This document shows positions 1 to 62,625 of a DNA stretch of 62,625 bases, in pieces; the first letter of the stretch is position 1, and each line of letters opens with the position of its first letter. The notes beneath the pieces were generated by a model, which was not told the origin of the DNA, searched no databases, and worked only from the letters and a program-made list of their open reading frames with translations. The translations under genes were made by a program, and so were the position numbers. Source of the stretch: a virus (taxonomy: Duplodnaviria; Caudoviricetes); the IMG/VR virus record IMGVR_UViG_3300035490_000346, positions 1 to 62,625 of that record; one strand, 5' to 3'.

Positions 1-65
1 GCTCAGCGTGGAGACGCCATGCGGCTACGGGCTGGTGGCAAGACCGTCCACGAGGTATACTGATA

Positions 66-257
66 GGGAGTATTGCGAGTTTAGCCGGTGAATGCTGGCC
101 CTTCCTTCTACTAAGGGCTAGCCCCCCTCGGGGGGCAGCCTTTGCCAACCAGGTCCAGCGGTTTCCGGCGAAAGAGGGGGGCGCTAGGTCCGGGGATGGA
201 GAGCAAGTAGCCTTCGGGTGAAAATGCTTGAGCCTCCGGCCACGCCCCCCTAATTTT
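66..257 (+). ncRNA. Putative structured RNA or 5' leader (four stems, C-UUCG-G tetraloop, AGUA/GAA loop-E-like motif)
   Basis: Follows GTATACT (55-61). Stems 94-103/113-122, 121-126/131-136, 140-150/160-174, 175-183/243-251, with an inner GCC-TTCG-GGT; ends in AATTTT. Confidence 0.55.
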
Positions 258-261
258 GCCT

Positions 262-369
262 ATGAAGAAGAAGGCCAGGAAGACGCTTGTCGTTATCGCT
301 GCCGTCCTCCTTCCCGGAGGGCTGATCGCCCTTGCCGTATGGGGCATAGCAAGGCACCTCAGGAAGTAA
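262..369 (+). CDS. 35-aa single-TM peptide (MKKKARKTLVVIAAVLLPGGLIALAVWGIARHLRK)
   Basis: Translated by hand; basic-hydrophobic-basic layout; no clear SD. Confidence 0.5.
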   Translation: MKKKARKTLVVIAAVLLPGGLIALAVWGIARHLRK

Positions 370-401
370 TCCCCCGATGTATAGTAGGCACGGAGGCACT
401 C

Positions 402-872
402 ATGGAGCCAGGGGAGTTCGGGCTTGATTCCTTCAAGGGCGAGGTCCTGAGGGTGCAGTGCTCGTACCATGACGGGCTCGGCCGCTGCGGCTCGCAGGTC
501 GGCAAGCTGTGCCCCAAGTGCGGCTGGCCAGAGGGTCGCCGCCAGGGTGAGGGAGTTCATCAGGACCGACCACGCCCGCAAACACACTCTGTAACAAAAC
601 CCCCTTTTAAGGGGGGTTTTGATGCAAGGAATATCTGTCATGGAGGCCCGATGAAGAAGAGAGGCAGGCCGAGGAAGTGGTTCACATGGACCCTGGAGGT
701 AAAGGTTGACCGGTCGTGGGTCGCTGACGGGTTCGACATCAAGAACGCCGAGCAGGCCCACGAGCACTTTGCCAGCATACTCCCCTATGCCTTCGGCGAC
801 GAGTTCAAGGCACGGGTGGTATCAAGGCCCCCCCGCACCGAAATCCGCAAGGCACAGGGGTACAAGCGATGA
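402..872 (+). CDS. Hypothetical; Cys-containing N-part in frame with an AT-hook-like protein that probably starts at 651
   Basis: GGAGG before ATG402 and ATG651; KRGRPRK motif. Confidence 0.55.
   Translation: MEPGEFGLDSFKGEVLRVQCSYHDGLGRCGSQVGKLCPKCGWPEGRRQGEGVHQDRPRPQTHSVTKPPFKGGFDARNICHGGPMKKRGRPRKWFTWTLEVKVDRSWVADGFDIKNAEQAHEHFASILPYAFGDEFKARVVSRPPRTEIRKAQGYKR
595..621. terminator. Near-palindromic hairpin CAAAACCCCC-TTTTAAG-GGGGGTTTTG
   Basis: Inverted repeat with T-runs on both strands, in an AT-rich patch. Confidence 0.5.
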
Positions 873-1264
873 AGACGCCTATCGACGACACCTGCAAGGG
901 CTACCCTATCCAGCCCGAGCATATCGACACCTCGGGGCACTTCTGGTCCGCCTTCGACCACAACGAGACGGAGATATCCGCCAACTATATCGTCCGCCTA
1001 TGCCAGAAGAACGGGGGATGGAAGCCGTTCTCCTTCTCGGACATCAACAACCTCTACAAGGGCAACAAGAACGCCGAGGTCCTGGACTACGCCTTCAACA
1101 ACCTGCGCTGCTTCACGTGCCTCCGCCGTGGCACCCCCGTGGCAGAGGCAGAGGGCCAGCAGTACGTGCAGGCAGGTGCCGACGGCCTGATGCGGGTCAC
1201 GCACGAGTTCATCACCGCCTGCTTCACGTCGTCCCCGAGCAAGGGCCTGCTGAAGGGAGAATAG
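869..1264 (+). CDS. Hypothetical phage protein
   Basis: ATGA overlap with upstream gene; GC3-rich codons. Confidence 0.75.
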   Translation: MKTPIDDTCKGYPIQPEHIDTSGHFWSAFDHNETEISANYIVRLCQKNGGWKPFSFSDINNLYKGNKNAEVLDYAFNNLRCFTCLRRGTPVAEAEGQQYVQAGADGLMRVTHEFITACFTSSPSKGLLKGE

Positions 1265-1268
1265 GCAC

Positions 1269-1469
1269 ATGGGCGGCAGGAGGCTGAAGAAGGCAAGCCG
1301 TACCGAGATTGACCAGTTCATAGCCCGCCTCACCCTCCTCAAGGAGGAGGCCATGCGCATCGGCATGTACAGGACCGGGCAAAAGCTGGAGGAGCCCATC
1401 AGGCAGGCCGGCTGGGAGCTGGCCGACCTCATAGAGCACGGCGACATCGAGCAAACCCCTAAAACATAG
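1269..1469 (+). CDS. Hypothetical protein
   Basis: Tightly packed in operon. Confidence 0.65.
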   Translation: MGGRRLKKASRTEIDQFIARLTLLKEEAMRIGMYRTGQKLEEPIRQAGWELADLIEHGDIEQTPKT

Positions 1470-1491
1470 TATTCTCCCTAGGAGGCAACCG

Positions 1492-1794
1492 ATGAGCATC
1501 CTAGAGGACATAACCGCCGAGAGGGCATACCAGGAGAAGAGCTGGGGCACGGCCTTCGACGACAGGAACACCCTGAACGACTGGGTGGCATACGCCGCCA
1601 TCTACCTTGGCCGGGCGGCATCCATGAAGGCCACCCCGGCAGAGCAGAGGGAGGGCATACTCAAGACGGCCACCATCCTGATAGCGGCGGTAGAGGCCTT
1701 CGACCGCAACAAGGGCTTCCCGCCCAGGCACTACGACCCGGAGAACCCGCAGATGACGGTGCCGGCCGACCCGAGCAGGAGCCGGGCAAGATGA
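1492..1794 (+). CDS. MazG-like all-alpha nucleotide pyrophosphatase-family protein
   Basis: I.AER.YQ..SWG...DD......W and ILK.A...IAAVE pattern; GGAGG RBS. Confidence 0.55.
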   Translation: MSILEDITAERAYQEKSWGTAFDDRNTLNDWVAYAAIYLGRAASMKATPAEQREGILKTATILIAAVEAFDRNKGFPPRHYDPENPQMTVPADPSRSRAR

Positions 1795-2393
1795 GGGCTG
1801 GCACCAAGAGCCTGCTGTTCGGCGAGCACCAGTTCCTCATCCACCCCCTGTACGTGGCCCTGGCGTGGAGGAGCATGTTCGGCTTCCCACGGGACCTTAG
1901 GCTGTGGCTCTGCTTCCTGGTACATGACTGGGGCTACTGGGGTAAGGAGGACATGGACGGGGAGAGCGGGAGGAAGCATCCCTGGCCGGGGGCAGTGCTG
2001 GCCCACCGCCTGCTGGACAGGGGCCCTGGCATATCCTATGCCTGGATGGACTTCTGCCTCTACCATTCCCGCTATATCGCCGAGAAGGGCATGATATTCG
2101 AGCGCCCGGTCTCCCGCCTGGCCCTCGCCGACAAGATGTCGTTCGTCATGATGCCCTGGTGGGTGTACCTCCCCCTAGCATGGCTGTCCGGCTCCCTCAG
2201 GGAGTACATGGACAACGGCAGGGGGATGGGGGAGCCCACGGTAGGGTACAGGGAATGGCACAGGGCGCTGTGCAGCAAGACCCTGGAGTGGGTAGTCTGT
2301 ACCCTACAGCGCCCCGCTGCCAGCGACTACGGCGAGGGGCGGTACTGGAGCTGGAAGAAGAAGGGCAGCGATGGCAGTATGGCCTCTGACTAA
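1791..2393 (+). CDS. HD-domain phosphohydrolase-like protein
   Basis: H...VHDWG...H...YHS...LALADK. Confidence 0.55.
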   Translation: MRAGTKSLLFGEHQFLIHPLYVALAWRSMFGFPRDLRLWLCFLVHDWGYWGKEDMDGESGRKHPWPGAVLAHRLLDRGPGISYAWMDFCLYHSRYIAEKGMIFERPVSRLALADKMSFVMMPWWVYLPLAWLSGSLREYMDNGRGMGEPTVGYREWHRALCSKTLEWVVCTLQRPAASDYGEGRYWSWKKKGSDGSMASD

Positions 2394-2503
2394 GGCCGCC
2401 AGGGAGAGGCTCTGGAGGGAGTTCCTGGAGCGCCTGGAGAGGCTCAGGCACCAGGGCAAGCGGCCTCCCATCAGGCGGAGGTGGCACTCCAGGTGGCACT
2501 GAT

Positions 2504-2836
2504 ATGCACTATGAGGTCCCAGGGGCAGGCTACTACGACAAGGCCCACAACGATGCCGACAAGCAGGCAAACACCGACCTTATACGGCAGCTCCTATACT
2601 TCAACCTGGGGCACCCGAGGGGCGATAACCTGTGGGTGCTGCTAGGCAATGACTTTGTCCTTCACCCCCTCGGGCGGGACGGCCTGAGGGACGCAACGAA
2701 CCTCCTCCTGGGCAGGGCACCGAGGAACATGGCCTGCGGGTGGGTGCTGCGCATCCTCTACAGGCTCCTGACGGTCAGGGTAAGCTCGTTCCTGCGCAAC
2801 ATGCTATGGGCCCTCCGGCAGTATTCTAAACCATGA
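2504..2836 (+). CDS. Hypothetical protein
   Basis: Operon packing. Confidence 0.55.
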   Translation: MHYEVPGAGYYDKAHNDADKQANTDLIRQLLYFNLGHPRGDNLWVLLGNDFVLHPLGRDGLRDATNLLLGRAPRNMACGWVLRILYRLLTVRVSSFLRNMLWALRQYSKP

Positions 2837-4803
2837 CCAGCCAGTTCGACTACAGCTTCCTGAACGAGGAGCAGCTAAGGGCGGTCGCCCACCCTATCGG
2901 CAGGCCTGCCTGCCTTATCGCCGGGGCGGGGTCCGGCAAGACCGCCACCATCACGGCCAGGGTAGCCTGGCTGATGGAGAACAGCGTCCTCCCCTTCCGC
3001 ATCTGCTGCATTACCTTCACCAACAAGGCGGCCGGCGAGATAGCCCGCAGGGTAGGGCTGTCGGAGGCCAGCCCTGCGGGGTCGGACATACCCCATATCT
3101 CCACCATCCACTCCCTGGCGCTCAGCGCCATCCGCAAGGACCCCGAGGGCTTCGGCTTCGACGGCAGGGTCACGCCCATGGACGACTACGACCAGGCGCA
3201 GATGTGCAAGAAGCTCATCGAGCGCATGCCCCAGGAGATGGGCGTGGAGATGAACGCCTACCGCTTCCTGGAGAAGCTCGGCTACCACCGTGCCCGTGGG
3301 GTGGGGTTCTCGGACGGCTATACGGAGGACGTCCACGAGGAGGCGCTGGAGCACCACAAGGGGTACCATGCCCTGGACGACTGGGAGGTAAGGCTCTGGA
3401 GGCTGTTCGAGGAGGAGAAGCGGAAGTGCGGCACGGTTGACTTCGACGACATGATTCACCTGGTGGTCCGCCGTGGGGAGGGGGAGGACAACTGGCGGGC
3501 GGCCTTGCAGAAGCGCTTCCACCACGTCCTCCAGGACGAGAGCCAGGACACCAGCCCCGTGCAGTGGAGGCTCGTCAACCTCCTGCTGGCGGACGGCAAC
3601 CCTAACCTCTACTGCGTCGGCGACCTGGCGCAGAGCATCTATGCCTTCCAGGGGGCGGAGCCACGCCTGCTCAAGGAGTTCAGCGAGGGCTGGCGGGGGC
3701 ACGTGCCGGACCTCTACCGCATCTCCCGCAACCACCGCAGCCTGCCCTCCATCATCCGGCTGAGCAACAAGATTAACGCCGCCATGACGGAGGTCATCCC
3801 GCTCAAGATGATGCCATTCCGGGGCCTCGTCCCCGGCGGGGAGGAGGCGCAGCCGGGGCTGACCAGGATAATCAAGTCCAGCATGCCGGCCGACATAGCC
3901 GCCGTCATCGCCAAGGAGATACAGCACGACAGCCAGCTCAAGAAGGCCCCCATAGCCTACAAGGACAACGCTATCCTGGTGCGCAGCGCCATCCAGGTAA
4001 GGGACATCGAGGGGGCGCTGGTACGGCTCCGCATCCCCTACATAGTCCGGGGCGGCAGGGGGCTCCTCCAGACGGAGGAGGTCAAGGACATCCTCTCCTA
4101 CTTCCGGCTGGCCGTCAACCACAAGGACTTCCCGGCCTTCGTGCGTGCCGTAGGGGTGCCGAAGAGGGGCATCGGGGACGTGGCCATCGAGAGGCTGCGC
4201 CAGAGGGCCAGCGAGGAGCACGGCGGCGACCTGGTCGAGGCATGCACCTCCCTGGACAAGCTGGACGTGTTCTACAGCAGCATATCCCAGGCCACGGCCA
4301 TGCTGGACGACCCTGCCGGGGCCATGGAGGCGCTGGTACGGCTGTTCGGGTACAAGGACTACATCTCCGCCAAGTACCGCCGCGAGGAGAGCAAGGCTAA
4401 GGCCAAGCACGAGAACATAGACCGCTTCCTCCTCCTGGTGCGGTCCCTCGCGGACGACGGCAAGACCTCCGAGGACCTGGTGTTCCACCTTGCCATGGAC
4501 AGGCCCTCCGACGACGGGGAAGAGGAGGAAAAGGGGGAGGTTACCGTCTCCACCATCCACAGTGCCAAGGGGCTGGAATGGCAGCGGGTGTATATTACCA
4601 ATGTGACAGAGGGCTCGCTGCCCCACAGGTTCAGCATGGGGAGCCCCTCCGAGGTAGAGGAGGAGCGGCGGCTGTTCTATGTCGCCTGCACGAGGGCAAA
4701 GGACAGCCTTGCCCTATGCGTGCATTCCCTGGAGCCCCGTGGCCCCAACACCCTGTCGGTATCGCCTAGCAGGTTCCTGGGAGAGGTAGGGATAAGGGCA
4801 TGA
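2833..4803 (+). CDS. uvrD: UvrD/PcrA/Rep superfamily 1A DNA helicase
   Basis: AGAGSGKT, TFTNKAA, DESQD, VGDLAQSIY, NHRS, TIHSAKGLEW, EERRLFYVACTRAK. Confidence 0.97.
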   Translation: MTSQFDYSFLNEEQLRAVAHPIGRPACLIAGAGSGKTATITARVAWLMENSVLPFRICCITFTNKAAGEIARRVGLSEASPAGSDIPHISTIHSLALSAIRKDPEGFGFDGRVTPMDDYDQAQMCKKLIERMPQEMGVEMNAYRFLEKLGYHRARGVGFSDGYTEDVHEEALEHHKGYHALDDWEVRLWRLFEEEKRKCGTVDFDDMIHLVVRRGEGEDNWRAALQKRFHHVLQDESQDTSPVQWRLVNLLLADGNPNLYCVGDLAQSIYAFQGAEPRLLKEFSEGWRGHVPDLYRISRNHRSLPSIIRLSNKINAAMTEVIPLKMMPFRGLVPGGEEAQPGLTRIIKSSMPADIAAVIAKEIQHDSQLKKAPIAYKDNAILVRSAIQVRDIEGALVRLRIPYIVRGGRGLLQTEEVKDILSYFRLAVNHKDFPAFVRAVGVPKRGIGDVAIERLRQRASEEHGGDLVEACTSLDKLDVFYSSISQATAMLDDPAGAMEALVRLFGYKDYISAKYRREESKAKAKHENIDRFLLLVRSLADDGKTSEDLVFHLAMDRPSDDGEEEEKGEVTVSTIHSAKGLEWQRVYITNVTEGSLPHRFSMGSPSEVEEERRLFYVACTRAKDSLALCVHSLEPRGPNTLSVSPSRFLGEVGIRA

Positions 4804-5132
4804 ACAGGAAGGCAGCAGAGCAGTGGACCGAGTTCTGGGAGCTGGTGATTGTCAGCCGCCGCGAGAACCTCCATTACCCCGAGTACAACAACGAGTCCTT
4901 CCGCCAGGCGTTTACGAGCGAGGGGATAGCCAAGGACCGGGCCGAGGAGGACAACGAGTTCAGGCTCAGGGGCATAAAGAGGGAGGACGCGCCGGGCGGC
5001 CCTATCAAGTGGAAGAGCGACCACCACGGCGGGGTCAGGAGCACCGAGAGCCCCAACGGCGAGGCGGACTACTACGTGTTCCCCCGGACTATATTCCCGA
5101 GGATGGACATCCCGCTGAGGGAGGGGTCATGA
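4800..5132 (+). CDS. Hypothetical protein
   Basis: ATGA overlaps at both ends. Confidence 0.65.
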   Translation: MNRKAAEQWTEFWELVIVSRRENLHYPEYNNESFRQAFTSEGIAKDRAEEDNEFRLRGIKREDAPGGPIKWKSDHHGGVRSTESPNGEADYYVFPRTIFPRMDIPLREGS

Positions 5133-5620
5133 TAAAGGACACGGTCCCCTGCTACGTGTGCGGGGGCACCAGGGAGGTTGACCCGCAGACGGGCGAGCCG
5201 CTCGACTGCGACGTGTGCGGGCCGAGGCTGTGCGAGGGATGCGAGGCGGGCAACCACTTCCAGTGCGTGGGCCACTACTGCGAGTGCAAGGAATGCAGGG
5301 CCAATGCAGGCAAGCATATAGTGTGCCCGCCCTGCACGGAGGACAGGCATGACGGGTGCCTCGGGCACGGCTGCCACTGCAAGCACTTCAGGTGGCACGA
5401 CCCCGACTGCCCCGAGTGCCAGGAGGCGATGAAGGACTGCATCTGCGGCAGGATGCACTGGATGCTGAACGGCACCAGGAACGCCAAGTGGGAGTGGGAC
5501 TGCCCGGTCCACGGCAGCACGAAGGTAGACAAGAAGGAGAGGGAGTACCACGAGCATGAACCTGCGGCCCTGGACGGGTGTATACTAAGGGGGGAGGAGA
5601 TACATGTCGGCATTCTCTAA
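5129..5620 (+). CDS. Cys/His-rich multi-zinc-finger protein
   Basis: More than 20 Cys; two CxxCxxxxHxxCxGHxCxC units; GAGG before ATG5129. Confidence 0.7.
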   Translation: MIKDTVPCYVCGGTREVDPQTGEPLDCDVCGPRLCEGCEAGNHFQCVGHYCECKECRANAGKHIVCPPCTEDRHDGCLGHGCHCKHFRWHDPDCPECQEAMKDCICGRMHWMLNGTRNAKWEWDCPVHGSTKVDKKEREYHEHEPAALDGCILRGEEIHVGIL

Positions 5621-5942
5621 GAGGTTCCCAGGGATGGCGGTCGGCGAGTACAGGGAGATTGGCACCCCCTGGCATGCCGCCAGGACCCTTCCTGACAGCC
5701 TGTCCGTAAGGACCTTCGTGACCCCCTCCCATACCTTCCCTGACGAGGGCTACTACCTCCAGGCGGTGAAGGGCAAGAGGGCGGGATGGGGAAACGGCTC
5801 CGCCGTCATCATGTGCAACTGCATCGACGCCACGCTCAAGTTCGGCTCCGTCCTGACCGGCATCAAGGCCCCCTGCAAGCATGCCCAGGGGCTCAGGGCC
5901 CTGCTCGGCAGGGGGTATGCCTATGCCAAGGCAGAGGACTAG
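5604..5942 (+). CDS. SWIM-type zinc-finger protein
   Basis: CNC...PCKH; own GTGTATACT and GGAGG. Confidence 0.6.
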   Translation: MSAFSKRFPGMAVGEYREIGTPWHAARTLPDSLSVRTFVTPSHTFPDEGYYLQAVKGKRAGWGNGSAVIMCNCIDATLKFGSVLTGIKAPCKHAQGLRALLGRGYAYAKAED

Positions 5943-5989
5943 AATCCCGCCGCAGGCCCGTGATTCCAGTGTATACTTAGTGTGAAGGG
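5942..5989 (+). promoter_or_regulatory. Class E (early-type) promoter motif
   Basis: GAATCCC-N10-CGTGATTCCAGTGTATACT, same spacing as the other copies. Confidence 0.75.
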
Positions 5990-6052
5990 GGCAGGCAAGG
6001 CGCTCCCGAGAGATTATGGCCTCCGCACTGACGAGGCCAGAGGAGATTACAA

Positions 6053-6409
6053 ATGAATAGGAACGGGCTTGAGGAGCGGGAGACTGCCCGCCTGGTGTGG
6101 GACTATTTCCGGCTGATGCTGCCTACGACCAAGGACAGGCTGCTGGAGAGGTACAAGGAGGCAAGTGATCGCCTTCGCCCCGGTGCCTCCAGGAAGGTAC
6201 GGCTGGTGACCAACGGCGTGGAGGAGGTCATCGAGGTCAAGTTCGGCTCTAACACCAAGGGCGAGTTCCTGACGATGAAGGACTTCTACCACGAGCTTAT
6301 GAAGGCCAGCCCTGTATGGGCGTTCATCGGCGCTGACCTGCCGAGCAATCCTCCACGGCAGAAGCGCCCCGGCAGGGGAAGGTTCAACCCGAACCGCAGG
6401 CCCCGCTAG
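6053..6409 (+). CDS. Hypothetical protein
   Basis: GAGGAG RBS; downstream of promoter. Confidence 0.7.
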   Translation: MNRNGLEERETARLVWDYFRLMLPTTKDRLLERYKEASDRLRPGASRKVRLVTNGVEEVIEVKFGSNTKGEFLTMKDFYHELMKASPVWAFIGADLPSNPPRQKRPGRGRFNPNRRPR

Positions 6410-6493
6410 CTCTCTGGCAGGGCATGCGGAGTAGCTGACTGTATCCAGGCATGGCCAGCGAAATCTGAGCCATGCCCTGCCAGGAGACTTACT

Positions 6494-7501
6494 ATGAGAG
6501 AGGCACGCTTCGATACGGTCCTGCCCACCGACTGGACAGGCAGCAAGGCGCTAGGGGTGTTCCTCGGCCAGGACTTCTGCGCCGAGCACGAGTGGGGCAT
6601 AAGGGGCGTCCAGGAGCACTTCGGCATCTCCAAGAACACCCGTGCCCTGGGCGTCAACAGGCGCAGGATACGGCAGGTCCCCAAGAGCCTCATGTGGGTC
6701 AGGCGAGGCATCCGGGAGGGAATCCTTCTTCCCGAGACATTCGAGCTACACTACGAGGGCCCGGTCAAGGCCGTGTCCTTCTACTGGCGCACCCTCTACC
6801 TCCCCACGGCCAAGGGGCTCAAGGCGGCGTGGGACGAGGGCTCCTTCATCGTGACCTCCAACCGCAAGAAGGAAGTCAGGCTCCTGCGCCAGGTCTATGA
6901 CGCTATCAGGAGGAAGGACGCCGCCGTGGGCATCTTCAGCCCGCACGGGCTTAACCCCTTCGGCGGGCAGGGCCTAGGGATTGCCATCGTCAGCCGCATG
7001 GACAAGGATACGCTCAAGGGCTGGAAGGATGCCGACCGGGAGCAGCAGTTCCTCCAGAAGGCCAAGAGGGACAGCGGCATCGTAGACATACTCCGCAAGG
7101 CAGGCAAGAGGTTCTTCGACGTCTCCCCCAGGCTTGAGAAGGACGGGACCATCGTCTACTGGCTCAACCCCTGGGACGAGGGCCATGCTAAGGCGGGGTG
7201 GTACTCCCTCCAGGACCTCAAGGACTGGGCAGAGGGCAAGGGGAAGGTGGTACAGCCCCCTCCCCCTCCCCCTGAGCCTGAGCCCGAGCAGCCGGAGGAA
7301 TGGGGAGACGAAACTAGCACTCCCGGTGCCAGCATCCCTGGCTCGGAGCTACCGCCCATCCCGCCCCCCGAGCCCGAGCCCGAGCTGCCGGAGGAGCAGG
7401 GGGACGAGACCAGCACTCCCGGCGCTGGTATCCCTGGCTCGGAGCCCTTCCAGGAGATGCTAGGGGAGGAGCCGAAGTGCGACGACGGGGTTCAGCAATG
7501 A
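6494..7501 (+). CDS. Hypothetical protein with a duplicated Pro/Glu-rich tail
   Basis: AGGAG RBS; long GC3-rich ORF. Confidence 0.8.
   Translation: MREARFDTVLPTDWTGSKALGVFLGQDFCAEHEWGIRGVQEHFGISKNTRALGVNRRRIRQVPKSLMWVRRGIREGILLPETFELHYEGPVKAVSFYWRTLYLPTAKGLKAAWDEGSFIVTSNRKKEVRLLRQVYDAIRRKDAAVGIFSPHGLNPFGGQGLGIAIVSRMDKDTLKGWKDADREQQFLQKAKRDSGIVDILRKAGKRFFDVSPRLEKDGTIVYWLNPWDEGHAKAGWYSLQDLKDWAEGKGKVVQPPPPPPEPEPEQPEEWGDETSTPGASIPGSELPPIPPPEPEPELPEEQGDETSTPGAGIPGSEPFQEMLGEEPKCDDGVQQ
7265..7445 (+). repeat. Tandem ~96-bp (32-codon) in-frame duplication
   Basis: PPPEPEPE[QL]PEE[WQ]GDETSTPGA[SG]IPGSE twice; differences mostly synonymous. Confidence 0.9.
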
Positions 7502-7701
7502 GGGACAAGAAGCGGTTCATGCACGAGCTGGCCGTGTTCCTGGTGGCCGAGCAGGCCTCTGACAGCATCGGGCTCCAGCTAGGTAGGCCCTTTGCCAAGC
7601 GCTGGGCCGCCCTCCGCAGTGCTACCCCCCTCTTCGGCTACCCGACCGTGGAGGAGGCAGAGAAGGTGCTGTCGGGATGGCTGCTCGGGGAGGGCAAATG
7701 A
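7498..7701 (+). CDS. Hypothetical protein
   Basis: ATGA overlap. Confidence 0.6.
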   Translation: MRDKKRFMHELAVFLVAEQASDSIGLQLGRPFAKRWAALRSATPLFGYPTVEEAEKVLSGWLLGEGK

Positions 7702-7880
7702 AGCTCATCAAGGTCGAGTTCAATGACGGCAAGACAGTAAGCCTGGACGTTGCCGAGTTCGGCTTGGGGGCAGGGGTTAAAGTAAGCAGCCAGATGGAAG
7801 AGGTCGGCTCCGGGGGCGGCAGCGTCCTCGACCGGCTTGCCTCCCTCCACGGCGGCGTCAAGGACATAACCGGGGGATAA
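7698..7880 (+). CDS. Hypothetical protein
   Basis: ATGA overlap; GGAGGG RBS. Confidence 0.55.
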   Translation: MKLIKVEFNDGKTVSLDVAEFGLGAGVKVSSQMEEVGSGGGSVLDRLASLHGGVKDITGG

Positions 7881-7881
7881 C

Positions 7882-8988
7882 ATGTACCTTGCACTGCTCC
7901 TGCTGCTCCCGCTTATCCTGTGCTTCCTGGCGAAGTACGTCTTCTGGAAGGACAGCTTCGGGTGGGCACCCTTCCTTATCGCCATAGGGGCCTGCGCCCT
8001 TACCGTCCTGGGCGGGCTTGCCATCGAGTTCTACGGGGTGACCTCCGACACGGAGGTATGGTCCGGCACCGTCACGGGCAGGCAGCGCAACGAGGTGTCC
8101 TGCTCCCACTCCTACCCCTGCAACTGCCACGAGGTATGCACCGAGGACTCCAACGGGCACGAGAGCTGCACGGAGCACTGCGACACCTGCTACGAGCACC
8201 CCTTTGACGTGGACTGGGACGTCTACTTCTCCACCGGCAAGGTGATAAGCATAGCCAGGGAGGACCGCCAGGGGCTCATAGAGCCCAAGCGGTGGGACGC
8301 CGTCTATACCGGCGAGCCTACCGCCGAGACGCACAGCTTTACCAACTACCTGCTTGCCGCCCCCGGCAACGTCATGCTGCGGCATGATGCCCCCAAGGGG
8401 TTCGAGGCCCTTATCCCCGCATACCCCGACAACATCTACGACTACTACCGGGTCAACCGCTTCCTGGTGATGGGCGGGGTGCCTGTCACGGGCAGGTACG
8501 ACTGGGAGTGGATTCTTAACAGGCTGAACGCCGAGCTGGGCACGGTCAAGCAGGTGAACGTCATCATCGTCATCGTCCCCACGGCGGACCCCCGCTACGA
8601 GTACGCCATCCAGAAGGCCTGGGTCGGGGGGAAGAAGAACGACCTCGTGGTCTGCATCGGCGTCACGAGGTATCCCAAGATCGACTGGTGCCGCATCGTC
8701 TCGTGGACCACGGACGAGAGCATCAAGGTCCTGCTGCGGGACGATATCCAGGGCATAGGCAACCTGGACCACCGGGACGATATCATGGGGGCGGTACGCA
8801 GGGAGGCCATCGCCCACTTCCACAGGCGGCACATGAAGGACCTCAAGTACCTTGCCGCAGCGCACCAGCCGAGCGGCACGGTGCTGCTTGTCATCCTGAT
8901 GCTGGAGGTAGCCAACGTGGCGGCAAGCGTCTACGTCTCCTACCGCATGCAGGGGGGCGGCTACCACCGTTACGGCGGATACTACTGA
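7882..8988 (+). CDS. Membrane protein (2 N-terminal TM + 1 C-terminal TM) with a Cys-rich knuckle and a TPM-like extracytoplasmic domain
   Basis: SCSHSYPCNC...HCDTCYEH; W.GGKKND.VV.IG. Confidence 0.75.
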   Translation: MYLALLLLLPLILCFLAKYVFWKDSFGWAPFLIAIGACALTVLGGLAIEFYGVTSDTEVWSGTVTGRQRNEVSCSHSYPCNCHEVCTEDSNGHESCTEHCDTCYEHPFDVDWDVYFSTGKVISIAREDRQGLIEPKRWDAVYTGEPTAETHSFTNYLLAAPGNVMLRHDAPKGFEALIPAYPDNIYDYYRVNRFLVMGGVPVTGRYDWEWILNRLNAELGTVKQVNVIIVIVPTADPRYEYAIQKAWVGGKKNDLVVCIGVTRYPKIDWCRIVSWTTDESIKVLLRDDIQGIGNLDHRDDIMGAVRREAIAHFHRRHMKDLKYLAAAHQPSGTVLLVILMLEVANVAASVYVSYRMQGGGYHRYGGYY

Positions 8989-9005
8989 TAACAAAGGAGA
9001 AGCAA

Positions 9006-9587
9006 ATGAATAGCGAGAGAGGCGCAATATCCGTACTGGCAGTCACGCTGCTGGCCATCCTGGGGGTCGTGCTGTTCCTCGGGGCATCGCTGGTCATCGG
9101 CTACATCAGCTTCGGCAACGAGGCCAACCGCTTCGAGAACAGCATCACCGCCGCCTACACCAACAACCAGAACGTCTACGACAACGGGTGGAAGACCGTG
9201 GTCGAGAAGGCGCAGGTCCCCGCCGAGTATACCAAGCAGCTAAAGGACCTCTATACCAACGCCATCACCGGGCGCTACGGCCCCACGGGGTCACGGGCCC
9301 TCTTCCAGTTCATCAAGGAGCAGAACCCGACACTGGACCCTGGGATGTTCATACAGATTCAGCAGTCCGTGGAGGTCTTCCACAACCAGTTCGCCCAGGC
9401 CCAGACGGAGCTGGTGTCCCGGAAGCAGGAGTACCAGAACCTCTACACCGGCACCATGCACGGGCGCTTCTACAACACGATAGCGCACTACCCGCACATC
9501 GACATGAGCAAGTACGATATCGTGACGTCGGAGAAGACGCAGACGGACTTCGGCACCAAGAAGGCCGCCCCGCTGAAGGTGTTCTGA
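9006..9587 (+). CDS. LemA-like membrane-anchored helical protein
   Basis: AAGGAG RBS; pilin-like ERGA leader, TM helix, then a coiled-coil-like region. Confidence 0.6.
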   Translation: MNSERGAISVLAVTLLAILGVVLFLGASLVIGYISFGNEANRFENSITAAYTNNQNVYDNGWKTVVEKAQVPAEYTKQLKDLYTNAITGRYGPTGSRALFQFIKEQNPTLDPGMFIQIQQSVEVFHNQFAQAQTELVSRKQEYQNLYTGTMHGRFYNTIAHYPHIDMSKYDIVTSEKTQTDFGTKKAAPLKVF

Positions 9588-9895
9588 TGACGTACCTCGT
9601 TGACCATTACTCGGACGGGCAGCCGCACCTCATGGAGGTGTCGGAGGCTATCTGGCGTGTCCTCAGGGCGATGGCAGAGAGGTACCCGTCGGACATCATC
9701 CTGTCCGACGGCCTTGCGAAGAGAGGGGGGGAGGAGCCGCTGGAACGGCTTGTCCTCCTCCGCAAGGGGTGCCCAGGGGAGGTAGTAATAGAGCTTATGA
9801 AGGGGCGCACGGAAACGTGCAATTCCCTGGAGCTGCACAAAGAGGTGCAACCGCTCCACCAGGACGATAGCCTGTTCATAGAGAGGTGGGGATAG
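9587..9895 (+). CDS. Hypothetical protein
   Basis: TGATG overlap. Confidence 0.6.
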   Translation: MTYLVDHYSDGQPHLMEVSEAIWRVLRAMAERYPSDIILSDGLAKRGGEEPLERLVLLRKGCPGEVVIELMKGRTETCNSLELHKEVQPLHQDDSLFIERWG

Positions 9896-10173
9896 TGGGA
9901 TACGGGATAAACAAGACCAACGAGGAGGGCACGGAGGCCACGCTCCACGGTTATGTCCACTGCGTGGACGGCATGCCGGTATTCAGGGTCAGCTTCGGGG
10001 AGCGGGACTCCGACTGGATGGACGTCCCGTCCGGGTGGCTCACCGAGAACCTGGACATACCGGAGTTCGTCGGCGGCATCACGACGGTGGATGTCAGCCT
10101 TACCGTAAGGCTAGGGAAGGCCAGGACCAGATACGGGGGGGAGGCAAAGACAGATGAGGAACATCAGGCTTAA
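9886..10173 (+). CDS. Hypothetical protein
   Basis: Operon packing. Confidence 0.55.
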   Translation: MGIVGYGINKTNEEGTEATLHGYVHCVDGMPVFRVSFGERDSDWMDVPSGWLTENLDIPEFVGGITTVDVSLTVRLGKARTRYGGEAKTDEEHQA

Positions 10174-10372
10174 CACCTGCTCCGGAGGCACGGGCACCTG
10201 CTCCAGCAGGGCGGTGCTGACCGCCGAGACAGAGGACGGGCGCACCATCGGCAGGGAGCTGGACTTCAGCAGCGATGCCCTCACCTCGGTGAAGTACGGG
10301 GCGTACCTCGTCATCCAAGGGCTGGCAGAGATACAGATGGAGGAGAGGACCGAGCGGCATGAACAAGCCTAG
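10154..10372 (+). CDS. Hypothetical protein
   Basis: GGAGG RBS. Confidence 0.55.
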   Translation: MRNIRLNTCSGGTGTCSSRAVLTAETEDGRTIGRELDFSSDALTSVKYGAYLVIQGLAEIQMEERTERHEQA

Positions 10373-11354
10373 CTACGGCGTCATAGTCGGCAGGTTCCAG
10401 TGCCACGAGCTGCACGACGGGCACATGGAGCTGTTCCGCATCGTGCGCGGCCGCCACAGCCGGGTAATCGTGTTCCTGGGCTGCAACAGGGTTGGCCCCA
10501 CGAGGCACGACCCCCTGGACTTCGAGGTGCGCAAGCGCATGATTCAGGCGAAGTTCCCCGAGTTCACCGTCCTGCCCCTCCGGGACAAGAAGACCGACGA
10601 GGAGTGGAGCAGGGAGCTGGACTCCCGCATCTCCGATGCCGTGGGGGAGGTCCCCGCCGAGGTCGTGCTCTACGGGAGCCGGGACTCGTTCGCCCCCTAC
10701 TACCACGGCACGCACCCTGTCAGGGAGCTGGAGATATTCAACGTCCCCAAGGCGGTCAGCAGCACGGAGGTCCGTGCCACCCTGACCAACACCGTCATGG
10801 AGTCCGCCGACTTCCGGGCAGGGGCCATCTACGCCATGGGGCAGCTATGGCCCAGGGTCGTCACCGTGGTGGATATCGCCATCGTCCATGATTGCAGGCT
10901 GGGCCTAGGCTCCGATGCCCCAGGGGCCGGGCTGATGCTCCTAGTCGGGAAGAAGCCGGACGACATCCTCTGGCGGTTCCCTGGCGGGCATGCGCTCTTC
11001 ACCACCGACTCCTTCGAGGCGGACGCCAAGAAGGAGGCCTTCGAGGAGACGGGGCTCGATGTCGATAGCCTGGAGTACATCGGCTCCCGCAGGGTGGATA
11101 GCTGGCGCTGGAAGGGCGAGCCCTCCGAGGGCTACAAGACCCTGTTCTTCGTCGCCGAGAGCATGGCGATGGGCGGGCACGGGTCGGACGACCTTTCCGA
11201 GACCAAGTGGTTCCGTATCGACGACCTGGCCGAGGAGGACTTCGAGAAGGAGCACAGGCCCCTCTTCAGGATGCTGCTCGGCCATGTCACCAGCAAGTGG
11301 GGATACAGCCTGAGGAAGAAGGAGGAGGAGCATGCCACAGCCGTTGAAGGTTAA
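10359..11354 (+). CDS. nadM: Bifunctional NMN adenylyltransferase / Nudix (ADP-ribose) hydrolase
   Basis: GRFQ...HDGH (HxGH), SSTEVR, Nudix box PGG...AKKEAFEETGL. Confidence 0.92.
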   Translation: MNKPSYGVIVGRFQCHELHDGHMELFRIVRGRHSRVIVFLGCNRVGPTRHDPLDFEVRKRMIQAKFPEFTVLPLRDKKTDEEWSRELDSRISDAVGEVPAEVVLYGSRDSFAPYYHGTHPVRELEIFNVPKAVSSTEVRATLTNTVMESADFRAGAIYAMGQLWPRVVTVVDIAIVHDCRLGLGSDAPGAGLMLLVGKKPDDILWRFPGGHALFTTDSFEADAKKEAFEETGLDVDSLEYIGSRRVDSWRWKGEPSEGYKTLFFVAESMAMGGHGSDDLSETKWFRIDDLAEEDFEKEHRPLFRMLLGHVTSKWGYSLRKKEEEHATAVEG

Positions 11355-12765
11355 CCCCCTGGACAGGGACGACAGCTACAAGGACTCCCACTGGTTCCAG
11401 CTCCCCAAGGACACGGAGCACGTGTACAGCTACCTTGCGTCCCGTGGGGGGTTCTGGAAGCACACCATGTTCTTCGGCCTCCAGTACTACCTGGCGGCCT
11501 ACCTGGAGGGGAAGGTGTTCGGCCCGGACGACGTCACCGAGGCGGCCGACCATGCCAAGGCGCACTTCGGCCAGGACGGCATCTTCAACCGTAACGGGTG
11601 GATGCGCCTCTATGCCAAGCACGGCGGCAGCCTGCCGCTGCGCGTCCGGGCTGTCCCGGAGGGCACCGTCGTCCCCGTCAAGAACGTCCTGATGACCATC
11701 GAGAACACGGACCCCGAGTTCCCATGGCTCACCAACTGGGCAGAGACGCTGCTGCTCAAGGTCTGGTACCCTATCACCGTGGCTACCCTATCCTTCGAGA
11801 TAAGGCAGGCCATCGGGGAGGACCTTGCCCGTACCGGCACCCCCTCCCTGCTGGACTTCAAGCTGCACGACTTCGGCTACAGGGGGGTCTCGTCCGAGGA
11901 GACGGCAGCGATAGGCGGTGCCGCCCACCTGGTCAACTTCCTGGGCACCGACACCAAGGCCGCCCTGGCGATGCTGAGGCAGTACTACGACAAGCCGATG
12001 GCGGGGTTCAGCATCCCTGCCATGGAGCACAGCACCGTCACTACCTGGGGCGAGGACAACGAGGGGGATGCCTACGAGAACATGCTCAATGCCGTCCCCA
12101 AGGGGCTGGTGGCCTGCGTGATAGACAGCTACGATATCTACCGGGCTGTCCGGGAGATATTCGGCGACCGGCTGCGGGAGCACGTGCTGCGCCGTGACGG
12201 CGTGGTGGTGCTGCGCCCGGACAGCGGCGAGCCTACCGTCATCCTTGAGGACGTGTTCAACATGGTGGCGGAGAAGTTCGGGTTCGAGACGCACCCCAAG
12301 GGCTGGAAGCTGCTGCCCGCGCAGATTAGGTGCATCCAGGGCGACGGCGTCAACTACCAGAACATCCTCCGTATCAACTCGCACCTCACCCGTGCGGGCT
12401 GGAGCATGGACAACTGGGGCTACGGGATGGGCGGGGCGCTCCTCCAGCAGCTAAACCGCGACACCCAGCGCTTTGCCCTCAAGTGCTCTGCCGTCCGCAG
12501 GAGCGGCTTCTGGGAGGATGTTTACAAGACTACCAAGGCGGACCCGAGCAAGGCCAGCATGGCGGGGCGGTTCGACCTGCTGCGCTACCCTGACGGGGAG
12601 CTGGAGACGGTCGAGTCGGATAGCTGGGACCCGCGCAGCCAGCCCGGCTGCACCAACGCCCTGGAGACGGTGTTCGAGGACGGGGCCGTAAAGCGCCACC
12701 AGACCCTTGACCAAGTAAGGGAGATTGCACGCACCTATGACCGGTTCAAGGAGGAGGAGCAGTGA
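11332..12765 (+). CDS. nadV: Nicotinamide phosphoribosyltransferase
   Basis: DSYK.SH, LHDFGYRG, EHS, RPDSG, IQGDG, GMGGALLQ, RDT..FALK. Confidence 0.96.
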   Translation: MPQPLKVNPLDRDDSYKDSHWFQLPKDTEHVYSYLASRGGFWKHTMFFGLQYYLAAYLEGKVFGPDDVTEAADHAKAHFGQDGIFNRNGWMRLYAKHGGSLPLRVRAVPEGTVVPVKNVLMTIENTDPEFPWLTNWAETLLLKVWYPITVATLSFEIRQAIGEDLARTGTPSLLDFKLHDFGYRGVSSEETAAIGGAAHLVNFLGTDTKAALAMLRQYYDKPMAGFSIPAMEHSTVTTWGEDNEGDAYENMLNAVPKGLVACVIDSYDIYRAVREIFGDRLREHVLRRDGVVVLRPDSGEPTVILEDVFNMVAEKFGFETHPKGWKLLPAQIRCIQGDGVNYQNILRINSHLTRAGWSMDNWGYGMGGALLQQLNRDTQRFALKCSAVRRSGFWEDVYKTTKADPSKASMAGRFDLLRYPDGELETVESDSWDPRSQPGCTNALETVFEDGAVKRHQTLDQVREIARTYDRFKEEEQ

Positions 12766-12995
12766 AGACAACCATCGAGACAAAGACGGCCGAGCTGACC
12801 CTGGAAATCAGGGTCGAGTGCGCGGGGTGCGGGGCGGAGCTGGAGGCCGAGTACACCGAGCGCACCTCCTATGGGAGCCCGGTCAGGACACTCACCGTGG
12901 AGGCATGCGAGACATGCCTTGAGAAGGCTGCCTTCGAGGGCAAGCAGGAGGGCGTGGCGGAGGGCAAGGAAGCGGCGGCAGTAGACCTTATATGA
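12762..12995 (+). CDS. Small zinc-ribbon protein
   Basis: CAGC...CETC. Confidence 0.65.
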   Translation: MKTTIETKTAELTLEIRVECAGCGAELEAEYTERTSYGSPVRTLTVEACETCLEKAAFEGKQEGVAEGKEAAAVDLI

Positions 12996-13216
12996 CGGCA
13001 CCGGAGCAGGAGCGGGGGCGTGATGACGTAAGTAGGATTGTCCTGGCGTTTGCCTGGACCCTCCTCGGCTTCGTGCTGTTCCTCCGCCTCCAGGGCTGGC
13101 TAGGCATAGCCCTGGTATTCGGCCTGGAGACCCTGGGATGGCTCATGGCCTTCAAGCTGCACTCCAGGGCCCACTCTGACGGGCTGCCCATACTCAGGAA
13201 GAAGGAGACCGTATGA
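12992..13216 (+). CDS. Small membrane protein
   Basis: Two hydrophobic segments. Confidence 0.6.
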   Translation: MTAPEQERGRDDVSRIVLAFAWTLLGFVLFLRLQGWLGIALVFGLETLGWLMAFKLHSRAHSDGLPILRKKETV

Positions 13217-13761
13217 AACCCACAGTCCTGGCAGTATTTGCATTCCTCCTGCTGTCCCTCGCCCCGGCATGGGCGCAGAACGACGGCGACCAGCTTGTCC
13301 AGGTCCCCAAGAAGTATGTCTCGGCGGAGGGCCTCAGCCACTCCCAGGCCCCCAGGGTATCGGACGAGGTCCAGAAGTGGAAGGACATCGGGCAGGGCAT
13401 AGGAGTGACCTTCAGGGAGGCCCTCAATGCCGCTGTGGACACCGCTGACAAGTTCGGCACCACCAGGGTGGGCATCTTCATCATGGTCATGGTGGCATGG
13501 CGGATAGTCGGCAAGGACTTTGCCGGGATGGCTCTCGGCATACCGTTCCTGCTCGCCGGGAGTGCCCTCTTCCTCTACCTGCTGCGCAGGCTGTTCTTCG
13601 GTTACCAGGTCCCCAAGAGGGCGGGGCTGTTCACCAGGGAGTACGCGGAGCATGCGCCCTACCACTTCGAGTCGAAGGAGGCACGCATAACGGCGGCGAT
13701 AGCCGTAGGCCTGGCCTACTGTATCCTTGTCCTCGCCATGCTCATCGTCATATTCCCATGA
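13213..13761 (+). CDS. Membrane protein with signal peptide
   Basis: Signal peptide (AWA) plus about 3 TM segments. Confidence 0.7.
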   Translation: MKPTVLAVFAFLLLSLAPAWAQNDGDQLVQVPKKYVSAEGLSHSQAPRVSDEVQKWKDIGQGIGVTFREALNAAVDTADKFGTTRVGIFIMVMVAWRIVGKDFAGMALGIPFLLAGSALFLYLLRRLFFGYQVPKRAGLFTREYAEHAPYHFESKEARITAAIAVGLAYCILVLAMLIVIFP

Positions 13762-14366
13762 AGCAGTACCCTGAGATTCCCGGAAGCACGCACGCCCCCC
13801 TCGGGGTGCCGTGCATAGCCTTCGAGAAGTACGACGGCTCCAACCTCAGGTGGGAATGGTCGAGGAAGAGGGGCTGGCACAAGTTCGGCACCCGCACGCA
13901 GCTATTCGACCGTACGGACCCGCTCTACGGGCAGGCGATACCCATATTCCTCGGCACTATGGGGGACGAGATTGCCCGCCGCTCCAACGACATAGAGCGG
14001 GGGGTCCAGAGGGTCATCTGCTTCACGGAGTTCTTCGGCCCCGGCAGCTTCGCGGGCAAGCACGTGCAGGACGAGCCCAAGGAGCTTAGGCTTATCGACA
14101 TGAACCTCTACAAGCGGGGCCTGATGGACCCCCGCCTGTTCGCCAGGTCCTTCGGCGACCTCCCCTGGTGCGCCAGGGTAGTCTACCAGGGCAACCTTAA
14201 CCGCCCGCTCATCGAGGACGTGAGGAAGGGCGTGTACCCCGTATGGGAGGGGGTCGTGGCGAAGGGCGACGGCTTCATGGTCAAGATCAAGACCCTTGCC
14301 TACCTTGCCCGGCTGAAGGAGGTCTTCGGCGGCCGGGCGGAGGACTTCGGCAAGTACTGGGAGTAA
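13758..14366 (+). CDS. Compact RNA ligase (nucleotidyltransferase domain only)
   Basis: EKYDGSN, FGTR, TEFFG, WEGVVAK, MVKIK; ATGA overlap. Confidence 0.8.
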   Translation: MKQYPEIPGSTHAPLGVPCIAFEKYDGSNLRWEWSRKRGWHKFGTRTQLFDRTDPLYGQAIPIFLGTMGDEIARRSNDIERGVQRVICFTEFFGPGSFAGKHVQDEPKELRLIDMNLYKRGLMDPRLFARSFGDLPWCARVVYQGNLNRPLIEDVRKGVYPVWEGVVAKGDGFMVKIKTLAYLARLKEVFGGRAEDFGKYWE

Positions 14367-14389
14367 CGACGAGCTAGGGAGACGGGAAC

Positions 14390-14701
14390 ATGGAGGAGAC
14401 GCCGCTACAGAGGTACCTGCGCAGGCACCGGGAGATAGAGGAGAGGGGCAAGGCGTACGGGGCAGAGATATCCTCGTCCTTCCTCCAGATATCCCAGGAG
14501 CTAAGCGAGGCCCAGAGGACCTGCAAGCATGAGTTCCAGGACTTCCCCTACAAGGACTGCCGGGGGAACGTCATAGGGTCCTTCCAGAAGTGCTCCCTGT
14601 GCTCCTACGATGAGCCTGTATCACGTGGCAAGTTCAGGGACGGCCGGAGGGTGGCACCGGAGGTAGGTCCTCTTCTTCACGCAGCAGCCTCTCTGCCCTG
14701 A
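14390..14701 (+). CDS. Hypothetical zinc-binding protein
   Basis: CKH...CSLC. Confidence 0.55.
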   Translation: MEETPLQRYLRRHREIEERGKAYGAEISSSFLQISQELSEAQRTCKHEFQDFPYKDCRGNVIGSFQKCSLCSYDEPVSRGKFRDGRRVAPEVGPLLHAAASLP

Positions 14702-14822
14702 GGAGCCTGCGCCTCTCCTCCAGGCTGAGGTGCTCGCAGCTATAGGCGTCCTGGCCGCACTCCAGGCATCTCCTGGCGGTCTTGACCTCGGGGCAGTCCT
14801 TTCCGTCCTTTCCTCGGCGCAT
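14634..14822 (-). CDS. Small zinc-finger protein
   Basis: CLEC...CEH; GGGGAG RBS. Confidence 0.5.
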   Translation of the reverse strand: MRRGKDGKDCPEVKTARRCLECGQDAYSCEHLSLEERRRLLRAERLLREEEDLPPVPPSGRP

Positions 14823-14833
14823 CTCTCCCCCCC

Positions 14834-16501
14834 TTAGCTATAAGACTGCACGAAGCCGGTGACCCCGAAGGCCCTCCCTATCGGAGTGGGGGTCACTGCC
14901 GGCCCGTAGCCAGCCACGGCGGTGCTGGTTATCTCCAGCCTGACCAGCCTGGTGACCAGCGGCACGTAGACCTTCCAGTCGGCCATGGCGGCGATGCTCA
15001 CGCTGTAGACGTACTGGGGGGCGGTGCCGGACAGGTCGCGCTGCGTCCCCCGGTAGGAGCGCCGGGCCTCGAATATGGTCACCCCGTCCGCCTCCATGTC
15101 CTCCCGCCTCATCACGAGGAGCTGCTGCTTGAGCAGCTCGCTCAGGTCCGAGGAGGTCTGTAGGTCGTTGGACCGCACGTCCAGGGTAAAGTCGATGTTC
15201 TCCTTGGAGCCGTATACCTCGTAGGTCTCGCACGTGTCGGGGGACACGATTATGGCCACCTGGTCCCCTACCACCACGTTGTCCCCTATCGCTACCCTGA
15301 GGCCGGGTATGAGCTGCTCGTTGGTGCGGTACTTCCTGCCCTCGACCTCCCCCCGGCCGGTCAGTATCCTTACCTCCCACAGGCACCACTCCCCTGGCAG
15401 CAGCAGCCTGGGCAGCGTTATCGTGCCGTTGCTGTCCACCGTCGCGGAGTAGTAGTCGCCGTAGGCGGTATGGATGAACACCTGGTTTTCTGCCAGGGAC
15501 TCCCCCGGCCTGACGCCTGCCTGCAATATGTCCTCCTGGTTGGTGCCGGGGACATCCAGGGGGTTGGCCTTTACCACTGTCCTGGCCGTGATGGTCATGC
15601 CCGCCGGGGTCCACGCGGACAGCTCCACCCAGTGGTTGGAGGCATACCAGGCGTAGTCCTTCCCTAGCTGAAGCTCGTACCCCGTCTGGTCAACGAGGGA
15701 GAACGACACCAGGGTGCTCATCTCCTGCGGGGGGCTGGAGCCCGGCACGGGCACCATCCCCTGGGGGATGTTCGCCACCTCGGAGCCCCCTACGGTGCTG
15801 GCGATGATGACCTGGTCAACCTCCTGCTGGTACCAGTAGTCCACCAGCGGGACCAGGGGGGCAGGGGGGGAGCCCGCGTACAGGGTAAGCCCGGAGAGGG
15901 TGGGGGTAAGAAGGTAGCCTATCCTGGGGGAGAGCAGCAGGTCCACGGGCACCATGGGGCTGCCGGTGACGGTAGGGAAGCTGCCGTCGTTCACGGCGGT
16001 CACCAGGGGGGTAGGGGGGCTTCCCCTCCCCTCCACGTAGCCGGACAGCGTGGTGCCGTCTATGCCTGGGGCCAGGTAGACCAGGGAGCCCTGGGCGTTG
16101 GTCACCTTCCCCTCCTCCCAGCGGAACTGCTCCATGGTCAGCCTTACCCTGTTGTCCCGGTCGTCCACGGAGTCTACGTTGAGGTAGTAGGTCCCGGCCA
16201 CGGGGGTCTGCTTGGTACGGTCTATCTCCTGGAGCCACTCTATGAAGGAGCCGTCATGGTGCTCAATCTTGGCGAGTATGGCCCTCCCGTACTGCTTGGT
16301 CATGAAGTAGTCGGGGGAGAGGCGGTTGCCTGCCGAGGACACGTCCCTGATGCTGACCTGCGCGTCCTTCCACTGGATGAGGTTGTTGAAGGGGGTGGTT
16401 ACCTCGCCGAGCGTCTCCCTGAACCGGGGGCTGCGGCTGACGGCATCCTCTATGATGCGGCGTATGTAGGCAATCAGGTTCCCGCCCGTAAGGTCGAGCA
16501 T
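14834..16501 (-). CDS. Virion structural protein (tail completion/terminator-like ends with a beta-rich insert)
   Basis: Late motif plus AGGAG; T/G/V-rich; C-terminal FTLDVRSND...DLSELL pattern. Confidence 0.6.
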   Translation of the reverse strand: MLDLTGGNLIAYIRRIIEDAVSRSPRFRETLGEVTTPFNNLIQWKDAQVSIRDVSSAGNRLSPDYFMTKQYGRAILAKIEHHDGSFIEWLQEIDRTKQTPVAGTYYLNVDSVDDRDNRVRLTMEQFRWEEGKVTNAQGSLVYLAPGIDGTTLSGYVEGRGSPPTPLVTAVNDGSFPTVTGSPMVPVDLLLSPRIGYLLTPTLSGLTLYAGSPPAPLVPLVDYWYQQEVDQVIIASTVGGSEVANIPQGMVPVPGSSPPQEMSTLVSFSLVDQTGYELQLGKDYAWYASNHWVELSAWTPAGMTITARTVVKANPLDVPGTNQEDILQAGVRPGESLAENQVFIHTAYGDYYSATVDSNGTITLPRLLLPGEWCLWEVRILTGRGEVEGRKYRTNEQLIPGLRVAIGDNVVVGDQVAIIVSPDTCETYEVYGSKENIDFTLDVRSNDLQTSSDLSELLKQQLLVMRREDMEADGVTIFEARRSYRGTQRDLSGTAPQYVYSVSIAAMADWKVYVPLVTRLVRLEITSTAVAGYGPAVTPTPIGRAFGVTGFVQSYS

Positions 16502-16509
16502 GGCTGTCT

Positions 16510-16530
16510 CCTACTTTAGGGCTGGATAGG
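16510..16530 (-). promoter_or_regulatory. Class L (late-type) promoter motif
   Basis: CCTA-N8-TAAAGTAGG. Confidence 0.55.
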
Positions 16531-16532
16531 CG

Positions 16533-16766
16533 CTACAGGCAGGCGGCGGCATCCTGGAGCCTGCACGCGGAGATGCCGTACAGCCTGTTCATGGGCGTGT
16601 ACAGCATGACTGCCACGGCCTCCTCCAGGCTCCCGAGCCTTATGGCCCTCTCAAGCGGCCGTCCGAACGTCTCGAACCCCGGGCCGACCCAGAAGGAGGG
16701 CTCCTCGCGGCCCTCGTCCGAGAACGTGACGACCCATGGGTCCTGGTTCCTATGATGCTTTCCCAT
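16533..16766 (-). CDS. Hypothetical protein
   Basis: GGAG RBS. Confidence 0.5.
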   Translation of the reverse strand: MGKHHRNQDPWVVTFSDEGREEPSFWVGPGFETFGRPLERAIRLGSLEEAVAVMLYTPMNRLYGISACRLQDAAACL

Positions 16767-16914
16767 CTTCTCCCGTCTTCTTTCCGGTCCCGGTCAGCTT
16801 ATGCCATAGCCACGCTGGCCCGGCCAGCACAGCGATGATGAGCCCGGCTACCACCCCCGAGCCGTACTCCTGCTGGTCGGCCTCCTGGCCGTTGTCCTTC
16901 CTTGGGGTACCCAT
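16750..16914 (-). CDS. 54-aa single-TM protein
   Basis: Hand-translated; VVAGLIIAVLAGPAWLW. Confidence 0.5.
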   Translation of the reverse strand: MGTPRKDNGQEADQQEYGSGVVAGLIIAVLAGPAWLWHKLTGTGKKTGEDGKAS

Positions 16915-16919
16915 CGCGG

Positions 16920-18698
16920 CTACCAGCTACTACCCTGCCCTAGCCTCGTGTCGGTCACCTGGTCGATGTCGCCCACGTTCGTCTCCTTGTCCATTATCTT
17001 GACGGGCAGGGCGCTGTAGTCAACGCCGGGCGGCGGCGGCGGCACGGTCTGGGTGATAGGCTCAATCCACTGGTGGATAGAGCGCCGGATGTCCCCGATG
17101 GACACGAACCAGCTAATCCTCGGGTACCAGCGGTTCTCTATCTGTATCTTGCCTCCACCGTCGTAGTACAGGATGTTCCACTCGCTGCCGTCATGGGCCT
17201 GGAACACGGCACCGGGCAGCATGTAGGCGAAGAAAATCTCGTCCCCCTCTATCGGCGACAGGGGGTTGGGGAGCTGCAAGGTGCCGGGGTTGGGCTTGAA
17301 CTGGGCGAACGTGCTGGTGCGCACGTCGTCCGGGTCCCCCACGATGGCCTGTAGCTCCTGGTCTGGGTTCGGGTGGTCTTCCTCGCACAGCACCCTGGCC
17401 GTCTTGGCCAGGTCGGCGGTCAAATCCTTGGCTTCCATTCCCATAGCCGTCCCTCTCTTAGTCTCGGCAACCAAGCTGCCGAGCAGGCCCACGCCTCTCT
17501 TATGGGTTGGATAGTCCCTATCCTCGCCATCCTTCCCCCCCTCCGCCTCCTGGATTCTCTCGTCCACGGCATCGTCGTCCAGCGACCTCAGGGCCCAGTT
17601 CTTGTCCTCAAGCCGTATCTCCACCACCTGGCCGGGGGACGGCCCTCCCCCCTGGGGTATCTTCCTGGGGTCCCCGTCCGTCAGGATGCACGGCAGGGCG
17701 AGCTGGAGGCGGGAGTGGCTGAAGGCGGCCACGCTCCCCCCCGTCTCCTCGAACACCTTCTTGGCCCTCTCCTGGAGCCAGTGGACTATCTTTACCGCCC
17801 GGTCGTAGAACTCCCTGTAGGGCCTGCCCCCAGGCGGGGCCTTCTCCATGCCCTGCTGGAGCGCCAGCATCTCCCCCTCGTGGTCCCGCACGTAGTCCCC
17901 GGACCACTTCCCCAGGTCCCAGGGGCGCAGGTTGGGGATAAGGTAGAGAGCGGCCCCGGTCGCCCTTGCCACCTCCCTGGCGGTCTCGGCCGCCCTGTCC
18001 AGGTCGGACGAGTATATCTCCTTTACATCCAGGCTCTTGAACTTCTTGGCGTCCTCCCTGGCCTCCCTCTTCCCCTCCTCGTCCAGGGGGACGTTGGCCC
18101 ATCCCCGGATGCGGCTGTCGAGGGAGTCCCCCGTGGTGGTGTTGTAGGGGGTATGCCCGTGCCGCCCGAAGTAGACCGTGGGCTTGCCCTCCCCGGACGC
18201 GGTCCGCCTGTGCGTGGAGAAGGCAGTCCTCCTGGCCTCCCTGATGGCCTCCTTTACCCCCCCGAGGGGGGTGCCCCCCCAGTCCATGATAACTCCCTTG
18301 CCCTCGTCGAACATATAGGCCATGTCCTCCCAGCCGGGGCCAGCGCTTGCCATGGGCCTCCACCCGTGCCAGAAGACCTCTATATCCCCAGGGGGCACGG
18401 GCCTCTCCACGAAGAACTCGCCTGCGTCCCCCCCGCTCCTGGCATCCCCCAGGCTGGGTGCCCCTACCCGCAGGATGACGGGCTGGTATGCCGGGATGGT
18501 CCCCCAGGTCTCCAGGTCGTGCCGGAATATAATCTCCCCGAAGTACCAGGCATCCTTCAGGGTGCTGGAGAAGAACACCTTGCCGAGCGAGCCTGCCCCG
18601 AGGTCCCCGCCCCAGTTCGTATCCTCCGAGGGCCTTAGCCCCTCCCTCTGGATTCCTGGGATGCGGCTGGCAGGGGTACAGTGGTATAGGTACCTCAT
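16920..18698 (-). CDS. Three-domain protein: ADP-ribosyltransferase-like + histidine phosphatase + unknown C-terminal domain
   Basis: YLYHCT...EGLRP...VFFS...AWYF...GEFFV (H-Y-E-type ART pattern); GRHGHT, YSSDLDRA.ETA, FSHS (phosphoglycerate mutase family). Confidence 0.75.
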   Translation of the reverse strand: MRYLYHCTPASRIPGIQREGLRPSEDTNWGGDLGAGSLGKVFFSSTLKDAWYFGEIIFRHDLETWGTIPAYQPVILRVGAPSLGDARSGGDAGEFFVERPVPPGDIEVFWHGWRPMASAGPGWEDMAYMFDEGKGVIMDWGGTPLGGVKEAIREARRTAFSTHRRTASGEGKPTVYFGRHGHTPYNTTTGDSLDSRIRGWANVPLDEEGKREAREDAKKFKSLDVKEIYSSDLDRAAETAREVARATGAALYLIPNLRPWDLGKWSGDYVRDHEGEMLALQQGMEKAPPGGRPYREFYDRAVKIVHWLQERAKKVFEETGGSVAAFSHSRLQLALPCILTDGDPRKIPQGGGPSPGQVVEIRLEDKNWALRSLDDDAVDERIQEAEGGKDGEDRDYPTHKRGVGLLGSLVAETKRGTAMGMEAKDLTADLAKTARVLCEEDHPNPDQELQAIVGDPDDVRTSTFAQFKPNPGTLQLPNPLSPIEGDEIFFAYMLPGAVFQAHDGSEWNILYYDGGGKIQIENRWYPRISWFVSIGDIRRSIHQWIEPITQTVPPPPPGVDYSALPVKIMDKETNVGDIDQVTDTRLGQGSSW

Positions 18699-18701
18699 GC
18701 C

Positions 18702-20021
18702 CTATGCCTCTATCCTCCCGAAGGTTACCGTCCTGCCGATGGGCACCTCGACCGTGTTCTCCCAGGGCTCGCGTCCGGGCAGGGTCTCCCTGGCATCGAA
18801 GAGCGGCTCCCCGTCCCCCCTCGGGTGGTGGGGGTCGAGGCCCTGGTCGGGGTTGTCCCTTACCACAGGGTTGTAGAGCGTGGGCAGGCCCGTGTTGATG
18901 GGGATAAGGTAGCGGGTGTCGCCGGGCTTCAGCAGCTCGGTGTCGAAGTCCTGCTGGAGGAGTATCCCCCTGGGCATCTTCGAGGTTACTCCGTGGATAA
19001 TCAGCCTGTCCCCGTTCCTCCTGACGATGAGGTCTCCGTCCTGCACGATGGGGGTGTTGGTCAGGTAGCTGCGGCTCTCCCTGGCTGCCTTTATGCCCCC
19101 TCCCTCGTCCAGCTCGCGCACCAGGGCGGTGTCCGGGGGCACGTACAGGATGTCGTAGGGGCCGTAGTACCCCCCCACTATCCCGACCTCGAAGCACGAC
19201 TTGCAGCCATGGCGGGGGGCACCGAGGCCGGACTCCGGGCGGGTGCAGCCGCAGGGCTCCCCCCTCGTCCGCCTGAACAGGATGTAGGCCGGCTCCCCTA
19301 CCTGCTCGAATATCCAGTGGTTGCGCCTTACCATCTCGGCGTACTCCCAGGTCATGCTGTCCACCTCCTGGGTGTTCACTACCCTCGTGCCGGGAGCGCC
19401 GGGCGCATGAAGCTCCCCGTGGTCCCCGACAGGCACGATGGTATAGAACTGCCGGACCATGGAGGTATAGATGTCCACGTAGTTCTCCAGGCGCTTGTAG
19501 GTCACCTCGAACTTCTGTATCCCGGAGTAGTCCACCACGCTGACATTCTCCGTGTAGACCTGGGCCTGGTCCGAGACCGCCCCTCCCCTCGGGAGGTCGT
19601 TGTCGGCCGGCAGGTAGACGGCATAGTCGAGGGGCACCACGGCTATGGGGCGTACCTCCACGGTCTCGTTGGAGGGGGTAGTCAGGACGACCCTGACGTC
19701 ATCGGGGCTGGTGGCCAGCTTTGGCCGTGCCGCCACGATGTCGGAGTAGGGTGCCTCGGGGAGCCGAAACCTCCACGTGCCCATCGTCCCCCTGTCAATC
19801 CAGTCCCCCGGCCTCACCTCGTAGGTCACCTCCTCCAGGGCCGCCTGGTCCCTCCAGAAGTGCCCCTTCCATGCCCCTCCCCGGTTCAGCCTCTTCCAGT
19901 TGCTCGGGTAGTCGTGCGCCCTGTAGATATTGTACCCTTTCGTTGCCTCGGGGTCGTCTATCCACCAGAGGTCGCGGCTCCCCACATAGCTGGAGTTAAG
20001 GACGAGAATCTCGTTTACCAT
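18702..20021 (-). CDS. Neck/head-closure-type virion protein with a Zn-binding segment
   Basis: GYNIYRA; GEP....R...G..C.C...C..CF..G..GGY; late motif upstream. Confidence 0.6.
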   Translation of the reverse strand: MVNEILVLNSSYVGSRDLWWIDDPEATKGYNIYRAHDYPSNWKRLNRGGAWKGHFWRDQAALEEVTYEVRPGDWIDRGTMGTWRFRLPEAPYSDIVAARPKLATSPDDVRVVLTTPSNETVEVRPIAVVPLDYAVYLPADNDLPRGGAVSDQAQVYTENVSVVDYSGIQKFEVTYKRLENYVDIYTSMVRQFYTIVPVGDHGELHAPGAPGTRVVNTQEVDSMTWEYAEMVRRNHWIFEQVGEPAYILFRRTRGEPCGCTRPESGLGAPRHGCKSCFEVGIVGGYYGPYDILYVPPDTALVRELDEGGGIKAARESRSYLTNTPIVQDGDLIVRRNGDRLIIHGVTSKMPRGILLQQDFDTELLKPGDTRYLIPINTGLPTLYNPVVRDNPDQGLDPHHPRGDGEPLFDARETLPGREPWENTVEVPIGRTVTFGRIEA

Positions 20022-20026
20022 TGCCC

Positions 20027-20051
20027 CCTACTGATAAAGGGGCTGGTAGTC
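20027..20051 (-). promoter_or_regulatory. Class L promoter motif
   Basis: GACTA-N8-TTTATCAGTAGG. Confidence 0.65.
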
Positions 20052-20063
20052 CTCCCGCCCGCA

Positions 20064-20111
20064 GAATCCCGCCAGAGGCGGTGTATCCTGGTGTATACTG
20101 TAGGTGGAGGG
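20064..20111 (+). promoter_or_regulatory. Class E promoter + RBS
   Basis: GAATCCC-N10-GTGTATCCTGGTGTATACTGTAGGTGGAGGG. Confidence 0.85.
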
Positions 20112-20115
20112 CAGC

Positions 20116-20331
20116 ATGGACTTCAAAAATAACATGGTCAAGGGCATGGAAGACAACCCGATGGGCATCCCCGAGTACGAGTATACGGTAAGGGTCAGGG
20201 TCCGGGCCATCCGCCAGTCCGACGCCGACTACCTGGCGGAGGACATCGCAGAGGGCCTCGCCCGCAGCACCAAGGGCCTCAGCACGGCCTCTGTCTGCTC
20301 CGCGCAGGTCACCGAGGCCAGGAAGCTGTAA
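20116..20331 (+). CDS. Hypothetical protein
   Basis: Own promoter and RBS. Confidence 0.7.
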   Translation: MDFKNNMVKGMEDNPMGIPEYEYTVRVRVRAIRQSDADYLAEDIAEGLARSTKGLSTASVCSAQVTEARKL

Positions 20332-20379
20332 GAATCCTGCCCATATCCGTGTATCCTGATGTATACTATAAGCGGAGGG
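20332..20379 (+). promoter_or_regulatory. Class E promoter + RBS
   Basis: GAATCCT-N10-GTGTATCCTGATGTATACTATAAGCGGAGGG. Confidence 0.85.
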
Positions 20380-20389
20380 AAAAAAGATC

Positions 20390-21394
20390 ATGGCAAAAGC
20401 AGCAAGGACCGTAGCGGATATCGCCAGCCAGCTCAGCGCTGTGCTCAAACCGCAGCCCGCCAATGCCCCCCAGGCCGCCCCCAAAGAGAAGGTCTATGTC
20501 AGCAAGGCAACATGGACCGGCACTATCTCGGTCGCCCCTGGCCTTGCCTTTAAGGCGAAGCTCTACAAGGCCACCAACGACCCCACGGAAGGCTTCAAGT
20601 CCAACATGGTACACCAGTGCTCCGCCGCCGCCAATGACGGGACCGTGGAGTACTCGCAGCTAAAGCAGGGCAGCATGAAGTGCTCCGTGTGCGGCGTCGA
20701 TGTCCCCAAGGAGAGCGTCCAGAAGGGCATCCCCAATGGCGATGGCACCTTCACCATCATCAGCGATGACGAGAAGAAGTCCTGCATGGTCCGCTCCGAG
20801 GGCGAGATGCAGGTCCTCCGCCTTGTCCCCTCCCGCGATGTTGACCCTATCTACTTCGACGGCGCGTCCGAGTTCCTGGGGCCCGAGAAGGGTGCCGAGA
20901 AGTTCTATGTCGGGCTGCGCAAGATGCTCGGCAAGGGCCTTGTAGCCCTCGCCGTGAACGTCCAGCGCGGGCAGGAGTACATGCTGGTCCTCCGCCCCTA
21001 CGGCAAGGACGGCATCATCGCCAACTACATCCGCCGCGAGCACGAGGTCCGTGCGTGCGACAAGTTCCCCATGGTCGCCCTGAGCCAGCAGGAAGAGGGG
21101 CTCTTCTCGCAGCTAGCCGATGCCCTGACGGGCAGGTTCGACACCGAGGAGTTCCCTGACACCTACGCCAGCAACCTGCGCGGGCTTATCGTTGCCAAGC
21201 AGTCCGGCACCGCTGCCCCCGTGGTCGAGAAGCAGGCCCCCGCCGCCGTGGCGGTTGACCTGATGGCGGCCCTCCAGGCATCCATCAACGCCGCCAAGGC
21301 GAAGCAGGGCGGCCAGCCTGTCGCCGTTGCCGAGCAGCTTATCGCCGAGAAGGCCGCCGAGGCCAATACCGCTGCCAAGTTCGCTATCAACTAG
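20390..21394 (+). CDS. ku: Ku DNA end-binding protein
   Basis: WTGTIS...KLYKAT, C..CG..V....VQKG, VDPIYFD, LRPYG, D.Y...LR.LI.AK, VDLMAALQAS. Confidence 0.93.
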   Translation: MAKAARTVADIASQLSAVLKPQPANAPQAAPKEKVYVSKATWTGTISVAPGLAFKAKLYKATNDPTEGFKSNMVHQCSAAANDGTVEYSQLKQGSMKCSVCGVDVPKESVQKGIPNGDGTFTIISDDEKKSCMVRSEGEMQVLRLVPSRDVDPIYFDGASEFLGPEKGAEKFYVGLRKMLGKGLVALAVNVQRGQEYMLVLRPYGKDGIIANYIRREHEVRACDKFPMVALSQQEEGLFSQLADALTGRFDTEEFPDTYASNLRGLIVAKQSGTAAPVVEKQAPAAVAVDLMAALQASINAAKAKQGGQPVAVAEQLIAEKAAEANTAAKFAIN

Positions 21395-21399
21395 GAGCC

Positions 21400-22179
21400 G
21401 TGATGAAGGCAGAGCTACTGACTCCGATAGGTATACCGAGGCTGATGGCCCTTGCCAGGGACGACAACTACGGCTTCCAGCAGAAGCACGACGGGCACCG
21501 CACGCAGGTCGAGAAGCACGGCAGCACCATAAGGACCTACAACCGGGAGGGGGAGCCCACGCAGCCCCTCCCTCCCTCCCTGCAAGGCACCCTCCTGGCA
21601 AGCGGCATCCCGGACTTCTATATCGACACGGAGCGGGTGGGCAAGCGGCTCATCGTCCTGGACGTCGTCAGCCTCCTGGGCTCCAGCCTGAGGGTCCTGC
21701 CCTACAGCAGCCGCGAGCCTATCGCCCACCAGGCGTTCGACCATGCGGGGCCGGGGGTAGAGGTCATCGGCACCGTCCTGGGGACGGGGGCCAAGCTGGC
21801 CTTCCTGGAATGGCTCATCCGCACCAGGGCAGAGGGCGTGGTCGTGCGCGACATGAGGAAGCCCTACAGGGAAGGGGATGCCTGCCAGCACTTCAAGCTC
21901 AAGTTCGTCAAGGAGTGCGATGCCGTGGTCATAGGCCCCTCCCCGGACGGCAAGGACAGCGTCCGCATAGGGCTGTACCGGGAGGACGGTACCCTGCACG
22001 AGATATCCGGGGTAAGCCTCAGGAACAAGTTCCAGGCCCAGCCCGGCGAGGTCGTGACGGTGCGCTACCTGTGCGTCACCAGGGACCTGCACATACGGGA
22101 GCCCCATCTTGTCCGCAAGCGGGACGATAAGAGGGCCTCCTGCTGCTGGCTGAGCCAGCTTACCGAGGAGCAGATATGA
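21400..22179 (+). CDS. Minimal ATP-dependent DNA ligase (adenylation + OB domains)
   Basis: QKHDGHR (KxDG), IDTE, VLDV, EGVVVR, FKLK, then an OB-like tail with R.DK. Confidence 0.85.
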   Translation: MMKAELLTPIGIPRLMALARDDNYGFQQKHDGHRTQVEKHGSTIRTYNREGEPTQPLPPSLQGTLLASGIPDFYIDTERVGKRLIVLDVVSLLGSSLRVLPYSSREPIAHQAFDHAGPGVEVIGTVLGTGAKLAFLEWLIRTRAEGVVVRDMRKPYREGDACQHFKLKFVKECDAVVIGPSPDGKDSVRIGLYREDGTLHEISGVSLRNKFQAQPGEVVTVRYLCVTRDLHIREPHLVRKRDDKRASCCWLSQLTEEQI

Positions 22180-22349
22180 CGCTGAGGGAACAGATCGAGG
22201 CTGTCGTCAGGAAGGCCAAGGCCGCGAATGCCGATGACGAGCGGAACGGCGAGGGCTCCTTCTACGTGCTCGGCTATATCGCATGCGCCCAGGACGTCCT
22301 CCGCGTGCTCGACGGGAAGACCCCGGCCAGCGCCTACTGGGAGGTATAA
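22176..22349 (+). CDS. 57-aa hypothetical protein
   Basis: Hand-translated; GAGGAG RBS; ATGA overlap. Confidence 0.55.
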   Translation: MTLREQIEAVVRKAKAANADDERNGEGSFYVLGYIACAQDVLRVLDGKTPASAYWEV

Positions 22350-22546
22350 TGGTAGCAGTCACCCACGGGAGGGCAGAGAGGCTCCCCGAGGAAGAAGTAA
22401 ACGATATCCTATGGGAGATAGCTGCGGACATCCTGGGCCCGGCTTACAGGGCGGCCTACGAGAGGCTGTACTCGCTCAAGGAGGATGTCAGGGTGCAGTA
22501 TACCCCGCCGTTCCGGCATAAGAGGAGGCCTATACCGTGTCCCTAA
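22349..22546 (+). CDS. Hypothetical protein
   Basis: TAATG overlap; GGAGG. Confidence 0.55.
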   Translation: MVAVTHGRAERLPEEEVNDILWEIAADILGPAYRAAYERLYSLKEDVRVQYTPPFRHKRRPIPCP

Positions 22547-22749
22547 CAAAGCTGCTCAGGAAGCTGGCTTTCCATGCTGCCGTGGTCATAAGCGGCACCT
22601 GTGCCATCGTCCTGCTGATGGTCAGGCTGGTTACGAAGGGGGCCATCCCTGCCCAGCGGGCGGTTGAGCTGGGGTTCTGGCTGGCCATGGTTCTTGGCCT
22701 CGTGCTCGGGCTGCTCACCGTCTTCCTTGAGGGGAAAGGGGTTATCTGA
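22537..22749 (+). CDS. Small two-TM membrane protein
   Basis: Two hydrophobic helices; AGGAGG RBS. Confidence 0.6.
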   Translation: MSLTKLLRKLAFHAAVVISGTCAIVLLMVRLVTKGAIPAQRAVELGFWLAMVLGLVLGLLTVFLEGKGVI

Positions 22750-22946
22750 TGGGCCTATTCCAGCGCTTCCTGCGCCTCTTTGCCAGGAAGAGGAAGGCAC
22801 TGCCCGACTACATCCTGTTCGCCCCCTGCCTGCGCCATGGCGTCCGCTGCCGCAGCTACGAGGAGATATACGACCCGAGCACGGGACGCCTCCGCCCCGA
22901 GATGTTGGCCATGATTCCTCCCTACGCCCTATCCCCTTACCTATAG
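22749..22946 (+). CDS. Hypothetical protein
   Basis: TGATG overlap. Confidence 0.5.
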   Translation: MGLFQRFLRLFARKRKALPDYILFAPCLRHGVRCRSYEEIYDPSTGRLRPEMLAMIPPYALSPYL

Positions 22947-22993
22947 GAATCCCGCCCGGTTTTGTGTATCCTGGTGTATACTGTAGGTGGAGG
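22947..22993 (+). promoter_or_regulatory. Class E promoter + RBS
   Basis: Shares about 30 identical bases with the 20064 copy. Confidence 0.85.
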
Positions 22994-23003
22994 GAAAAAC
23001 GTT

Positions 23004-23225
23004 ATGGCATGGCAACTACCAAACAGGAAAACCAAGAAAAGGACCCCTGTAACCAGGGACGAGAGATTCGGCAACTCCGTCGCCGAGCTTATGGATACCC
23101 TGGAGACGGTCAGGAAGAATAGCCAGAGCCTTCCTAGTGGGCTCCTGGACAAGGTCCACGGGAGGGTCGAGGACCTGACTATCCTTATCCAGAGGGCCAT
23201 CCTTATCCAGAAGGCCCTTGACTAG
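23004..23225 (+). CDS. Hypothetical helical protein
   Basis: Own promoter and RBS. Confidence 0.65.
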   Translation: MAWQLPNRKTKKRTPVTRDERFGNSVAELMDTLETVRKNSQSLPSGLLDKVHGRVEDLTILIQRAILIQKALD

Positions 23226-23815
23226 GCCTTTACCCACTCCCGCTTGACCTCCACCCAGTCCCCTGGCAGTACCTCTTCCTTCTCGCCGCAGGCGAACTGG
23301 AAGTCGGCTATGTCCGGCAGCCCGGCGAACAGCCACCTCGTCCCCAGCATGATATTGACAAGGTGGGTGCATACCACCACGTGCCCCTCCTCGGGGGCAT
23401 CGTAGATGACCTTCTTTATGCCCTCCGTCAGCCTTTCCAGGAAGGCGTTCATCGACTCCCCGCCCTTGGGGGACAGGTCCCTGCCCGCCCCCGTGGCGAG
23501 TATCCCCAGCACGTCCCTGACCTCCGACACTGGCTTGGCGTTCAGGATGCCGTAGTCGCGGGACTTCAGCCCCTCCAGCTTCTCCACCTTCAGCCCGTAC
23601 TCGTGCGCCACGGTAGTGGCGAGGATGGACGCCCTCTCCAGGGGGCTGCTGTATACCTGCCTGATGCAGCAGAACTTGGACTTGATGCTGCCCACCACCC
23701 TGGGTATCTGGGCGAACCCGTCCGGGGACAGGGGGATGTCCAGGCCCCCGCGCAGGCGGATAGGCTCCGTGTTGTAGGCCGTCTGAGTGTGGCGCAGGAA
23801 CACGATGCGTTTCAC
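23222..23815 (-). CDS. Histidine phosphatase (phosphoglycerate mutase family)
   Basis: LRHTQT, YSSPLERA, GES...F..R, VVCTH. Confidence 0.85.
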   Translation of the reverse strand: MKRIVFLRHTQTAYNTEPIRLRGGLDIPLSPDGFAQIPRVVGSIKSKFCCIRQVYSSPLERASILATTVAHEYGLKVEKLEGLKSRDYGILNAKPVSEVRDVLGILATGAGRDLSPKGGESMNAFLERLTEGIKKVIYDAPEEGHVVVCTHLVNIMLGTRWLFAGLPDIADFQFACGEKEEVLPGDWVEVKREWVKA

Positions 23816-23817
23816 TT

Positions 23818-24528
23818 CTACCCCTTCTCTAACGGTTTACAAAGAGGGCATCCTGAACTAATCTGTCCTCGGTTAACATGCCAGCGTACATGCTGGGCCT
23901 TCTTTCCGCTTCGCTCATAGCCTAGCCGCCCCGCCCTCTGTTTGGTCTGCCTAGACCCGGCCTTGCCTCCCAGTACATGAGCCTCGTGGGACAGACGGGC
24001 GGACGCCTCCTCCTTGTGCGCATCCACCCACTTTTGGCAGCCTGCGACCCGCACAGATTCGTCTTGGAGGGCACGGACGACCCTTATCTTATCCTTGGTC
24101 TCGGGCGATGTGGGGTGCCCGCCCATAACCTTCCTCCAGTGCTCCCGGAAGCTCGGCTGTGCCCACCTTTGCTTTAGGGCCTTGGTCACTTTGGCTTTCG
24201 CCGCAGGTCCGTGAGGACCGGTGAATCCCTCCCCTCCCCGGCAGATATTATAGCCGTACTCGGGGTCCTGCGACCGTAAGAACCTGATGAAGTCTTTTTC
24301 TGTCCGGTCAAGTTCGGCTTTATTCTGGATGTCGGAGCGGAGGGCGTGGATGGACCACAGTGTAGCCTGAGGATACTTCCGCATCGCATTAAAGAGGTAT
24401 GATTGCCCACCTCGATGATGTCTGGCATCTGAAAACTTAGTCTGGAGATACCTCTTTAGGTTGTTGCCTTTGTGCTGGCCCACATAGTACTTTCCGGTTT
24501 TATGGTTGACAATTAGATAGATAAACAT
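23818..24528 (-). CDS. Free-standing GIY-YIG homing endonuclease
   Basis: MFIYLIVNHKTGKYYVGQ...R...E...GYN...GGEG; NUMOD-like tail; lower GC than flanks. Confidence 0.88.
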   Translation of the reverse strand: MFIYLIVNHKTGKYYVGQHKGNNLKRYLQTKFSDARHHRGGQSYLFNAMRKYPQATLWSIHALRSDIQNKAELDRTEKDFIRFLRSQDPEYGYNICRGGEGFTGPHGPAAKAKVTKALKQRWAQPSFREHWRKVMGGHPTSPETKDKIRVVRALQDESVRVAGCQKWVDAHKEEASARLSHEAHVLGGKAGSRQTKQRAGRLGYERSGKKAQHVRWHVNRGQISSGCPLCKPLEKG

Positions 24529-24533
24529 TTGAA

Positions 24534-24561
24534 CCTCCACATATAAATACTGTGGATAGTC
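24534..24561 (-). promoter_or_regulatory. Class L promoter inside an RBS-occluding hairpin
   Basis: GACTA-TCCACA-gtatttata-TGTGGA-GG. Confidence 0.7.
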
Positions 24562-24575
24562 CAAATTTCCTGTCA

Positions 24576-25499
24576 CTAACCCAAGAGCCAGCGCTGCTGC
24601 CTGAGCCCTACGGACATGGGCCGTATGGCGGTGATGAGGGGTGCCCACTCCTGGAACTCCTGCTGGTAGCTCTGCCCTAGGCTCTGGTAGAGCTGGGACT
24701 TGTTGATGTCCAGCGATACCCCGTTCAGCGAGTAGCTGAACTCATCGGCCGCCCACCGTGCGCCCTCGGCTGTCAGGCAGGAGGACGCTGCCCCGACCGC
24801 TGCGCACTTCCCCCAGTCCCTCGGCACGTTCTCCAAGGTAAAGCTCGTTAGGTTCTTCGGGTTCCAGGTGTTGAGCTTGGCTATGGCTATGTCCAGCATC
24901 CTCAGTATGGTGGGGTCGAGCCAGATATACCCCACCCTGGTCGTGTACCCCGCCACCACCCTGCCGGGCGTGGGGGGGCGGAAGTGGTAGTCCCTGTCCG
25001 GGTTGGTGTCCGAGAGCAGCTCTCTCACGTACATGATGGCCGGGGCATACTTGTTGGTCGTCACCGGCCGCTGGGCGATGATGGCGCTGGGTGCCTCGAA
25101 GGAGGAGCTTGCCGGGTCGATGGCCTGGACGATGAAGTCCTCGAACACCCTGTTCTCCGGCTGGCCGGGGTACTGCACGATATACCATACCAGGCGGAAT
25201 ATGCCCCGCCAGAGGGTAGGCACTACCATGGGGACGAAGTACGCCCCCTGGGAGCCCCGGCAGGGCACCATCTTGGGCGGGCTGGCCAGGACGAGGTCCT
25301 TCTCCGGCAGCACCAGCATGCTGTTGGGCTGCTCCAGGTCATAGTCGTATGCCCGCTGCCCCGCCAGGGGCACCTTGTCGGTGACCTGGAATATGGAAAA
25401 GGCGATGATGGCGGGGTCTATGAGCGCCCCGTTCGAGTCCCTTACCAGGATGCCGAGGTCTCCCGGCCCCAGCTTCTTCCCCTGCGTCAAGGTAGTCAT
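24576..25499 (-). CDS. Head-tail adaptor/neck protein
   Basis: VRELLSDTNPD; FSYSLNGVSL.I; late motif and GGGGAG before ATG25499. Confidence 0.6.
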   Translation of the reverse strand: MTTLTQGKKLGPGDLGILVRDSNGALIDPAIIAFSIFQVTDKVPLAGQRAYDYDLEQPNSMLVLPEKDLVLASPPKMVPCRGSQGAYFVPMVVPTLWRGIFRLVWYIVQYPGQPENRVFEDFIVQAIDPASSSFEAPSAIIAQRPVTTNKYAPAIMYVRELLSDTNPDRDYHFRPPTPGRVVAGYTTRVGYIWLDPTILRMLDIAIAKLNTWNPKNLTSFTLENVPRDWGKCAAVGAASSCLTAEGARWAADEFSYSLNGVSLDINKSQLYQSLGQSYQQEFQEWAPLITAIRPMSVGLRQQRWLLG

Positions 25500-25506
25500 T
25501 GCTGCT

Positions 25507-25560
25507 CCCCTGCATAGGATAACGGTAGCCGAAACATGACTTTTACCCATCTCTAGTAGG
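25507..25560. promoter_or_regulatory. Divergent pair of class L motifs
   Basis: (-) GCTA-N9-TATGCAGG; (+) GACTT-N9-TCTAGTAGG. Confidence 0.55.
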
Positions 25561-25613
25561 GGCGGCCTTGCGGCAGAGGCAGCCCTGCCCCGAGGGCAGG
25601 GGGAGGAAGCAGG

Positions 25614-26012
25614 ATGGCAGTCTATACGTTCAGGTGCAGCAAGTGCAGCATAGTCCTTGAGGAGCTTATGCCGATGAAGACGGCTACCTTCGAGGACCGG
25701 CCCTGCCCGGCCAGGTGCGGGGGCACGTGCTCCTACCAGCTACGGGGGGCACCCTCCCTGGGCACGGAGGGCATGTCCAACGCGGCCTTCGACGTGAAGG
25801 TCGGGGCGGATGCCGAGAGGCGCTGGGAGAGGATTAAGGCCCGGCAGGGCAAGAGGAACAGGGTGCGCCAGGAGGCGGGGGCAGGGGCCCTGTCCGCTAC
25901 CACCCACGAGGACTGGCGGGCCGTCCCTGGGGCAAGGCTCCGGGGGCTGGAGATACCCCCTAAGGCCCAGGACACGATAGTCATACCGGCAGGGGCGGGG
26001 CAGGAAAACTGA
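25614..26012 (+). CDS. FmdB-type zinc-ribbon protein
   Basis: M.VYTFRCSKC...CPARCG. Confidence 0.75.
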   Translation: MAVYTFRCSKCSIVLEELMPMKTATFEDRPCPARCGGTCSYQLRGAPSLGTEGMSNAAFDVKVGADAERRWERIKARQGKRNRVRQEAGAGALSATTHEDWRAVPGARLRGLEIPPKAQDTIVIPAGAGQEN

Positions 26013-26075
26013 CTTCCGCCCCCCTATTAGAGAGAGAAGATTCAGGCGGCACCCTGCCGCCAAGGAGAACTGGCC

Positions 26076-29000
26076 ATGGCACTTTTCGGTTCCTACGCAC
26101 CCCCAGGGGTCTACACCTCGGTCGTCATCAGCGGAGCAGGCATACCGCTCTTCGGGAACGCCCGCATCCCTGTCATAATCGGGGAGGGCCAGGAGTTCTT
26201 CGAGCAGGACAACGTGGAGATTTTCCGTGGCTCCAGCGCGATAGCCCAGCCCTTGGTGGTGAACGAGAACATCTCGGACCAGATTACCGAGATTACCAAC
26301 GAGGCCCATACCACCTACTTCCCGGTGGTAGTGGGGGGCAATGCCGGTGGCACGGGGCCGGGGACATCCGCCATTACCGATAACCCGGCGTACCTCCAGG
26401 TGACTGACAACGGCATCCCGCTCACCGTCATCTCCCTCAAGGGGCAGACCGGTGCCTTCTACACGCAGGAGCTTATGGTGCCCGGCGACAACGTCGAGAT
26501 TACCTACTACTTCCTGCGCACCGACACTCCTATCACCAACGAGAACGAGTCTGACCAGGTCCCGAGCTATGCCGCATGGCAGGTCTACGATACCAATGGC
26601 AACTATGTGCCTGTCAGCGTCTCTCTCCCCGGCTCGACCGGCAGCAATGTCACGGTAAACGTCTTTGACGACACCCTGTCCTCCCCTGCGGGCACCGGCG
26701 TGCTCGACACGCAGGCCATCGGCGGGGCGGGCACGGATGCCATCACCTTTGACATCGCCAAGGTAGGGGGCGGGAAGCGCACCCTCGCGGACTTCTACGC
26801 CCTCCTCCAGATGAACATCCCGACCCTGGACGCGGGAACCCTGGTCGCCCTGGCCCCGGTCCTGGCAGGCTCCCCCCCGGTCCTGAGCGACATGTACCCG
26901 GCCCTCTACCAGCTCCAGGGCGGGTTCGGCCCCAGCACCAACACGGTGTTCAAGGTCGAGCATGTCCCCATCGTGGACGGCAGCGGCGGCGGCGTGGTCA
27001 CGACCGACCCGACCAAGGTCACGGCAACGGTCAATGGCAGCACCACCGTCAACCCGGTCGGGGCAGTGGACGGCCTGCATGGCCTCGTGACCCTGACCCA
27101 CCCCGTGGAGTCAGGCAGCACGCTTACCCTGAGCTACTACACCAACACCTACCAGAACACCTACGACATCATCCCGGCGAACAACGTGTCGTCCGTCATA
27201 CAGGTAGGGCTGGGCCCCAACCGGACGGACTTCATCGAGGATACTGACTATACCCTCGGCACGGACGGCAACGGGAACGACACCATCAACTGGGGCGCAA
27301 GCTCCGCGACAACGGTCGGCACCTCCACCACCGGCTATACCCCCTTCGGGCCGACCCAGATACTCACGACCGTAGTGGACGAGAGGGTGTTCCTGCGCCT
27401 CTGCACGGGGGCCAGCAGCGGCTCCAACCTAGTCTTCACGCTCCCGGACAACCCGACTGACGGCACCGGCCAGGGCAACGGCCCTGGGACCGTCACCGAT
27501 GACCCGACCAAGATACAGGTCTATGTCGGCGTCAACCCCGTGGAGGCCCTGGAGAACTACCTGCCCGGCGAGTCCGAGCGGGTCATAGCCCTCTCCGGCA
27601 GCACGAGGCACTTCACCCTCTACAAGCCCCCCCTACTGGGCCAGAACGTCTACGCCTCCTACTGGCGCAGCACCCTGAACGACCACAGCTACACGGTCAA
27701 GGTCTCCAACCCCGGCATCTCGGGGCAGGGCACCTACACCATCAACGACGAGGTCGGGAGGGTGCTCCCGGTCGTATCGTTCAATGCCGGGGCAAGCTCC
27801 GTCCACCAGAGCGGCGAGTTCGCCCAGCAGGGCATCATCTGGCCCTACAATTTCCCCGACCTGTACGACTCCCCAGGCGAGGTGGACGAGACTGTCACCC
27901 TGACCTTCCAGGACGACGGGTATACCCGTGACGTGGACCCAGGGGCGCAGTCCTACCTCACGACCCAGGGCATCCTGTTCTTCTGCACCACGCCCGGAGT
28001 CGGCGGCAATGCCATAAGCGTGGCGTTCAACACCACCGGGACCTATGGAATCACCAAGGTCGGCAACGCCATCACCTTCAACGGCGTCACCACCACCAAC
28101 CAGGTCATCACCCTGGCCGGTTCGGGCATCACCACCACCTTCGGCACCGTCCTGGCCCAGCTTGTCACCGTGGGCACCATCAGCACGGCGGCGGCCGTCC
28201 ACCTGGACGGCGGCGTTGACCCGGCCGACCCCCAGCCATACTCCCTCCGCTACCTCGTCACCTCCTCCAGCCCGGACGGGTCCAGCGGCGAGGGCTACCT
28301 CGACCAGACCTACATCGACGAGAACACAGGGCTCAAGTTCACCATCGTCAGCCCGCAGGATGCCGTCCCGGACTACGGGTGGCAGAGCGTCCCGGTCCCC
28401 TACACCTTCGAGCCGGGCGACTACCTGGTGTTCCAGGTCAGCAGCGAGCAGGTCCGCTACTCGGGGTCTACCTACTTCCCGTACAGCGATGCCCAGCCCA
28501 ACAACCTCGTCTGCATCGCCGGGCTCAACACGACGGTGGTCACCACCTTCGGTGCCAACACCGGCGACACCGCCATCATCCAGACCTTCAACAACTCCGG
28601 CAACCAGCCGGCCATCGGCGAGTACTACTACGTCTCCTTCCAGACCGAGAAGACCCCCGCCGACATGGCCATCACGCTGTACGACAGCGCCAGCAAGGCC
28701 TACTCGGCCTACGGGCAGCCCACTACCGTCAACCGCCTCAGCCTGGGCGTCCAGCTCATGACCGAGAACGGGGCGCAGCAGTTCGGCTGCATCCAGGTCC
28801 CGAAGCAGCCGGGGCTAGGCACTGCCACGGACGCCAGCTTCATAGCGGCCATCCAGACACTCGCCACGGCGCTCCCAGGCACCACCCAGAAGGCCAATGT
28901 CATCGTCCCGCTGAGCACCAGCACCTCGGTCCACCAGTTCCTCAGCCGCTTCCTCATCACCCAGGCGAACGTGAGGAACAAGGGGGAGGCCATCGGGTTC

Positions 29001-29669
29001 GTGGGCTACTCCAGCACTACCACCTCGGCCCAGGCCAGCGCCAACGCCGTGTCCCTCAAGAACGCCAGGATGCTGGCCATCGGCATGCCTGCGGCGGCGA
29101 TACTCCTGACTGACTCCCAGAGCGGCATCCAGCTTGAGTACGCCGTGTCCGGCGAGTTCATGGCAGCCGCCATGGCAGGGCTGAACACCAACCCCGCCAA
29201 CGACGTGGCCACTACCCTGACCAACCAGGACCTCGTCGGGTTCAGCAGGCTGCTCGTGCAGTACGACGACACCACCATGAACCTGATGGCATCGAACGGG
29301 CTCATCTGCCTGACCAACAACAACGGGGCGCTCTACATCCGCCACTACAAGAGCACCGACCCGAGCAACCCCATCACCTCGGAGCCGACCTGCACCACGG
29401 TCACCGACTACGTCTGCCAGCAGTTCAGGGCGGACCTCCAGCAGTTCATCGGCAGGAAGCTGGTGGACGGCCTGACCACGGACATCGCGGTGGTGTGCAA
29501 CGCCAGGCTGGTATCCCTCGTGAACAACGAGATAATCACCGGCTACAAGGACCTCACCGTAATCCCGGACCCGACAGACCCGACCACGGTGGACGTCACT
29601 GTCACGTTCAAGCCGATGTTCAGCCTGCTCTACATCTCGGTCACCTTCACCGTGACCACGACCCTGTAA
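26076..29669 (+). CDS. Tail sheath protein with large inserted beta-domains
   Basis: YAPPGVYT N-terminus; C-terminal D..DPTTVDV.V.FKP.F.LLYI.VTF. Confidence 0.9.
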   Translation: MALFGSYAPPGVYTSVVISGAGIPLFGNARIPVIIGEGQEFFEQDNVEIFRGSSAIAQPLVVNENISDQITEITNEAHTTYFPVVVGGNAGGTGPGTSAITDNPAYLQVTDNGIPLTVISLKGQTGAFYTQELMVPGDNVEITYYFLRTDTPITNENESDQVPSYAAWQVYDTNGNYVPVSVSLPGSTGSNVTVNVFDDTLSSPAGTGVLDTQAIGGAGTDAITFDIAKVGGGKRTLADFYALLQMNIPTLDAGTLVALAPVLAGSPPVLSDMYPALYQLQGGFGPSTNTVFKVEHVPIVDGSGGGVVTTDPTKVTATVNGSTTVNPVGAVDGLHGLVTLTHPVESGSTLTLSYYTNTYQNTYDIIPANNVSSVIQVGLGPNRTDFIEDTDYTLGTDGNGNDTINWGASSATTVGTSTTGYTPFGPTQILTTVVDERVFLRLCTGASSGSNLVFTLPDNPTDGTGQGNGPGTVTDDPTKIQVYVGVNPVEALENYLPGESERVIALSGSTRHFTLYKPPLLGQNVYASYWRSTLNDHSYTVKVSNPGISGQGTYTINDEVGRVLPVVSFNAGASSVHQSGEFAQQGIIWPYNFPDLYDSPGEVDETVTLTFQDDGYTRDVDPGAQSYLTTQGILFFCTTPGVGGNAISVAFNTTGTYGITKVGNAITFNGVTTTNQVITLAGSGITTTFGTVLAQLVTVGTISTAAAVHLDGGVDPADPQPYSLRYLVTSSSPDGSSGEGYLDQTYIDENTGLKFTIVSPQDAVPDYGWQSVPVPYTFEPGDYLVFQVSSEQVRYSGSTYFPYSDAQPNNLVCIAGLNTTVVTTFGANTGDTAIIQTFNNSGNQPAIGEYYYVSFQTEKTPADMAITLYDSASKAYSAYGQPTTVNRLSLGVQLMTENGAQQFGCIQVPKQPGLGTATDASFIAAIQTLATALPGTTQKANVIVPLSTSTSVHQFLSRFLITQANVRNKGEAIGFVGYSSTTTSAQASANAVSLKNARMLAIGMPAAAILLTDSQSGIQLEYAVSGEFMAAAMAGLNTNPANDVATTLTNQDLVGFSRLLVQYDDTTMNLMASNGLICLTNNNGALYIRHYKSTDPSNPITSEPTCTTVTDYVCQQFRADLQQFIGRKLVDGLTTDIAVVCNARLVSLVNNEIITGYKDLTVIPDPTDPTTVDVTVTFKPMFSLLYISVTFTVTTTL

Positions 29670-29727
29670 GGGAAGGACATGGGGGGAGGGGGCAGCACCC
29701 TTCCCCCCATAGCGACAAGGCGGCAGA

Positions 29728-30225
29728 ATGCAGATAAACCCGGTCGTAACCCAGGCAAACGGCGTCATCAGCGTCCGCCTCCAGGCCTTGTTCATCGGCG
29801 ACACCACGGACCTGTCGGACAAGGCCCTGATTGCGGCATACGGGGACCCGCAGGTATCCCTGGTGGGGAACGGCACCTTCACGGGCCCGGTCCCGGAGGC
29901 CAGCCCCCCGGCCACCTTCAGCTTTACCTTCCCTACCAGCGAGTTCTACGTTGGGATTACGACCAAGATGTCATCGAACACCGTGAGGTTCATGACATCG
30001 CTCCCGTCCACCCCGGCCCCGGTGGGCAGCCCGGTACACTCCTATACGCCGTGGTGCAACCCCAACTCCCCTGCTGGCATGCAGGGGCCCCTGGACTGCA
30101 TCACCATCTATCCGGCGGCCGCACTGGACATCTGGTACTCGGCGATGCTCAACGAGATTACCGCGGCCCTGACGGCGCTCAGGAACCAGCCGCTTCCAGG
30201 ACCATTGACGCCAGTGGACATTTAG
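29728..30225 (+). CDS. Probable virion protein
   Basis: Follows sheath; T/P/G-rich. Confidence 0.6.
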   Translation: MQINPVVTQANGVISVRLQALFIGDTTDLSDKALIAAYGDPQVSLVGNGTFTGPVPEASPPATFSFTFPTSEFYVGITTKMSSNTVRFMTSLPSTPAPVGSPVHSYTPWCNPNSPAGMQGPLDCITIYPAAALDIWYSAMLNEITAALTALRNQPLPGPLTPVDI

Positions 30226-30235
30226 AGGAGCCAAG

Positions 30236-31732
30236 ATGAAGTCGAACCTGATAGCCCGCCGCAAGAAGGCAGCCCTGGCATCCGCAGGGGCCGACCCCTG
30301 GGTCACCGACCGGGACGGGACGGAGGCCAAGCCCCCGGAGACCGCAGAGGTCCCCCGTCTGGCAGCCAAGTCCAAGACTGCCCAGCCCGTGCCGGGCGCA
30401 GCGGGTGCTCCTCCGGCCGTGCCGCCAGCGGCCCCTCCTGCCCCTGCCGCCCCCCCTGCCCAGCGCAGCAGCGGGATGGTTGACCTGACCCAGATATCCA
30501 GCGAGGGGCTTGCCAAGATGATAAAGGCCCTTGCTGCCGTCAACGACCTGCTGAACGATAAGGCCCTGCTGGCAGTCATCCAGGCGGCCACGGCGCTCCT
30601 CAAGGGGCGTCCCGCCGAGCCCGAGGCACCCGCCACCGCGCCTGCCGCCGCCGCCCCCAGGGCGGCATCGGGCAAGAAGGCCTGGAGTGGCGAGGACATG
30701 GAGATGGCCGACCTCAACGTGCCCTCCTGCAACCAGTGCGAGATGCTTGCTATCAACGGCGTCAACTGCCATGAGACCGGCTGCCCGAACGAGGGCAAGA
30801 CCTGGTCCCCGGAGCGCCAGGAGTGGGTACGCTACAACCCTTGCCCCGAGTGCGGCAGCGATGTCGAGGAAGGACAGGCGTGCGACTGCCGCAGCGGCAA
30901 CGATATGGCACCTAACATGGAGCGCTTCTGCCTCGGGGGGCTGAACATCGCCTCCTTCGAGAAGGAGGCGGTGACCCCCCCGGACATCAGCGAGAAGACG
31001 ATGCACGAGCTTAAGGACGACCCCAGCATCGACGAGCCCTATGCCGTTGCCTGGAGCATCCACAACAAGAAGAAGGAGGGGAGCGCCTTCGAGGTAGTCG
31101 CCGTCCGCAAGGACGCGGCCGCCGAGGGGAGCTGGTGGATTAACGTCCACGAGCAGACCGGGGACATCGAGGAGTCCGGGGGAAGGACCCCGGAGGTCGA
31201 GGAGGCCCACGGCAAGGTGGACGAGAAGCCTGCCAAGCTGGACCGCCCCGAGACCACCCTCCCGGAGAAGCTCGGTGCCGAGTCTACCTGCATCGGGCGC
31301 GACTGCGGCAAGCAGTTCGACAAGTCCAAGCCTGAGTCGCGGGACACGAAGACACTGCGTAGCTTCTGGCAGAAGTACTGCCCGACATGCCGGACCAAGG
31401 GGAATGCTGGCGGTTCACCAGTCGAGGAAAAGAAAGCAGCCTCGGACCCCATGAAGGCCAGCACGGCGCTCAAGAAGGTGGAGACCCTGGCCGACCGCCT
31501 CAAGGAGATGTACCTGGACGCCAAGGCGGTATGCGATGCCAACGACTCCCGGCCTGTCCGGGAGGCGGTAGAGGCGATATACCGGGCGTACGGCCTGCTC
31601 GGAAACGCCGCCAAGGTCCTGGGAAAGCAGGACATGCAGGAGAAGGCCGAGGCCGATGCCGTCGAGGCGAAGGGCAAGGCGAAGAAGAAGGGAGGCCTGC
31701 TGGACAGCCTGGTGCTGGCCGGGGCCGAGTAG
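30236..31732 (+). CDS. Mosaic probable internal head protein
   Basis: Zn fingers and low-complexity linkers separated by KxA; VTDRD and KTAQPVP motifs. Confidence 0.7.
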   Translation: MKSNLIARRKKAALASAGADPWVTDRDGTEAKPPETAEVPRLAAKSKTAQPVPGAAGAPPAVPPAAPPAPAAPPAQRSSGMVDLTQISSEGLAKMIKALAAVNDLLNDKALLAVIQAATALLKGRPAEPEAPATAPAAAAPRAASGKKAWSGEDMEMADLNVPSCNQCEMLAINGVNCHETGCPNEGKTWSPERQEWVRYNPCPECGSDVEEGQACDCRSGNDMAPNMERFCLGGLNIASFEKEAVTPPDISEKTMHELKDDPSIDEPYAVAWSIHNKKKEGSAFEVVAVRKDAAAEGSWWINVHEQTGDIEESGGRTPEVEEAHGKVDEKPAKLDRPETTLPEKLGAESTCIGRDCGKQFDKSKPESRDTKTLRSFWQKYCPTCRTKGNAGGSPVEEKKAASDPMKASTALKKVETLADRLKEMYLDAKAVCDANDSRPVREAVEAIYRAYGLLGNAAKVLGKQDMQEKAEADAVEAKGKAKKKGGLLDSLVLAGAE

Positions 31733-31749
31733 GCAACCGCGAGCAAAAG

Positions 31750-31775
31750 GACTTCCGGGGCTTTGATTAGACAGG
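31750..31775 (+). promoter_or_regulatory. Class L promoter motif
   Basis: GACTT-N7-TTTGATTAGACAGG; a similar motif at 26011 precedes the sheath. Confidence 0.55.
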
Positions 31776-31785
31776 AGAGGGAAAC

Positions 31786-32478
31786 ATGGCACAGGGTGGT
31801 TACATCTACGAGCAGGGGGCGAGCCCCCAGACAGAGTCCGTCATCTCGTCCCGCTTCAAGATTTTCACCGACATCGTCGGCGTCGGCAAGTTCGTGAAGC
31901 TCGGGGTGACGTCCCAGTTCAACATCTCCGAGACCAGGACGGTCGAGGCGGTGCGCGGGCTCGGGTACGGCGACCAGGTTGCCGAGCTGGTGCCCGGCGT
32001 CACCGAGCCGCTGAGCATCACCATCCAGCGCACATGCCTCTACCTCGCCAACATCATGCAGGTCCTCGGCTACAAGGCCGGGGTCTCGGGCGGCGTCCGC
32101 TCCATCCGTCACCACAGGTGGCCGTTCGACATCAAGACCGAGATTGTCTTCAGCCAGTTGGCCTCCACCGACCCCAGCAACGCGGCCGGCGTGGGCGGCG
32201 GAACGCCCGACCTGACAAAGGCGGACATCCCCAACGAGGGCGGGTTCAACAACCTCGGCAACCCTGGCCTCTACGCGGTGGCCACAATCTACGAGGGCTG
32301 CTGGATTAGCAACTACACCACGGGGTACGTCATCGAGACGGCGGCGGTCAACGAGAACGTGACCATCTCCGTCACCGACATCTTCGACTGCTCCGGCACG
32401 GTGTACGGCGAGTTCCTCGACTCGGGCCTCGGGCCGGGCGATGCCACTGGCCAGAGCTTGCTCTACACCATATCCTAA
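31786..32478 (+). CDS. Tail tube protein
   Basis: G...FNISE.R.V..VRGLG...ELVPG, IYEGCW, V.ENVTI; near sheath. Confidence 0.8.
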   Translation: MAQGGYIYEQGASPQTESVISSRFKIFTDIVGVGKFVKLGVTSQFNISETRTVEAVRGLGYGDQVAELVPGVTEPLSITIQRTCLYLANIMQVLGYKAGVSGGVRSIRHHRWPFDIKTEIVFSQLASTDPSNAAGVGGGTPDLTKADIPNEGGFNNLGNPGLYAVATIYEGCWISNYTTGYVIETAAVNENVTISVTDIFDCSGTVYGEFLDSGLGPGDATGQSLLYTIS

Positions 32479-32527
32479 AATCAGTATTAAGCCCCAGTGC
32501 TTGAGCCCTTTGCGGAGGTATGTACGG

Positions 32528-32797
32528 ATGCCAGGGAAGGTAACCCGCGAGCAGGCCTGGGTGAACGTGTCCCCGTCCCGTAAGTGCTGGAGGCTGGTCT
32601 ACAACACCAGGAGCAGGAGGGTCTTCATCCTCTTCGAGAAGGAGGGCTTGACCAAGACGTTCCAGGCCATGTTCTGCTCCGACCCCACCGACGGCGGCCC
32701 CGGTTCCGTCACCAGCAGGGAGGGCAGGGAGCAGTGCCTAGGGCGTGCCAAGGCCCTGGGGCTGGAGTTCCGCATCGCCCATAATCCTGCCGCCTGA
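32528..32797 (+). CDS. Hypothetical protein
   Basis: GGAGGT RBS. Confidence 0.6.
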   Translation: MPGKVTREQAWVNVSPSRKCWRLVYNTRSRRVFILFEKEGLTKTFQAMFCSDPTDGGPGSVTSREGREQCLGRAKALGLEFRIAHNPAA

Positions 32798-32829
32798 TGT
32801 GTATCCTGATGTATACTATACCTGGGAGG
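32782..32829 (+). promoter_or_regulatory. Class E promoter + RBS
   Basis: TAATCCT-N10-GTGTATCCTGATGTATACT. Confidence 0.85.
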
Positions 32830-32839
32830 ATACACCCGC

Positions 32840-33910
32840 ATGGCAAAGACCCTCACGATAGGCAAGGCACCCCGCCTCGCAATCTCCAACGTCAATTCGC
32901 ACCGTGGCATGGAGGGGTCTACCCTGGACGCCGACCTCTACCTGGACGGCAAGAAGGTCGGGTATTGCCTCGATGACGGCAACGGCGGCGGGATGCGCTT
33001 CGAGTGGAGAATCTATGACCCCAAGCCGGAGCTGGGCAGGACGTACAACCCCGCAACGGCACCGGGAGAGGCCGCACAGAAGGCGCGGGAGCGCCGGGAC
33101 GAGGTGGAGCAGTACATCGCCAGCCTCAGCCTCCCCCCGGAAGTCGTGACCGGTGTCGGCCCCGACACGTTCGAGATGAAGCAGGACCTTGAGCACCTCG
33201 TCAACGAGGCGGCAGACAGGTGGGCGACGGAGAAGGCACAGCGGGCGCAGTTCGCCCGCCTCCACGGCAAGAACGTCATCTACCGGACCCCGGGGATGAG
33301 GGACGGCAGCTTCCTTACCATACCCCTAAAGAACCATGCGGGCTACGTTTCCGGCCGTGCCCAGGTGGCGGCGTTCGTGATGCACAAGCACCCTGACGCC
33401 ATCCTTGTCGAGACCTTCGAGCAGTTTGCAGTAACAGGCGTAGGGAGGACGAATGGCATACCTGGCAATCAACGGCCCCGAGGAGTGCAGCTCGATAGAG
33501 TGGCACTCTACCCTCGGCGAACTCAAGAACCGCCTGGAGGACACCACCCGGCCCTTCTCATGGAACGACCTGGAAAGGCTGACCAGGGACCGCCGGGCAC
33601 TGGACAGGCTGGCAGACGTCATGCTCGATGCCGCAGTGAGCGAGCTGGTGAGGCAGAAGCAGCAGAGCGAGAGGTAGGAGGCACAAAAAAGATGAACCAA
33701 GCCACGAAGCGGCTGCTGTTCATGGGCGTAAAGCAGGCGGGGACGTACGACCCTGACGAGGCCCTAATCTGCATCGAGGAATCCCTTACAGGCAAGGAGG
33801 CCAAGGAGGCCCGTGCCTTCCTGGGATGGGTGCATAGCACGGGCAAGCAGTTCGGGTACGACACCATCGACGACCGCATCCAGGAATGGAAGGCCAGCCG
33901 GGCTACCTAA
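32840..33910 (+). CDS. Hypothetical early protein; credible coding region ends near 33440, but the ORF stays open into the 33692 gene
   Basis: LYLDGKKVG...DDGNGG motif; own promoter. Confidence 0.65.
   Translation: MAKTLTIGKAPRLAISNVNSHRGMEGSTLDADLYLDGKKVGYCLDDGNGGGMRFEWRIYDPKPELGRTYNPATAPGEAAQKARERRDEVEQYIASLSLPPEVVTGVGPDTFEMKQDLEHLVNEAADRWATEKAQRAQFARLHGKNVIYRTPGMRDGSFLTIPLKNHAGYVSGRAQVAAFVMHKHPDAILVETFEQFAVTGVGRTNGIPGNQRPRGVQLDRVALYPRRTQEPPGGHHPALLMERPGKADQGPPGTGQAGRRHARCRSERAGEAEAAEREVGGTKKMNQATKRLLFMGVKQAGTYDPDEALICIEESLTGKEAKEARAFLGWVHSTGKQFGYDTIDDRIQEWKASRAT
33453..33677 (+). CDS. Hypothetical protein
   Basis: GGAGG RBS. Confidence 0.65.
   Translation: MAYLAINGPEECSSIEWHSTLGELKNRLEDTTRPFSWNDLERLTRDRRALDRLADVMLDAAVSELVRQKQQSER
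33692..33910 (+). CDS. Hypothetical protein
   Basis: AGGAGG RBS. Confidence 0.65.
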   Translation: MNQATKRLLFMGVKQAGTYDPDEALICIEESLTGKEAKEARAFLGWVHSTGKQFGYDTIDDRIQEWKASRAT

Positions 33911-34025
33911 ACCACGGGAAGTGCGGGGCGGGGTACCGCTCCATGCGGTATATCACCGCCTGCCCTGCCGCCCATACCACGACCGCAAGCATCAGCATCC
34001 ACCACCGCCTTATAAAGCGTCCCAT
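33903..34025 (-). CDS. 40-aa single-TM peptide (MGRFIRRWWMLMLAVVVWAAGQAVIYR...)
   Basis: Hand-translated; AGGAGG RBS. Confidence 0.55.
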   Translation of the reverse strand: MGRFIRRWWMLMLAVVVWAAGQAVIYRMERYPAPHFPWFR

Positions 34026-34094
34026 CTCCCCTCCTGTCCCTACCCCCTAGAATACCCGAAAAACCGCTATGCGCTGCTTTAGTTGAGGAGAACC

Positions 34095-37000
34095 ATGCCG
34101 CACTCGCCCCTGCTGGTACCCAAGGAAGGCACCCTGCTCCCCACCCCAGGAGGCGGGGTAGGGGGGTTCGACAAGTCCGAGCTTTACGACGACCCCGCCT
34201 TCGCCACGAGGCAGCACCATGCCAAGCCGGGGAGCGATGACGAGTACAACATGCCGTTCGGGGAGAAGGGCTCGGAGCCCGAGGGCACCAAGCACGGTGC
34301 TCTCCTGCCGACGTGCCGCGACCACGGCACCGTCTCCCCCGCAAGGAGGAACCGGGACACGGTCTGCCCCGAGTGCGGCCAGGGGGTCACTTTCCTGAGC
34401 GACCTGCTCCACTCCCACGGGACGCGGGTGAAGGTCATGATTACCAGGGCCGACGAGGCCAGGCTGAGGGGCATGGGGTACGGCCAGGAGCAGATAGACA
34501 GGATGACGCCGGAGCAGGCAGAGGGCATCCTCGGGGGCGGCCGGAAGCACGGGGCCATTGACGCCTGCCCCCAGTGCCAGTGCCCCAAGGACCTCCACAG
34601 GCTCGGGGGGTGCATAGGGTTCGACAGGGAGGGCAAGCCCTGCAAGTGCCAGGAAAGGTACAGTGTTAGCCGGGAGGTATCCCCCGAGGACGAGAGGCAG
34701 CACAGGATACAGAGGGCATGGAACGGCCCGGCCCGCCGTGCCTCCCGCAAGTGCGAGTGCCACGGCTTCACGGAGAGCGAGGGGGACAAGTCCGTATGCA
34801 CGTGCGGGCACCAGTGGCACGAGCACTGGCACAAGGGGGGCTTCGGGTGCAAGTTCGAGAAGGCATCCGCCCTCAGCAAGGCTGCCTTCCCCTCCGAGCC
34901 CGCCTTCCGGGCGGCCCAGATACTCGCCCAGTTCGGCAGGATAGCGGAGGCCGACGTCAGGAGGGTAGCCAAGGAGATAGACGACCTGGTTACCCATATG
35001 CCTATCTTCCCCCTGTCCAGGGGGGGACAGCCCAAGAAGGCAGTGTCCGAGACCCCCGTCAAGGTAATGGAGGACCTGGAGGACACCCCTCCCCTGCTCC
35101 GGTCCTCGGCCAGGGCGGCCTACACGGACGCCCAGAGGTTCAGGGAGGAGCTTAAGGAGGACGCGCCAGGCCTCGATGCCTACCTCTACCAGTCCGAGGT
35201 CTACTGCCCCGCCTGCGGCCAGGACGTCATCGACGAGCTGGTGGACAGGCACCTCATCCTGCCCCCTCCCCCCGGCACCGACTCCTCCTGGACCACGGAC
35301 TCCGAGCATGTCCCCCAGCCCCTCTTCTTCACGGAGACGGACGAGTCCTGCGCGAGGTGCGGGGAGGAAATCGGGAAGAGCAGCGGGCCTGCGGGCATGT
35401 TCACCAGGGAGGACAGGGGGCTCCTGGGGGAGATGGGCATATCCGCCTCCCTCATCGGCCTGACCCAGAGGGTGAAGCCCAACAACCCCCTCCTCGTGCC
35501 CAAGGAGCCCGACCCGGAGACGGCCACGTTCCTCAAGGAGGGCAGCGATATACCCGAGGACACGATGGAGGCCGCGATTCAGCTATCCACGGGCGGGATG
35601 CCCGCATATGTCTTCTTCTCTCCCGAGATAGCCAGGGGGAACCCCTCCCTGCCCGGCGCCGGGTGGTCGGTGGGTACGAGCATGGAGGCCATGTCCCCAG
35701 GCGGGAGCCTTGTCACGATGATAAGGCCGAGCCATCCAGCAATGGGCAGGGCTGCCGGGGGCAGGCCCCGCTGCCCGCACTGCGGCTCCGACGACTACGG
35801 CCTGATGCCTGCCGACTTCGAGACCGCCAAGTGCAACGGGTGCGGGAAGAACTGGAACCATGGCATTGTCAAGGGGATAAACGCTAGCACCAAGTCCTAC
35901 GGGGCGGGCACCCCCCTTGGCGGGACCGCCAACGGGGTAGGGCAGCCTGCGCCCGGCGAGGACCCCACGCATCCGGCAGGGTTCCAGCAGCCCACGCCTA
36001 CCCCGGTCACCCCCCCGCCTGCCGGGCAGCCCTCCGGGCCCAGTGCCGGGACGCCCGCACAGCCCGACCCTGGGGTGGTAACGCAGAACATGACCTTGCA
36101 GAACCGGATGGTCCAGGGGATAATCAACCAGCAGGACCAGGGCAACCGGCCCCCGCCCTCCTCCTCCATCCCCCAGTCGGCGGTCAACGAGGTTACCCAG
36201 CAGAGCCCCCAGGCGGACAGGAAGCTGGTGGAGCAGGTGGCGGAGAGCCTCCAGGGCAAGGCAGGGGCCCTCATCGTCCCCGATATCGACCCGCACGACT
36301 CGCCGGAGTTCCTCCCCCCCAAGCAGCGCAAGCACCTGGACGATGCCCTTATCGACGAGACCGGCAACCCCCCCATCCCCCTGCACAAGGGCGCAGGGAC
36401 GGCAGAGGACGAGCCCGAGGAGGACGTGACCGACCTCGGCACCGTGTACGGCAGGCCGCTGAGGAGAAGCTCTCCCCCTCCTCCCAGGAGGCCGGAGGAG
36501 AGGACGTTCATCAACCAGCCTGCCGTCCAGTACCCCACGGAGTACCCCGAGGGATGGATGGAGGCCTGTTACGAGTGCGGGCAGTTCATCCCGGACATAG
36601 ACAGCGACAACCAGTTCTTCGACTCCCCTGACTTTGCCCGCAGCGCCCTCATCGACCACTATGCCATAGACCACCCGGACTCCCGCCCGCCCAAGTACCT
36701 GGACGAGACCGACGAGCCGCCCCCCGGCGCAGCCCAGGAGCCGACTGCTAATGAAGGCCAGGAGCCTAGCCTGGAGCTTACAGGCAAGGACAGGGAAGAG
36801 CTTAAGGCCATGGGCATCCAGGCAAGGAGGAAGACGGCGGAGGACGCCGCCTCCTGGTGGGCCAGCACTCCCCCCGATGCCAGGCGCAGCATGGCGGGCA
36901 GGCTGGGGATAGAGAGGTACTGGACCCACTTCAGGTGGACCTCCCTGCCCCCCGGCGTGCAGGACATGGTGAGGATACGCATCCAGGAGCCGACCCTGGA

Positions 37001-37724
37001 GCTTACGGACGAGGACAGGAAGGGCCTGGGGGAGATGGGGATACAGGCAGCCAGGACAGGCTGGGACCCACTGCTGGCAAACAAGCTCTACGAGGAGGGC
37101 AAGGACGCCTTCGAGCACGGCAAGCCTGACGAGGCGGCGGGCCTCCTGAAGAAGTCCCTGGACAGCAACCCCTACAACGGCCCGGCGCATTTCATGCTGG
37201 GCATCGCCCTGGCGCAGGAGGGGGAGGTAGGGGGGGCGGTGTACGAGCTGGAGCGGGCGCTGAGGATAAAGCCCCAGGAGAACTACGCCTACCACTCGCT
37301 CATCAAGGGCATGGAGAAGGCGGGGCTGCTGGAGAACCTGCCGAAGGAGGTCCAGGACCTCCTGCGCGAGAAGATGGTCTCGAAGGCGGCCGGCAAGAAG
37401 GCTACCTGGTGGAGGTCCTGCGAGACCTGCGGCAAGCCTGCCCTGGAGCTGGAGAAGGGGCAGAACGTCAGGGGGCCGGTATGGTGTAACGAGTGCCGCT
37501 CCAAGGGTGGGCTTCCTCCTGAGGACACGTACTTTGGCCCCAAGGAGGTCAGGACCGCCCCCGAGGGTGAGCGCAGCGATATAAGGAGGATGTTCCCGGA
37601 CGCCCCCGCTCCCGCGCAGTGCCCCAACTGCAAGGGGCAGGATACCGCCCCCGTGGACGACCCCGAGTCCGGCGGGGAAAGCCTATTGGAATGCAGGGGA
37701 TGCGGGGCATTCTTCCCCCGCTAG
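34095..37724 (+). CDS. Large mosaic probable internal head polyprotein (many CxxC fingers, TPR block)
   Basis: Late motif at 34066-34088; GAGGAG RBS; TPR at about 37080-37300; repeated MGI.A and PLLVPKE motifs. Confidence 0.8.
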   Translation: MPHSPLLVPKEGTLLPTPGGGVGGFDKSELYDDPAFATRQHHAKPGSDDEYNMPFGEKGSEPEGTKHGALLPTCRDHGTVSPARRNRDTVCPECGQGVTFLSDLLHSHGTRVKVMITRADEARLRGMGYGQEQIDRMTPEQAEGILGGGRKHGAIDACPQCQCPKDLHRLGGCIGFDREGKPCKCQERYSVSREVSPEDERQHRIQRAWNGPARRASRKCECHGFTESEGDKSVCTCGHQWHEHWHKGGFGCKFEKASALSKAAFPSEPAFRAAQILAQFGRIAEADVRRVAKEIDDLVTHMPIFPLSRGGQPKKAVSETPVKVMEDLEDTPPLLRSSARAAYTDAQRFREELKEDAPGLDAYLYQSEVYCPACGQDVIDELVDRHLILPPPPGTDSSWTTDSEHVPQPLFFTETDESCARCGEEIGKSSGPAGMFTREDRGLLGEMGISASLIGLTQRVKPNNPLLVPKEPDPETATFLKEGSDIPEDTMEAAIQLSTGGMPAYVFFSPEIARGNPSLPGAGWSVGTSMEAMSPGGSLVTMIRPSHPAMGRAAGGRPRCPHCGSDDYGLMPADFETAKCNGCGKNWNHGIVKGINASTKSYGAGTPLGGTANGVGQPAPGEDPTHPAGFQQPTPTPVTPPPAGQPSGPSAGTPAQPDPGVVTQNMTLQNRMVQGIINQQDQGNRPPPSSSIPQSAVNEVTQQSPQADRKLVEQVAESLQGKAGALIVPDIDPHDSPEFLPPKQRKHLDDALIDETGNPPIPLHKGAGTAEDEPEEDVTDLGTVYGRPLRRSSPPPPRRPEERTFINQPAVQYPTEYPEGWMEACYECGQFIPDIDSDNQFFDSPDFARSALIDHYAIDHPDSRPPKYLDETDEPPPGAAQEPTANEGQEPSLELTGKDREELKAMGIQARRKTAEDAASWWASTPPDARRSMAGRLGIERYWTHFRWTSLPPGVQDMVRIRIQEPTLELTDEDRKGLGEMGIQAARTGWDPLLANKLYEEGKDAFEHGKPDEAAGLLKKSLDSNPYNGPAHFMLGIALAQEGEVGGAVYELERALRIKPQENYAYHSLIKGMEKAGLLENLPKEVQDLLREKMVSKAAGKKATWWRSCETCGKPALELEKGQNVRGPVWCNECRSKGGLPPEDTYFGPKEVRTAPEGERSDIRRMFPDAPAPAQCPNCKGQDTAPVDDPESGGESLLECRGCGAFFPR

Positions 37725-37736
37725 AGACACAAATAC

Positions 37737-37760
37737 ATACTAGGGGACACCTTTAGTAGG
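37737..37760 (+). promoter_or_regulatory. Class L promoter motif
   Basis: ATACTA-N9-TTTAGTAGG. Confidence 0.75.
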
Positions 37761-37767
37761 CAGGATA

Positions 37768-38670
37768 ATGGCCTTTCCAAAGACGGCGAACGCGATAGTC
37801 CGGGAGCCGGTCCTCTCCCCGCATGACTGGGAGAATGCCTGGGGGGGCCTCGCCTTCCATATCCCCCTGTCCCCCGAGGCCAAGGGCTTCTGGAAGACCG
37901 CCTCGTCCGCCCAGAGCAAGTACCTCCTGAGCCACTGCACCATCATGTCCTCCGTCGCCACCGAGGAGGAGCCCTACGACTTCCTTATCCGCCCGGCCAG
38001 CGCCCACCTGGTGAACAACAACGACGATGCCTGGTCCAACGATGTCATGAAGATGTCCCACAGGACCTTCGTGGGGGCCTTCAACTTCGTGGAGCACTTC
38101 CAGAACTCGAAGTATGCCAAGGGCCACATCATCGACAGCATCCTCAGGAAGATACACCTCACGCAGGACCCCAGGGACAGCGTCTACTTCGTGGACATCC
38201 TGGTCGCCACGGACCTCAGCCACAAGAAGCTGGCGGCCGACATACGCACCGGCAAGGTCAAGTACCTCAGCATGGGCTGCGTGACGGACCTGGTCATCTG
38301 CTCCTTCTGCGGCCAGAGGGTGGCCGATGCAGGCTCCTACTGCCACCACCTCCAGTTCAGCAAGGGGGCGTTCCTGCCCGACGACGACGGGGTGCCCAGG
38401 CGGATAGCCGAGCTTTGCGGCCACAAGTCCCTGCCGGGCGGCGGCGTGCGCTTCGTGGAGGCGTCCTGGGTACAGACCCCGGCGTTCCCAGGGGCGGTCA
38501 AGAGGTCCATAGTGTCGGAGGAGTGGATAGGCCCTGCCACCCAGTACACCAGGCAGGTATCGGCCTCGGGGGAGGAGTTCGCCAAGGCAGCCTCGGAGAA
38601 CGATGACTACCAGGGCCTTAATGTAGGAGAGTACCTCCTCTCCATGGATGACGGGAGGAACCTACGGTAA
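37768..38670 (+). CDS. Prohead maturation protease with a Zn-finger insert
   Basis: NNNDDAW, FVEH, LSMGC, CSFCG...C.H, EASWV..PAF.GA; upstream of scaffold and capsid. Confidence 0.8.
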   Translation: MAFPKTANAIVREPVLSPHDWENAWGGLAFHIPLSPEAKGFWKTASSAQSKYLLSHCTIMSSVATEEEPYDFLIRPASAHLVNNNDDAWSNDVMKMSHRTFVGAFNFVEHFQNSKYAKGHIIDSILRKIHLTQDPRDSVYFVDILVATDLSHKKLAADIRTGKVKYLSMGCVTDLVICSFCGQRVADAGSYCHHLQFSKGAFLPDDDGVPRRIAELCGHKSLPGGGVRFVEASWVQTPAFPGAVKRSIVSEEWIGPATQYTRQVSASGEEFAKAASENDDYQGLNVGEYLLSMDDGRNLR

Positions 38671-40955
38671 TGGCAGGACCTAACCCCCTGATTGCCGCCT
38701 ACCAGCGCAAGGTCGCGGAGCTGGGCGAGCTTGACAACGAGATAAACAGCCTGGACATGACCCTCCCGGAGGGGGAGGGCGGGAAGACCTTCGACTACCT
38801 TGCCCAGAAGCGCACGGAGATAGAGCGCGAGATACGGGGCATGAAGGAGAAGATTGACCTCCTCTCCGCCTGGCAGAGGCTCAAGGAGGGCATGCACTGG
38901 TCCGAGGGCCTCCGTACCCAGCTAGACGGCCTGGACGAGAGCATCGGGGAGATAGCCACCAGCAGGTCCGCCGAGGGCGTTCAGCCCGAGGGGGCACCCC
39001 CCCTGGGGCAGCCATCGGCAGAGGCACCGCCGCCCGCAGGGCAGGAGGCACTGCCCCCCGAGGCACCTCCAGAGGCACCCCCCGAGCCCCTCCCCACCGA
39101 GGAGACACCGCCCCCGGCAGCACCGGCACCCGTCCAGGCGGCCAAGAAAGACAACTATCCGACTCCTGATAAGAAGGGCAGTAACGTCCCTAACCCTGAG
39201 AGAGGAAAGACTATGGCAAATGATTCCAAGACCTCGCTGAAGACGGCGCTAACCGACATGAAGGCCAGCAGGGAGGCAGTGACAAGGGAGGCCAAGACCC
39301 GTGTCGCAGCCGCCTGGACCATTGCCAAGACCATGCTGCCCACGGCACCCCCGGAGGCGCAGAAGGCCTTTGCGCAGACGCTCCTGGCGAACAGCACCAA
39401 GGCGCTGGTCGCGGCCCTGAAGCAGACGGCGGTCAACGCGCACTACTCCAAGGTCGCCGATGAGTTCAAGAAGGTCCACAAGGTCGAGATAAACGACCTG
39501 CTTGAGGACCCCTCCATCCTGACCAAGGAGAAGGGCGCTGTCAAGTCCGAGGTCAAGGGCGACCCGAAGAACGCCACCGGGAAGCAGGCGGACGACCGCA
39601 AGGACGCCGGGCCGCAGCCCGCTACCTATAGTGACGGCCGCGGATGCGGCGGCGGAACCCACTCCGAGCCGAAGGAAGTAGACTCTGGCAAGGCAGCGGA
39701 GCGCCCAGGGGCAGGAGAGCGCCCCGGCGACACCGTGAACCTGTCCGAGGGCAAGTCCGCTGGCAAGGAGTCCGACAAGGCAGCAGAGAAGGTGGAGAAG
39801 GCCAAGGCAAAGGCAGAGGTCAAGGACGCCAAGAAGGACGCCTCTGCCAAGACGGCCCAGCCCGTACCGCCCCCGCCTCCCGCAGCGGCACCGCCAGTGC
39901 CGCCAGCACCGCCCGCAGAGGGCGGGGCCCCCGCACCGCCGGAGGAGCCGCTCGCCGCCGAGCCGCCCGCCGAGGGTGCGCCGGCCGAGCCCCCGTCCGA
40001 CCTCCCGCCCGTAGAGGGCGAGGGTGCCCTGCCGCCCCCAGGCGACATGCCGCCCGCAGAGGGCGGGGCCGCCGAGATGGTGACCGAGGAAAAGATTCGG
40101 GACATCTCGGAGAAGGTCCAGGAGGTAGCCCAGGAGATACAGGAGCTTCAGCAGGAAATCTCCGGGGAGGAGAAGGCAGGCGAGGAGGTCCCCGAGGGCG
40201 TCCTGGAGACAGAGGGCCAGGAGCTTGAGGAGACCGGCAAGGACCTCGAAGGAGAGGGCGCTGCCCTGGAAGGGGAGGGGGAGAGCCTGGAAGGAGAGGG
40301 CGAGGAGGGAGAGGGCGAGGCCCTCAACCTCGACAGCATCTTCAACGAGGACTCCATGGAGGAGAAGACCTCCGCTCTCGCCAACGAGGGGGACGGCTCC
40401 GGGGCAGAGTTCTTTGCACCGTCAGCCGCAGTGGAGATGGAGGCTGCCATCGACGAGAACGACATGGGCAGCATCCAGGACATGTTCTCCGTCGTAGGCT
40501 CCGATGCCGACCCGCTAGCGGCCCTGTTCGATGTCAAGACGGCCGCCCAGGTAGCAGGCATGGACGTGGTCCCCAGCTTCACCGGGGAGGCGGCCAAGAA
40601 GTTCCAGAGCGACACGGCCGGCAGCGATGGCAGGGACTATGATGACGACCACAGCGCCACGCTGTGGGCAGAGGTCATCAAGACCTCCGACCTGCCGGAG
40701 TTCAAGGACAGCGGCCCCGGCAAGGGCCCCGTCAGGGTCCCGCAGGACTCCAAGCCCAAGCTGGAGAGCCCCAAGGACGGCGACACGCCTGCCTCCCAGG
40801 GCAAGGCGGCCGCCAAGCCCGCCGCTGTGAAGAAGGCCCCGGCCACCCTGAAGAAGATTAAGCCGGTCATCGCCTCCGACAAGGACGCTGCCCTGCGCAC
40901 CGTTGACATCGCAGACGCCCTGTTCGGGGACTCCGGCATGGGAGAGGGCCGGTAA
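38670..40955 (+). CDS. Capsid scaffolding protein (probable internal start at 39213)
   Basis: Acidic, coiled-coil and Pro/Ala-rich; between protease and capsid genes. Confidence 0.75.
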   Translation: MAGPNPLIAAYQRKVAELGELDNEINSLDMTLPEGEGGKTFDYLAQKRTEIEREIRGMKEKIDLLSAWQRLKEGMHWSEGLRTQLDGLDESIGEIATSRSAEGVQPEGAPPLGQPSAEAPPPAGQEALPPEAPPEAPPEPLPTEETPPPAAPAPVQAAKKDNYPTPDKKGSNVPNPERGKTMANDSKTSLKTALTDMKASREAVTREAKTRVAAAWTIAKTMLPTAPPEAQKAFAQTLLANSTKALVAALKQTAVNAHYSKVADEFKKVHKVEINDLLEDPSILTKEKGAVKSEVKGDPKNATGKQADDRKDAGPQPATYSDGRGCGGGTHSEPKEVDSGKAAERPGAGERPGDTVNLSEGKSAGKESDKAAEKVEKAKAKAEVKDAKKDASAKTAQPVPPPPPAAAPPVPPAPPAEGGAPAPPEEPLAAEPPAEGAPAEPPSDLPPVEGEGALPPPGDMPPAEGGAAEMVTEEKIRDISEKVQEVAQEIQELQQEISGEEKAGEEVPEGVLETEGQELEETGKDLEGEGAALEGEGESLEGEGEEGEGEALNLDSIFNEDSMEEKTSALANEGDGSGAEFFAPSAAVEMEAAIDENDMGSIQDMFSVVGSDADPLAALFDVKTAAQVAGMDVVPSFTGEAAKKFQSDTAGSDGRDYDDDHSATLWAEVIKTSDLPEFKDSGPGKGPVRVPQDSKPKLESPKDGDTPASQGKAAAKPAAVKKAPATLKKIKPVIASDKDAALRTVDIADALFGDSGMGEGR

Positions 40956-41173
40956 ACCTACAACACCATACGCCCCCTGGGCCAGCCGGGGGGCGTACCC
41001 TTATCAGGACACCCCCTTCATGCAAGATTGGCCACCCGCCAATAACCCGCAAGAGAGACCCCATAGAATCCCAGCAAGTCGGGCCTATACGGCTACGGCT
41101 GGAACCCCGCCAACCAAGCGCCCGGAACCGACTTCCGGGCGTCCCTTCTAGCCCGGAATTCTGCCGGTTCCGC

Positions 41174-41198
41174 AACTACGGCCCCCCTTATATGTAGG
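41174..41198 (+). promoter_or_regulatory. Class L promoter of the capsid operon
   Basis: AACTA-N9-TTATATGTAGG. Confidence 0.65.
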
Positions 41199-41291
41199 CG
41201 TGTGTGGCATGCTATAGCCCCGAATGTCCCTCCCTGGACGACGGGCTGGCGGGCCGCATAATCCAAACCGCCTGCGACGGAGTAGAAGAAA

Positions 41292-41918
41292 ATGGGTCTA
41301 AAGCTCCTCTACTACGGACAGAACGACAGCGTGAACTGCACGCCTGACGTGCTCCTGACCGGAGACCCTGGCACTGACCAGCAGACGCTAATCAGCGCCG
41401 GGTACCTGGGCGGGCGCATCATGGCGCTGGCCTCCCCTGGCAACAACATCACCAACCAGGCGGTCATAGTTCCCTGTGACGTAGATGCTAGCGCCCCTGG
41501 CACTGAGACTGCCAAGGCGGGCATCGTCGGTCCTGGCCCGTACAACCCGAACGACAACTACTACACCTCGTCTGCGACCACCACTGTGGCAGCGGGCAAC
41601 ATCCCCTTCGGGGCGCTGCTCAACGGTCCTGGCGAGTTCTCCGGTGCAATCGGCCCCGCAGGGTCCAAGAAGGCCCCGCTGGTCCGTGCGCTCTGGCAGG
41701 GCAACCTCAACCAGGAGTCGTATGACACGGCTACCCTGGCCATGAACGCCTACAAGGTAGGACAGTACGTCTACTGCGGAGGCAACAGCAAGGGCAACGT
41801 CGGGCTGTACACTTCTTCCGGCAATGCCTCGACGGCGGGCCTCAAGATACCCGTGGGAATCTGCACTCACGTGCCGACCACCCAGGAGCCTTGGCTCGGC
41901 GTAGCCAGCCTGCTATAA
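41292..41918 (+). CDS. Capsid decoration/cement protein
   Basis: G/T-rich; directly upstream of major capsid; C-terminal VGICT..P....LGV. Confidence 0.7.
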   Translation: MGLKLLYYGQNDSVNCTPDVLLTGDPGTDQQTLISAGYLGGRIMALASPGNNITNQAVIVPCDVDASAPGTETAKAGIVGPGPYNPNDNYYTSSATTTVAAGNIPFGALLNGPGEFSGAIGPAGSKKAPLVRALWQGNLNQESYDTATLAMNAYKVGQYVYCGGNSKGNVGLYTSSGNASTAGLKIPVGICTHVPTTQEPWLGVASLL

Positions 41919-41938
41919 GGCGAGAGGAGAAAAACTAA

Positions 41939-42937
41939 ATGGCAAACCTTTCCCGCACCCAGCAGCAGACGGCAATGCTAGGCCAACTGCTGAAGACGGC
42001 CGGCGGACGGCAGAAGCTCGCCGCCAGCCTCGGACCGTCCCTGCGCAGGCGTCGTGACTACATGAGCATCGCCCGCAAGGCGCTCATGGTCGAGACCCTG
42101 CCGGACGGCGCTCTTCCCATCTACGACAAGGAGTTCGACATCGCGGCCCAGACCGTTTCCGGCCCTGCCGGTGGGTCCTTTGTCGAGGCCTTCGTGGTCG
42201 GCGAAGAGGGCGGAGACATCGTTCGGGTCACCAAGCCGAAGCGTGTCACCGTCCCGACGTTCGAGATTGTCTCTAACCCCATGATTCCAATCACCCAGAT
42301 TAAGGAGCGCAGGTTCGACCTGGTCGCTCGTTCCCTTAACCTGGCGAAGGCAGAGGTCGGGGCAGCCGAGGACGGCTACGTCTTCGGGCTGTTCGATGCC
42401 GTTGCCGCCGCAGCCAACGTACAGGTCGCAGCGGACAACGCCACCAAGGCCGGCAGCGGCCCGTTCGACCCTGTCTACAATGGGGACATCGCAATCAGCC
42501 CGCCCGTTGACATCAACTCGATGGCCGACGGCTTCGGGCAGGTGCAGCGGCACGACCTCTCCGTGGCCTTCTGTTTCTTCAACCCGAGGGACTACACGGA
42601 CCTGCTGAAGTGGACCCAGCAGAACATCGACCGCGAGACGCAGCGCAAGCTGCTGAAGACCGGCGTCATGGGCTACCTGTGGGGGGCAACGCTCCTCCAG
42701 TCCCGTAAGGTCGGCTTCGGCTGCGTGTACCTCCTGGCGGACGCCGAGTTCCTGGGCGTCATCCCGGAGCGTATCCCGCTGACCGTCATGTCCGCCGACA
42801 GGCCGGACCTCAGGCAGATTGGGTTCAGCATCTTCGAGAACCTGGGCTTCCTGGTGTTCAACCCCTCCGGCGTGCAGCGCCTCACCATAACCGGCCGCTT
42901 CCAGATGTGGAACGGCCAGAACCAGGGCGAGAACTAA
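41939..42937 (+). CDS. Major capsid protein (HK97 fold)
   Basis: R..DY..IARKAL.VE.LP.GA.P.YDK, VP.FEI.SNP, G.LWGA, GF...E..G; strong terminator follows. Confidence 0.88.
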   Translation: MANLSRTQQQTAMLGQLLKTAGGRQKLAASLGPSLRRRRDYMSIARKALMVETLPDGALPIYDKEFDIAAQTVSGPAGGSFVEAFVVGEEGGDIVRVTKPKRVTVPTFEIVSNPMIPITQIKERRFDLVARSLNLAKAEVGAAEDGYVFGLFDAVAAAANVQVAADNATKAGSGPFDPVYNGDIAISPPVDINSMADGFGQVQRHDLSVAFCFFNPRDYTDLLKWTQQNIDRETQRKLLKTGVMGYLWGATLLQSRKVGFGCVYLLADAEFLGVIPERIPLTVMSADRPDLRQIGFSIFENLGFLVFNPSGVQRLTITGRFQMWNGQNQGEN

Positions 42938-42960
42938 GGCCCTCCAGTAGCATTCCTCCA

Positions 42961-42994
42961 GCCGGGGACCCCTGCGGGTCCCCGCTCTTTTTTT
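42961..42994 (+). terminator. Rho-independent terminator
   Basis: CGGGGACCC-CTGC-GGGTCCCCG followed by a T7 run. Confidence 0.92.
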
Positions 42995-43081
42995 GCCCCT
43001 TCCCTCCCGTATCCGGTATTATAAACAAGCATGCCCGTGCTACGGGGATGCTATTTTAGGAGGCAGCCTCCGGGACCAGGG

Positions 43082-43702
43082 ATGACGAACTATGTAGCCA
43101 GCACGACTATAAACTTCGAGGGGTCAAGGTTCTACGTCCGCCCAGGGGACATCCTGTCCTATAACCCCCAGCACGGCGGGGGCTCCCTGGCCATATTCCG
43201 CAACGGGCAGCTTGTCAAGGTGCTGAGGACGGACTCCCTGGCCATCGAGGCGTTCCTGAAGAGCAGGTTCATATCCGAGGTCAAGGCCCCTCCCAAGCCC
43301 CCGCCCGCCCCTGCGGGGACAATCACCCTGGACACCCTCATCGACGGGTATGCCAGGACGCTCAGGCCCGGGCCGCCCGCCCCCGACCTATACGGGCTGC
43401 TCAGCCCTCCCCAGGCAGCAGGGCCGCTGTCCGACTCCGACCTGCTGGCCGATGCCAAGGTCCTGCTTCCCGAGGCAGCAGCAGACTCGTTCCCCTCCGA
43501 CCTGGGCGTGGCTATCGTAGACGGCCAGCCTGTAGTAGGCCCTCCGGGCGAGGCACCTCCCAAGGGCAAGAGGAGGAGGAAGCCCGTCCCTGTGGCCGAG
43601 ATTGACTACGCCGTGCATCCCCCTCCCCTGCCGCCCTCCCAGGTACCCGGCCCCGAGGACGCCCCGCCAGAACCCTGGCATAACAGAATATCCGAACCAT
43701 AG
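43082..43702 (+). CDS. Hypothetical protein with a Pro-rich tail (alternative start 43031)
   Basis: Folded-looking N-terminus. Confidence 0.65.
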   Translation: MTNYVASTTINFEGSRFYVRPGDILSYNPQHGGGSLAIFRNGQLVKVLRTDSLAIEAFLKSRFISEVKAPPKPPPAPAGTITLDTLIDGYARTLRPGPPAPDLYGLLSPPQAAGPLSDSDLLADAKVLLPEAAADSFPSDLGVAIVDGQPVVGPPGEAPPKGKRRRKPVPVAEIDYAVHPPPLPPSQVPGPEDAPPEPWHNRISEP

Positions 43703-43713
43703 ACGAGGGGTCT

Positions 43714-44688
43714 ATGGCCTTTGCAAGCCTATCCAGCCTGGACACAGCGCTCTGGGTGCAGGTTCCTATAGTCGTCCTCCGCCCTCCGTACACCAAGGTG
43801 GCGATAAGCCTCCCGGAGCTGGTGAGGCAGACCAATGCCTTCAGCGTGAAGCGGAGGGCGGGGTGCAATGCTACCCTGAAGCGCAGCCGCCCCAAGGAGC
43901 TTTACCTGGAGTACAACGTGGTGTGCCACGAGAGCTACTCCGACCCCCGTGGGCACGACGTGCAGGTCCAGTTCGACCTCTCCCAGGTCGAGGAGACCCA
44001 GGACGCCAAGAGGCTGGACGTGAGGGTAAGCTGTAGCTGCCCCGCGTTCCTGTACTGGGGCGCACAGTGGAACCTCCACCAGCGCGACGGCCTCCACGGC
44101 CAGGCACGGCCCCTCCTCCAGGCACCCACCCAGAGGCTAGACCTCCGGGGCAACTTCGTAATCTGCAAGCACGTCAAGGCGGTGTTCGAGCGCATCCTGC
44201 CGTCCGTCCAGTACAATATCACCAAGGTCGTGCGCGAGCGCGAGGTGAAGCGCACCAGGGAGCGCGTGGAGAAGGAGGAGCGGCCGACCGACAGGGAGAA
44301 GCGCCTGCGCCGGGAGCAGATGGAGATGAGGATGAGGAAGGACATCAATACCATCCTCAAGACCAAGGACCCGGAGGAGCGGGAGCGGCTGGTAAAGGAG
44401 CTGGTGGACAAGGAGAAGAAGCGCCTCTACAGGCAGGTAGAGACGGAGAGGGGGAAGGGGCCGGGGAAGGCCCCTGCTCCCCCTAAGCCTGGCCCTTCCT
44501 CCCCGAAGGAGCCCCCCAAGCCCCCGGAGAAGAAGAAGGTCGTGAAGAGGGACGAGCCTGCTGTTTCTCCCCCCAAGGAGCCTGCCCCTAAGCCTGCCGC
44601 CCCGCAGGGGCCCGGCCTGGAGGACCTGGTAAGGGAGGAGGAGAGGAAGCTGCGGGCAAGGAAGCCCAGGGAGAAGCCTAAGGAATAG
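43714..44688 (+). CDS. SWIM zinc-finger protein with a charged tail
   Basis: VSCSCPAF.YWG...ICKH. Confidence 0.75.
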   Translation: MAFASLSSLDTALWVQVPIVVLRPPYTKVAISLPELVRQTNAFSVKRRAGCNATLKRSRPKELYLEYNVVCHESYSDPRGHDVQVQFDLSQVEETQDAKRLDVRVSCSCPAFLYWGAQWNLHQRDGLHGQARPLLQAPTQRLDLRGNFVICKHVKAVFERILPSVQYNITKVVREREVKRTRERVEKEERPTDREKRLRREQMEMRMRKDINTILKTKDPEERERLVKELVDKEKKRLYRQVETERGKGPGKAPAPPKPGPSSPKEPPKPPEKKKVVKRDEPAVSPPKEPAPKPAAPQGPGLEDLVREEERKLRARKPREKPKE

Positions 44689-44689
44689 C

Positions 44690-44992
44690 ATGATTACGGC
44701 AGAGGTCAACCAGCCCTACTCCAACCGCATCCAGCTCCTCCTGGAGGACTGGGTCGGCCCCCTCGTCCAGCCGACCAGCCCCCCGGCCCCCTTCGACCCC
44801 ACGGACCCAGGGGTCCTGGAGGTCTACATAAACGGCGTCCCCGCCACGGTCAGCACCTTCTCCTTCGACAGCGTCAACAACCGCTACCTGCTGTTCCTGG
44901 CGGAGGCCTTCGACCCCTCTACGGCGGTGGTCCAGGCCATACACCATATGCCCAGCCCCCCGTACCAGTACGGGATACCGGTGGTGATATAG
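44690..44992 (+). CDS. Small probable virion protein
   Basis: Beta-rich; coupled to the next gene. Confidence 0.6.
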   Translation: MITAEVNQPYSNRIQLLLEDWVGPLVQPTSPPAPFDPTDPGVLEVYINGVPATVSTFSFDSVNNRYLLFLAEAFDPSTAVVQAIHHMPSPPYQYGIPVVI

Positions 44993-44993
44993 C

Positions 44994-47900
44994 ATGCCTG
45001 TCCAGGTCCCGACCATCGTGCAGTCCGTGTTCACGAGGGTGGACAATGCCCTGTCGGCCACCCTTAGCCTGCCCTATGCCTGCGTTACGGGCAACTCCAC
45101 CCTTCTCATGGGGCTGGGGGGCGACAGCTTCTTCCCGGTAAGGACCCAAGTGCCCCCCGGGCCCCCATGGGCTACCTGGGTCGGACTTGCCTTCGACTAC
45201 TCTATCGCACCGTACGGGACCTTCGGACAGGTCCTCTCGTGGAGCCATCTCGTGGCCGACGGCGACGACTCCCAGCACGTGGAGGTAGTGACCTTCTCGC
45301 GCCTCTGGCCAGCGATAAGCTGGGGGCTCTTCGAGATTACGGGCGACATCCGGCTTGCGACCATCACTACCTCGATATTGCCAGACGTGTACGGCGGCCA
45401 CAGCCACGACCCCAACTGCTGGAACCCCTCTGCCTCCTACTCTGTCGGTAACGTGGTTAGCTGGATAGCCTATTCCTGGACCTGCACCGTCCCGAACATC
45501 GACCAGGAACCGTATGCCGGGTCTAGCTACTGGGCCCGTGGGGGGTCGAGCGCCAGCACCACCCTTGCGACCGCTGAGATATCCAATCCCGGCGAGTCGC
45601 TCTGCATCGGGGGGTTCACCTGGAAGAGCGCCGACACCAGCACCAACCCCTCCCCCTCTCCCTATGTGTGGGTCAACCGCTCCAACGGCGACCCGGCCGG
45701 GGACAACTCCATCTTCTTCGCCGCCACTGGCAACCCCCTGCCCGATACCGCCGTCTCCGTCACCCTTCCCAACGCCGCCCACTGGGTGACCGGCTGGGTC
45801 CTCATCTCCGTCTACTCCTCGTCCACTACAGTCATCACCAGCAACAGCCCCTCCATATCCGGGACCTCCGTGACGTTCACGGCCACCGTCACCACCACCC
45901 AGGGGGGAGACCCTACGGGGACCGTCACCTTCAGCGACAGCCTGGGGAGCTTCAGCCCCCAGACGGTGCCCCTCTCCGGGGGGCAGGCCCAGTTCAGCAC
46001 CTCTGCCCTCTCGGTGGATTCCCATACCATCACGGCGGCCTACAACGGGGACAGCAGCCATGCCAGCAGCCTCGGCACGGTAGCCCAGAGCGTGCAGTAC
46101 GCTACCCCCTCCGTGGCCGTCCTGAGCAGCCTCAACCCGTCCCTCACCGGCGACCCCGTCACCTTTACCGTGAACGTCACGGGGGGGTACGGGACGCCGA
46201 CCGGGAGCGTGCTGCTGTCCGACGACCTGGGGAGCTTCAGCCCCCAGACCTTGCCCCTCGTCCTGGGCTCCGCCCAGTATACGGCCCCCTCCCTGGGCCT
46301 GGACTACCATAACATATCCGCCGCCTACAGCGGGGACGGGGTGTATGCCCCCCTGGCCGCCGTCCTGGTGCAGCAGGTCGTCCCCAAGTACGACCCCGTG
46401 GTAGCGATGACCAGCAGCAACGACCCCCAGTCCTTCGGGCAGGAGTTCACCCTTACCATAACGGTAGGGCCCTCGTCCGGGGGGCCGGTCCCGACCGGGA
46501 CGGTAGGCCTCACGGACACCGTCCTGGGAGACCTCGGCACCTATCCCCTTGTCTCCGGGGCGGCTACCTACACCATGGACCTCCTCTCCCCCTGGGCGGT
46601 GGGCAGCCACATCGTCACGGCAGCATACGGCGGGGACAGCAGCTACAACACGGGCACGGCGTCCCTTGTCGAGCTTATAACCGTGGCCTCCAGCCTCGTG
46701 TACGCCGACCTCCCCGGCTTCGCCCTGGTGGCGTCCTACTCCCCCGAGGGGGACGAGGGCCTCCCTGCCTGGGCATCCTTCTCTGCCAGCCCCGACCCGG
46801 CCGACCAGGGCCAGGAGGTCTACCTGCTGTGGACCAGCGCCAATATCGCCTCCGTCAGGATATACGGCAGCAACGGGACGGACTCCCTGGACACGGGGGT
46901 GCTCCAGGCCTCCGGCCCCGGCCTCTATGCCGTGGCCAGCGGCTTCCAGCACAGCATCACCCTCTCCTGCCTTGCCTATGACGCCAGCGGCAACACGGTG
47001 GCCTCCCAGCCCTTGACCGTCACCGTCATCTCGGCCCCGGAGCTGGACAGCCTCTCCCCCCCGTCTGCCACCGAGGGCTCTACCGCGCAAACCCTGGACC
47101 TGATGGGGAGCTACTTCACGCCGGACTGCACGGCGACCTACAACGGCACCCCGCACACCGTATCCTACATAGGCCCCACGGAGCTGTCTATCCCGCTGAC
47201 GGACGGGGACCAGGCGACCCAGGGCAGCTATCCCGTGGTCGTGACCAATAGCATAGGCTCTTCCGACCCTGTCGATTTCCTGGTCACCTCCGTCTCCCCC
47301 TACCCGGACCTCCCGCCCTTCGTCCAGAGCAATATGGCCGGGAGCCCCCAGGTGCCCAACCCGGTCACTGTCCCCTACCTCCAGGACACCACGAACGGCA
47401 ACTTCCTGCTGTGCTTTGTCGCCAGCCAGGATGCCTCCGCCCCCCCTATCTCCGACACCCTCGGGAGCCCCTGGACCCTGGTCGGCAGCCACCACGGGCT
47501 CGGGTCTAACTATCCCTATGCCTATGTGTTCGCGGTCTATAACAGCGACACGTACGGCGGTCCCGACACGGTCCAGGTCGGGGCCAGCGACGGGGTGCCC
47601 CGCATGGTCCAGATATGGGAGTTCCAGGTAGGCTATGCGCTTGACACTATCACCTGGAACGACACTGCGGTAAACGGCAGCGGGAGCGTATCGACGGGCA
47701 CTACAACGATGACCCATGACTACGACCTGGTACTGACCCTCTTCGTAGACGAGGACCAGGGTGCCAGGACTGTCCCGATACCCGGCACCAGCTTCCAGGG
47801 ATGGAGCGGGCAGGAGTACCAGGCACCGTCGCCGGCCGGCAGCATGCAGGTGTTCGAGCCCTGCCCTGGGACCACGATAGGCAGTTGCGGGGACGCCCCG

Positions 47901-48143
47901 CACTTCCTGACGGCCTGGCAGGCGGGCAAGCAGTACTACGCCGGGAACGAGGTCGTGGACGCAGGCAGCCATTGGCTGTGCGCCTACGACAACATAGGCT
48001 CGGAGCCCAGCATAGTGAACCCCAACTGGCAGTTGGTCGGGAGCGGCTCCGGGGTGTACTCGGACGAGCGCACCGTAAGCGGGCTCTCCGGCACTGCCAA
48101 CTTCGTCTCGGCCATCATCGCGTTCCGGCCCTTCTTCGTATAG
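44994..48143 (+). CDS. Fibre/receptor-binding protein with three Big_3 Ig-like repeats, an IPT/TIG-like domain and two CBM5/12-like modules
   Basis: VTFT.TV...PTG.V...H.ITAAY.GD three times; W.P...Y..G.VV....W.C twice. Confidence 0.8.
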   Translation: MPVQVPTIVQSVFTRVDNALSATLSLPYACVTGNSTLLMGLGGDSFFPVRTQVPPGPPWATWVGLAFDYSIAPYGTFGQVLSWSHLVADGDDSQHVEVVTFSRLWPAISWGLFEITGDIRLATITTSILPDVYGGHSHDPNCWNPSASYSVGNVVSWIAYSWTCTVPNIDQEPYAGSSYWARGGSSASTTLATAEISNPGESLCIGGFTWKSADTSTNPSPSPYVWVNRSNGDPAGDNSIFFAATGNPLPDTAVSVTLPNAAHWVTGWVLISVYSSSTTVITSNSPSISGTSVTFTATVTTTQGGDPTGTVTFSDSLGSFSPQTVPLSGGQAQFSTSALSVDSHTITAAYNGDSSHASSLGTVAQSVQYATPSVAVLSSLNPSLTGDPVTFTVNVTGGYGTPTGSVLLSDDLGSFSPQTLPLVLGSAQYTAPSLGLDYHNISAAYSGDGVYAPLAAVLVQQVVPKYDPVVAMTSSNDPQSFGQEFTLTITVGPSSGGPVPTGTVGLTDTVLGDLGTYPLVSGAATYTMDLLSPWAVGSHIVTAAYGGDSSYNTGTASLVELITVASSLVYADLPGFALVASYSPEGDEGLPAWASFSASPDPADQGQEVYLLWTSANIASVRIYGSNGTDSLDTGVLQASGPGLYAVASGFQHSITLSCLAYDASGNTVASQPLTVTVISAPELDSLSPPSATEGSTAQTLDLMGSYFTPDCTATYNGTPHTVSYIGPTELSIPLTDGDQATQGSYPVVVTNSIGSSDPVDFLVTSVSPYPDLPPFVQSNMAGSPQVPNPVTVPYLQDTTNGNFLLCFVASQDASAPPISDTLGSPWTLVGSHHGLGSNYPYAYVFAVYNSDTYGGPDTVQVGASDGVPRMVQIWEFQVGYALDTITWNDTAVNGSGSVSTGTTTMTHDYDLVLTLFVDEDQGARTVPIPGTSFQGWSGQEYQAPSPAGSMQVFEPCPGTTIGSCGDAPHFLTAWQAGKQYYAGNEVVDAGSHWLCAYDNIGSEPSIVNPNWQLVGSGSGVYSDERTVSGLSGTANFVSAIIAFRPFFV

Positions 48144-48181
48144 GGCCAGCCCCGAGGGGGCCTGGGAAGGGGCCTGAAAAC

Positions 48182-48214
48182 ATACTATGGCATGCCTTTA
48201 GTAGGGCATGCATA
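48182..48214 (+). promoter_or_regulatory. Class L promoter within an inverted repeat
   Basis: ATACTA-N9-TTTAGTAGG; GCATGCCTT-TAGT-AGGGCATGC. Confidence 0.75.
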
Positions 48215-48235
48215 CCCGTGCCCAAGGAGAGGAAA

Positions 48236-48463
48236 ATGGCCAAGAAGATAGCACGCATCGACGCAGAGAGCATGAACGGCCTCTACGTTGCCGAGCTGGA
48301 GAAGCTGGGTGCCAAGGTCGCTGCCAAGGACGACACCGGGCAGCCCAAGGACATCCAGGCCTTCAAGGACCACGAGGACTACCTCGCTACCCTGGAGGCC
48401 GCCTTCAAGGAGGACAAGAAGGCAGAGGGCTCCGGTAACCCCAACGACGTGCTGGTGGACTAA
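48236..48463 (+). CDS. 75-aa late protein
   Basis: AAGGAGAGG RBS. Confidence 0.7.
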   Translation: MAKKIARIDAESMNGLYVAELEKLGAKVAAKDDTGQPKDIQAFKDHEDYLATLEAAFKEDKKAEGSGNPNDVLVD

Positions 48464-48476
48464 GGGAGGCAAGCCG

Positions 48477-49856
48477 ATGCTCACCTGCAAGGCGGACCCC
48501 CGCCTGCTTGTCCCAGGCAGGCTCGTCGGCTCTACCGACGGCCAGCCGTGGGTCGTCACCTCCAGCGTCAGGACCAAGGACGGCACCTCCGTAAGGCTCG
48601 CGGACCTCATGGGAGAGCCCGCCCCTGCGGGGCTGCGCTTCGACCCCATATCCCTCCGCCTGTCCAGGTTCGCCGCCATGATGCGGCGGCTCGCCTACAA
48701 CAAGGAGTTCGATGCCTATGTAAAGGACTCCATCAGGGAGGCCGGTCTGCCCGTTGACCAGAGCATGAACTGGGCCAAGTACCTCTACACCATCATGGTG
48801 CCCCGCCTGGACACCCAGGACGACGAGCTTATCGACGAGGCAATCCACTTCATCATCATCCGCGAGCTGGTAGAGCGCAAGAAGCTCAGCCCCCAGAACC
48901 CCCACGGGTTCTACCAGACCATAGGCGACTTCAGGTGGGGGGGCAAGAACCACCCCGGCCAGACAGAGGCGCTCCCCCTGGAGAAGCAGGTCACGGAGTT
49001 CCTCAAGAAGTCCTTCATATTCAGGGCGGACGAGGCAAACAAGTACCTCAAGAGGGTGCTCAAGGGCCTGAGGAAGGGCATAGGGGAGGAGGACCTTGTC
49101 CCCCTGTCCCCCGGCGGCGTGGGGGAGGAGGAGGCCTACTCCCCGATAGACTACCTGGAGCAGCCCGACACGGGCAGGGAGTTCCGCGAGGCCGAGGAGG
49201 TCGCCGACCTGGGCGACTACAGCCTCCGCCGCAAGAACGCCCTGGTGGGCAAGTTCACCGAGGGCCTGTACCACTGGCTCCTGGAGCAGAAGAGGACGCT
49301 GGAGGGCAGGAAGAGGTACCCTTACGCCCCTACCCAGTACGTCCGCCTCCTGAGCCTGCTGTACAGCCATGCCAAGGAGTACGGCACCAAGCCCTCCCTG
49401 GCCGAGATAGAGGGCAAGTGGAAGACCCTCCAGCAGGAGGTAGGCAGCCACAAGCGCCTCGGCCACGAGGACTTCGTCAAGCTCTTCACCCTGTTCCCCG
49501 AGGCCCTTGAGACATACGTCAGGACCGTCCTCCACCTCCCGCCCGAGGAGCACCACATCCTCCCCAACATCGTCCGCCTCCTGGTAAGGGAGGGGGAGCA
49601 AAGGCGTCAGAAGAGGCTGGAGGAGTCCGACAAGGACAGGGAGTCCCGCAGGGGCGGGCCCGAGCCCGAGGAGCAGCAGCCCCCTGCCGAGGCCGCCCCC
49701 GAGGGCAAGACCTCCGCCAAGCAGATAGAGATGCCCCGCTGCGCTACCTGCCAGACGGGGAAGGAGGTCAGCAGGTGCCCAGGCTGCGAGGATAGCTACT
49801 GCTCCCTGTGCGTCAAGGACCACTTCGCCAACAACCCAGGGCACGAAAGGACCTAG
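48477..49856 (+). CDS. Late protein with a central divergent sigma70/ECF-like region and a C-terminal Cys/His zinc finger
   Basis: Region-2-like, acidic linker and region-4-like segments, judged by eye; CxxC..CxxC..CxxC..H. Confidence 0.5.
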   Translation: MLTCKADPRLLVPGRLVGSTDGQPWVVTSSVRTKDGTSVRLADLMGEPAPAGLRFDPISLRLSRFAAMMRRLAYNKEFDAYVKDSIREAGLPVDQSMNWAKYLYTIMVPRLDTQDDELIDEAIHFIIIRELVERKKLSPQNPHGFYQTIGDFRWGGKNHPGQTEALPLEKQVTEFLKKSFIFRADEANKYLKRVLKGLRKGIGEEDLVPLSPGGVGEEEAYSPIDYLEQPDTGREFREAEEVADLGDYSLRRKNALVGKFTEGLYHWLLEQKRTLEGRKRYPYAPTQYVRLLSLLYSHAKEYGTKPSLAEIEGKWKTLQQEVGSHKRLGHEDFVKLFTLFPEALETYVRTVLHLPPEEHHILPNIVRLLVREGEQRRQKRLEESDKDRESRRGGPEPEEQQPPAEAAPEGKTSAKQIEMPRCATCQTGKEVSRCPGCEDSYCSLCVKDHFANNPGHERT

Positions 49857-49857
49857 C

Positions 49858-50754
49858 ATGGCCGACGTAGAGGTAAAGAACGAGGGGACCGTAGTCCTCC
49901 TTATCCCCATGAGCAGCGAGGGGAAGGCCTGGATTGACGAGAACCTCCAGCTTGAGAGCTGGCAGTGGTACGGCAACGCCGCCGCCATCGAGGCACGCTA
50001 TGTTGACCCGATAGTCCAGGGCATGCAGGACGACGGCCTGGAGGTAGAGGGCACCACGAGGGTCATACCCGAGGAGTCCGGGCTCACCCCCGAGGAGGAG
50101 GAAGGCATGGTCAGGAGGGGACAGCTCCCCCCCATGGAACGGCGCTCCTCCAAGACAGGGGCCGTCCCCGCCTCCCCCCTGCTGGCAAGGCCTGACTCCC
50201 AGGCGAACCTGGACATGGAGGGGATGGAGGAGCGCACGGGAGGGCCGATGGCGAGGGGGGACCAGGGGGGCGAGGAGCCCCTGCTCACGCCCGCCATGCC
50301 TACCACCCTCCAAGAGCTGCCCAACCCGGAGATGCGCGTCCACCCTATCTATACCCGCACGTCCGGGCTGGCCTTCGCGTCCCCCTTCCTGCGCCAGCCG
50401 GCCAGGGGAGGCTACTGCGATGCCTGCGGCCGTCCCGAGGCCCAGTGCGCGTGCAGCCCCGAGGACTGCGACCTGACAAGGAAGAGGGGGGCAGAGACGG
50501 ACTGGGAGGCGGGGGAGAGCTTCGCCTACGGCACCAAGCTGCGGGAGGCCGTGCAGTACATCGTCGGGGAGGCGCACAAGAAGGGGACGAAGGAGTCCTA
50601 CCTGGCAGGGATGAACAAGCTGTATGGAGTCCGGGCCCTCCTCATCTTCACCGGGTTCAACGAGACGAGGCCCCTGCTGGCAATCATGAACGAGGCACAC
50701 CGGCTCTGGACGATGGCAGAGAGCCTGGAGGAGCGGACTACGGAAACCGTTTAG
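49858..50754 (+). CDS. Mosaic probable head protein
   Basis: KTG/KRGA-delimited segments; SPLL tag; CxxC finger. Confidence 0.65.
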   Translation: MADVEVKNEGTVVLLIPMSSEGKAWIDENLQLESWQWYGNAAAIEARYVDPIVQGMQDDGLEVEGTTRVIPEESGLTPEEEEGMVRRGQLPPMERRSSKTGAVPASPLLARPDSQANLDMEGMEERTGGPMARGDQGGEEPLLTPAMPTTLQELPNPEMRVHPIYTRTSGLAFASPFLRQPARGGYCDACGRPEAQCACSPEDCDLTRKRGAETDWEAGESFAYGTKLREAVQYIVGEAHKKGTKESYLAGMNKLYGVRALLIFTGFNETRPLLAIMNEAHRLWTMAESLEERTTETV

Positions 50755-50782
50755 GAGCCGCCAAGCGGCGGCGGAGGAGAAC

Positions 50783-51532
50783 ATGGCAAAGACGTCGAGG
50801 GAAGTCCTGAGGGAGAAGATAGCGGCGATAGGCGAGGACAGGAAGGCCCAGGAGTACGGCCTCCTGCGCGAGGTGGCCGCCAGGGAGCCCCAGAAGGTAG
50901 GGGACGCCCTTGGCGAGCTGGCGCATATCGCCAGCGCATGGGGGGCCTCCGCGGCCGCCCTGCGCGAGAACCTGGACCTGACGGACGGCCCGCACGCGGC
51001 GTCCCTGAGGGCCAGGACGGCGGCCAGGAAGAAGTATGCCGCCGAGTTCCGGCGCATCGCCGAGGCAGCGCCCGAGCAGGTCGAGGAGGCCATTGTCGAG
51101 CTTTACCGCTCCATTGACGACATCGCCGCAGGGCTGGAGAACCTGGCGTCCCACCTGGGGATAGACCTCGCTGGCGGGGAGGAGGAGCTTCCGCCTGCTG
51201 ACGGCACGGGAGACGGGGACGAGGGCCTGCACGGCGAGATGCCCATGGGGGGCGGCGAGCCGCCCGAGGGCGAGGAGCCCCCGGCCGAGGGCCTGGACCT
51301 GGAGGGCAAGGAGGCGGCGGCCGGCGATGCCTTCGTGACCGACAGGGACGAGGAGGGTGCCCCGAAGCCCCCAGACAAGGCAGAGGGCCGGTCCACGCCG
51401 TCCAGGGTGAAGATACAGGCCACTGGCGGGGGAGGGTTCGTGACGGACAGGGACCCCCAGGCGGAGCCGAAGCCGGTCGAGAAGGCCGAGATTCCCGTCT
51501 CGCAGGGCGAGGCGGCCATAAGGCAGAGGTAG
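50783..51532 (+). CDS. Acidic helical probable head/core protein with two FVTDRD motifs
   Basis: GGAGGAG RBS. Confidence 0.7.
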   Translation: MAKTSREVLREKIAAIGEDRKAQEYGLLREVAAREPQKVGDALGELAHIASAWGASAAALRENLDLTDGPHAASLRARTAARKKYAAEFRRIAEAAPEQVEEAIVELYRSIDDIAAGLENLASHLGIDLAGGEEELPPADGTGDGDEGLHGEMPMGGGEPPEGEEPPAEGLDLEGKEAAAGDAFVTDRDEEGAPKPPDKAEGRSTPSRVKIQATGGGGFVTDRDPQAEPKPVEKAEIPVSQGEAAIRQR

Positions 51533-51536
51533 CCCA

Positions 51537-51776
51537 TTGAACACCACGGAGCTGGTAGAGTTCTTCCAGGCGCATGACTTCACGGACGCCGAGGGGTACA
51601 ACCTCCTGACGGGCGACATCTACGATGCCGTGACCGAGGGCGAGCTGGCGCAGCCCGCCGCCCAGAAGCTCGGGCAGTACTTCCTGTACAAGGTCGAGCA
51701 CGTCCTCTTCCCGGCCATCAGGGGGCTCAAGGCCCCCCCTGCAACCCCAGGGCCTTCCCCGGCATCAAAAGCCTAG
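51537..51776 (+). CDS. Hypothetical protein
   Basis: TTG start; GAGG. Confidence 0.55.
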   Translation: MNTTELVEFFQAHDFTDAEGYNLLTGDIYDAVTEGELAQPAAQKLGQYFLYKVEHVLFPAIRGLKAPPATPGPSPASKA

Positions 51777-51799
51777 GTATTATATAAGTGGAGGTGCTT

Positions 51800-52588
51800 A
51801 TGAACAAGGCACTTTTGTCTGTAGCTCTTTCGTCCCTGCTTCTCTGCCTGCCCGCCCTCGCCCAGCACCATGGGGGAGGGGGAGGGATGGGCGGGGGAGG
51901 AGGCAGGTCTGCCGCCCCGCAGGCCGCCTCCAGGCCCGCTACCCATGCCCAGGCACCAGCCAGGGCAGAAGGACGCGCCCAGGGGCATCCTGGCGCTGCT
52001 GCGGGGCATCCTAGCATGTCCCCTGGTGTCTCCAGGTATGGATATGGTCGGGGCGGCCGGGGCTATAGCGGCTATGGCCGGACTCCCGCCTACCGGGGGG
52101 GCTATAACGGCCACCTGGGCAGGGCGCACCCGTTCGTCCCCTACTTCCGGGGAGGGCACGGGTGGGGGCACGGGTGGGGGCACGGATGGGGCCATAACGG
52201 CTACCCGTGGTTCTGGTTCGGGGGGTTCTACTGGGGGTTTGACTTCTGGCCCTACGGCTACCCCTACTACTGGGGCTACTCGGACCCGATATACATCGAG
52301 GTTGACAACGATGACGGCTGCTACTATGCCTACGATGACCTGCACCCCGGCCAGAAGGCCAAGGTGGCCCCGCAGGAGAGCACGGGGACGGTGGTCATCA
52401 GCGGCGGGGTAAAGGGAGACCAAGTCCTGGTGGACAAGGCGCTTGCGGGCTACATCGGGGAGCTTGGTACATTCTCCCTCCCGGCAGGCCCCCACACCCT
52501 TGAGGTCAAGGGGAAGGGGCCATACCTGGGGGAGGACATAATGGTCATTGCAGGGCACGAGCTTGACATCGACGTGCCTACGCCCTAG
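51800..52588 (+). CDS. Secreted Gly/Tyr/Trp-rich PEGA-domain protein
   Basis: Signal peptide; GHGW repeats; V.VD....G......L.AG.H.LEV; own GTATTAT + GGAGGT. Confidence 0.75.
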   Translation: MNKALLSVALSSLLLCLPALAQHHGGGGGMGGGGGRSAAPQAASRPATHAQAPARAEGRAQGHPGAAAGHPSMSPGVSRYGYGRGGRGYSGYGRTPAYRGGYNGHLGRAHPFVPYFRGGHGWGHGWGHGWGHNGYPWFWFGGFYWGFDFWPYGYPYYWGYSDPIYIEVDNDDGCYYAYDDLHPGQKAKVAPQESTGTVVISGGVKGDQVLVDKALAGYIGELGTFSLPAGPHTLEVKGKGPYLGEDIMVIAGHELDIDVPTP

Positions 52589-52929
52589 CCCGGAGGGTCG
52601 GGGATACGCTCCCCGATGATAATCTCGAAGCCGCCGAACCTTACGCCGTTCCTGACCCACGGGTACCATATGACTGACGGGTCATAGAGCGCAGGGCAGG
52701 GCCGGTTCGTGGGCCCGTCCCGTGGCAGCCTCGTCCAGTAGTACTTCCCTATCTCGTAGGTCCCGGCCTTTCCTGCGCCCATTAGCTCCTCCAGCTCCTC
52801 TATCCTTGCGTCAAGCTGGCACCTCCAGCACAGCGGGGAGCGCAGGGGCCTATGCTCCGTGCAGACCATGGCCAGGTGGGCGGCTATAACCCTTCTGCAT
52901 TTCGCCCGTATTACCTCTGTCTCGGTCAT
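52585..52929 (-). CDS. Hypothetical protein
   Basis: GAGGG RBS; C..H...C..C. Confidence 0.55.
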   Translation of the reverse strand: MTETEVIRAKCRRVIAAHLAMVCTEHRPLRSPLCWRCQLDARIEELEELMGAGKAGTYEIGKYYWTRLPRDGPTNRPCPALYDPSVIWYPWVRNGVRFGGFEIIIGERIPDPPG

Positions 52930-52936
52930 CCAGCCC

Positions 52937-53284
52937 TCAAATCCCGCTGCCGTCCCGCTGGTCCGGCAGCCTCTCAAGGAAGTGCCGCACGATGTACCTG
53001 AGCGCTGCGGCGGCGATGATGGCCTTCCGGTCTGCCTCCTGGCTCTGCTCCATGGCACGGTGGACATTGTAGGGGCAGTTGTTCCAGCCGTAGTAGTCGT
53101 CCTCCTTCATCTTTTGCAGCCAGTCCTGCTCGCCAGCCCGCTCGGACACCATGTGGGCGGAGGCATTGATGGCCTTCACGTGGAGGTCGCGCTCGTAGGA
53201 GCTGAACAGGTCGTAGATGTACTGCGCCAGCTCTGCCACCGTGATGTTGAGTTCCCCACGCCCCGTGTAGATGTTGGTCAGCAT
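52937..53284 (-). CDS. Hypothetical protein
   Basis: GC3-rich; operon. Confidence 0.7.
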   Translation of the reverse strand: MLTNIYTGRGELNITVAELAQYIYDLFSSYERDLHVKAINASAHMVSERAGEQDWLQKMKEDDYYGWNNCPYNVHRAMEQSQEADRKAIIAAAALRYIVRHFLERLPDQRDGSGI

Positions 53285-53293
53285 AGCCCCCTG

Positions 53294-53800
53294 CTACCCG
53301 TTGATGGGCTCCAGGCCCGTCCGGGGGTCCACCAGCGTGGCCGGGACGCCGTCCACGGTGACCTGCCGCACGGACGCCCCCTGCTGCTTGCCCCGCCCCG
53401 GCTCCTGCTGCTCCAGGGAGCGCCGGACGCCGTCCACGGGGAGGCAGAACACCTTGCCGTCCTTGACACGCTTCGCCAGGATGGGGAACCGTGTCGCCTT
53501 GGGGCGGATTCCGGTAAGGGTGTACCTCTCGAAGCTGAAGGTGATGGTCTTGCCAAGGTCGCCCGCCTGGAGGTCGTAGAGGCTGGCGTAGGTCTTGAAG
53601 TCGTCCGCCTCCTTGCTGTTCACCACGCCGTCCCGGTTGACCGTGCTGCACTCGATCTTGAGGGTCAGGTGCCCGCTCGTGTAGGTCCCCCGCCCCGCCT
53701 TGATTACGATTCCGTGCCTGGCCGCTACCGCCAGCAGCGCTGCCTCGATGTCCTTGCTGAGGACGCGGCATGACATCCTGTCGAAGCCCATGATAGCCAT
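53294..53800 (-). CDS. Hypothetical phage protein
   Basis: GAGAGG RBS; GC3-rich. Confidence 0.75.
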   Translation of the reverse strand: MAIMGFDRMSCRVLSKDIEAALLAVAARHGIVIKAGRGTYTSGHLTLKIECSTVNRDGVVNSKEADDFKTYASLYDLQAGDLGKTITFSFERYTLTGIRPKATRFPILAKRVKDGKVFCLPVDGVRRSLEQQEPGRGKQQGASVRQVTVDGVPATLVDPRTGLEPING

Positions 53801-53804
53801 AGTG

Positions 53805-53975
53805 TTACCTCTCCTGGTCTTGGTTTAGCCTTGCCGCCCTGCTCTCCGATATCCCTGCCCTGCCCTGCGGGTGCTCCCCGAGGGGCCTCCCGCAGTGGGC
53901 GCATCCTGGCCCCGTGTAGGTGGGGTTCTCGGTATAGGGGTGGTTCTCCGGCCTGAGGAACTCTTTGCTGTCCAT
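53805..53975 (-). CDS. 56-aa leaderless zinc-finger peptide
   Basis: Hand-translated (H...CAHCG....H); ATG 7 nt after TATACT. Confidence 0.55.
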   Translation of the reverse strand: MDSKEFLRPENHPYTENPTYTGPGCAHCGRPLGEHPQGRAGISESRAARLNQDQER

Positions 53976-53977
53976 CG

Positions 53978-54019
53978 GTTATAGTATACACCGTCCTACA
54001 CGGTGCTAGGCAGGGATTC
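53978..54019 (-). promoter_or_regulatory. Class E promoter
   Basis: GAATCCC-N10-CGTGTAGGACGGTGTATACT. Confidence 0.8.
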
Positions 54020-54871
54020 TGTGCCCTTAAAGGGCTCAAAGGTGATGCAGCCCCCACCGTCCCGCCTCTGGTATACCTGATATCCCCGCTCCTTTTGCGA
54101 CTGTACTGAGTACTCCCCGAAGGCAGGGAGCGATTCCCAATGGTCGCTCTTATTGTTGCCGAGGATAAGCTGGCAGGCAAGGCACATAGGGTAGTCATAC
54201 CCGTCTGTCGCAACATTCATCCGTTTCCCCTGGGCACGTGTCAGCCCGAAGTGGCTGTGCTCGGGGATATTCTGGACGAAGCGGTTCCCCATGAATAGGG
54301 CGTAGACTATGCCGAAGGGGTTGCGGCAGGCAGAGCACTTTTCATCGGAGGCCTGTATCGCCTCCAGGAAGGAAATCCTTGATTTGGCTTGGCGTGGTAG
54401 GCCTGTCGGCTGGGGAGGCCTGGTCTCCTGCCGCTGGCCCTTCCCAGCCCGGATTGCTGCGGGAAAGCAGCGGAGGGCAAGGGCCTTTAGCTCCGCAGTC
54501 ATCCTTTTTGGCTGGGTAGCGATGGCAGCAAGGGCGTCTGGAACCCTCCTAAGAATAGCCTCACGGGTTTCCCTAGATGCCAGGCTCAAGGTAACCCTGC
54601 TGTTATGGTTTGCCGCAAGGCTGGCGGTAAGGGCCTGCGCCTCGGGATGCCCTGGGTTTTCTCTTATCCAGTCCCGTGTGGCGGCGGCAATCTGCTGCTT
54701 TGCCCTGCTGAACTCTAGGCAGCTTGTCTCGTACTCAGCAGACGGGACCAGTGCTAGGATTGCCTTGCGGGTTTCTGTGGAAAGCCCCCCTAGGGGAATT
54801 CGGCTGTTATGGTTGGCGGCAAGTTTGGCAAAGACGTTGGCTACTTCGGGGTGATTCAGGTTATCTCTCAC
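53996..54871 (-). CDS. Endonuclease VII-like (His-Me finger) protein with a duplicated N-terminal repeat
   Basis: CSAC...EHSH.G...CLACQLILG; lower GC; LAANHNSR repeat twice. Confidence 0.55.
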   Translation of the reverse strand: MRDNLNHPEVANVFAKLAANHNSRIPLGGLSTETRKAILALVPSAEYETSCLEFSRAKQQIAAATRDWIRENPGHPEAQALTASLAANHNSRVTLSLASRETREAILRRVPDALAAIATQPKRMTAELKALALRCFPAAIRAGKGQRQETRPPQPTGLPRQAKSRISFLEAIQASDEKCSACRNPFGIVYALFMGNRFVQNIPEHSHFGLTRAQGKRMNVATDGYDYPMCLACQLILGNNKSDHWESLPAFGEYSVQSQKERGYQVYQRRDGGGCITFEPFKGTESLPSTV

Positions 54872-54962
54872 CCATCGGCGGGCCGCAGTTGCACGCTGTT
54901 GCGAGGCCCTGCTAAAGTCTAACCTTGCCTTACTGAGTGTTGGTCATGCACCCTAATACCGC

Positions 54963-55199
54963 TCAGGCAGGGGTCCTGCTGCGCCTCACCACCGTGACCT
55001 TAAGGGGGCCGTCCACCGATACCCCCTTCTTGCTGCGTGCCGCCTTGCCTGCCTGGAATGCCAGGGCCTTCATGTTCACCTCTACCCTGACGGTAAAGTT
55101 CTCCTTGCCGTCCGGCACGGAGATATTGCCCAGCCCGTCCTTGCACTTCTCTGCCCGGAAGACGTCACGCACGTACTCAAGGCTCTCGAATACGACCAT
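54963..55199 (-). CDS. Hypothetical protein
   Basis: AGGAGG RBS. Confidence 0.65.
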   Translation of the reverse strand: MVVFESLEYVRDVFRAEKCKDGLGNISVPDGKENFTVRVEVNMKALAFQAGKAARSKKGVSVDGPLKVTVVRRSRTPA

Positions 55200-55386
55200 C
55201 GCGCCCCTCCTGGAATATATTGTGGGCCTCGTTGAAGGAGATGACCTGGAGCAGCCCGTCGTCCCACCGGACCTCGAACGCCGCCCAGTAGACCTTGGCC
55301 ACCCTTCCTGCGGACAGGGCGCTGTCGCCGATCTGGTACACGACCTTGTCCCCTGCCTTCAAGCTCCTGGCCTCATTCTCGTCCAT
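55177..55386 (-). CDS. Small SH3/KOW-like leaderless protein
   Basis: LKAGDKV...G.V...V.WDDG; ATG 6 nt after TATACT. Confidence 0.6.
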   Translation of the reverse strand: MDENEARSLKAGDKVVYQIGDSALSAGRVAKVYWAAFEVRWDDGLLQVISFNEAHNIFQEGRDGRIREP

Positions 55387-55388
55387 AG

Positions 55389-55429
55389 GGGTAGTATACA
55401 CCGTTCTACACGGGCTCGGGCAGGGATTC
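55389..55429 (-). promoter_or_regulatory. Class E promoter
   Basis: GAATCCC-N10-CGTGTAGAACGGTGTATACT. Confidence 0.8.
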
Positions 55430-55603
55430 CAGGTCCCCCTGCAAGGCCACCCTGGCCGCCGGGCCGTAGTAGTTCCTCACCAGGCTCCCCACCGCCTCGT
55501 GTACCGACATGTGCCAGGAGAAGTACCCGTCCTGCCCCTCCTGGAGCAGCGCCACCAGGCGCTCGGCGTCCCTGAGCATGCCCTTCCTGCGGTCGTCCTC
55601 CAT
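55406..55603 (-). CDS. Hypothetical protein
   Basis: GAGGAGG RBS; TGATG overlap. Confidence 0.6.
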   Translation of the reverse strand: MEDDRRKGMLRDAERLVALLQEGQDGYFSWHMSVHEAVGSLVRNYYGPAARVALQGDLESLPEPV

Positions 55604-55812
55604 CAGTCCCTCCTCGGGAAGTCCGCCTCGAAGTCCCGGTCGTTGATGTCGTGGTAAAGCTCCCACACCTGGCCCTTTACCTCCTTGTCCCAGTCCAGGG
55701 CCTTGAAGTTCGTCTCCGGCCTGGGGGCCTCCAGGAGCCCGACCAGGGTCCTGGCGTGCCTGAGCATGGACTCCCTGCGGGTCCCAGCCCTCAGCGATTT
55801 CTCGTCCATCAT
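55603..55812 (-). CDS. Hypothetical protein
   Basis: GGAGG RBS. Confidence 0.65.
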   Translation of the reverse strand: MMDEKSLRAGTRRESMLRHARTLVGLLEAPRPETNFKALDWDKEVKGQVWELYHDINDRDFEADFPRRD

Positions 55813-55821
55813 GCCCTCCCT

Positions 55822-56007
55822 CTACCAGCGCCTTGCCAGCTCGATGACGACCGCCAGGGCCAGCAGCACCCCTACCTCCCAGCGGTGGAACAGGTGGGAC
55901 GCCACGATGCAGAACGCCACGAAGGCCACTGTCCCCACCAGCGCGGACTCCACCCTGCTCTTGAGCGACTTGAAATGGGCCGGTACCACTACCTTGTCGT
56001 CTATCAT
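55822..56007 (-). CDS. Small two-TM protein
   Basis: Hydrophobic; AGGAGG RBS. Confidence 0.6.
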   Translation of the reverse strand: MIDDKVVVPAHFKSLKSRVESALVGTVAFVAFCIVASHLFHRWEVGVLLALAVVIELARRW

Positions 56008-56019
56008 AGCGCTATCCTC

Positions 56020-56286
56020 CTAGCGTTGATGCGGCCCGCCTGTGCAGTAGCACATGGCCTTGCCGCTCGCCTTCGCCTTCCTCAGGCGCTCCTCCCTGCG
56101 GGCCTCGGCGGCTATCTGGTTAGCCCGGTTCCACATCTGCGCCCAGGATATGCTTACCTCGTGCCTGCACCCCTTGGGGCGCAGCCTCAGCCCCCATGCC
56201 TCCACGTGGGCCACCAGGAGGCGCTTCCCCACGAGGAGCGGCGTCTCCAGGCACAGCCTGGTCTTGCGCCTCAGTATGCTGGTCAT
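56020..56286 (-). CDS. Basic hypothetical protein
   Basis: GGAGG RBS. Confidence 0.65.
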   Translation of the reverse strand: MTSILRRKTRLCLETPLLVGKRLLVAHVEAWGLRLRPKGCRHEVSISWAQMWNRANQIAAEARREERLRKAKASGKAMCYCTGGPHQR

Positions 56287-56295
56287 CGGCCCTCC

Positions 56296-56595
56296 CTATT
56301 CTATGGTCATCACCACGAAGCCCTTGTCCTCCAGCATCACGGTCACTACCGTGCCGGGGGGAAGGGGGCCTGTACAGTGCCATACGGACGCATGGCAGTG
56401 CCCCTTGGGGAATGCCATGGCCCTGAACCACGTCGTCCCCCTGTCGTCCGTGACGCTCGCTATGGGGAGACGGCTCCTGAACACCAGGACAGTCGCATCC
56501 TGCGGCCCCTGGTGCTTCCACCACTCGACCTTTACCCCTGCCCCGGTGTCCTGCATGTGCCCCCAGGACACGAGGCGGTTGCCGTTGCTAGGCAT
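56296..56595 (-). CDS. Hypothetical protein
   Basis: Operon packing. Confidence 0.5.
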   Translation of the reverse strand: MPSNGNRLVSWGHMQDTGAGVKVEWWKHQGPQDATVLVFRSRLPIASVTDDRGTTWFRAMAFPKGHCHASVWHCTGPLPPGTVVTVMLEDKGFVVMTIE

Positions 56596-56974
56596 GCCTG
56601 CGGTCCCCCGGCGCGTCCCCTGGGAGGTATGCCTCCAGGTCCTTGACCATCTGCACGACAGTGTTGCACATGTCGATGTCGAACCACCCCTCCTCCGGCA
56701 CGGGCCGGACGGAGTAGCTGCGCAGCTTGCCGGACATCTTGAGGCGCTCCAGGCCCGCCGTGAACTCCTGGTACTCGTCGTAGTTGAGCATGGCCCCGAA
56801 CACCCGCTCCTCGTCCGCCATGGCGACCTTCGCCCTGGAGCCGAGCAGCAGCCTCGTCTCGAAGAGGCAGATGTCGTCCGTCACCCTCATGGCCTCCAGG
56901 ACAAGCTCGTCCATCCCCTGCCGTCCCCCCGCGAAGGGGAACTTCGCCTTGCCGTCGCTGCCTGCCTTGTCCAT
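56588..56974 (-). CDS. Hypothetical protein
   Basis: GGAGG RBS. Confidence 0.7.
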   Translation of the reverse strand: MDKAGSDGKAKFPFAGGRQGMDELVLEAMRVTDDICLFETRLLLGSRAKVAMADEERVFGAMLNYDEYQEFTAGLERLKMSGKLRSYSVRPVPEEGWFDIDMCNTVVQMVKDLEAYLPGDAPGDRRHA

Positions 56975-56992
56975 CTTGCCCTCCCTCGCTGC

Positions 56993-57076
56993 CTAGTGCC
57001 TGATGTAGTAGTCGGCTAGGATGATAACCACACCGAGAAGCAGTATGCCCCCGATTACCAGGGCGGCGTAGCCCAT
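56993..57076 (-). CDS. 27-aa single-TM peptide
   Basis: Hand-translated MGYAALVIGGILLLGVVIILADYYIRH; GGAGG RBS. Confidence 0.55.
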   Translation of the reverse strand: MGYAALVIGGILLLGVVIILADYYIRH

Positions 57077-57088
57077 TGTTGTCCTCCC

Positions 57089-57421
57089 TCAGTACCAGTC
57101 GTACGTCAGCTCGTTGACCAGCTTCTTTATCTCCCCGCCGATAACGGCCGCCAGGGCAGGGGAGATAATCTCGCCCTCGGGGTAGTCCTGCCCGTTTGCC
57201 AGCCTGTAGAGCCGCTTGATGATGCGGATGGTCGTGGCATCGACGTACTCCTCCCACTCCGGCTCGAACCCGTCGCTCGGCTTGCGCACGTCTATCCACC
57301 TCATGCCCTCGCCGATGGTGCCGGTCACCATGTCTGTCCTTTTGAGCACGCCGCACCTTGCCGTCCCGCACGGCACGCAGTTGAACTCGCTATGGGGGTG
57401 CTGCCTTTTCTTAGCTGCCAT
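57089..57421 (-). CDS. Hypothetical protein
   Basis: GC3-rich. Confidence 0.65.
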   Translation of the reverse strand: MAAKKRQHPHSEFNCVPCGTARCGVLKRTDMVTGTIGEGMRWIDVRKPSDGFEPEWEEYVDATTIRIIKRLYRLANGQDYPEGEIISPALAAVIGGEIKKLVNELTYDWY

Positions 57422-57674
57422 GCCTCATCTCCCACAGGCCCTTCGCCTGTACTGCCCTGATGGTGCGCCTGAGCGCCTCTGCCTCGCTGCGCCCCCTGCG
57501 CCGGACCCTTACCCCGTGGTAGGGGGCCTTGGGGTCGGGGTGCGGGGTCAGCTCTGCCTCCGCCGCCCACCGCCAGCACCTTCCCCACCTGGGCAGGCGC
57601 TCCGTGCTCAGCACCAGGCGCTTGCCCCCCCGCCGCAGCCGGGCACGCTCCCCCATCGCGTGGCGGTACCTCAT
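57411..57674 (-). CDS. Basic hypothetical protein
   Basis: GAGG RBS; ATGA overlap. Confidence 0.5.
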   Translation of the reverse strand: MRYRHAMGERARLRRGGKRLVLSTERLPRWGRCWRWAAEAELTPHPDPKAPYHGVRVRRRGRSEAEALRRTIRAVQAKGLWEMRHGS

Positions 57675-57886
57675 AGCCTCTCCGTCATCTCGAACACGCA
57701 CAGGGCCTCATCGAGGCCGCAGTCGCAGTCCCAGGGAGGAGAGCGGAAGCCCCGCCTTTTGCTGCAAGTCGGCGTGTGCATCGCCCAGTCCTTGAGCTTC
57801 ACTGCCGCCGCCAGCCTGCTGCGCAGCTTCCCGTTCTCGTCCTCAGTGCTTCCCCTTGCCGACCTGCACGGCCCCGGCCTGCTCAT
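57671..57886 (-). CDS. Hypothetical zinc-binding protein
   Basis: H..TC...CDCGL. Confidence 0.55.
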   Translation of the reverse strand: MSRPGPCRSARGSTEDENGKLRSRLAAAVKLKDWAMHTPTCSKRRGFRSPPWDCDCGLDEALCVFEMTERL

Positions 57887-58298
57887 AGTGCGCTTCCTCC
57901 AGCCTCTCGGCGCATGCCCTTGCCGACCCTGCCGAGCGGAAGCAGACCACGCCCCCCTCGCTCCCTGTCGGCGTGTAGCGGCTCCCGTCCCTGTACAGCC
58001 AGTATACCCTCAGGCCGAGGATGGGGCCCTTGACCATCCACCTGCTCCTCCCCCTGGTGGATGTCCATCCCCACGGGTTCTTCCTCCAGCCGAGCCTCTT
58101 CCGGCGCTCCCGGTAGCGCCGGTAGCACTCGGGGCAGTCCAGCCCCGGCTCGAACCAGTCCCGCAGCCAGGGCATCCGCCCCGTCCCCTTGCCGCACAGG
58201 GTGCTGCTCTCCCCGGACGCCACCAGGTGCCCGGACCTGCCGCCCGTGCTGACCACGGCATAGTGAAGTAGGTCTACTTCTTCTCTTGCTTTAGCCAT
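57843..58298 (-). CDS. Hypothetical protein
   Basis: H...TLCG...CPEC. Confidence 0.55.
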   Translation of the reverse strand: MAKAREEVDLLHYAVVSTGGRSGHLVASGESSTLCGKGTGRMPWLRDWFEPGLDCPECYRRYRERRKRLGWRKNPWGWTSTRGRSRWMVKGPILGLRVYWLYRDGSRYTPTGSEGGVVCFRSAGSARACAERLEEAHYEQAGAVQVGKGKH

Positions 58299-58432
58299 TC
58301 CCTGTACTCCAGGTCGTACTTGTGGCAGGCATCGCTACAGTAGGCCTTGTCCCCCTTCACCGTGTTGATGCCGCAGTAAAGGCATACCCGCACTTCCTTC
58401 CTGCGCTTCTTCTCTTTCTTCTCTGGTCTCAC
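58274..58432 (-). CDS. 52-aa zinc-ribbon protein
   Basis: Hand-translated CLYCG...YCSDAC; GGAGG RBS. Confidence 0.55.
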   Translation of the reverse strand: MRPEKKEKKRRKEVRVCLYCGINTVKGDKAYCSDACHKYDLEYREWLKQEKK

Positions 58433-58442
58433 GTTGCCTCCG

Positions 58443-58622
58443 TTATGTGGCCTCCGGCTCTACCTCGGCCTCGTCCTCTATGAACTCGGCGAGCCTGTCC
58501 ACGGCGTCCTCAAGCGTCCCGAACCCGATAGTGTCCCCCGGCACCGCCATGTAGAGCCTGTGCAGGCGGCTGAGAATCTCGTTGGCCTCGTTGTAGTGCT
58601 CCCGGCTGATGGGCCTCTCCAT
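58443..58622 (-). CDS. Hypothetical protein
   Basis: AGGAGG RBS; TAATG overlap. Confidence 0.6.
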   Translation of the reverse strand: MERPISREHYNEANEILSRLHRLYMAVPGDTIGFGTLEDAVDRLAEFIEDEAEVEPEAT

Positions 58623-58978
58623 TACAGGGCCTCCTGGTAGATGTCGATGAAGGTGGGCTGCGAGGGGGCATCGGTGCTGCCGCTCCAGCCCAGGGCAACG
58701 GCGAACGCCACGATCTTGGGGAAGGACGCGGCGTGCCGCCTGCCCTTCCTGTCCAGCCTGTGCATCAGCGCCAGCGGCAGGGCACGGTGGTCCTTGAACA
58801 CCATCCTGCCCGTCAGGGAGTTGTAGGCCACCCATCCTGGGAGCATCCAGAAGCACTGGTGGGCGCAGACGCCGCTTCCAGGGGCCATCTCACGGGTGCA
58901 GCCGCACACGGCGCAGCGGGGCTGCCCTACGCCCCTCTGCCCGACCGCCTTGACCGTGTAGCGCTGCGATTGGCTCAT
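58622..58978 (-). CDS. Hypothetical zinc-binding protein
   Basis: GAGGAG RBS; CAVCGCT...C...CFW. Confidence 0.6.
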   Translation of the reverse strand: MSQSQRYTVKAVGQRGVGQPRCAVCGCTREMAPGSGVCAHQCFWMLPGWVAYNSLTGRMVFKDHRALPLALMHRLDRKGRRHAASFPKIVAFAVALGWSGSTDAPSQPTFIDIYQEAL

Positions 58979-59304
58979 AGCTCCTCGCTGCAAAGGCAGG
59001 GGGTCCCGCCGAAGAGCCGGAGGCCACATAACGGACGGATAGCCCTCTTGGCCTTCTTCCTCCGTGGCTTCCGCTTCTTGCCAGGGCATCCCAGGAGGTC
59101 CTCTTCCTTCCAGACCATCGTCTCGTGGAAGCATCCCAGGAAGTCGATCTTGACGACCTTTCCCTTCCTCTTGAAGCCAGCGAAGAGGGCGTTCTGGATG
59201 CGGACGAACTCCGACATGGTCATCATCCGCTCCCCACGGACGCTTACCAGGAGGTCCTGGGTATCCTTGCCTTCCAGCCTTACCCTGAATGCCCTTATTG
59301 CCAT
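58975..59304 (-). CDS. Hypothetical protein
   Basis: Own promoter and GGGGAG. Confidence 0.6.
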   Translation of the reverse strand: MAIRAFRVRLEGKDTQDLLVSVRGERMMTMSEFVRIQNALFAGFKRKGKVVKIDFLGCFHETMVWKEEDLLGCPGKKRKPRRKKAKRAIRPLCGLRLFGGTPCLCSEEL

Positions 59305-59319
59305 CGGTAGCTCCCCCTG

Positions 59320-59361
59320 GCACTACTATACACCAGGATACATCCTTCCCTGTCAGGATTC
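59320..59361 (-). promoter_or_regulatory. Class E promoter
   Basis: GAATCCT-N10-GATGTATCCTGGTGTATAGT. Confidence 0.8.
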
Positions 59362-59501
59362 TGCCTCGCTTCCATATAGTTACCCTTCAAGCGCCACCCG
59401 CCCTTCCACGCTGATTCTGAAAGCCCCGGAAAAAATTGAATTAGTTGACACGAAACAACCCATACCTTTTACGCTGGCCAATCAGGGCTGCTGGCAGGAT
59501 T

Positions 59502-60047
59502 CTAGGGTAGGTCCAGGCTGGTAGGGGCAGGGTCCAGGCCCGTGTAGCCGTCATCGAGGGGCTGCGGGGTCCCGCCCAGGAAGGCGTCCACGGTGTCGTC
59601 CAGGGAGCCGTGGTGCCTGAAGCGCTCGGGGAATATCCCCTTGTACCTCTCCCGCTCCTCCTGGGTATAGCTCTTCCACCGCCTCATGAAGTCGTCGAAG
59701 TCCGTGGGGGGCGGCTCCTGCCTTATCCCCCACCACTCTTTCAGGTTGACCTGCCTCGGCAGGCCTTCCTCGGGCTTGGCGGGCTTGGGGTTCACCCTCT
59801 CAATCTCGGTCCCCACGGTCATGATGTACTGCCCTCTCCCGAAGATAGTGAACGACGTCCCGAACTCCAGGTACCAGCCCTGCGGGGACTCGGCCTCGTC
59901 AGGGACAGTCCTCGGGGTCCTCAGCCACCTGTCAAGCTCCTGCTGCATGGTGTACTGGAAACGGCGCTTGTTCATGCTCTTGTCAAGGTGCGCCCTTACG
60001 TCGGCAGGGTATTTCCTCAGGTCGGTTTCTAGGTTAATCACTGACAT
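59502..60047 (-). CDS. Hypothetical protein
   Basis: GC3-rich 181-aa ORF. Confidence 0.7.
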   Translation of the reverse strand: MSVINLETDLRKYPADVRAHLDKSMNKRRFQYTMQQELDRWLRTPRTVPDEAESPQGWYLEFGTSFTIFGRGQYIMTVGTEIERVNPKPAKPEEGLPRQVNLKEWWGIRQEPPPTDFDDFMRRWKSYTQEERERYKGIFPERFRHHGSLDDTVDAFLGGTPQPLDDGYTGLDPAPTSLDLP

Positions 60048-60219
60048 CGAAGGTGAGTTCTACTATGAACCTTGTGACGGCAAGACTCTCCGGGGAATCC
60101 TCGGCATAGCTGTCACGCAACTGGAAGAGGGCCTTTGCCTTCTCGGCCTTGGTGGTGTTCTTGTCAGAGGCAATCCTGGCTGCCTTCTTCTCGGCGGCGG
60201 TCTTGCTGATGTCTGCCAT
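60034..60219 (-). CDS. Hypothetical protein
   Basis: Own promoter; GGAGG. Confidence 0.6.
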   Translation of the reverse strand: MADISKTAAEKKAARIASDKNTTKAEKAKALFQLRDSYAEDSPESLAVTRFIVELTFDVSD

Positions 60220-60226
60220 GGTGTCT

Positions 60227-60290
60227 CCCTCCACCTATATAATACATCAAAAAGCTGCTTTCCCGGAGGGATTCTACACGTGGATACACG
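60227..60290 (-). promoter_or_regulatory. Class E promoter variant
   Basis: GTGTATCCACGTGTA-GAATCCC-N23-TATTAT-ATAGGTGGAGGG. Confidence 0.7.
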
Positions 60291-60293
60291 CCG

Positions 60294-60437
60294 TTATGGC
60301 TTTTTCTCTGCGGGCTTATCCGGCTTCCTCTCAGGCACTTCCGCCTCTTCCCCCCGCCTGTAGCACTTCGGGCAGCGCTCCAGCCTTGCGATGCTGCTCC
60401 CGCAGCCGGGGCAGACGCTCCCTATCGAGTATGGCAT
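60294..60437 (-). CDS. 47-aa zinc-ribbon peptide
   Basis: Hand-translated CPGC...CPKC; GGAGG RBS. Confidence 0.5.
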   Translation of the reverse strand: MPYSIGSVCPGCGSSIARLERCPKCYRRGEEAEVPERKPDKPAEKKP

Positions 60438-60449
60438 GCTTGCCTCCCC

Positions 60450-61364
60450 TCAGTCGTACCAGCACCGTGCATAGCTCTCCGATGCCTCGAACTCGTCGGC
60501 CCTGCCGAAGGCCTTATAGAAGGCCAGCTTCTCCCTTGCCCCTATCCGCCCCGCCTTCTCCAGGCCCTCGACGGAGACGCGCATGTCCTCCCTCTCCGGG
60601 GAGACCGCGTAGCCGTGCGCCGTCCAGGAGGGGTGCTTGCGCAGGAACTCCAGGAAGGCGGTATTGCCAGGGCAGTCGTTCCATGGCTCCCCGTTGGCGA
60701 ACCCCAGGCGGGTCAGCCTCTCCAGCGCCTTCAGGGTCAGCCCCTTGAAGCTGCGCACGCCCCCGATGCCGCTGCTGCTGTACCCGAGGCGCTGCTTGTA
60801 GTAGGCATCGGACTTGGCGAAGAAGGGGGCCAGTATCAGGTCCCTCTTGGCCGGCGGCGGGGTTAGGCGCTTCCTCACCTGCCTGTCCAGGGCGGCCTCC
60901 CATGCTACCCCTGCCTTGACCAGCCTCTCTGTCTGCGGCATGTTGAACTGGTAGGTGTCCATGTCGGGCAGGGCCAGCACGCCGTGTGTCAGGACGCAGC
61001 GCTCGCACTGGCGGGCACACCACTTGTTCATCTTCTCTGCCGTCTTCGGCCTCCAGGGGGGCTTGGCGTCCCCCCCCTCGTAGGTACGGGGGTCGGCAGG
61101 GGCCTTACCCAGGAGGCGGTCCGGGATGTAGGCGTGGTTGTCGGGGTCCGTCTCCTCGTCCCTCCTGAGGAACAACGGGGGGTCCTCGTCCCCTACCTCC
61201 TGTATATCGCCTGGGGTGCCGATGCCGACAAGGCTCCCCCCGGAGTCGAAGTACACGCGGGGGCGGCACTGGATGCCCCAGGCCTTGCGGCAGTTGTTGT
61301 CGCACCCTATCCTTGCGTCCTGCCCGAAGTAGACGATATGCTTGTCAATCACGGGGCCTCCCAC
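60450..61364 (-). CDS. Hypothetical two-domain protein (Cys-rich N-half)
   Basis: CD.NC.KAWG...NKWC.RQCERC, then an unrelated C-terminal domain. Confidence 0.7.
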   Translation of the reverse strand: MGGPVIDKHIVYFGQDARIGCDNNCRKAWGIQCRPRVYFDSGGSLVGIGTPGDIQEVGDEDPPLFLRRDEETDPDNHAYIPDRLLGKAPADPRTYEGGDAKPPWRPKTAEKMNKWCARQCERCVLTHGVLALPDMDTYQFNMPQTERLVKAGVAWEAALDRQVRKRLTPPPAKRDLILAPFFAKSDAYYKQRLGYSSSGIGGVRSFKGLTLKALERLTRLGFANGEPWNDCPGNTAFLEFLRKHPSWTAHGYAVSPEREDMRVSVEGLEKAGRIGAREKLAFYKAFGRADEFEASESYARCWYD

Positions 61365-61367
61365 ATA

Positions 61368-61628
61368 CTAGCGCTCCTGGTTCCACCACTTCCAGATGCC
61401 CGTGCCGTAGACGGCTGTCAAGACCGCCTCGAAGCACCAGTGGTCGCTGTCGCCATCGTCCCGTTTCTCGGCGTGCTGCTGGACCATCTCCCTTGCCAGC
61501 TTCACGATGCCGTCCATGTTCGGCCTGAGGAGCGGCTCCGGGGGCTTATCCGCCTCCTGCTTCCGCCGCTCCAGCTCGGCCTTTAGCTCTGCATCGCTTA
61601 CCCCTACCAGACGTCCGTTTCTTGCCAT
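61368..61628 (-). CDS. Hypothetical protein
   Basis: GGAGG RBS. Confidence 0.7.
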   Translation of the reverse strand: MARNGRLVGVSDAELKAELERRKQEADKPPEPLLRPNMDGIVKLAREMVQQHAEKRDDGDSDHWCFEAVLTAVYGTGIWKWWNQER

Positions 61629-61641
61629 GATATCTGCCTCC

Positions 61642-61836
61642 CTATTCAGGCTTCGGGGGCCTCGCCAGCTCCTCCCGTATCCTCAGCGCCAGGACGGCGC
61701 ACCGCCCGGACTCCTGCTCGTTGAAGGCCTCCTGTATGGTGCTCCACCCGCCGCTGTGCAGCGTGTCGTTCCAGGCCTTCAGCTCCAGCGAGAGCCTCTC
61801 CAGCTTCCTCGCTGTCTCCTCCATCAGTTCCCTCAT
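61642..61836 (-). CDS. Hypothetical protein
   Basis: AAGGAG RBS; ATGA overlap. Confidence 0.6.
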   Translation of the reverse strand: MRELMEETARKLERLSLELKAWNDTLHSGGWSTIQEAFNEQESGRCAVLALRIREELARPPKPE

Positions 61837-62528
61837 GCTGTCTCCTTCCTCCGCTCGGCCTCCTGCCTGGCAAGCTGCTCCATGGCCATGTGCTCGCCCC
61901 CGCAGGTCCAGTTTGTCCAGCAGGCCCGGCAGCTCGGTAGGAATACCTTCTCCATCCGCAGCCGGATAGCCTCAAGCTCCTCGAACCCCCACCACAGGTA
62001 GCCCATGGGCCACGCCCCGAACTCGCAGAACGTCACCCTGCCGTCCTCCAGCACTGTCATCGACCTCCTGGACCGGTGGGCGGCACAGTAGGCGGAGAAC
62101 ATGGTAAGAACCGGGTCGCCGAGGTAGTTGTCGTACGCCCGGCCAACAGGGGCGATGGCCCGTGCCTCCTCCTCCGGGTCCTTGGTGGCGGTAAACCCCC
62201 AGTCGTCGTCGAACCTGACCTGGGACTTGAGCCACCCCATGGCCCTGTCGCCTACCCCTGCCGGGTGCATGCGGTCACGGCTTATGCCGAGGTAGACAGG
62301 GGGGCCTCCGCCTGCCAGCCCGCGCACGGCGCTGACCAGCCTCTCCCTTGCCTTCTTGTTGTTGACCCACCAGCCGTTGGTCACGATGCGCAGGGGGACG
62401 AAGTGGAGGGCGTCCAGGAGCCCCTCGTAGTCGGGCAGGAGGGTGACCTCGCCGCCCATGACGTTCAGCCAGGCCACCTGGCCCTCGAAGCACGGGCGCA
62501 CCTGCCTGGCGATGCCCAGGGGCATCAC
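61833..62528 (-). pseudogene. Radical SAM/SPASM-like protein lacking the N-terminal CxxxCxxC
   Basis: MGGE, IVTNG, ISRD..H, P.GRA, DG.V..C, C..C; in-frame TGA near 62620 and no Cys triad upstream. Confidence 0.6.
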
Positions 62529-62625
62529 GTCGGTCCGCCTGAGGCCAGCCGCACCCTGGGCATACGCCGAGGCGGGCAGCAGGGGCCTTCCTCTTCTTCC
62601 TGGCGGGGGCCTTCTTCCTCACTCG

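Follow-up and report, generated by a model that had tools for sequence, protein, structure and literature searches.

The central part of a 62,625-nucleotide stretch of phage DNA (the window) encodes proteins in which short basic-x-Ala/Gly sites recur, raising the question of whether a capsid protease cuts there. The preliminary description, whose quoted sites are all present in the sequence, took them to separate the domains of polyproteins. The window, 62.6 kb long, comes from a jumbo myophage with Tunturiibacter phage Tunturi_5 as a relative and phage G as a distant one, and the region concerned is the tail-head morphogenesis block of this giant soil phage. Comparative analysis confirms the earlier observation in part and partly supports its interpretation. 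Judging from sequence, a capsid protease probably cuts at Lys/Arg-x-Ala in itself, in its scaffold and in several modular neighbours; the further role of these neighbours as injected "cargo" is conjectural. The whole model, a prohead protease with a K/R-x-A cleavage motif and five modular families as its prohead co-substrates, is assigned a probability of about 0.55.

The modular genes sit amid tail and head genes, in the gene order of Tunturi_5 gp326-gp334. On the plus strand, a tail sheath gene (26076-29669; PHROG 2839, E = 3.2e-26) is followed by genes for a modular, largely disordered protein of 498 residues (30236-31732; sequence comparison and AF2), a modular protein of 1209 residues with a TPR region (34095-37724; TPR_16, E = 4.4e-9, and homology blocks), a 300-residue prohead (head maturation) serine protease (37768-38670; PHROG 18299, E = 3.4e-15), a 761-residue scaffold-like protein rich in Pro, Ala and Glu with 18 K-x-A sites (38670-40955) and the 332-residue major capsid protein (41939-42937; PHROG 2522, E = 2.9e-40). 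The scaffold is named for its location amid the protease and capsid genes and for its composition; domain-family and PHROG searches gave no family match. Three genes in succession (48477-49856, 49858-50754 and 50783-51532, plus strand) encode modules that are fused in relatives, and a three-part protein with a histidine phosphatase is encoded on the minus strand (16920-18698; His_Phos_1, E = 2.1e-29). The modular proteins are designated below by their first coordinate.

Motif counts in a late set of 20 proteins, with the remaining 26 proteins of the window as comparison, were set against 200 within-protein shuffles. The motif as originally drawn, [KR]x[AG], occurs 178 times in the late proteins versus 152.9 ± 11.1 expected (z = 2.3; 2 of 200 shuffles reach 178) and 123 times versus 118.8 in the others. 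This broad form is weak, because it barely exceeds the shuffles and R.[AG] lies at expectation (81 versus 80.4); its Arg and Gly parts add no signal in this window. The proposed enrichment does hold for K-x-A (60 versus 38.8 in the late proteins), which is concentrated in the protease (6 versus 1.5, p = 0.005) and the scaffold (18 versus 9.5, p = 0.009). Taken singly, the window's 30236, 34095 and 48477 proteins (observed/expected 9/7.0, 8/4.8 and 1/1.9) and its 49858, 50783 and 16920 proteins (0/0.8, 3/2.0 and 3/2.0) are not enriched. The tripeptide KTA (9 versus 2.1 expected, 6th among all tripeptides) is by itself not significant once 8000 tests are allowed for. K/R-x-A, often with Ser next, describes the motif better than K/R-x-A/G.

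The protease has a core of approximately residues 45-250 between flexible ends. His110 and Ser168 are invariant across 50 diverse homologues, which together with the PHROG match bears out the prohead protease originally placed at 37768; a Cys178/Cys181/Cys192 cluster is likewise invariant and His194 nearly so. The protein is 59% identical to Tunturi_5 gp331, annotated 'head maturation protease', and 26% identical to phage G gp19, and no sequence match was found in PDB or Pfam. Its AF2 model (pLDDT 79.7, core above 90) finds its best PDB folds in T4 gp21 and in herpesvirus proteases, every match being weak (E = 0.01-0.5, none below 0.001). The protein is most likely a Ser/His protease of assemblin-like fold that recognises Lys/Arg-x-Ala, often with Ser following, and cuts after Ala, the position of the scissile bond being assumed by analogy.

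Two sites flank the protease core. The candidate self-cleavage site K5-T-A7 (37780-37788, plus strand) falls within the low-confidence N-terminal arm of the model; across the 50 homologues, position 5 holds K 34 times and R 10 times and position 7 holds A 33 times, G 8 times and S 4 times, with position 6 variable. LR745208 has the site as KYA, and phage G gp19 has it as KIA. The release-site-like K273-A-A275-S276 (38584-38595, plus strand) lies about 20 residues past the core in a disordered tail (residues 258-300), where position 273 holds K in 35 homologues and R in 11, position 275 holds A in 48 of 50 and position 276 holds S in 31, amid variable flanks; M replaces the K in two relatives (L045 and L052). 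Three K-x-A sites are kept among close relatives, two of them as far as phage G. The family comprises 1189 proteins at E ≤ 1e-3. Across 149 representatives at ≤50% identity, K-x-A stands at 2.14 times expectation in N-extensions, 1.80 in C-extensions and 1.27 in the core, and R-x-A at 2.02 and 1.76 in the respective extensions. Within 45 residues past the core, 140 of 148 representatives carry [KR]xA and 69 of 148 carry [KR]xAS (6.8 ± 2.3 in shuffles), Ser directly behind the Ala of this C-side motif being 3.3-fold enriched. The distant proteases of LR745208 (7/2.7) and phage G (gp19, 8/2.4) share the K-x-A excess. As the first step of the favoured model, the protease would free itself at K5-x-A7 in its flexible arm and at K273-x-A275-S just past its core.

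Among 400 a-x-b patterns, none is more enriched than K-x-A in 13 scaffold homologues (255 versus 127.3 expected), each homologue having 13-25 copies, roughly twice its expectation; distant scaffolds behave alike (Tunturi_5 gp332 16/5.6, LR745208 16/8.2, phage G gp21 7/2.8). The excess is confined to the i,i+2 spacing of K and A. The observed/expected ratio of K..A pairs in the 13 scaffolds is 0.84, 2.00, 1.01, 1.05 and 0.82 at d = 1, 2, 3, 4 and 5, and the control patterns A-x-K, K-x-G, K-x-S and R-x-A stand at 1.09, 0.87, 0.94 and 1.18 times expectation. Positions are conserved as well: of the 18 scaffold K-x-A pairs, 8 (residues 14, 261, 300, 305, 311, 389, 394 and 623) reach 70% retention or more among 14 diverse homologues, versus 0/11 K-A, 0/12 K-xx-A and 0/7 K-xxx-A pairs, and the middle residue is kept in 32% only. 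The heptapeptide KTAQPVP, correctly reported as common to two proteins, begins at residue 394 in the scaffold and at residue 47 in the 30236 protein (30374-30394, plus strand); the two coding stretches agree at 19 of 21 bases, with both mismatches in third positions and unrelated flanks.

A maturation-site-like Ala735-Ser736 (40872-40877, plus strand) lies 26 residues from the scaffold C-terminus, ahead of a conserved D-I-A-x-A-L-F-G tail. Of 32 scaffolds, 27 have Ala-Ser in these columns, at a distance of 16-26 residues from the C-terminus; the sequence is TKVA-S in Tunturi_5 and AKVA-S in LR745208, and in the window's clade the third residue ahead of the presumed cut is V/I/T, not K. Conservation supports a basic-x-Ala signal exactly where such proteases would process themselves and their scaffold. 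In a second step the protease would cut the scaffold at many conserved K-x-A sites, and the cut at Ala-Ser would detach it from the shell. Thirdly, the capsid protein (68% identity with the Tunturi_5 major head protein and 34% with phage G gp27) may be trimmed at K19-T-A21 (41993-42001, plus strand), which aligns as KTA in the window and LR745208, KSA in Tunturi_5 and ETE in phage G and tells little because the entire N-terminus is invariant in close relatives.

The fourth step concerns five fast-evolving modular families (30236, 34095, 48477, 49858 and 50783), which would be co-substrates inside the prohead. Pooled with relatives, whose counts are not independent, they show a 1.6-2.0-fold K-x-A excess (observed/expected 58/36.1, 124/69.0, 35/21.8, 14/7.2 and 49/24.3, respectively), with other spacings near 1; the neighbours 43714 (0.92-fold) and 43031 (1.23-fold) have no such excess when pooled. 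Their portrayal as motif-rich modular proteins stands for the pooled families, with their leaders, fusions and splits, and not for the window's proteins one by one. In the 30236 protein (AF2 pLDDT 37.8), residues 1-49 form a leader, which is followed by a Pro/Ala linker, by middle modules that can be swapped and by a helical C-terminal domain that is conserved; K10, K11, A12, K47 and A49 are invariant in 7 sequences, relatives carry other middle modules, and the C-domain is common to Tunturi_5 gp328 (K-x-A 19/8.8), annotated 'DNA ejection protein'. Besides its TPR region, the 34095 protein contains many CxxC pairs and three LT..DR..L..MGI.A junction motifs. Its conserved leader of about 69 residues (34095-34301, plus strand) ends in T-K-H-G, with K-x-[GA] at this point in 9 of 10 sequences and unrelated sequence beyond, where homology blocks form a mosaic among relatives; no equivalent was found in the interval between gp329 and the protease of Tunturi_5. 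SKTG of the 49858 protein is replaced by RTA, KTA or KRA in its homologues (3/3). The 50783 protein terminates in two VTDRD...KP.EKAE motifs, and its Tunturi_5 homologue carries the annotation 'virion structural protein'. With conserved leaders or tails ending in K-x-A/G, the five families would have their leaders clipped and their bodies either degraded like scaffold or retained as internal head proteins.

The preliminary description went further, proposing that effector-domain polyproteins are packaged, cut by the 37768 protease at every K/R-x-A/G junction and ejected into the host, which appears unlikely. The domain swapping that it proposed to look for in related phages is seen, in that modules are fused, split and re-assorted among relatives: one ORF of 1332 residues (L078) has a 48477-like N-end and a 50783-like C-end, another of 720 residues (L054) joins a 49858-like to a 50783-like part, and three ORFs of more than 1100 residues (L044, L055 and L068) combine a 48477-like N-end with a zinc-ribbon module of the 34095 type. 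Genes that are separate in the window are thus single ORFs in relatives, and vice versa; the pooled excess in all five families and the junctions of the 34095 leader and 49858 protein also favour cutting at module borders. However, the window has 48477, 49858 and 50783 as three individual genes rather than as a single polyprotein, and fused relatives retain an in-frame Met where the 50783-like module begins, which would allow internal initiation in place of cutting. Sites lie within ±6 residues of 13 of 23 block boundaries in 34095 (random 7.9 ± 2.0, P = 0.009), but this association with domain borders depends on tolerance, disappearing at ±3 residues (7 versus 5.2, P = 0.23), and K-x-A by itself shows none. 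No effector or enzyme family was recognised in the five proteins by Pfam, PHROG and further domain searches, contrary to the small effector domains expected there; only the TPR region and weak zinc-finger matches emerged. Ejection is without any support.

The 16920 protein is the sole enzyme-domain carrier among the listed cargo proteins, with its histidine phosphatase at residues 175-375. An ADP-ribosyltransferase-like N-domain is a lead only (Atlas feature score 0.89 to Arr/DarT/Tox-ART clusters; bar 0.9); T4 packages an enzyme of this type, Alt. A relative (L095) begins MEGKPT, 2-3 residues past the window's HRRTA-S, which makes this a motif-bearing junction. Against this, AKTA falls 20 residues inside the C-domain (412-567), which is 47% identical to gp323, a stand-alone protein in Tunturi_5 flanked by 'minor tail protein' and 'tail terminator', and the gene itself lies in the neck/tail row, outside the head row, which counts against its being head cargo.

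Less probable still is a docking role, in which the [KR]-x-A(-S) islands are genuine short linear motifs that contact, for instance, the capsid protein, the portal or one another and so recruit the protease, its scaffold and accessory proteins to the prohead. Conservation and spacing specificity demonstrate function, not proteolysis, and the motifs occupy disordered arms and tails, as is typical of docking peptides; a second shared motif, VTDRD...KP.EKAE.P, which the 30236 and 50783 families carry next to K-x-A, resembles a binding element. The number of scaffold copies in each homologue nevertheless suits degradation sites better, the motifs stand where related proteases have their self-release and scaffold-release sites, and the preference for Ser right behind Ala resembles a scissile Ala-Ser bond. 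A composition or ancestry artefact in ordinary multi-domain structural proteins (Lys-/Ala-rich low complexity, high GC, homologue-inflated counts) fits the low z of the broad motif, the failure of KTA at correction, the window's cargo proteins at expectation and the reuse of related sequences in pooled tests, but it is very improbable, being largely refuted by the spacing controls (K-A, K-xx-A and A-x-K should also rise and stand at 0.8-1.1), by the excess in AT-rich phage G, by its restriction to regions outside the core in protease representatives at ≤50% identity and by position-specific islands within variable flanks.

Cleavage by a prohead protease, the favoured reading, invites comparison with known systems. 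T4 gp21, which cuts after Glu at Leu/Ile-x-Glu, is the best PDB fold match (5jbl, E = 0.01, probability 0.72), and like T4 gp22 the window scaffold is riddled with its motif. Like the capsid-targeting peptide of T4 internal proteins, the short conserved 30236 N-leader MKSNLIARRKKA ends in the motif. Unlike in T4, L-x-E reaches only 1.4 times expectation in the 13 scaffolds, A/S/G-x-E falls outside the 20 most enriched patterns, and no sequence similarity was detected. Among the best structural look-alikes are also the KSHV, VZV, PRV, HCMV and HSV proteases (weak, E = 0.07-0.5), and as in the herpesvirus assemblin-scaffold system (UL26/UL26.5) the window family has a small residue followed by Ser just past the core and another, M-site-like, close to the scaffold C-end. 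The pseudorabies virus R- and M-sites are given as YLQA-T and VQA-S, and M-site cleavage releases scaffold from capsid protein (PMC4498786). In contrast to assemblin, the window's protease and scaffold are separate genes (although C-terminal extensions of 450-1000 residues occur in many protease relatives), the third residue ahead of the presumed cut is Lys/Arg rather than aliphatic, the scaffold has many internal sites, and a Cys/His cluster is inserted in the protease core.

The phiKZ gp175/SPN3US gp245 system, with its processed inner-body and ejection proteins, likewise serves a jumbo-phage head with many accessory proteins. For SPN3US, 14 cleavage sites have been mapped in 9 proteins, along with N-terminal propeptides of 20-254 residues that are cut at several points and a protease with a C-terminal propeptide (PMC10052503). 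That system differs in that SPN3US cuts after A-x-E (PMC10052503), and its proteases are unrelated in sequence to the window's. Tunturi_5 differs in that no large gene separates gp329 from the protease and that gp323 is a stand-alone C-domain, and a term search of its paper returned no mention of mass spectrometry or protease. In both Tunturi_5 (gp326-gp334) and Bacillus/Lysinibacillus phage G (gp19-gp27), protease, scaffold and capsid protein are true homologues in conserved order, and the K-x-A excess is common to both and the window.

The reading preferred here, with a probability of roughly 0.55, is that Lys/Arg-x-Ala(-Ser) is the motif of the prohead protease encoded at 37768, used on itself, on the scaffold and probably on the capsid N-terminus, and that five modular families, named for window ORFs starting at 30236, 34095, 48477, 49858 and 50783, are co-substrates inside the prohead whose leaders are clipped. 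The bodies of these co-substrates would then be either kept and ejected or removed like the scaffold.

As judged from sequence, the 62.6-kb window (GC content 64%) belongs to a soil jumbo myophage and spans its tail-head morphogenesis block, on the grounds of capsid and protease matches, a shared gene order and the relatives found in IMG/VR. The capsid protein (41939-42937) matches PHROG 2522 'major head protein' (E 2.9e-40), and the 37768 protein matches PHROG 18299 'head maturation protease' (E 3.4e-15). The nearest isolate in the phage collection is Tunturiibacter phage Tunturi_5 (309 kb), with 68% identity in the capsid and 59% in the protease, followed by the uncultured 485-kb phage LR745208 (48% and 42%) and then by Bacillus phage G (34% and 26%). 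Tunturi_5 gp326-gp334 stand in the window's order: sheath, small gene, 'DNA ejection protein', 'virion structural protein', small gene, protease, large acidic protein, small gene and capsid, the two quoted labels being predictions of the record. The window's head genes run protease, scaffold (38670-40955), a gene at 41292 and capsid, with the protease directly upstream of the scaffold and capsid genes. The capsid gene was found on at least 150 IMG/VR contigs, of which 80, up to 463 kb in size, were kept for comparison.

The preliminary description had named the 37768 product as the prohead protease, an assignment borne out by the PHROG match, by its position upstream of scaffold and capsid, and by the invariance of H110 and S168 in 50 homologues of 32-52% identity, in which H56 is nearly invariant as well. 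A phmmer search of 1.84 billion representatives returned 1189 relatives at E<=1e-3, including 248 at E<=1e-30, many with long C-terminal or N-terminal extensions. The sequence found no match in Pfam and none in the PDB at E <= 1. In an AF2 model (pLDDT 79.7) residues 45-250 make up a confident core, and Foldseek against the PDB placed T4 gp21 first (E 0.01, TM 0.38 by target), followed by the proteases of KSHV, VZV, PRV, HCMV and HSV, a coherent list in which every match is weaker than E 0.001. Three cysteines (C178, C181, C192) are constant across 50 diverse members and H194 almost so. These residues (window 38299-38352) probably make up a zinc-binding insertion within a protease core of assemblin-like type; we know of no such Cys/His cluster in T4 gp21 or the herpesvirus proteases.

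Two candidate sites, both in the low-confidence ends of the model, stand as conserved islands in the otherwise variable termini of the 50 diverse members. At the N-terminal site, position 5 is Lys in 34 and Arg in 10 of the 50, and position 7 is Ala in 33, Gly in 8 and Ser in 4; at the C-terminal site, position 273 is Lys in 35 and Arg in 11, position 275 is Ala in 48 and position 276 is Ser in 31. A third site, K43-T-A45, is conserved in close relatives only. Among 149 representatives, K-x-A and R-x-A reach 2.14 and 2.02 times expectation in the N-terminal extensions, where a spacing of 4 is raised too (K..A 2.06x, R..A 1.7x), and 1.80 and 1.76 times in the C-terminal extensions, where neighbouring spacings are near 1; the figure for K-x-A in the core is 1.27x. 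A [KR]xA lies within 45 residues after the core in 140 of 148 proteins (median offset 19), and [KR]xAS does so in 69 of 148, against 6.8±2.3 in shuffles. Ser is 3.3-fold enriched after the Ala of this post-core motif, which also prefers Thr, Tyr or Val at its central position and hydrophobic residues ahead of the Lys or Arg.

The scaffold carries a comparable C-terminal site, an Ala-Ser pair that occupies the same alignment column in 27 of 32 homologues. It stands 16-26 residues before the C-terminal end, ahead of a conserved D-I-A-x-A-L-F-G tail, and reads TKVA-S in Tunturi_5 and AKVA-S in LR745208. The head protease of T4 recognizes L/I-x-E and that of phiKZ A/S/G-x-E, with Glu before the cut, and, to our knowledge, all giant-phage prohead proteases of mapped specificity (T4, phiKZ, SPN3US) cut after Glu. 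In contrast to the substrates of these Glu-specific enzymes, scaffolds of the window's lineage are enriched in K-x-A, whereas L-x-E reaches just 1.4x (101 vs 72.1 in 13 scaffolds) and A-x-E, S-x-E and G-x-E fall outside the top 20 patterns. The layout of the sites resembles that of herpesviruses. Passages of PMC4498786 describe a pseudorabies virus protease that frees itself at an R-site, YLQA-T, and a scaffold that is released from the capsid protein by cleavage at an M-site, VQA-S, which lies 37 residues before the scaffold's end. The [KR]-x-A-S island about 20 residues past the window protease's core resembles the former and the scaffold Ala-Ser the latter, and because of this parallel the cut by the 37768-type protease is predicted to fall after the Ala. 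For SPN3US, the motif A-x-E is described for 14 sites in nine proteins (passages of PMC10052503). Published cleavage motifs were found for T4, phiKZ and SPN3US only and none for this lineage, in a literature coverage that excluded the phage G structure paper and supplements. Among 12 of the 15 matching passages of a phage G multi-omics paper (PMC12484599), none speaks of head-protein cleavage, and they conflict on the detection of the head maturation protease in phage G virions.

A leader that ends in the protease motif and precedes a variable body, a feature of the T4 IP/Alt type, is present in both the 30236 and 34095 families. In the 12-residue N-terminus MKSNLIARRKKA, K10, K11 and A12 are the same in all seven 30236 sequences; next come a block, DPWVTDRD..AK.PE.AEVPRLAA.SKTA-QP, with K47 and A49 invariant, and a Pro/Ala linker whose length varies. 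The modules in the middle of the protein then vary among relatives, the window's zinc-ribbon module being swapped out in others, ahead of a conserved C-terminal helical domain common to Tunturi_5 gp328. The AF2 model of 30236 from these seven sequences (pLDDT 37.8) is mostly disordered and too poor for a fold search or firm domain borders. The 34095 family has a conserved leader of about 69 residues ending in T-K-H-G, with K-x-[GA] in nine of ten sequences and unrelated sequence beyond, where the protein becomes a mosaic of homology blocks; one zinc-ribbon module recurs elsewhere in relatives' ORFs of more than 1100 aa. Three [LF]T-x-x-D-[RK]-x-x-L-x-x-M-G-I-x-A motifs in 34095 (35412-35470, 36789-36850 and 37014-37070; residues ~440-460, 899-918 and 974-992) lie at or near block ends or starts, and homology blocks start at two of them. 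In relatives S/T-K-x-A often follows this motif, which at loci L035 and L038 links an N-terminal extension to the scaffold. A SAP/HeH-type DNA-binding identity for it was rejected, and the neutral term 'junction motif' kept, because Pfam gave no match even at E 5.

Similar sites occur in the other three families. The 49858 SKTG site is RTA, KTA or KRA in three of three homologues, the 48477 KTS precedes the C-terminal zinc domain in three of six, and the 50783 KEA sits 6-9 residues ahead of a VTDRD tail. Pooled over complete homologues, K-x-A stands at 1.80x (34095), 1.61x (30236), 1.61x (48477), 1.94x (49858) and 2.01x (50783), counts in which related sequences are reused and some fused ORFs enter two sets; other K..A spacings are near 1, and the excess is absent from homologues of the neighbouring genes 43714 (0.92x) and 43031 (1.23x). 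Both neighbours lie downstream of the capsid gene, and 43714 has a weak SWIM match. The pattern [FW]VTDRD-x(3-5)-[AP]K-x-P-x-KAE-[VI]P is seen once close to the 30236 N-terminus (30290-30340, residues ~19-35) and twice at the 50783 C-terminus (51332-51500, residues ~183-240). It recurs in these two families at at least ten related loci, in most cases with K-x-A (or V-x-A) 6-9 residues upstream, and may be a docking or targeting element.

The preliminary description went further, proposing that small effector domains are strung into polyproteins, packaged, cut at K/R-x-A/G by the 37768 protease and ejected. That the bodies of the five families are retained and ejected is improbable, though it ranks first among the alternatives. 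Modules are indeed separable: 48477, 49858 and 50783 are unfused genes in the window, and relatives join such modules in ORFs of 1332 aa (L078), 720 aa (L054) and 636 aa (L026). These fused ORFs carry an in-frame Met exactly at the start of the 50783-like module, so that a nested translation start, in place of cutting, could yield the separate module. The fused ORFs at L022, L026, L054 and L078 also share a linker motif, [KR]HT[VI]-x-P-[ED]-[LI]-P-x(3-4)-[YF]H[ML], which appears in degenerate form, LQELPNPEMRVHPIYT, at residues ~150-170 of the window's 49858 protein. For a site at every module junction the picture is mixed. Single junctions do agree, such as the end of the 34095 leader and the 49858 SKTG site; in 34095, 13 of 23 boundaries have a [KR]x[AG] within ±6 residues (random 7.9±2.0, P 0.009) but only 7 within ±3 (5.2 expected, P 0.23), and K-x-A alone showed no association with 34095 block boundaries. 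As for effectors, the only matches in the five families were to TPR and, weakly, to zinc fingers, with nothing of an enzyme or effector type; the enzyme on record is the histidine phosphatase domain (E 2.1e-29) of the minus-strand 16920 protein (16920-18698), whose parts occur separately in relatives. Its N-domain (residues 1-170) lies nearest, among named atlas clusters, to ADP-ribosyltransferases (Arr, DarT, Tox-ART-HYD1; score 0.89, a lead only), with structure rows pointing to RNA 2'-phosphotransferase-like clusters at TM ~0.46. The closest relative (L095) lacks the N-domain and begins 2-3 residues past the window's HRRTA-S, as the proposed first junction would have it. The C-domain corresponds to stand-alone Tunturi_5 gp323, located between 'minor tail protein' and 'tail terminator', and here the AKTA site, proposed as the second junction, falls 20 residues inside the gp323-like domain, at odds with a junction role.

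Every tetrapeptide listed in the preliminary description is present in the sequence, as is KTAQPVP in both the 30236 protein (residue 47) and the scaffold (residue 394); its two DNA copies differ by two synonymous changes and have unrelated flanks and are therefore not a recent duplication. The breadth claimed for the motif held only in part. The 20 late proteins contain 178 [KR]x[AG] sites (152.9±11.1 expected, the observed count being reached by 2 of 200 shuffles) and 26 other window proteins contain 123 (118.8 expected), but the Arg half of the late count is at expectation (81 vs 80.4), and it is K-x-A that is enriched (60 vs 38.8), with R-x-[AG] and K-x-G at background in the window and the scaffold family. 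R-x-A and N-terminal K-x-G are, unlike there, enriched in the wider protease family. By protein, the K-x-A excess falls on protease (6 vs 1.5) and scaffold (18 vs 9.5), none of the window's own proposed cargo proteins being individually enriched; KTA (9 vs 2.1) ranks sixth among all tripeptides and alone fails correction for 8000 tests.

In 13 scaffold homologues (37-63% identity), K-x-A tops all 400 a-x-b patterns (255 vs 127.3) and is near twice expectation in each. Lys-to-Ala spacings of 1-5 stand at 0.84, 2.00, 1.01, 1.05 and 0.82 times expectation, and the controls A-x-K, K-x-G, K-x-S and R-x-A at 1.09, 0.87, 0.94 and 1.18; since spacing 2 alone is raised, with the others at 0.82-1.05, the control is decisive against a composition effect for scaffold K-x-A. 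Of the 18 K-x-A pairs in the window scaffold, eight persist in 70% or more of 14 homologues, the middle residue in 32% only, against 0/11 for K-A, 0/12 for K-xx-A and 0/7 for K-xxx-A; the five scaffold sites picked out beforehand (RKVA, SKVA, GKQA, AKTA, VKTA) are all among the conserved pairs. The excess extends to Tunturi_5 (scaffold gp332 16 vs 5.6, gp328 19 vs 8.8), LR745208 (protease 7 vs 2.7, scaffold 16 vs 8.2) and phage G (protease gp19 8 vs 2.4, gp21 7 vs 2.8). A non-proteolytic docking role for the motif is, in light of the spacing controls, quite unlikely. An artefact of composition is less likely still on the same controls. Most scaffold homologues (L013, L023, L030, L052, L055, L064, L072, L078 and others) have Cys-rich insertions with C-x-x-C or CKGC repeats that directly precede a conserved K-x-A-[DEQ] island; the window scaffold lacks the insertion at the corresponding residues, ~375-392.

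If a large, mostly uncultured lineage does use basic-x-Ala-Ser, the placement of its sites where herpesvirus release and maturation sites lie would add sequence-level support for a phage-herpesvirus link in capsid maturation. The motif would also serve to predict the termini of mature head proteins across hundreds of metagenomic jumbo phages, a simple rule open to test in cultured Tunturi_5 and phage G, and conserved leaders on re-assorting modules would flag an internal or ejected proteome otherwise invisible to annotation. A broader and distinctly speculative reading is of a jumbo-phage head-protease lineage, spanning more than 1000 representative clusters, that combines herpesvirus-like Ala-Ser specificity with portable K/R-x-A leaders loading and trimming swappable modules for delivery with the DNA. 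Such modules would include zinc-ribbon arrays and the ADP-ribosyltransferase-like plus phosphatase enzyme. The kind of system is already known; what would be new is its specificity and the herpes-like arrangement of its sites.

Several other genes of the block merit mention. At 20390-22179 a Ku homologue (PF02735, E 4.7e-17), followed directly by a protein with an ATP-dependent DNA ligase domain (PF01068, E 1.1e-8), places an end-joining pair between rows of tail genes. A possible homing endonuclease lies among the structural genes, a minus-strand ORF (23818-24648) whose GIY-YIG match is weak (E 7e-4) and does not reach the Pfam threshold, and an ORF just upstream of the LR745208 protease (L083 6287-7147) resembles it by eye. 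The 356-aa ORF at 32840-33910 has a low-GC3, junk-like middle overlapped by an alternative-frame ORF (33453-33677, GC3 0.85); two or three small genes, not a single one, probably make up this stretch. The 1049-aa product of 44994-48143, which has three Big_3_5 Ig-like domains (E 5.3e-40), is probably a fibre or adhesin.
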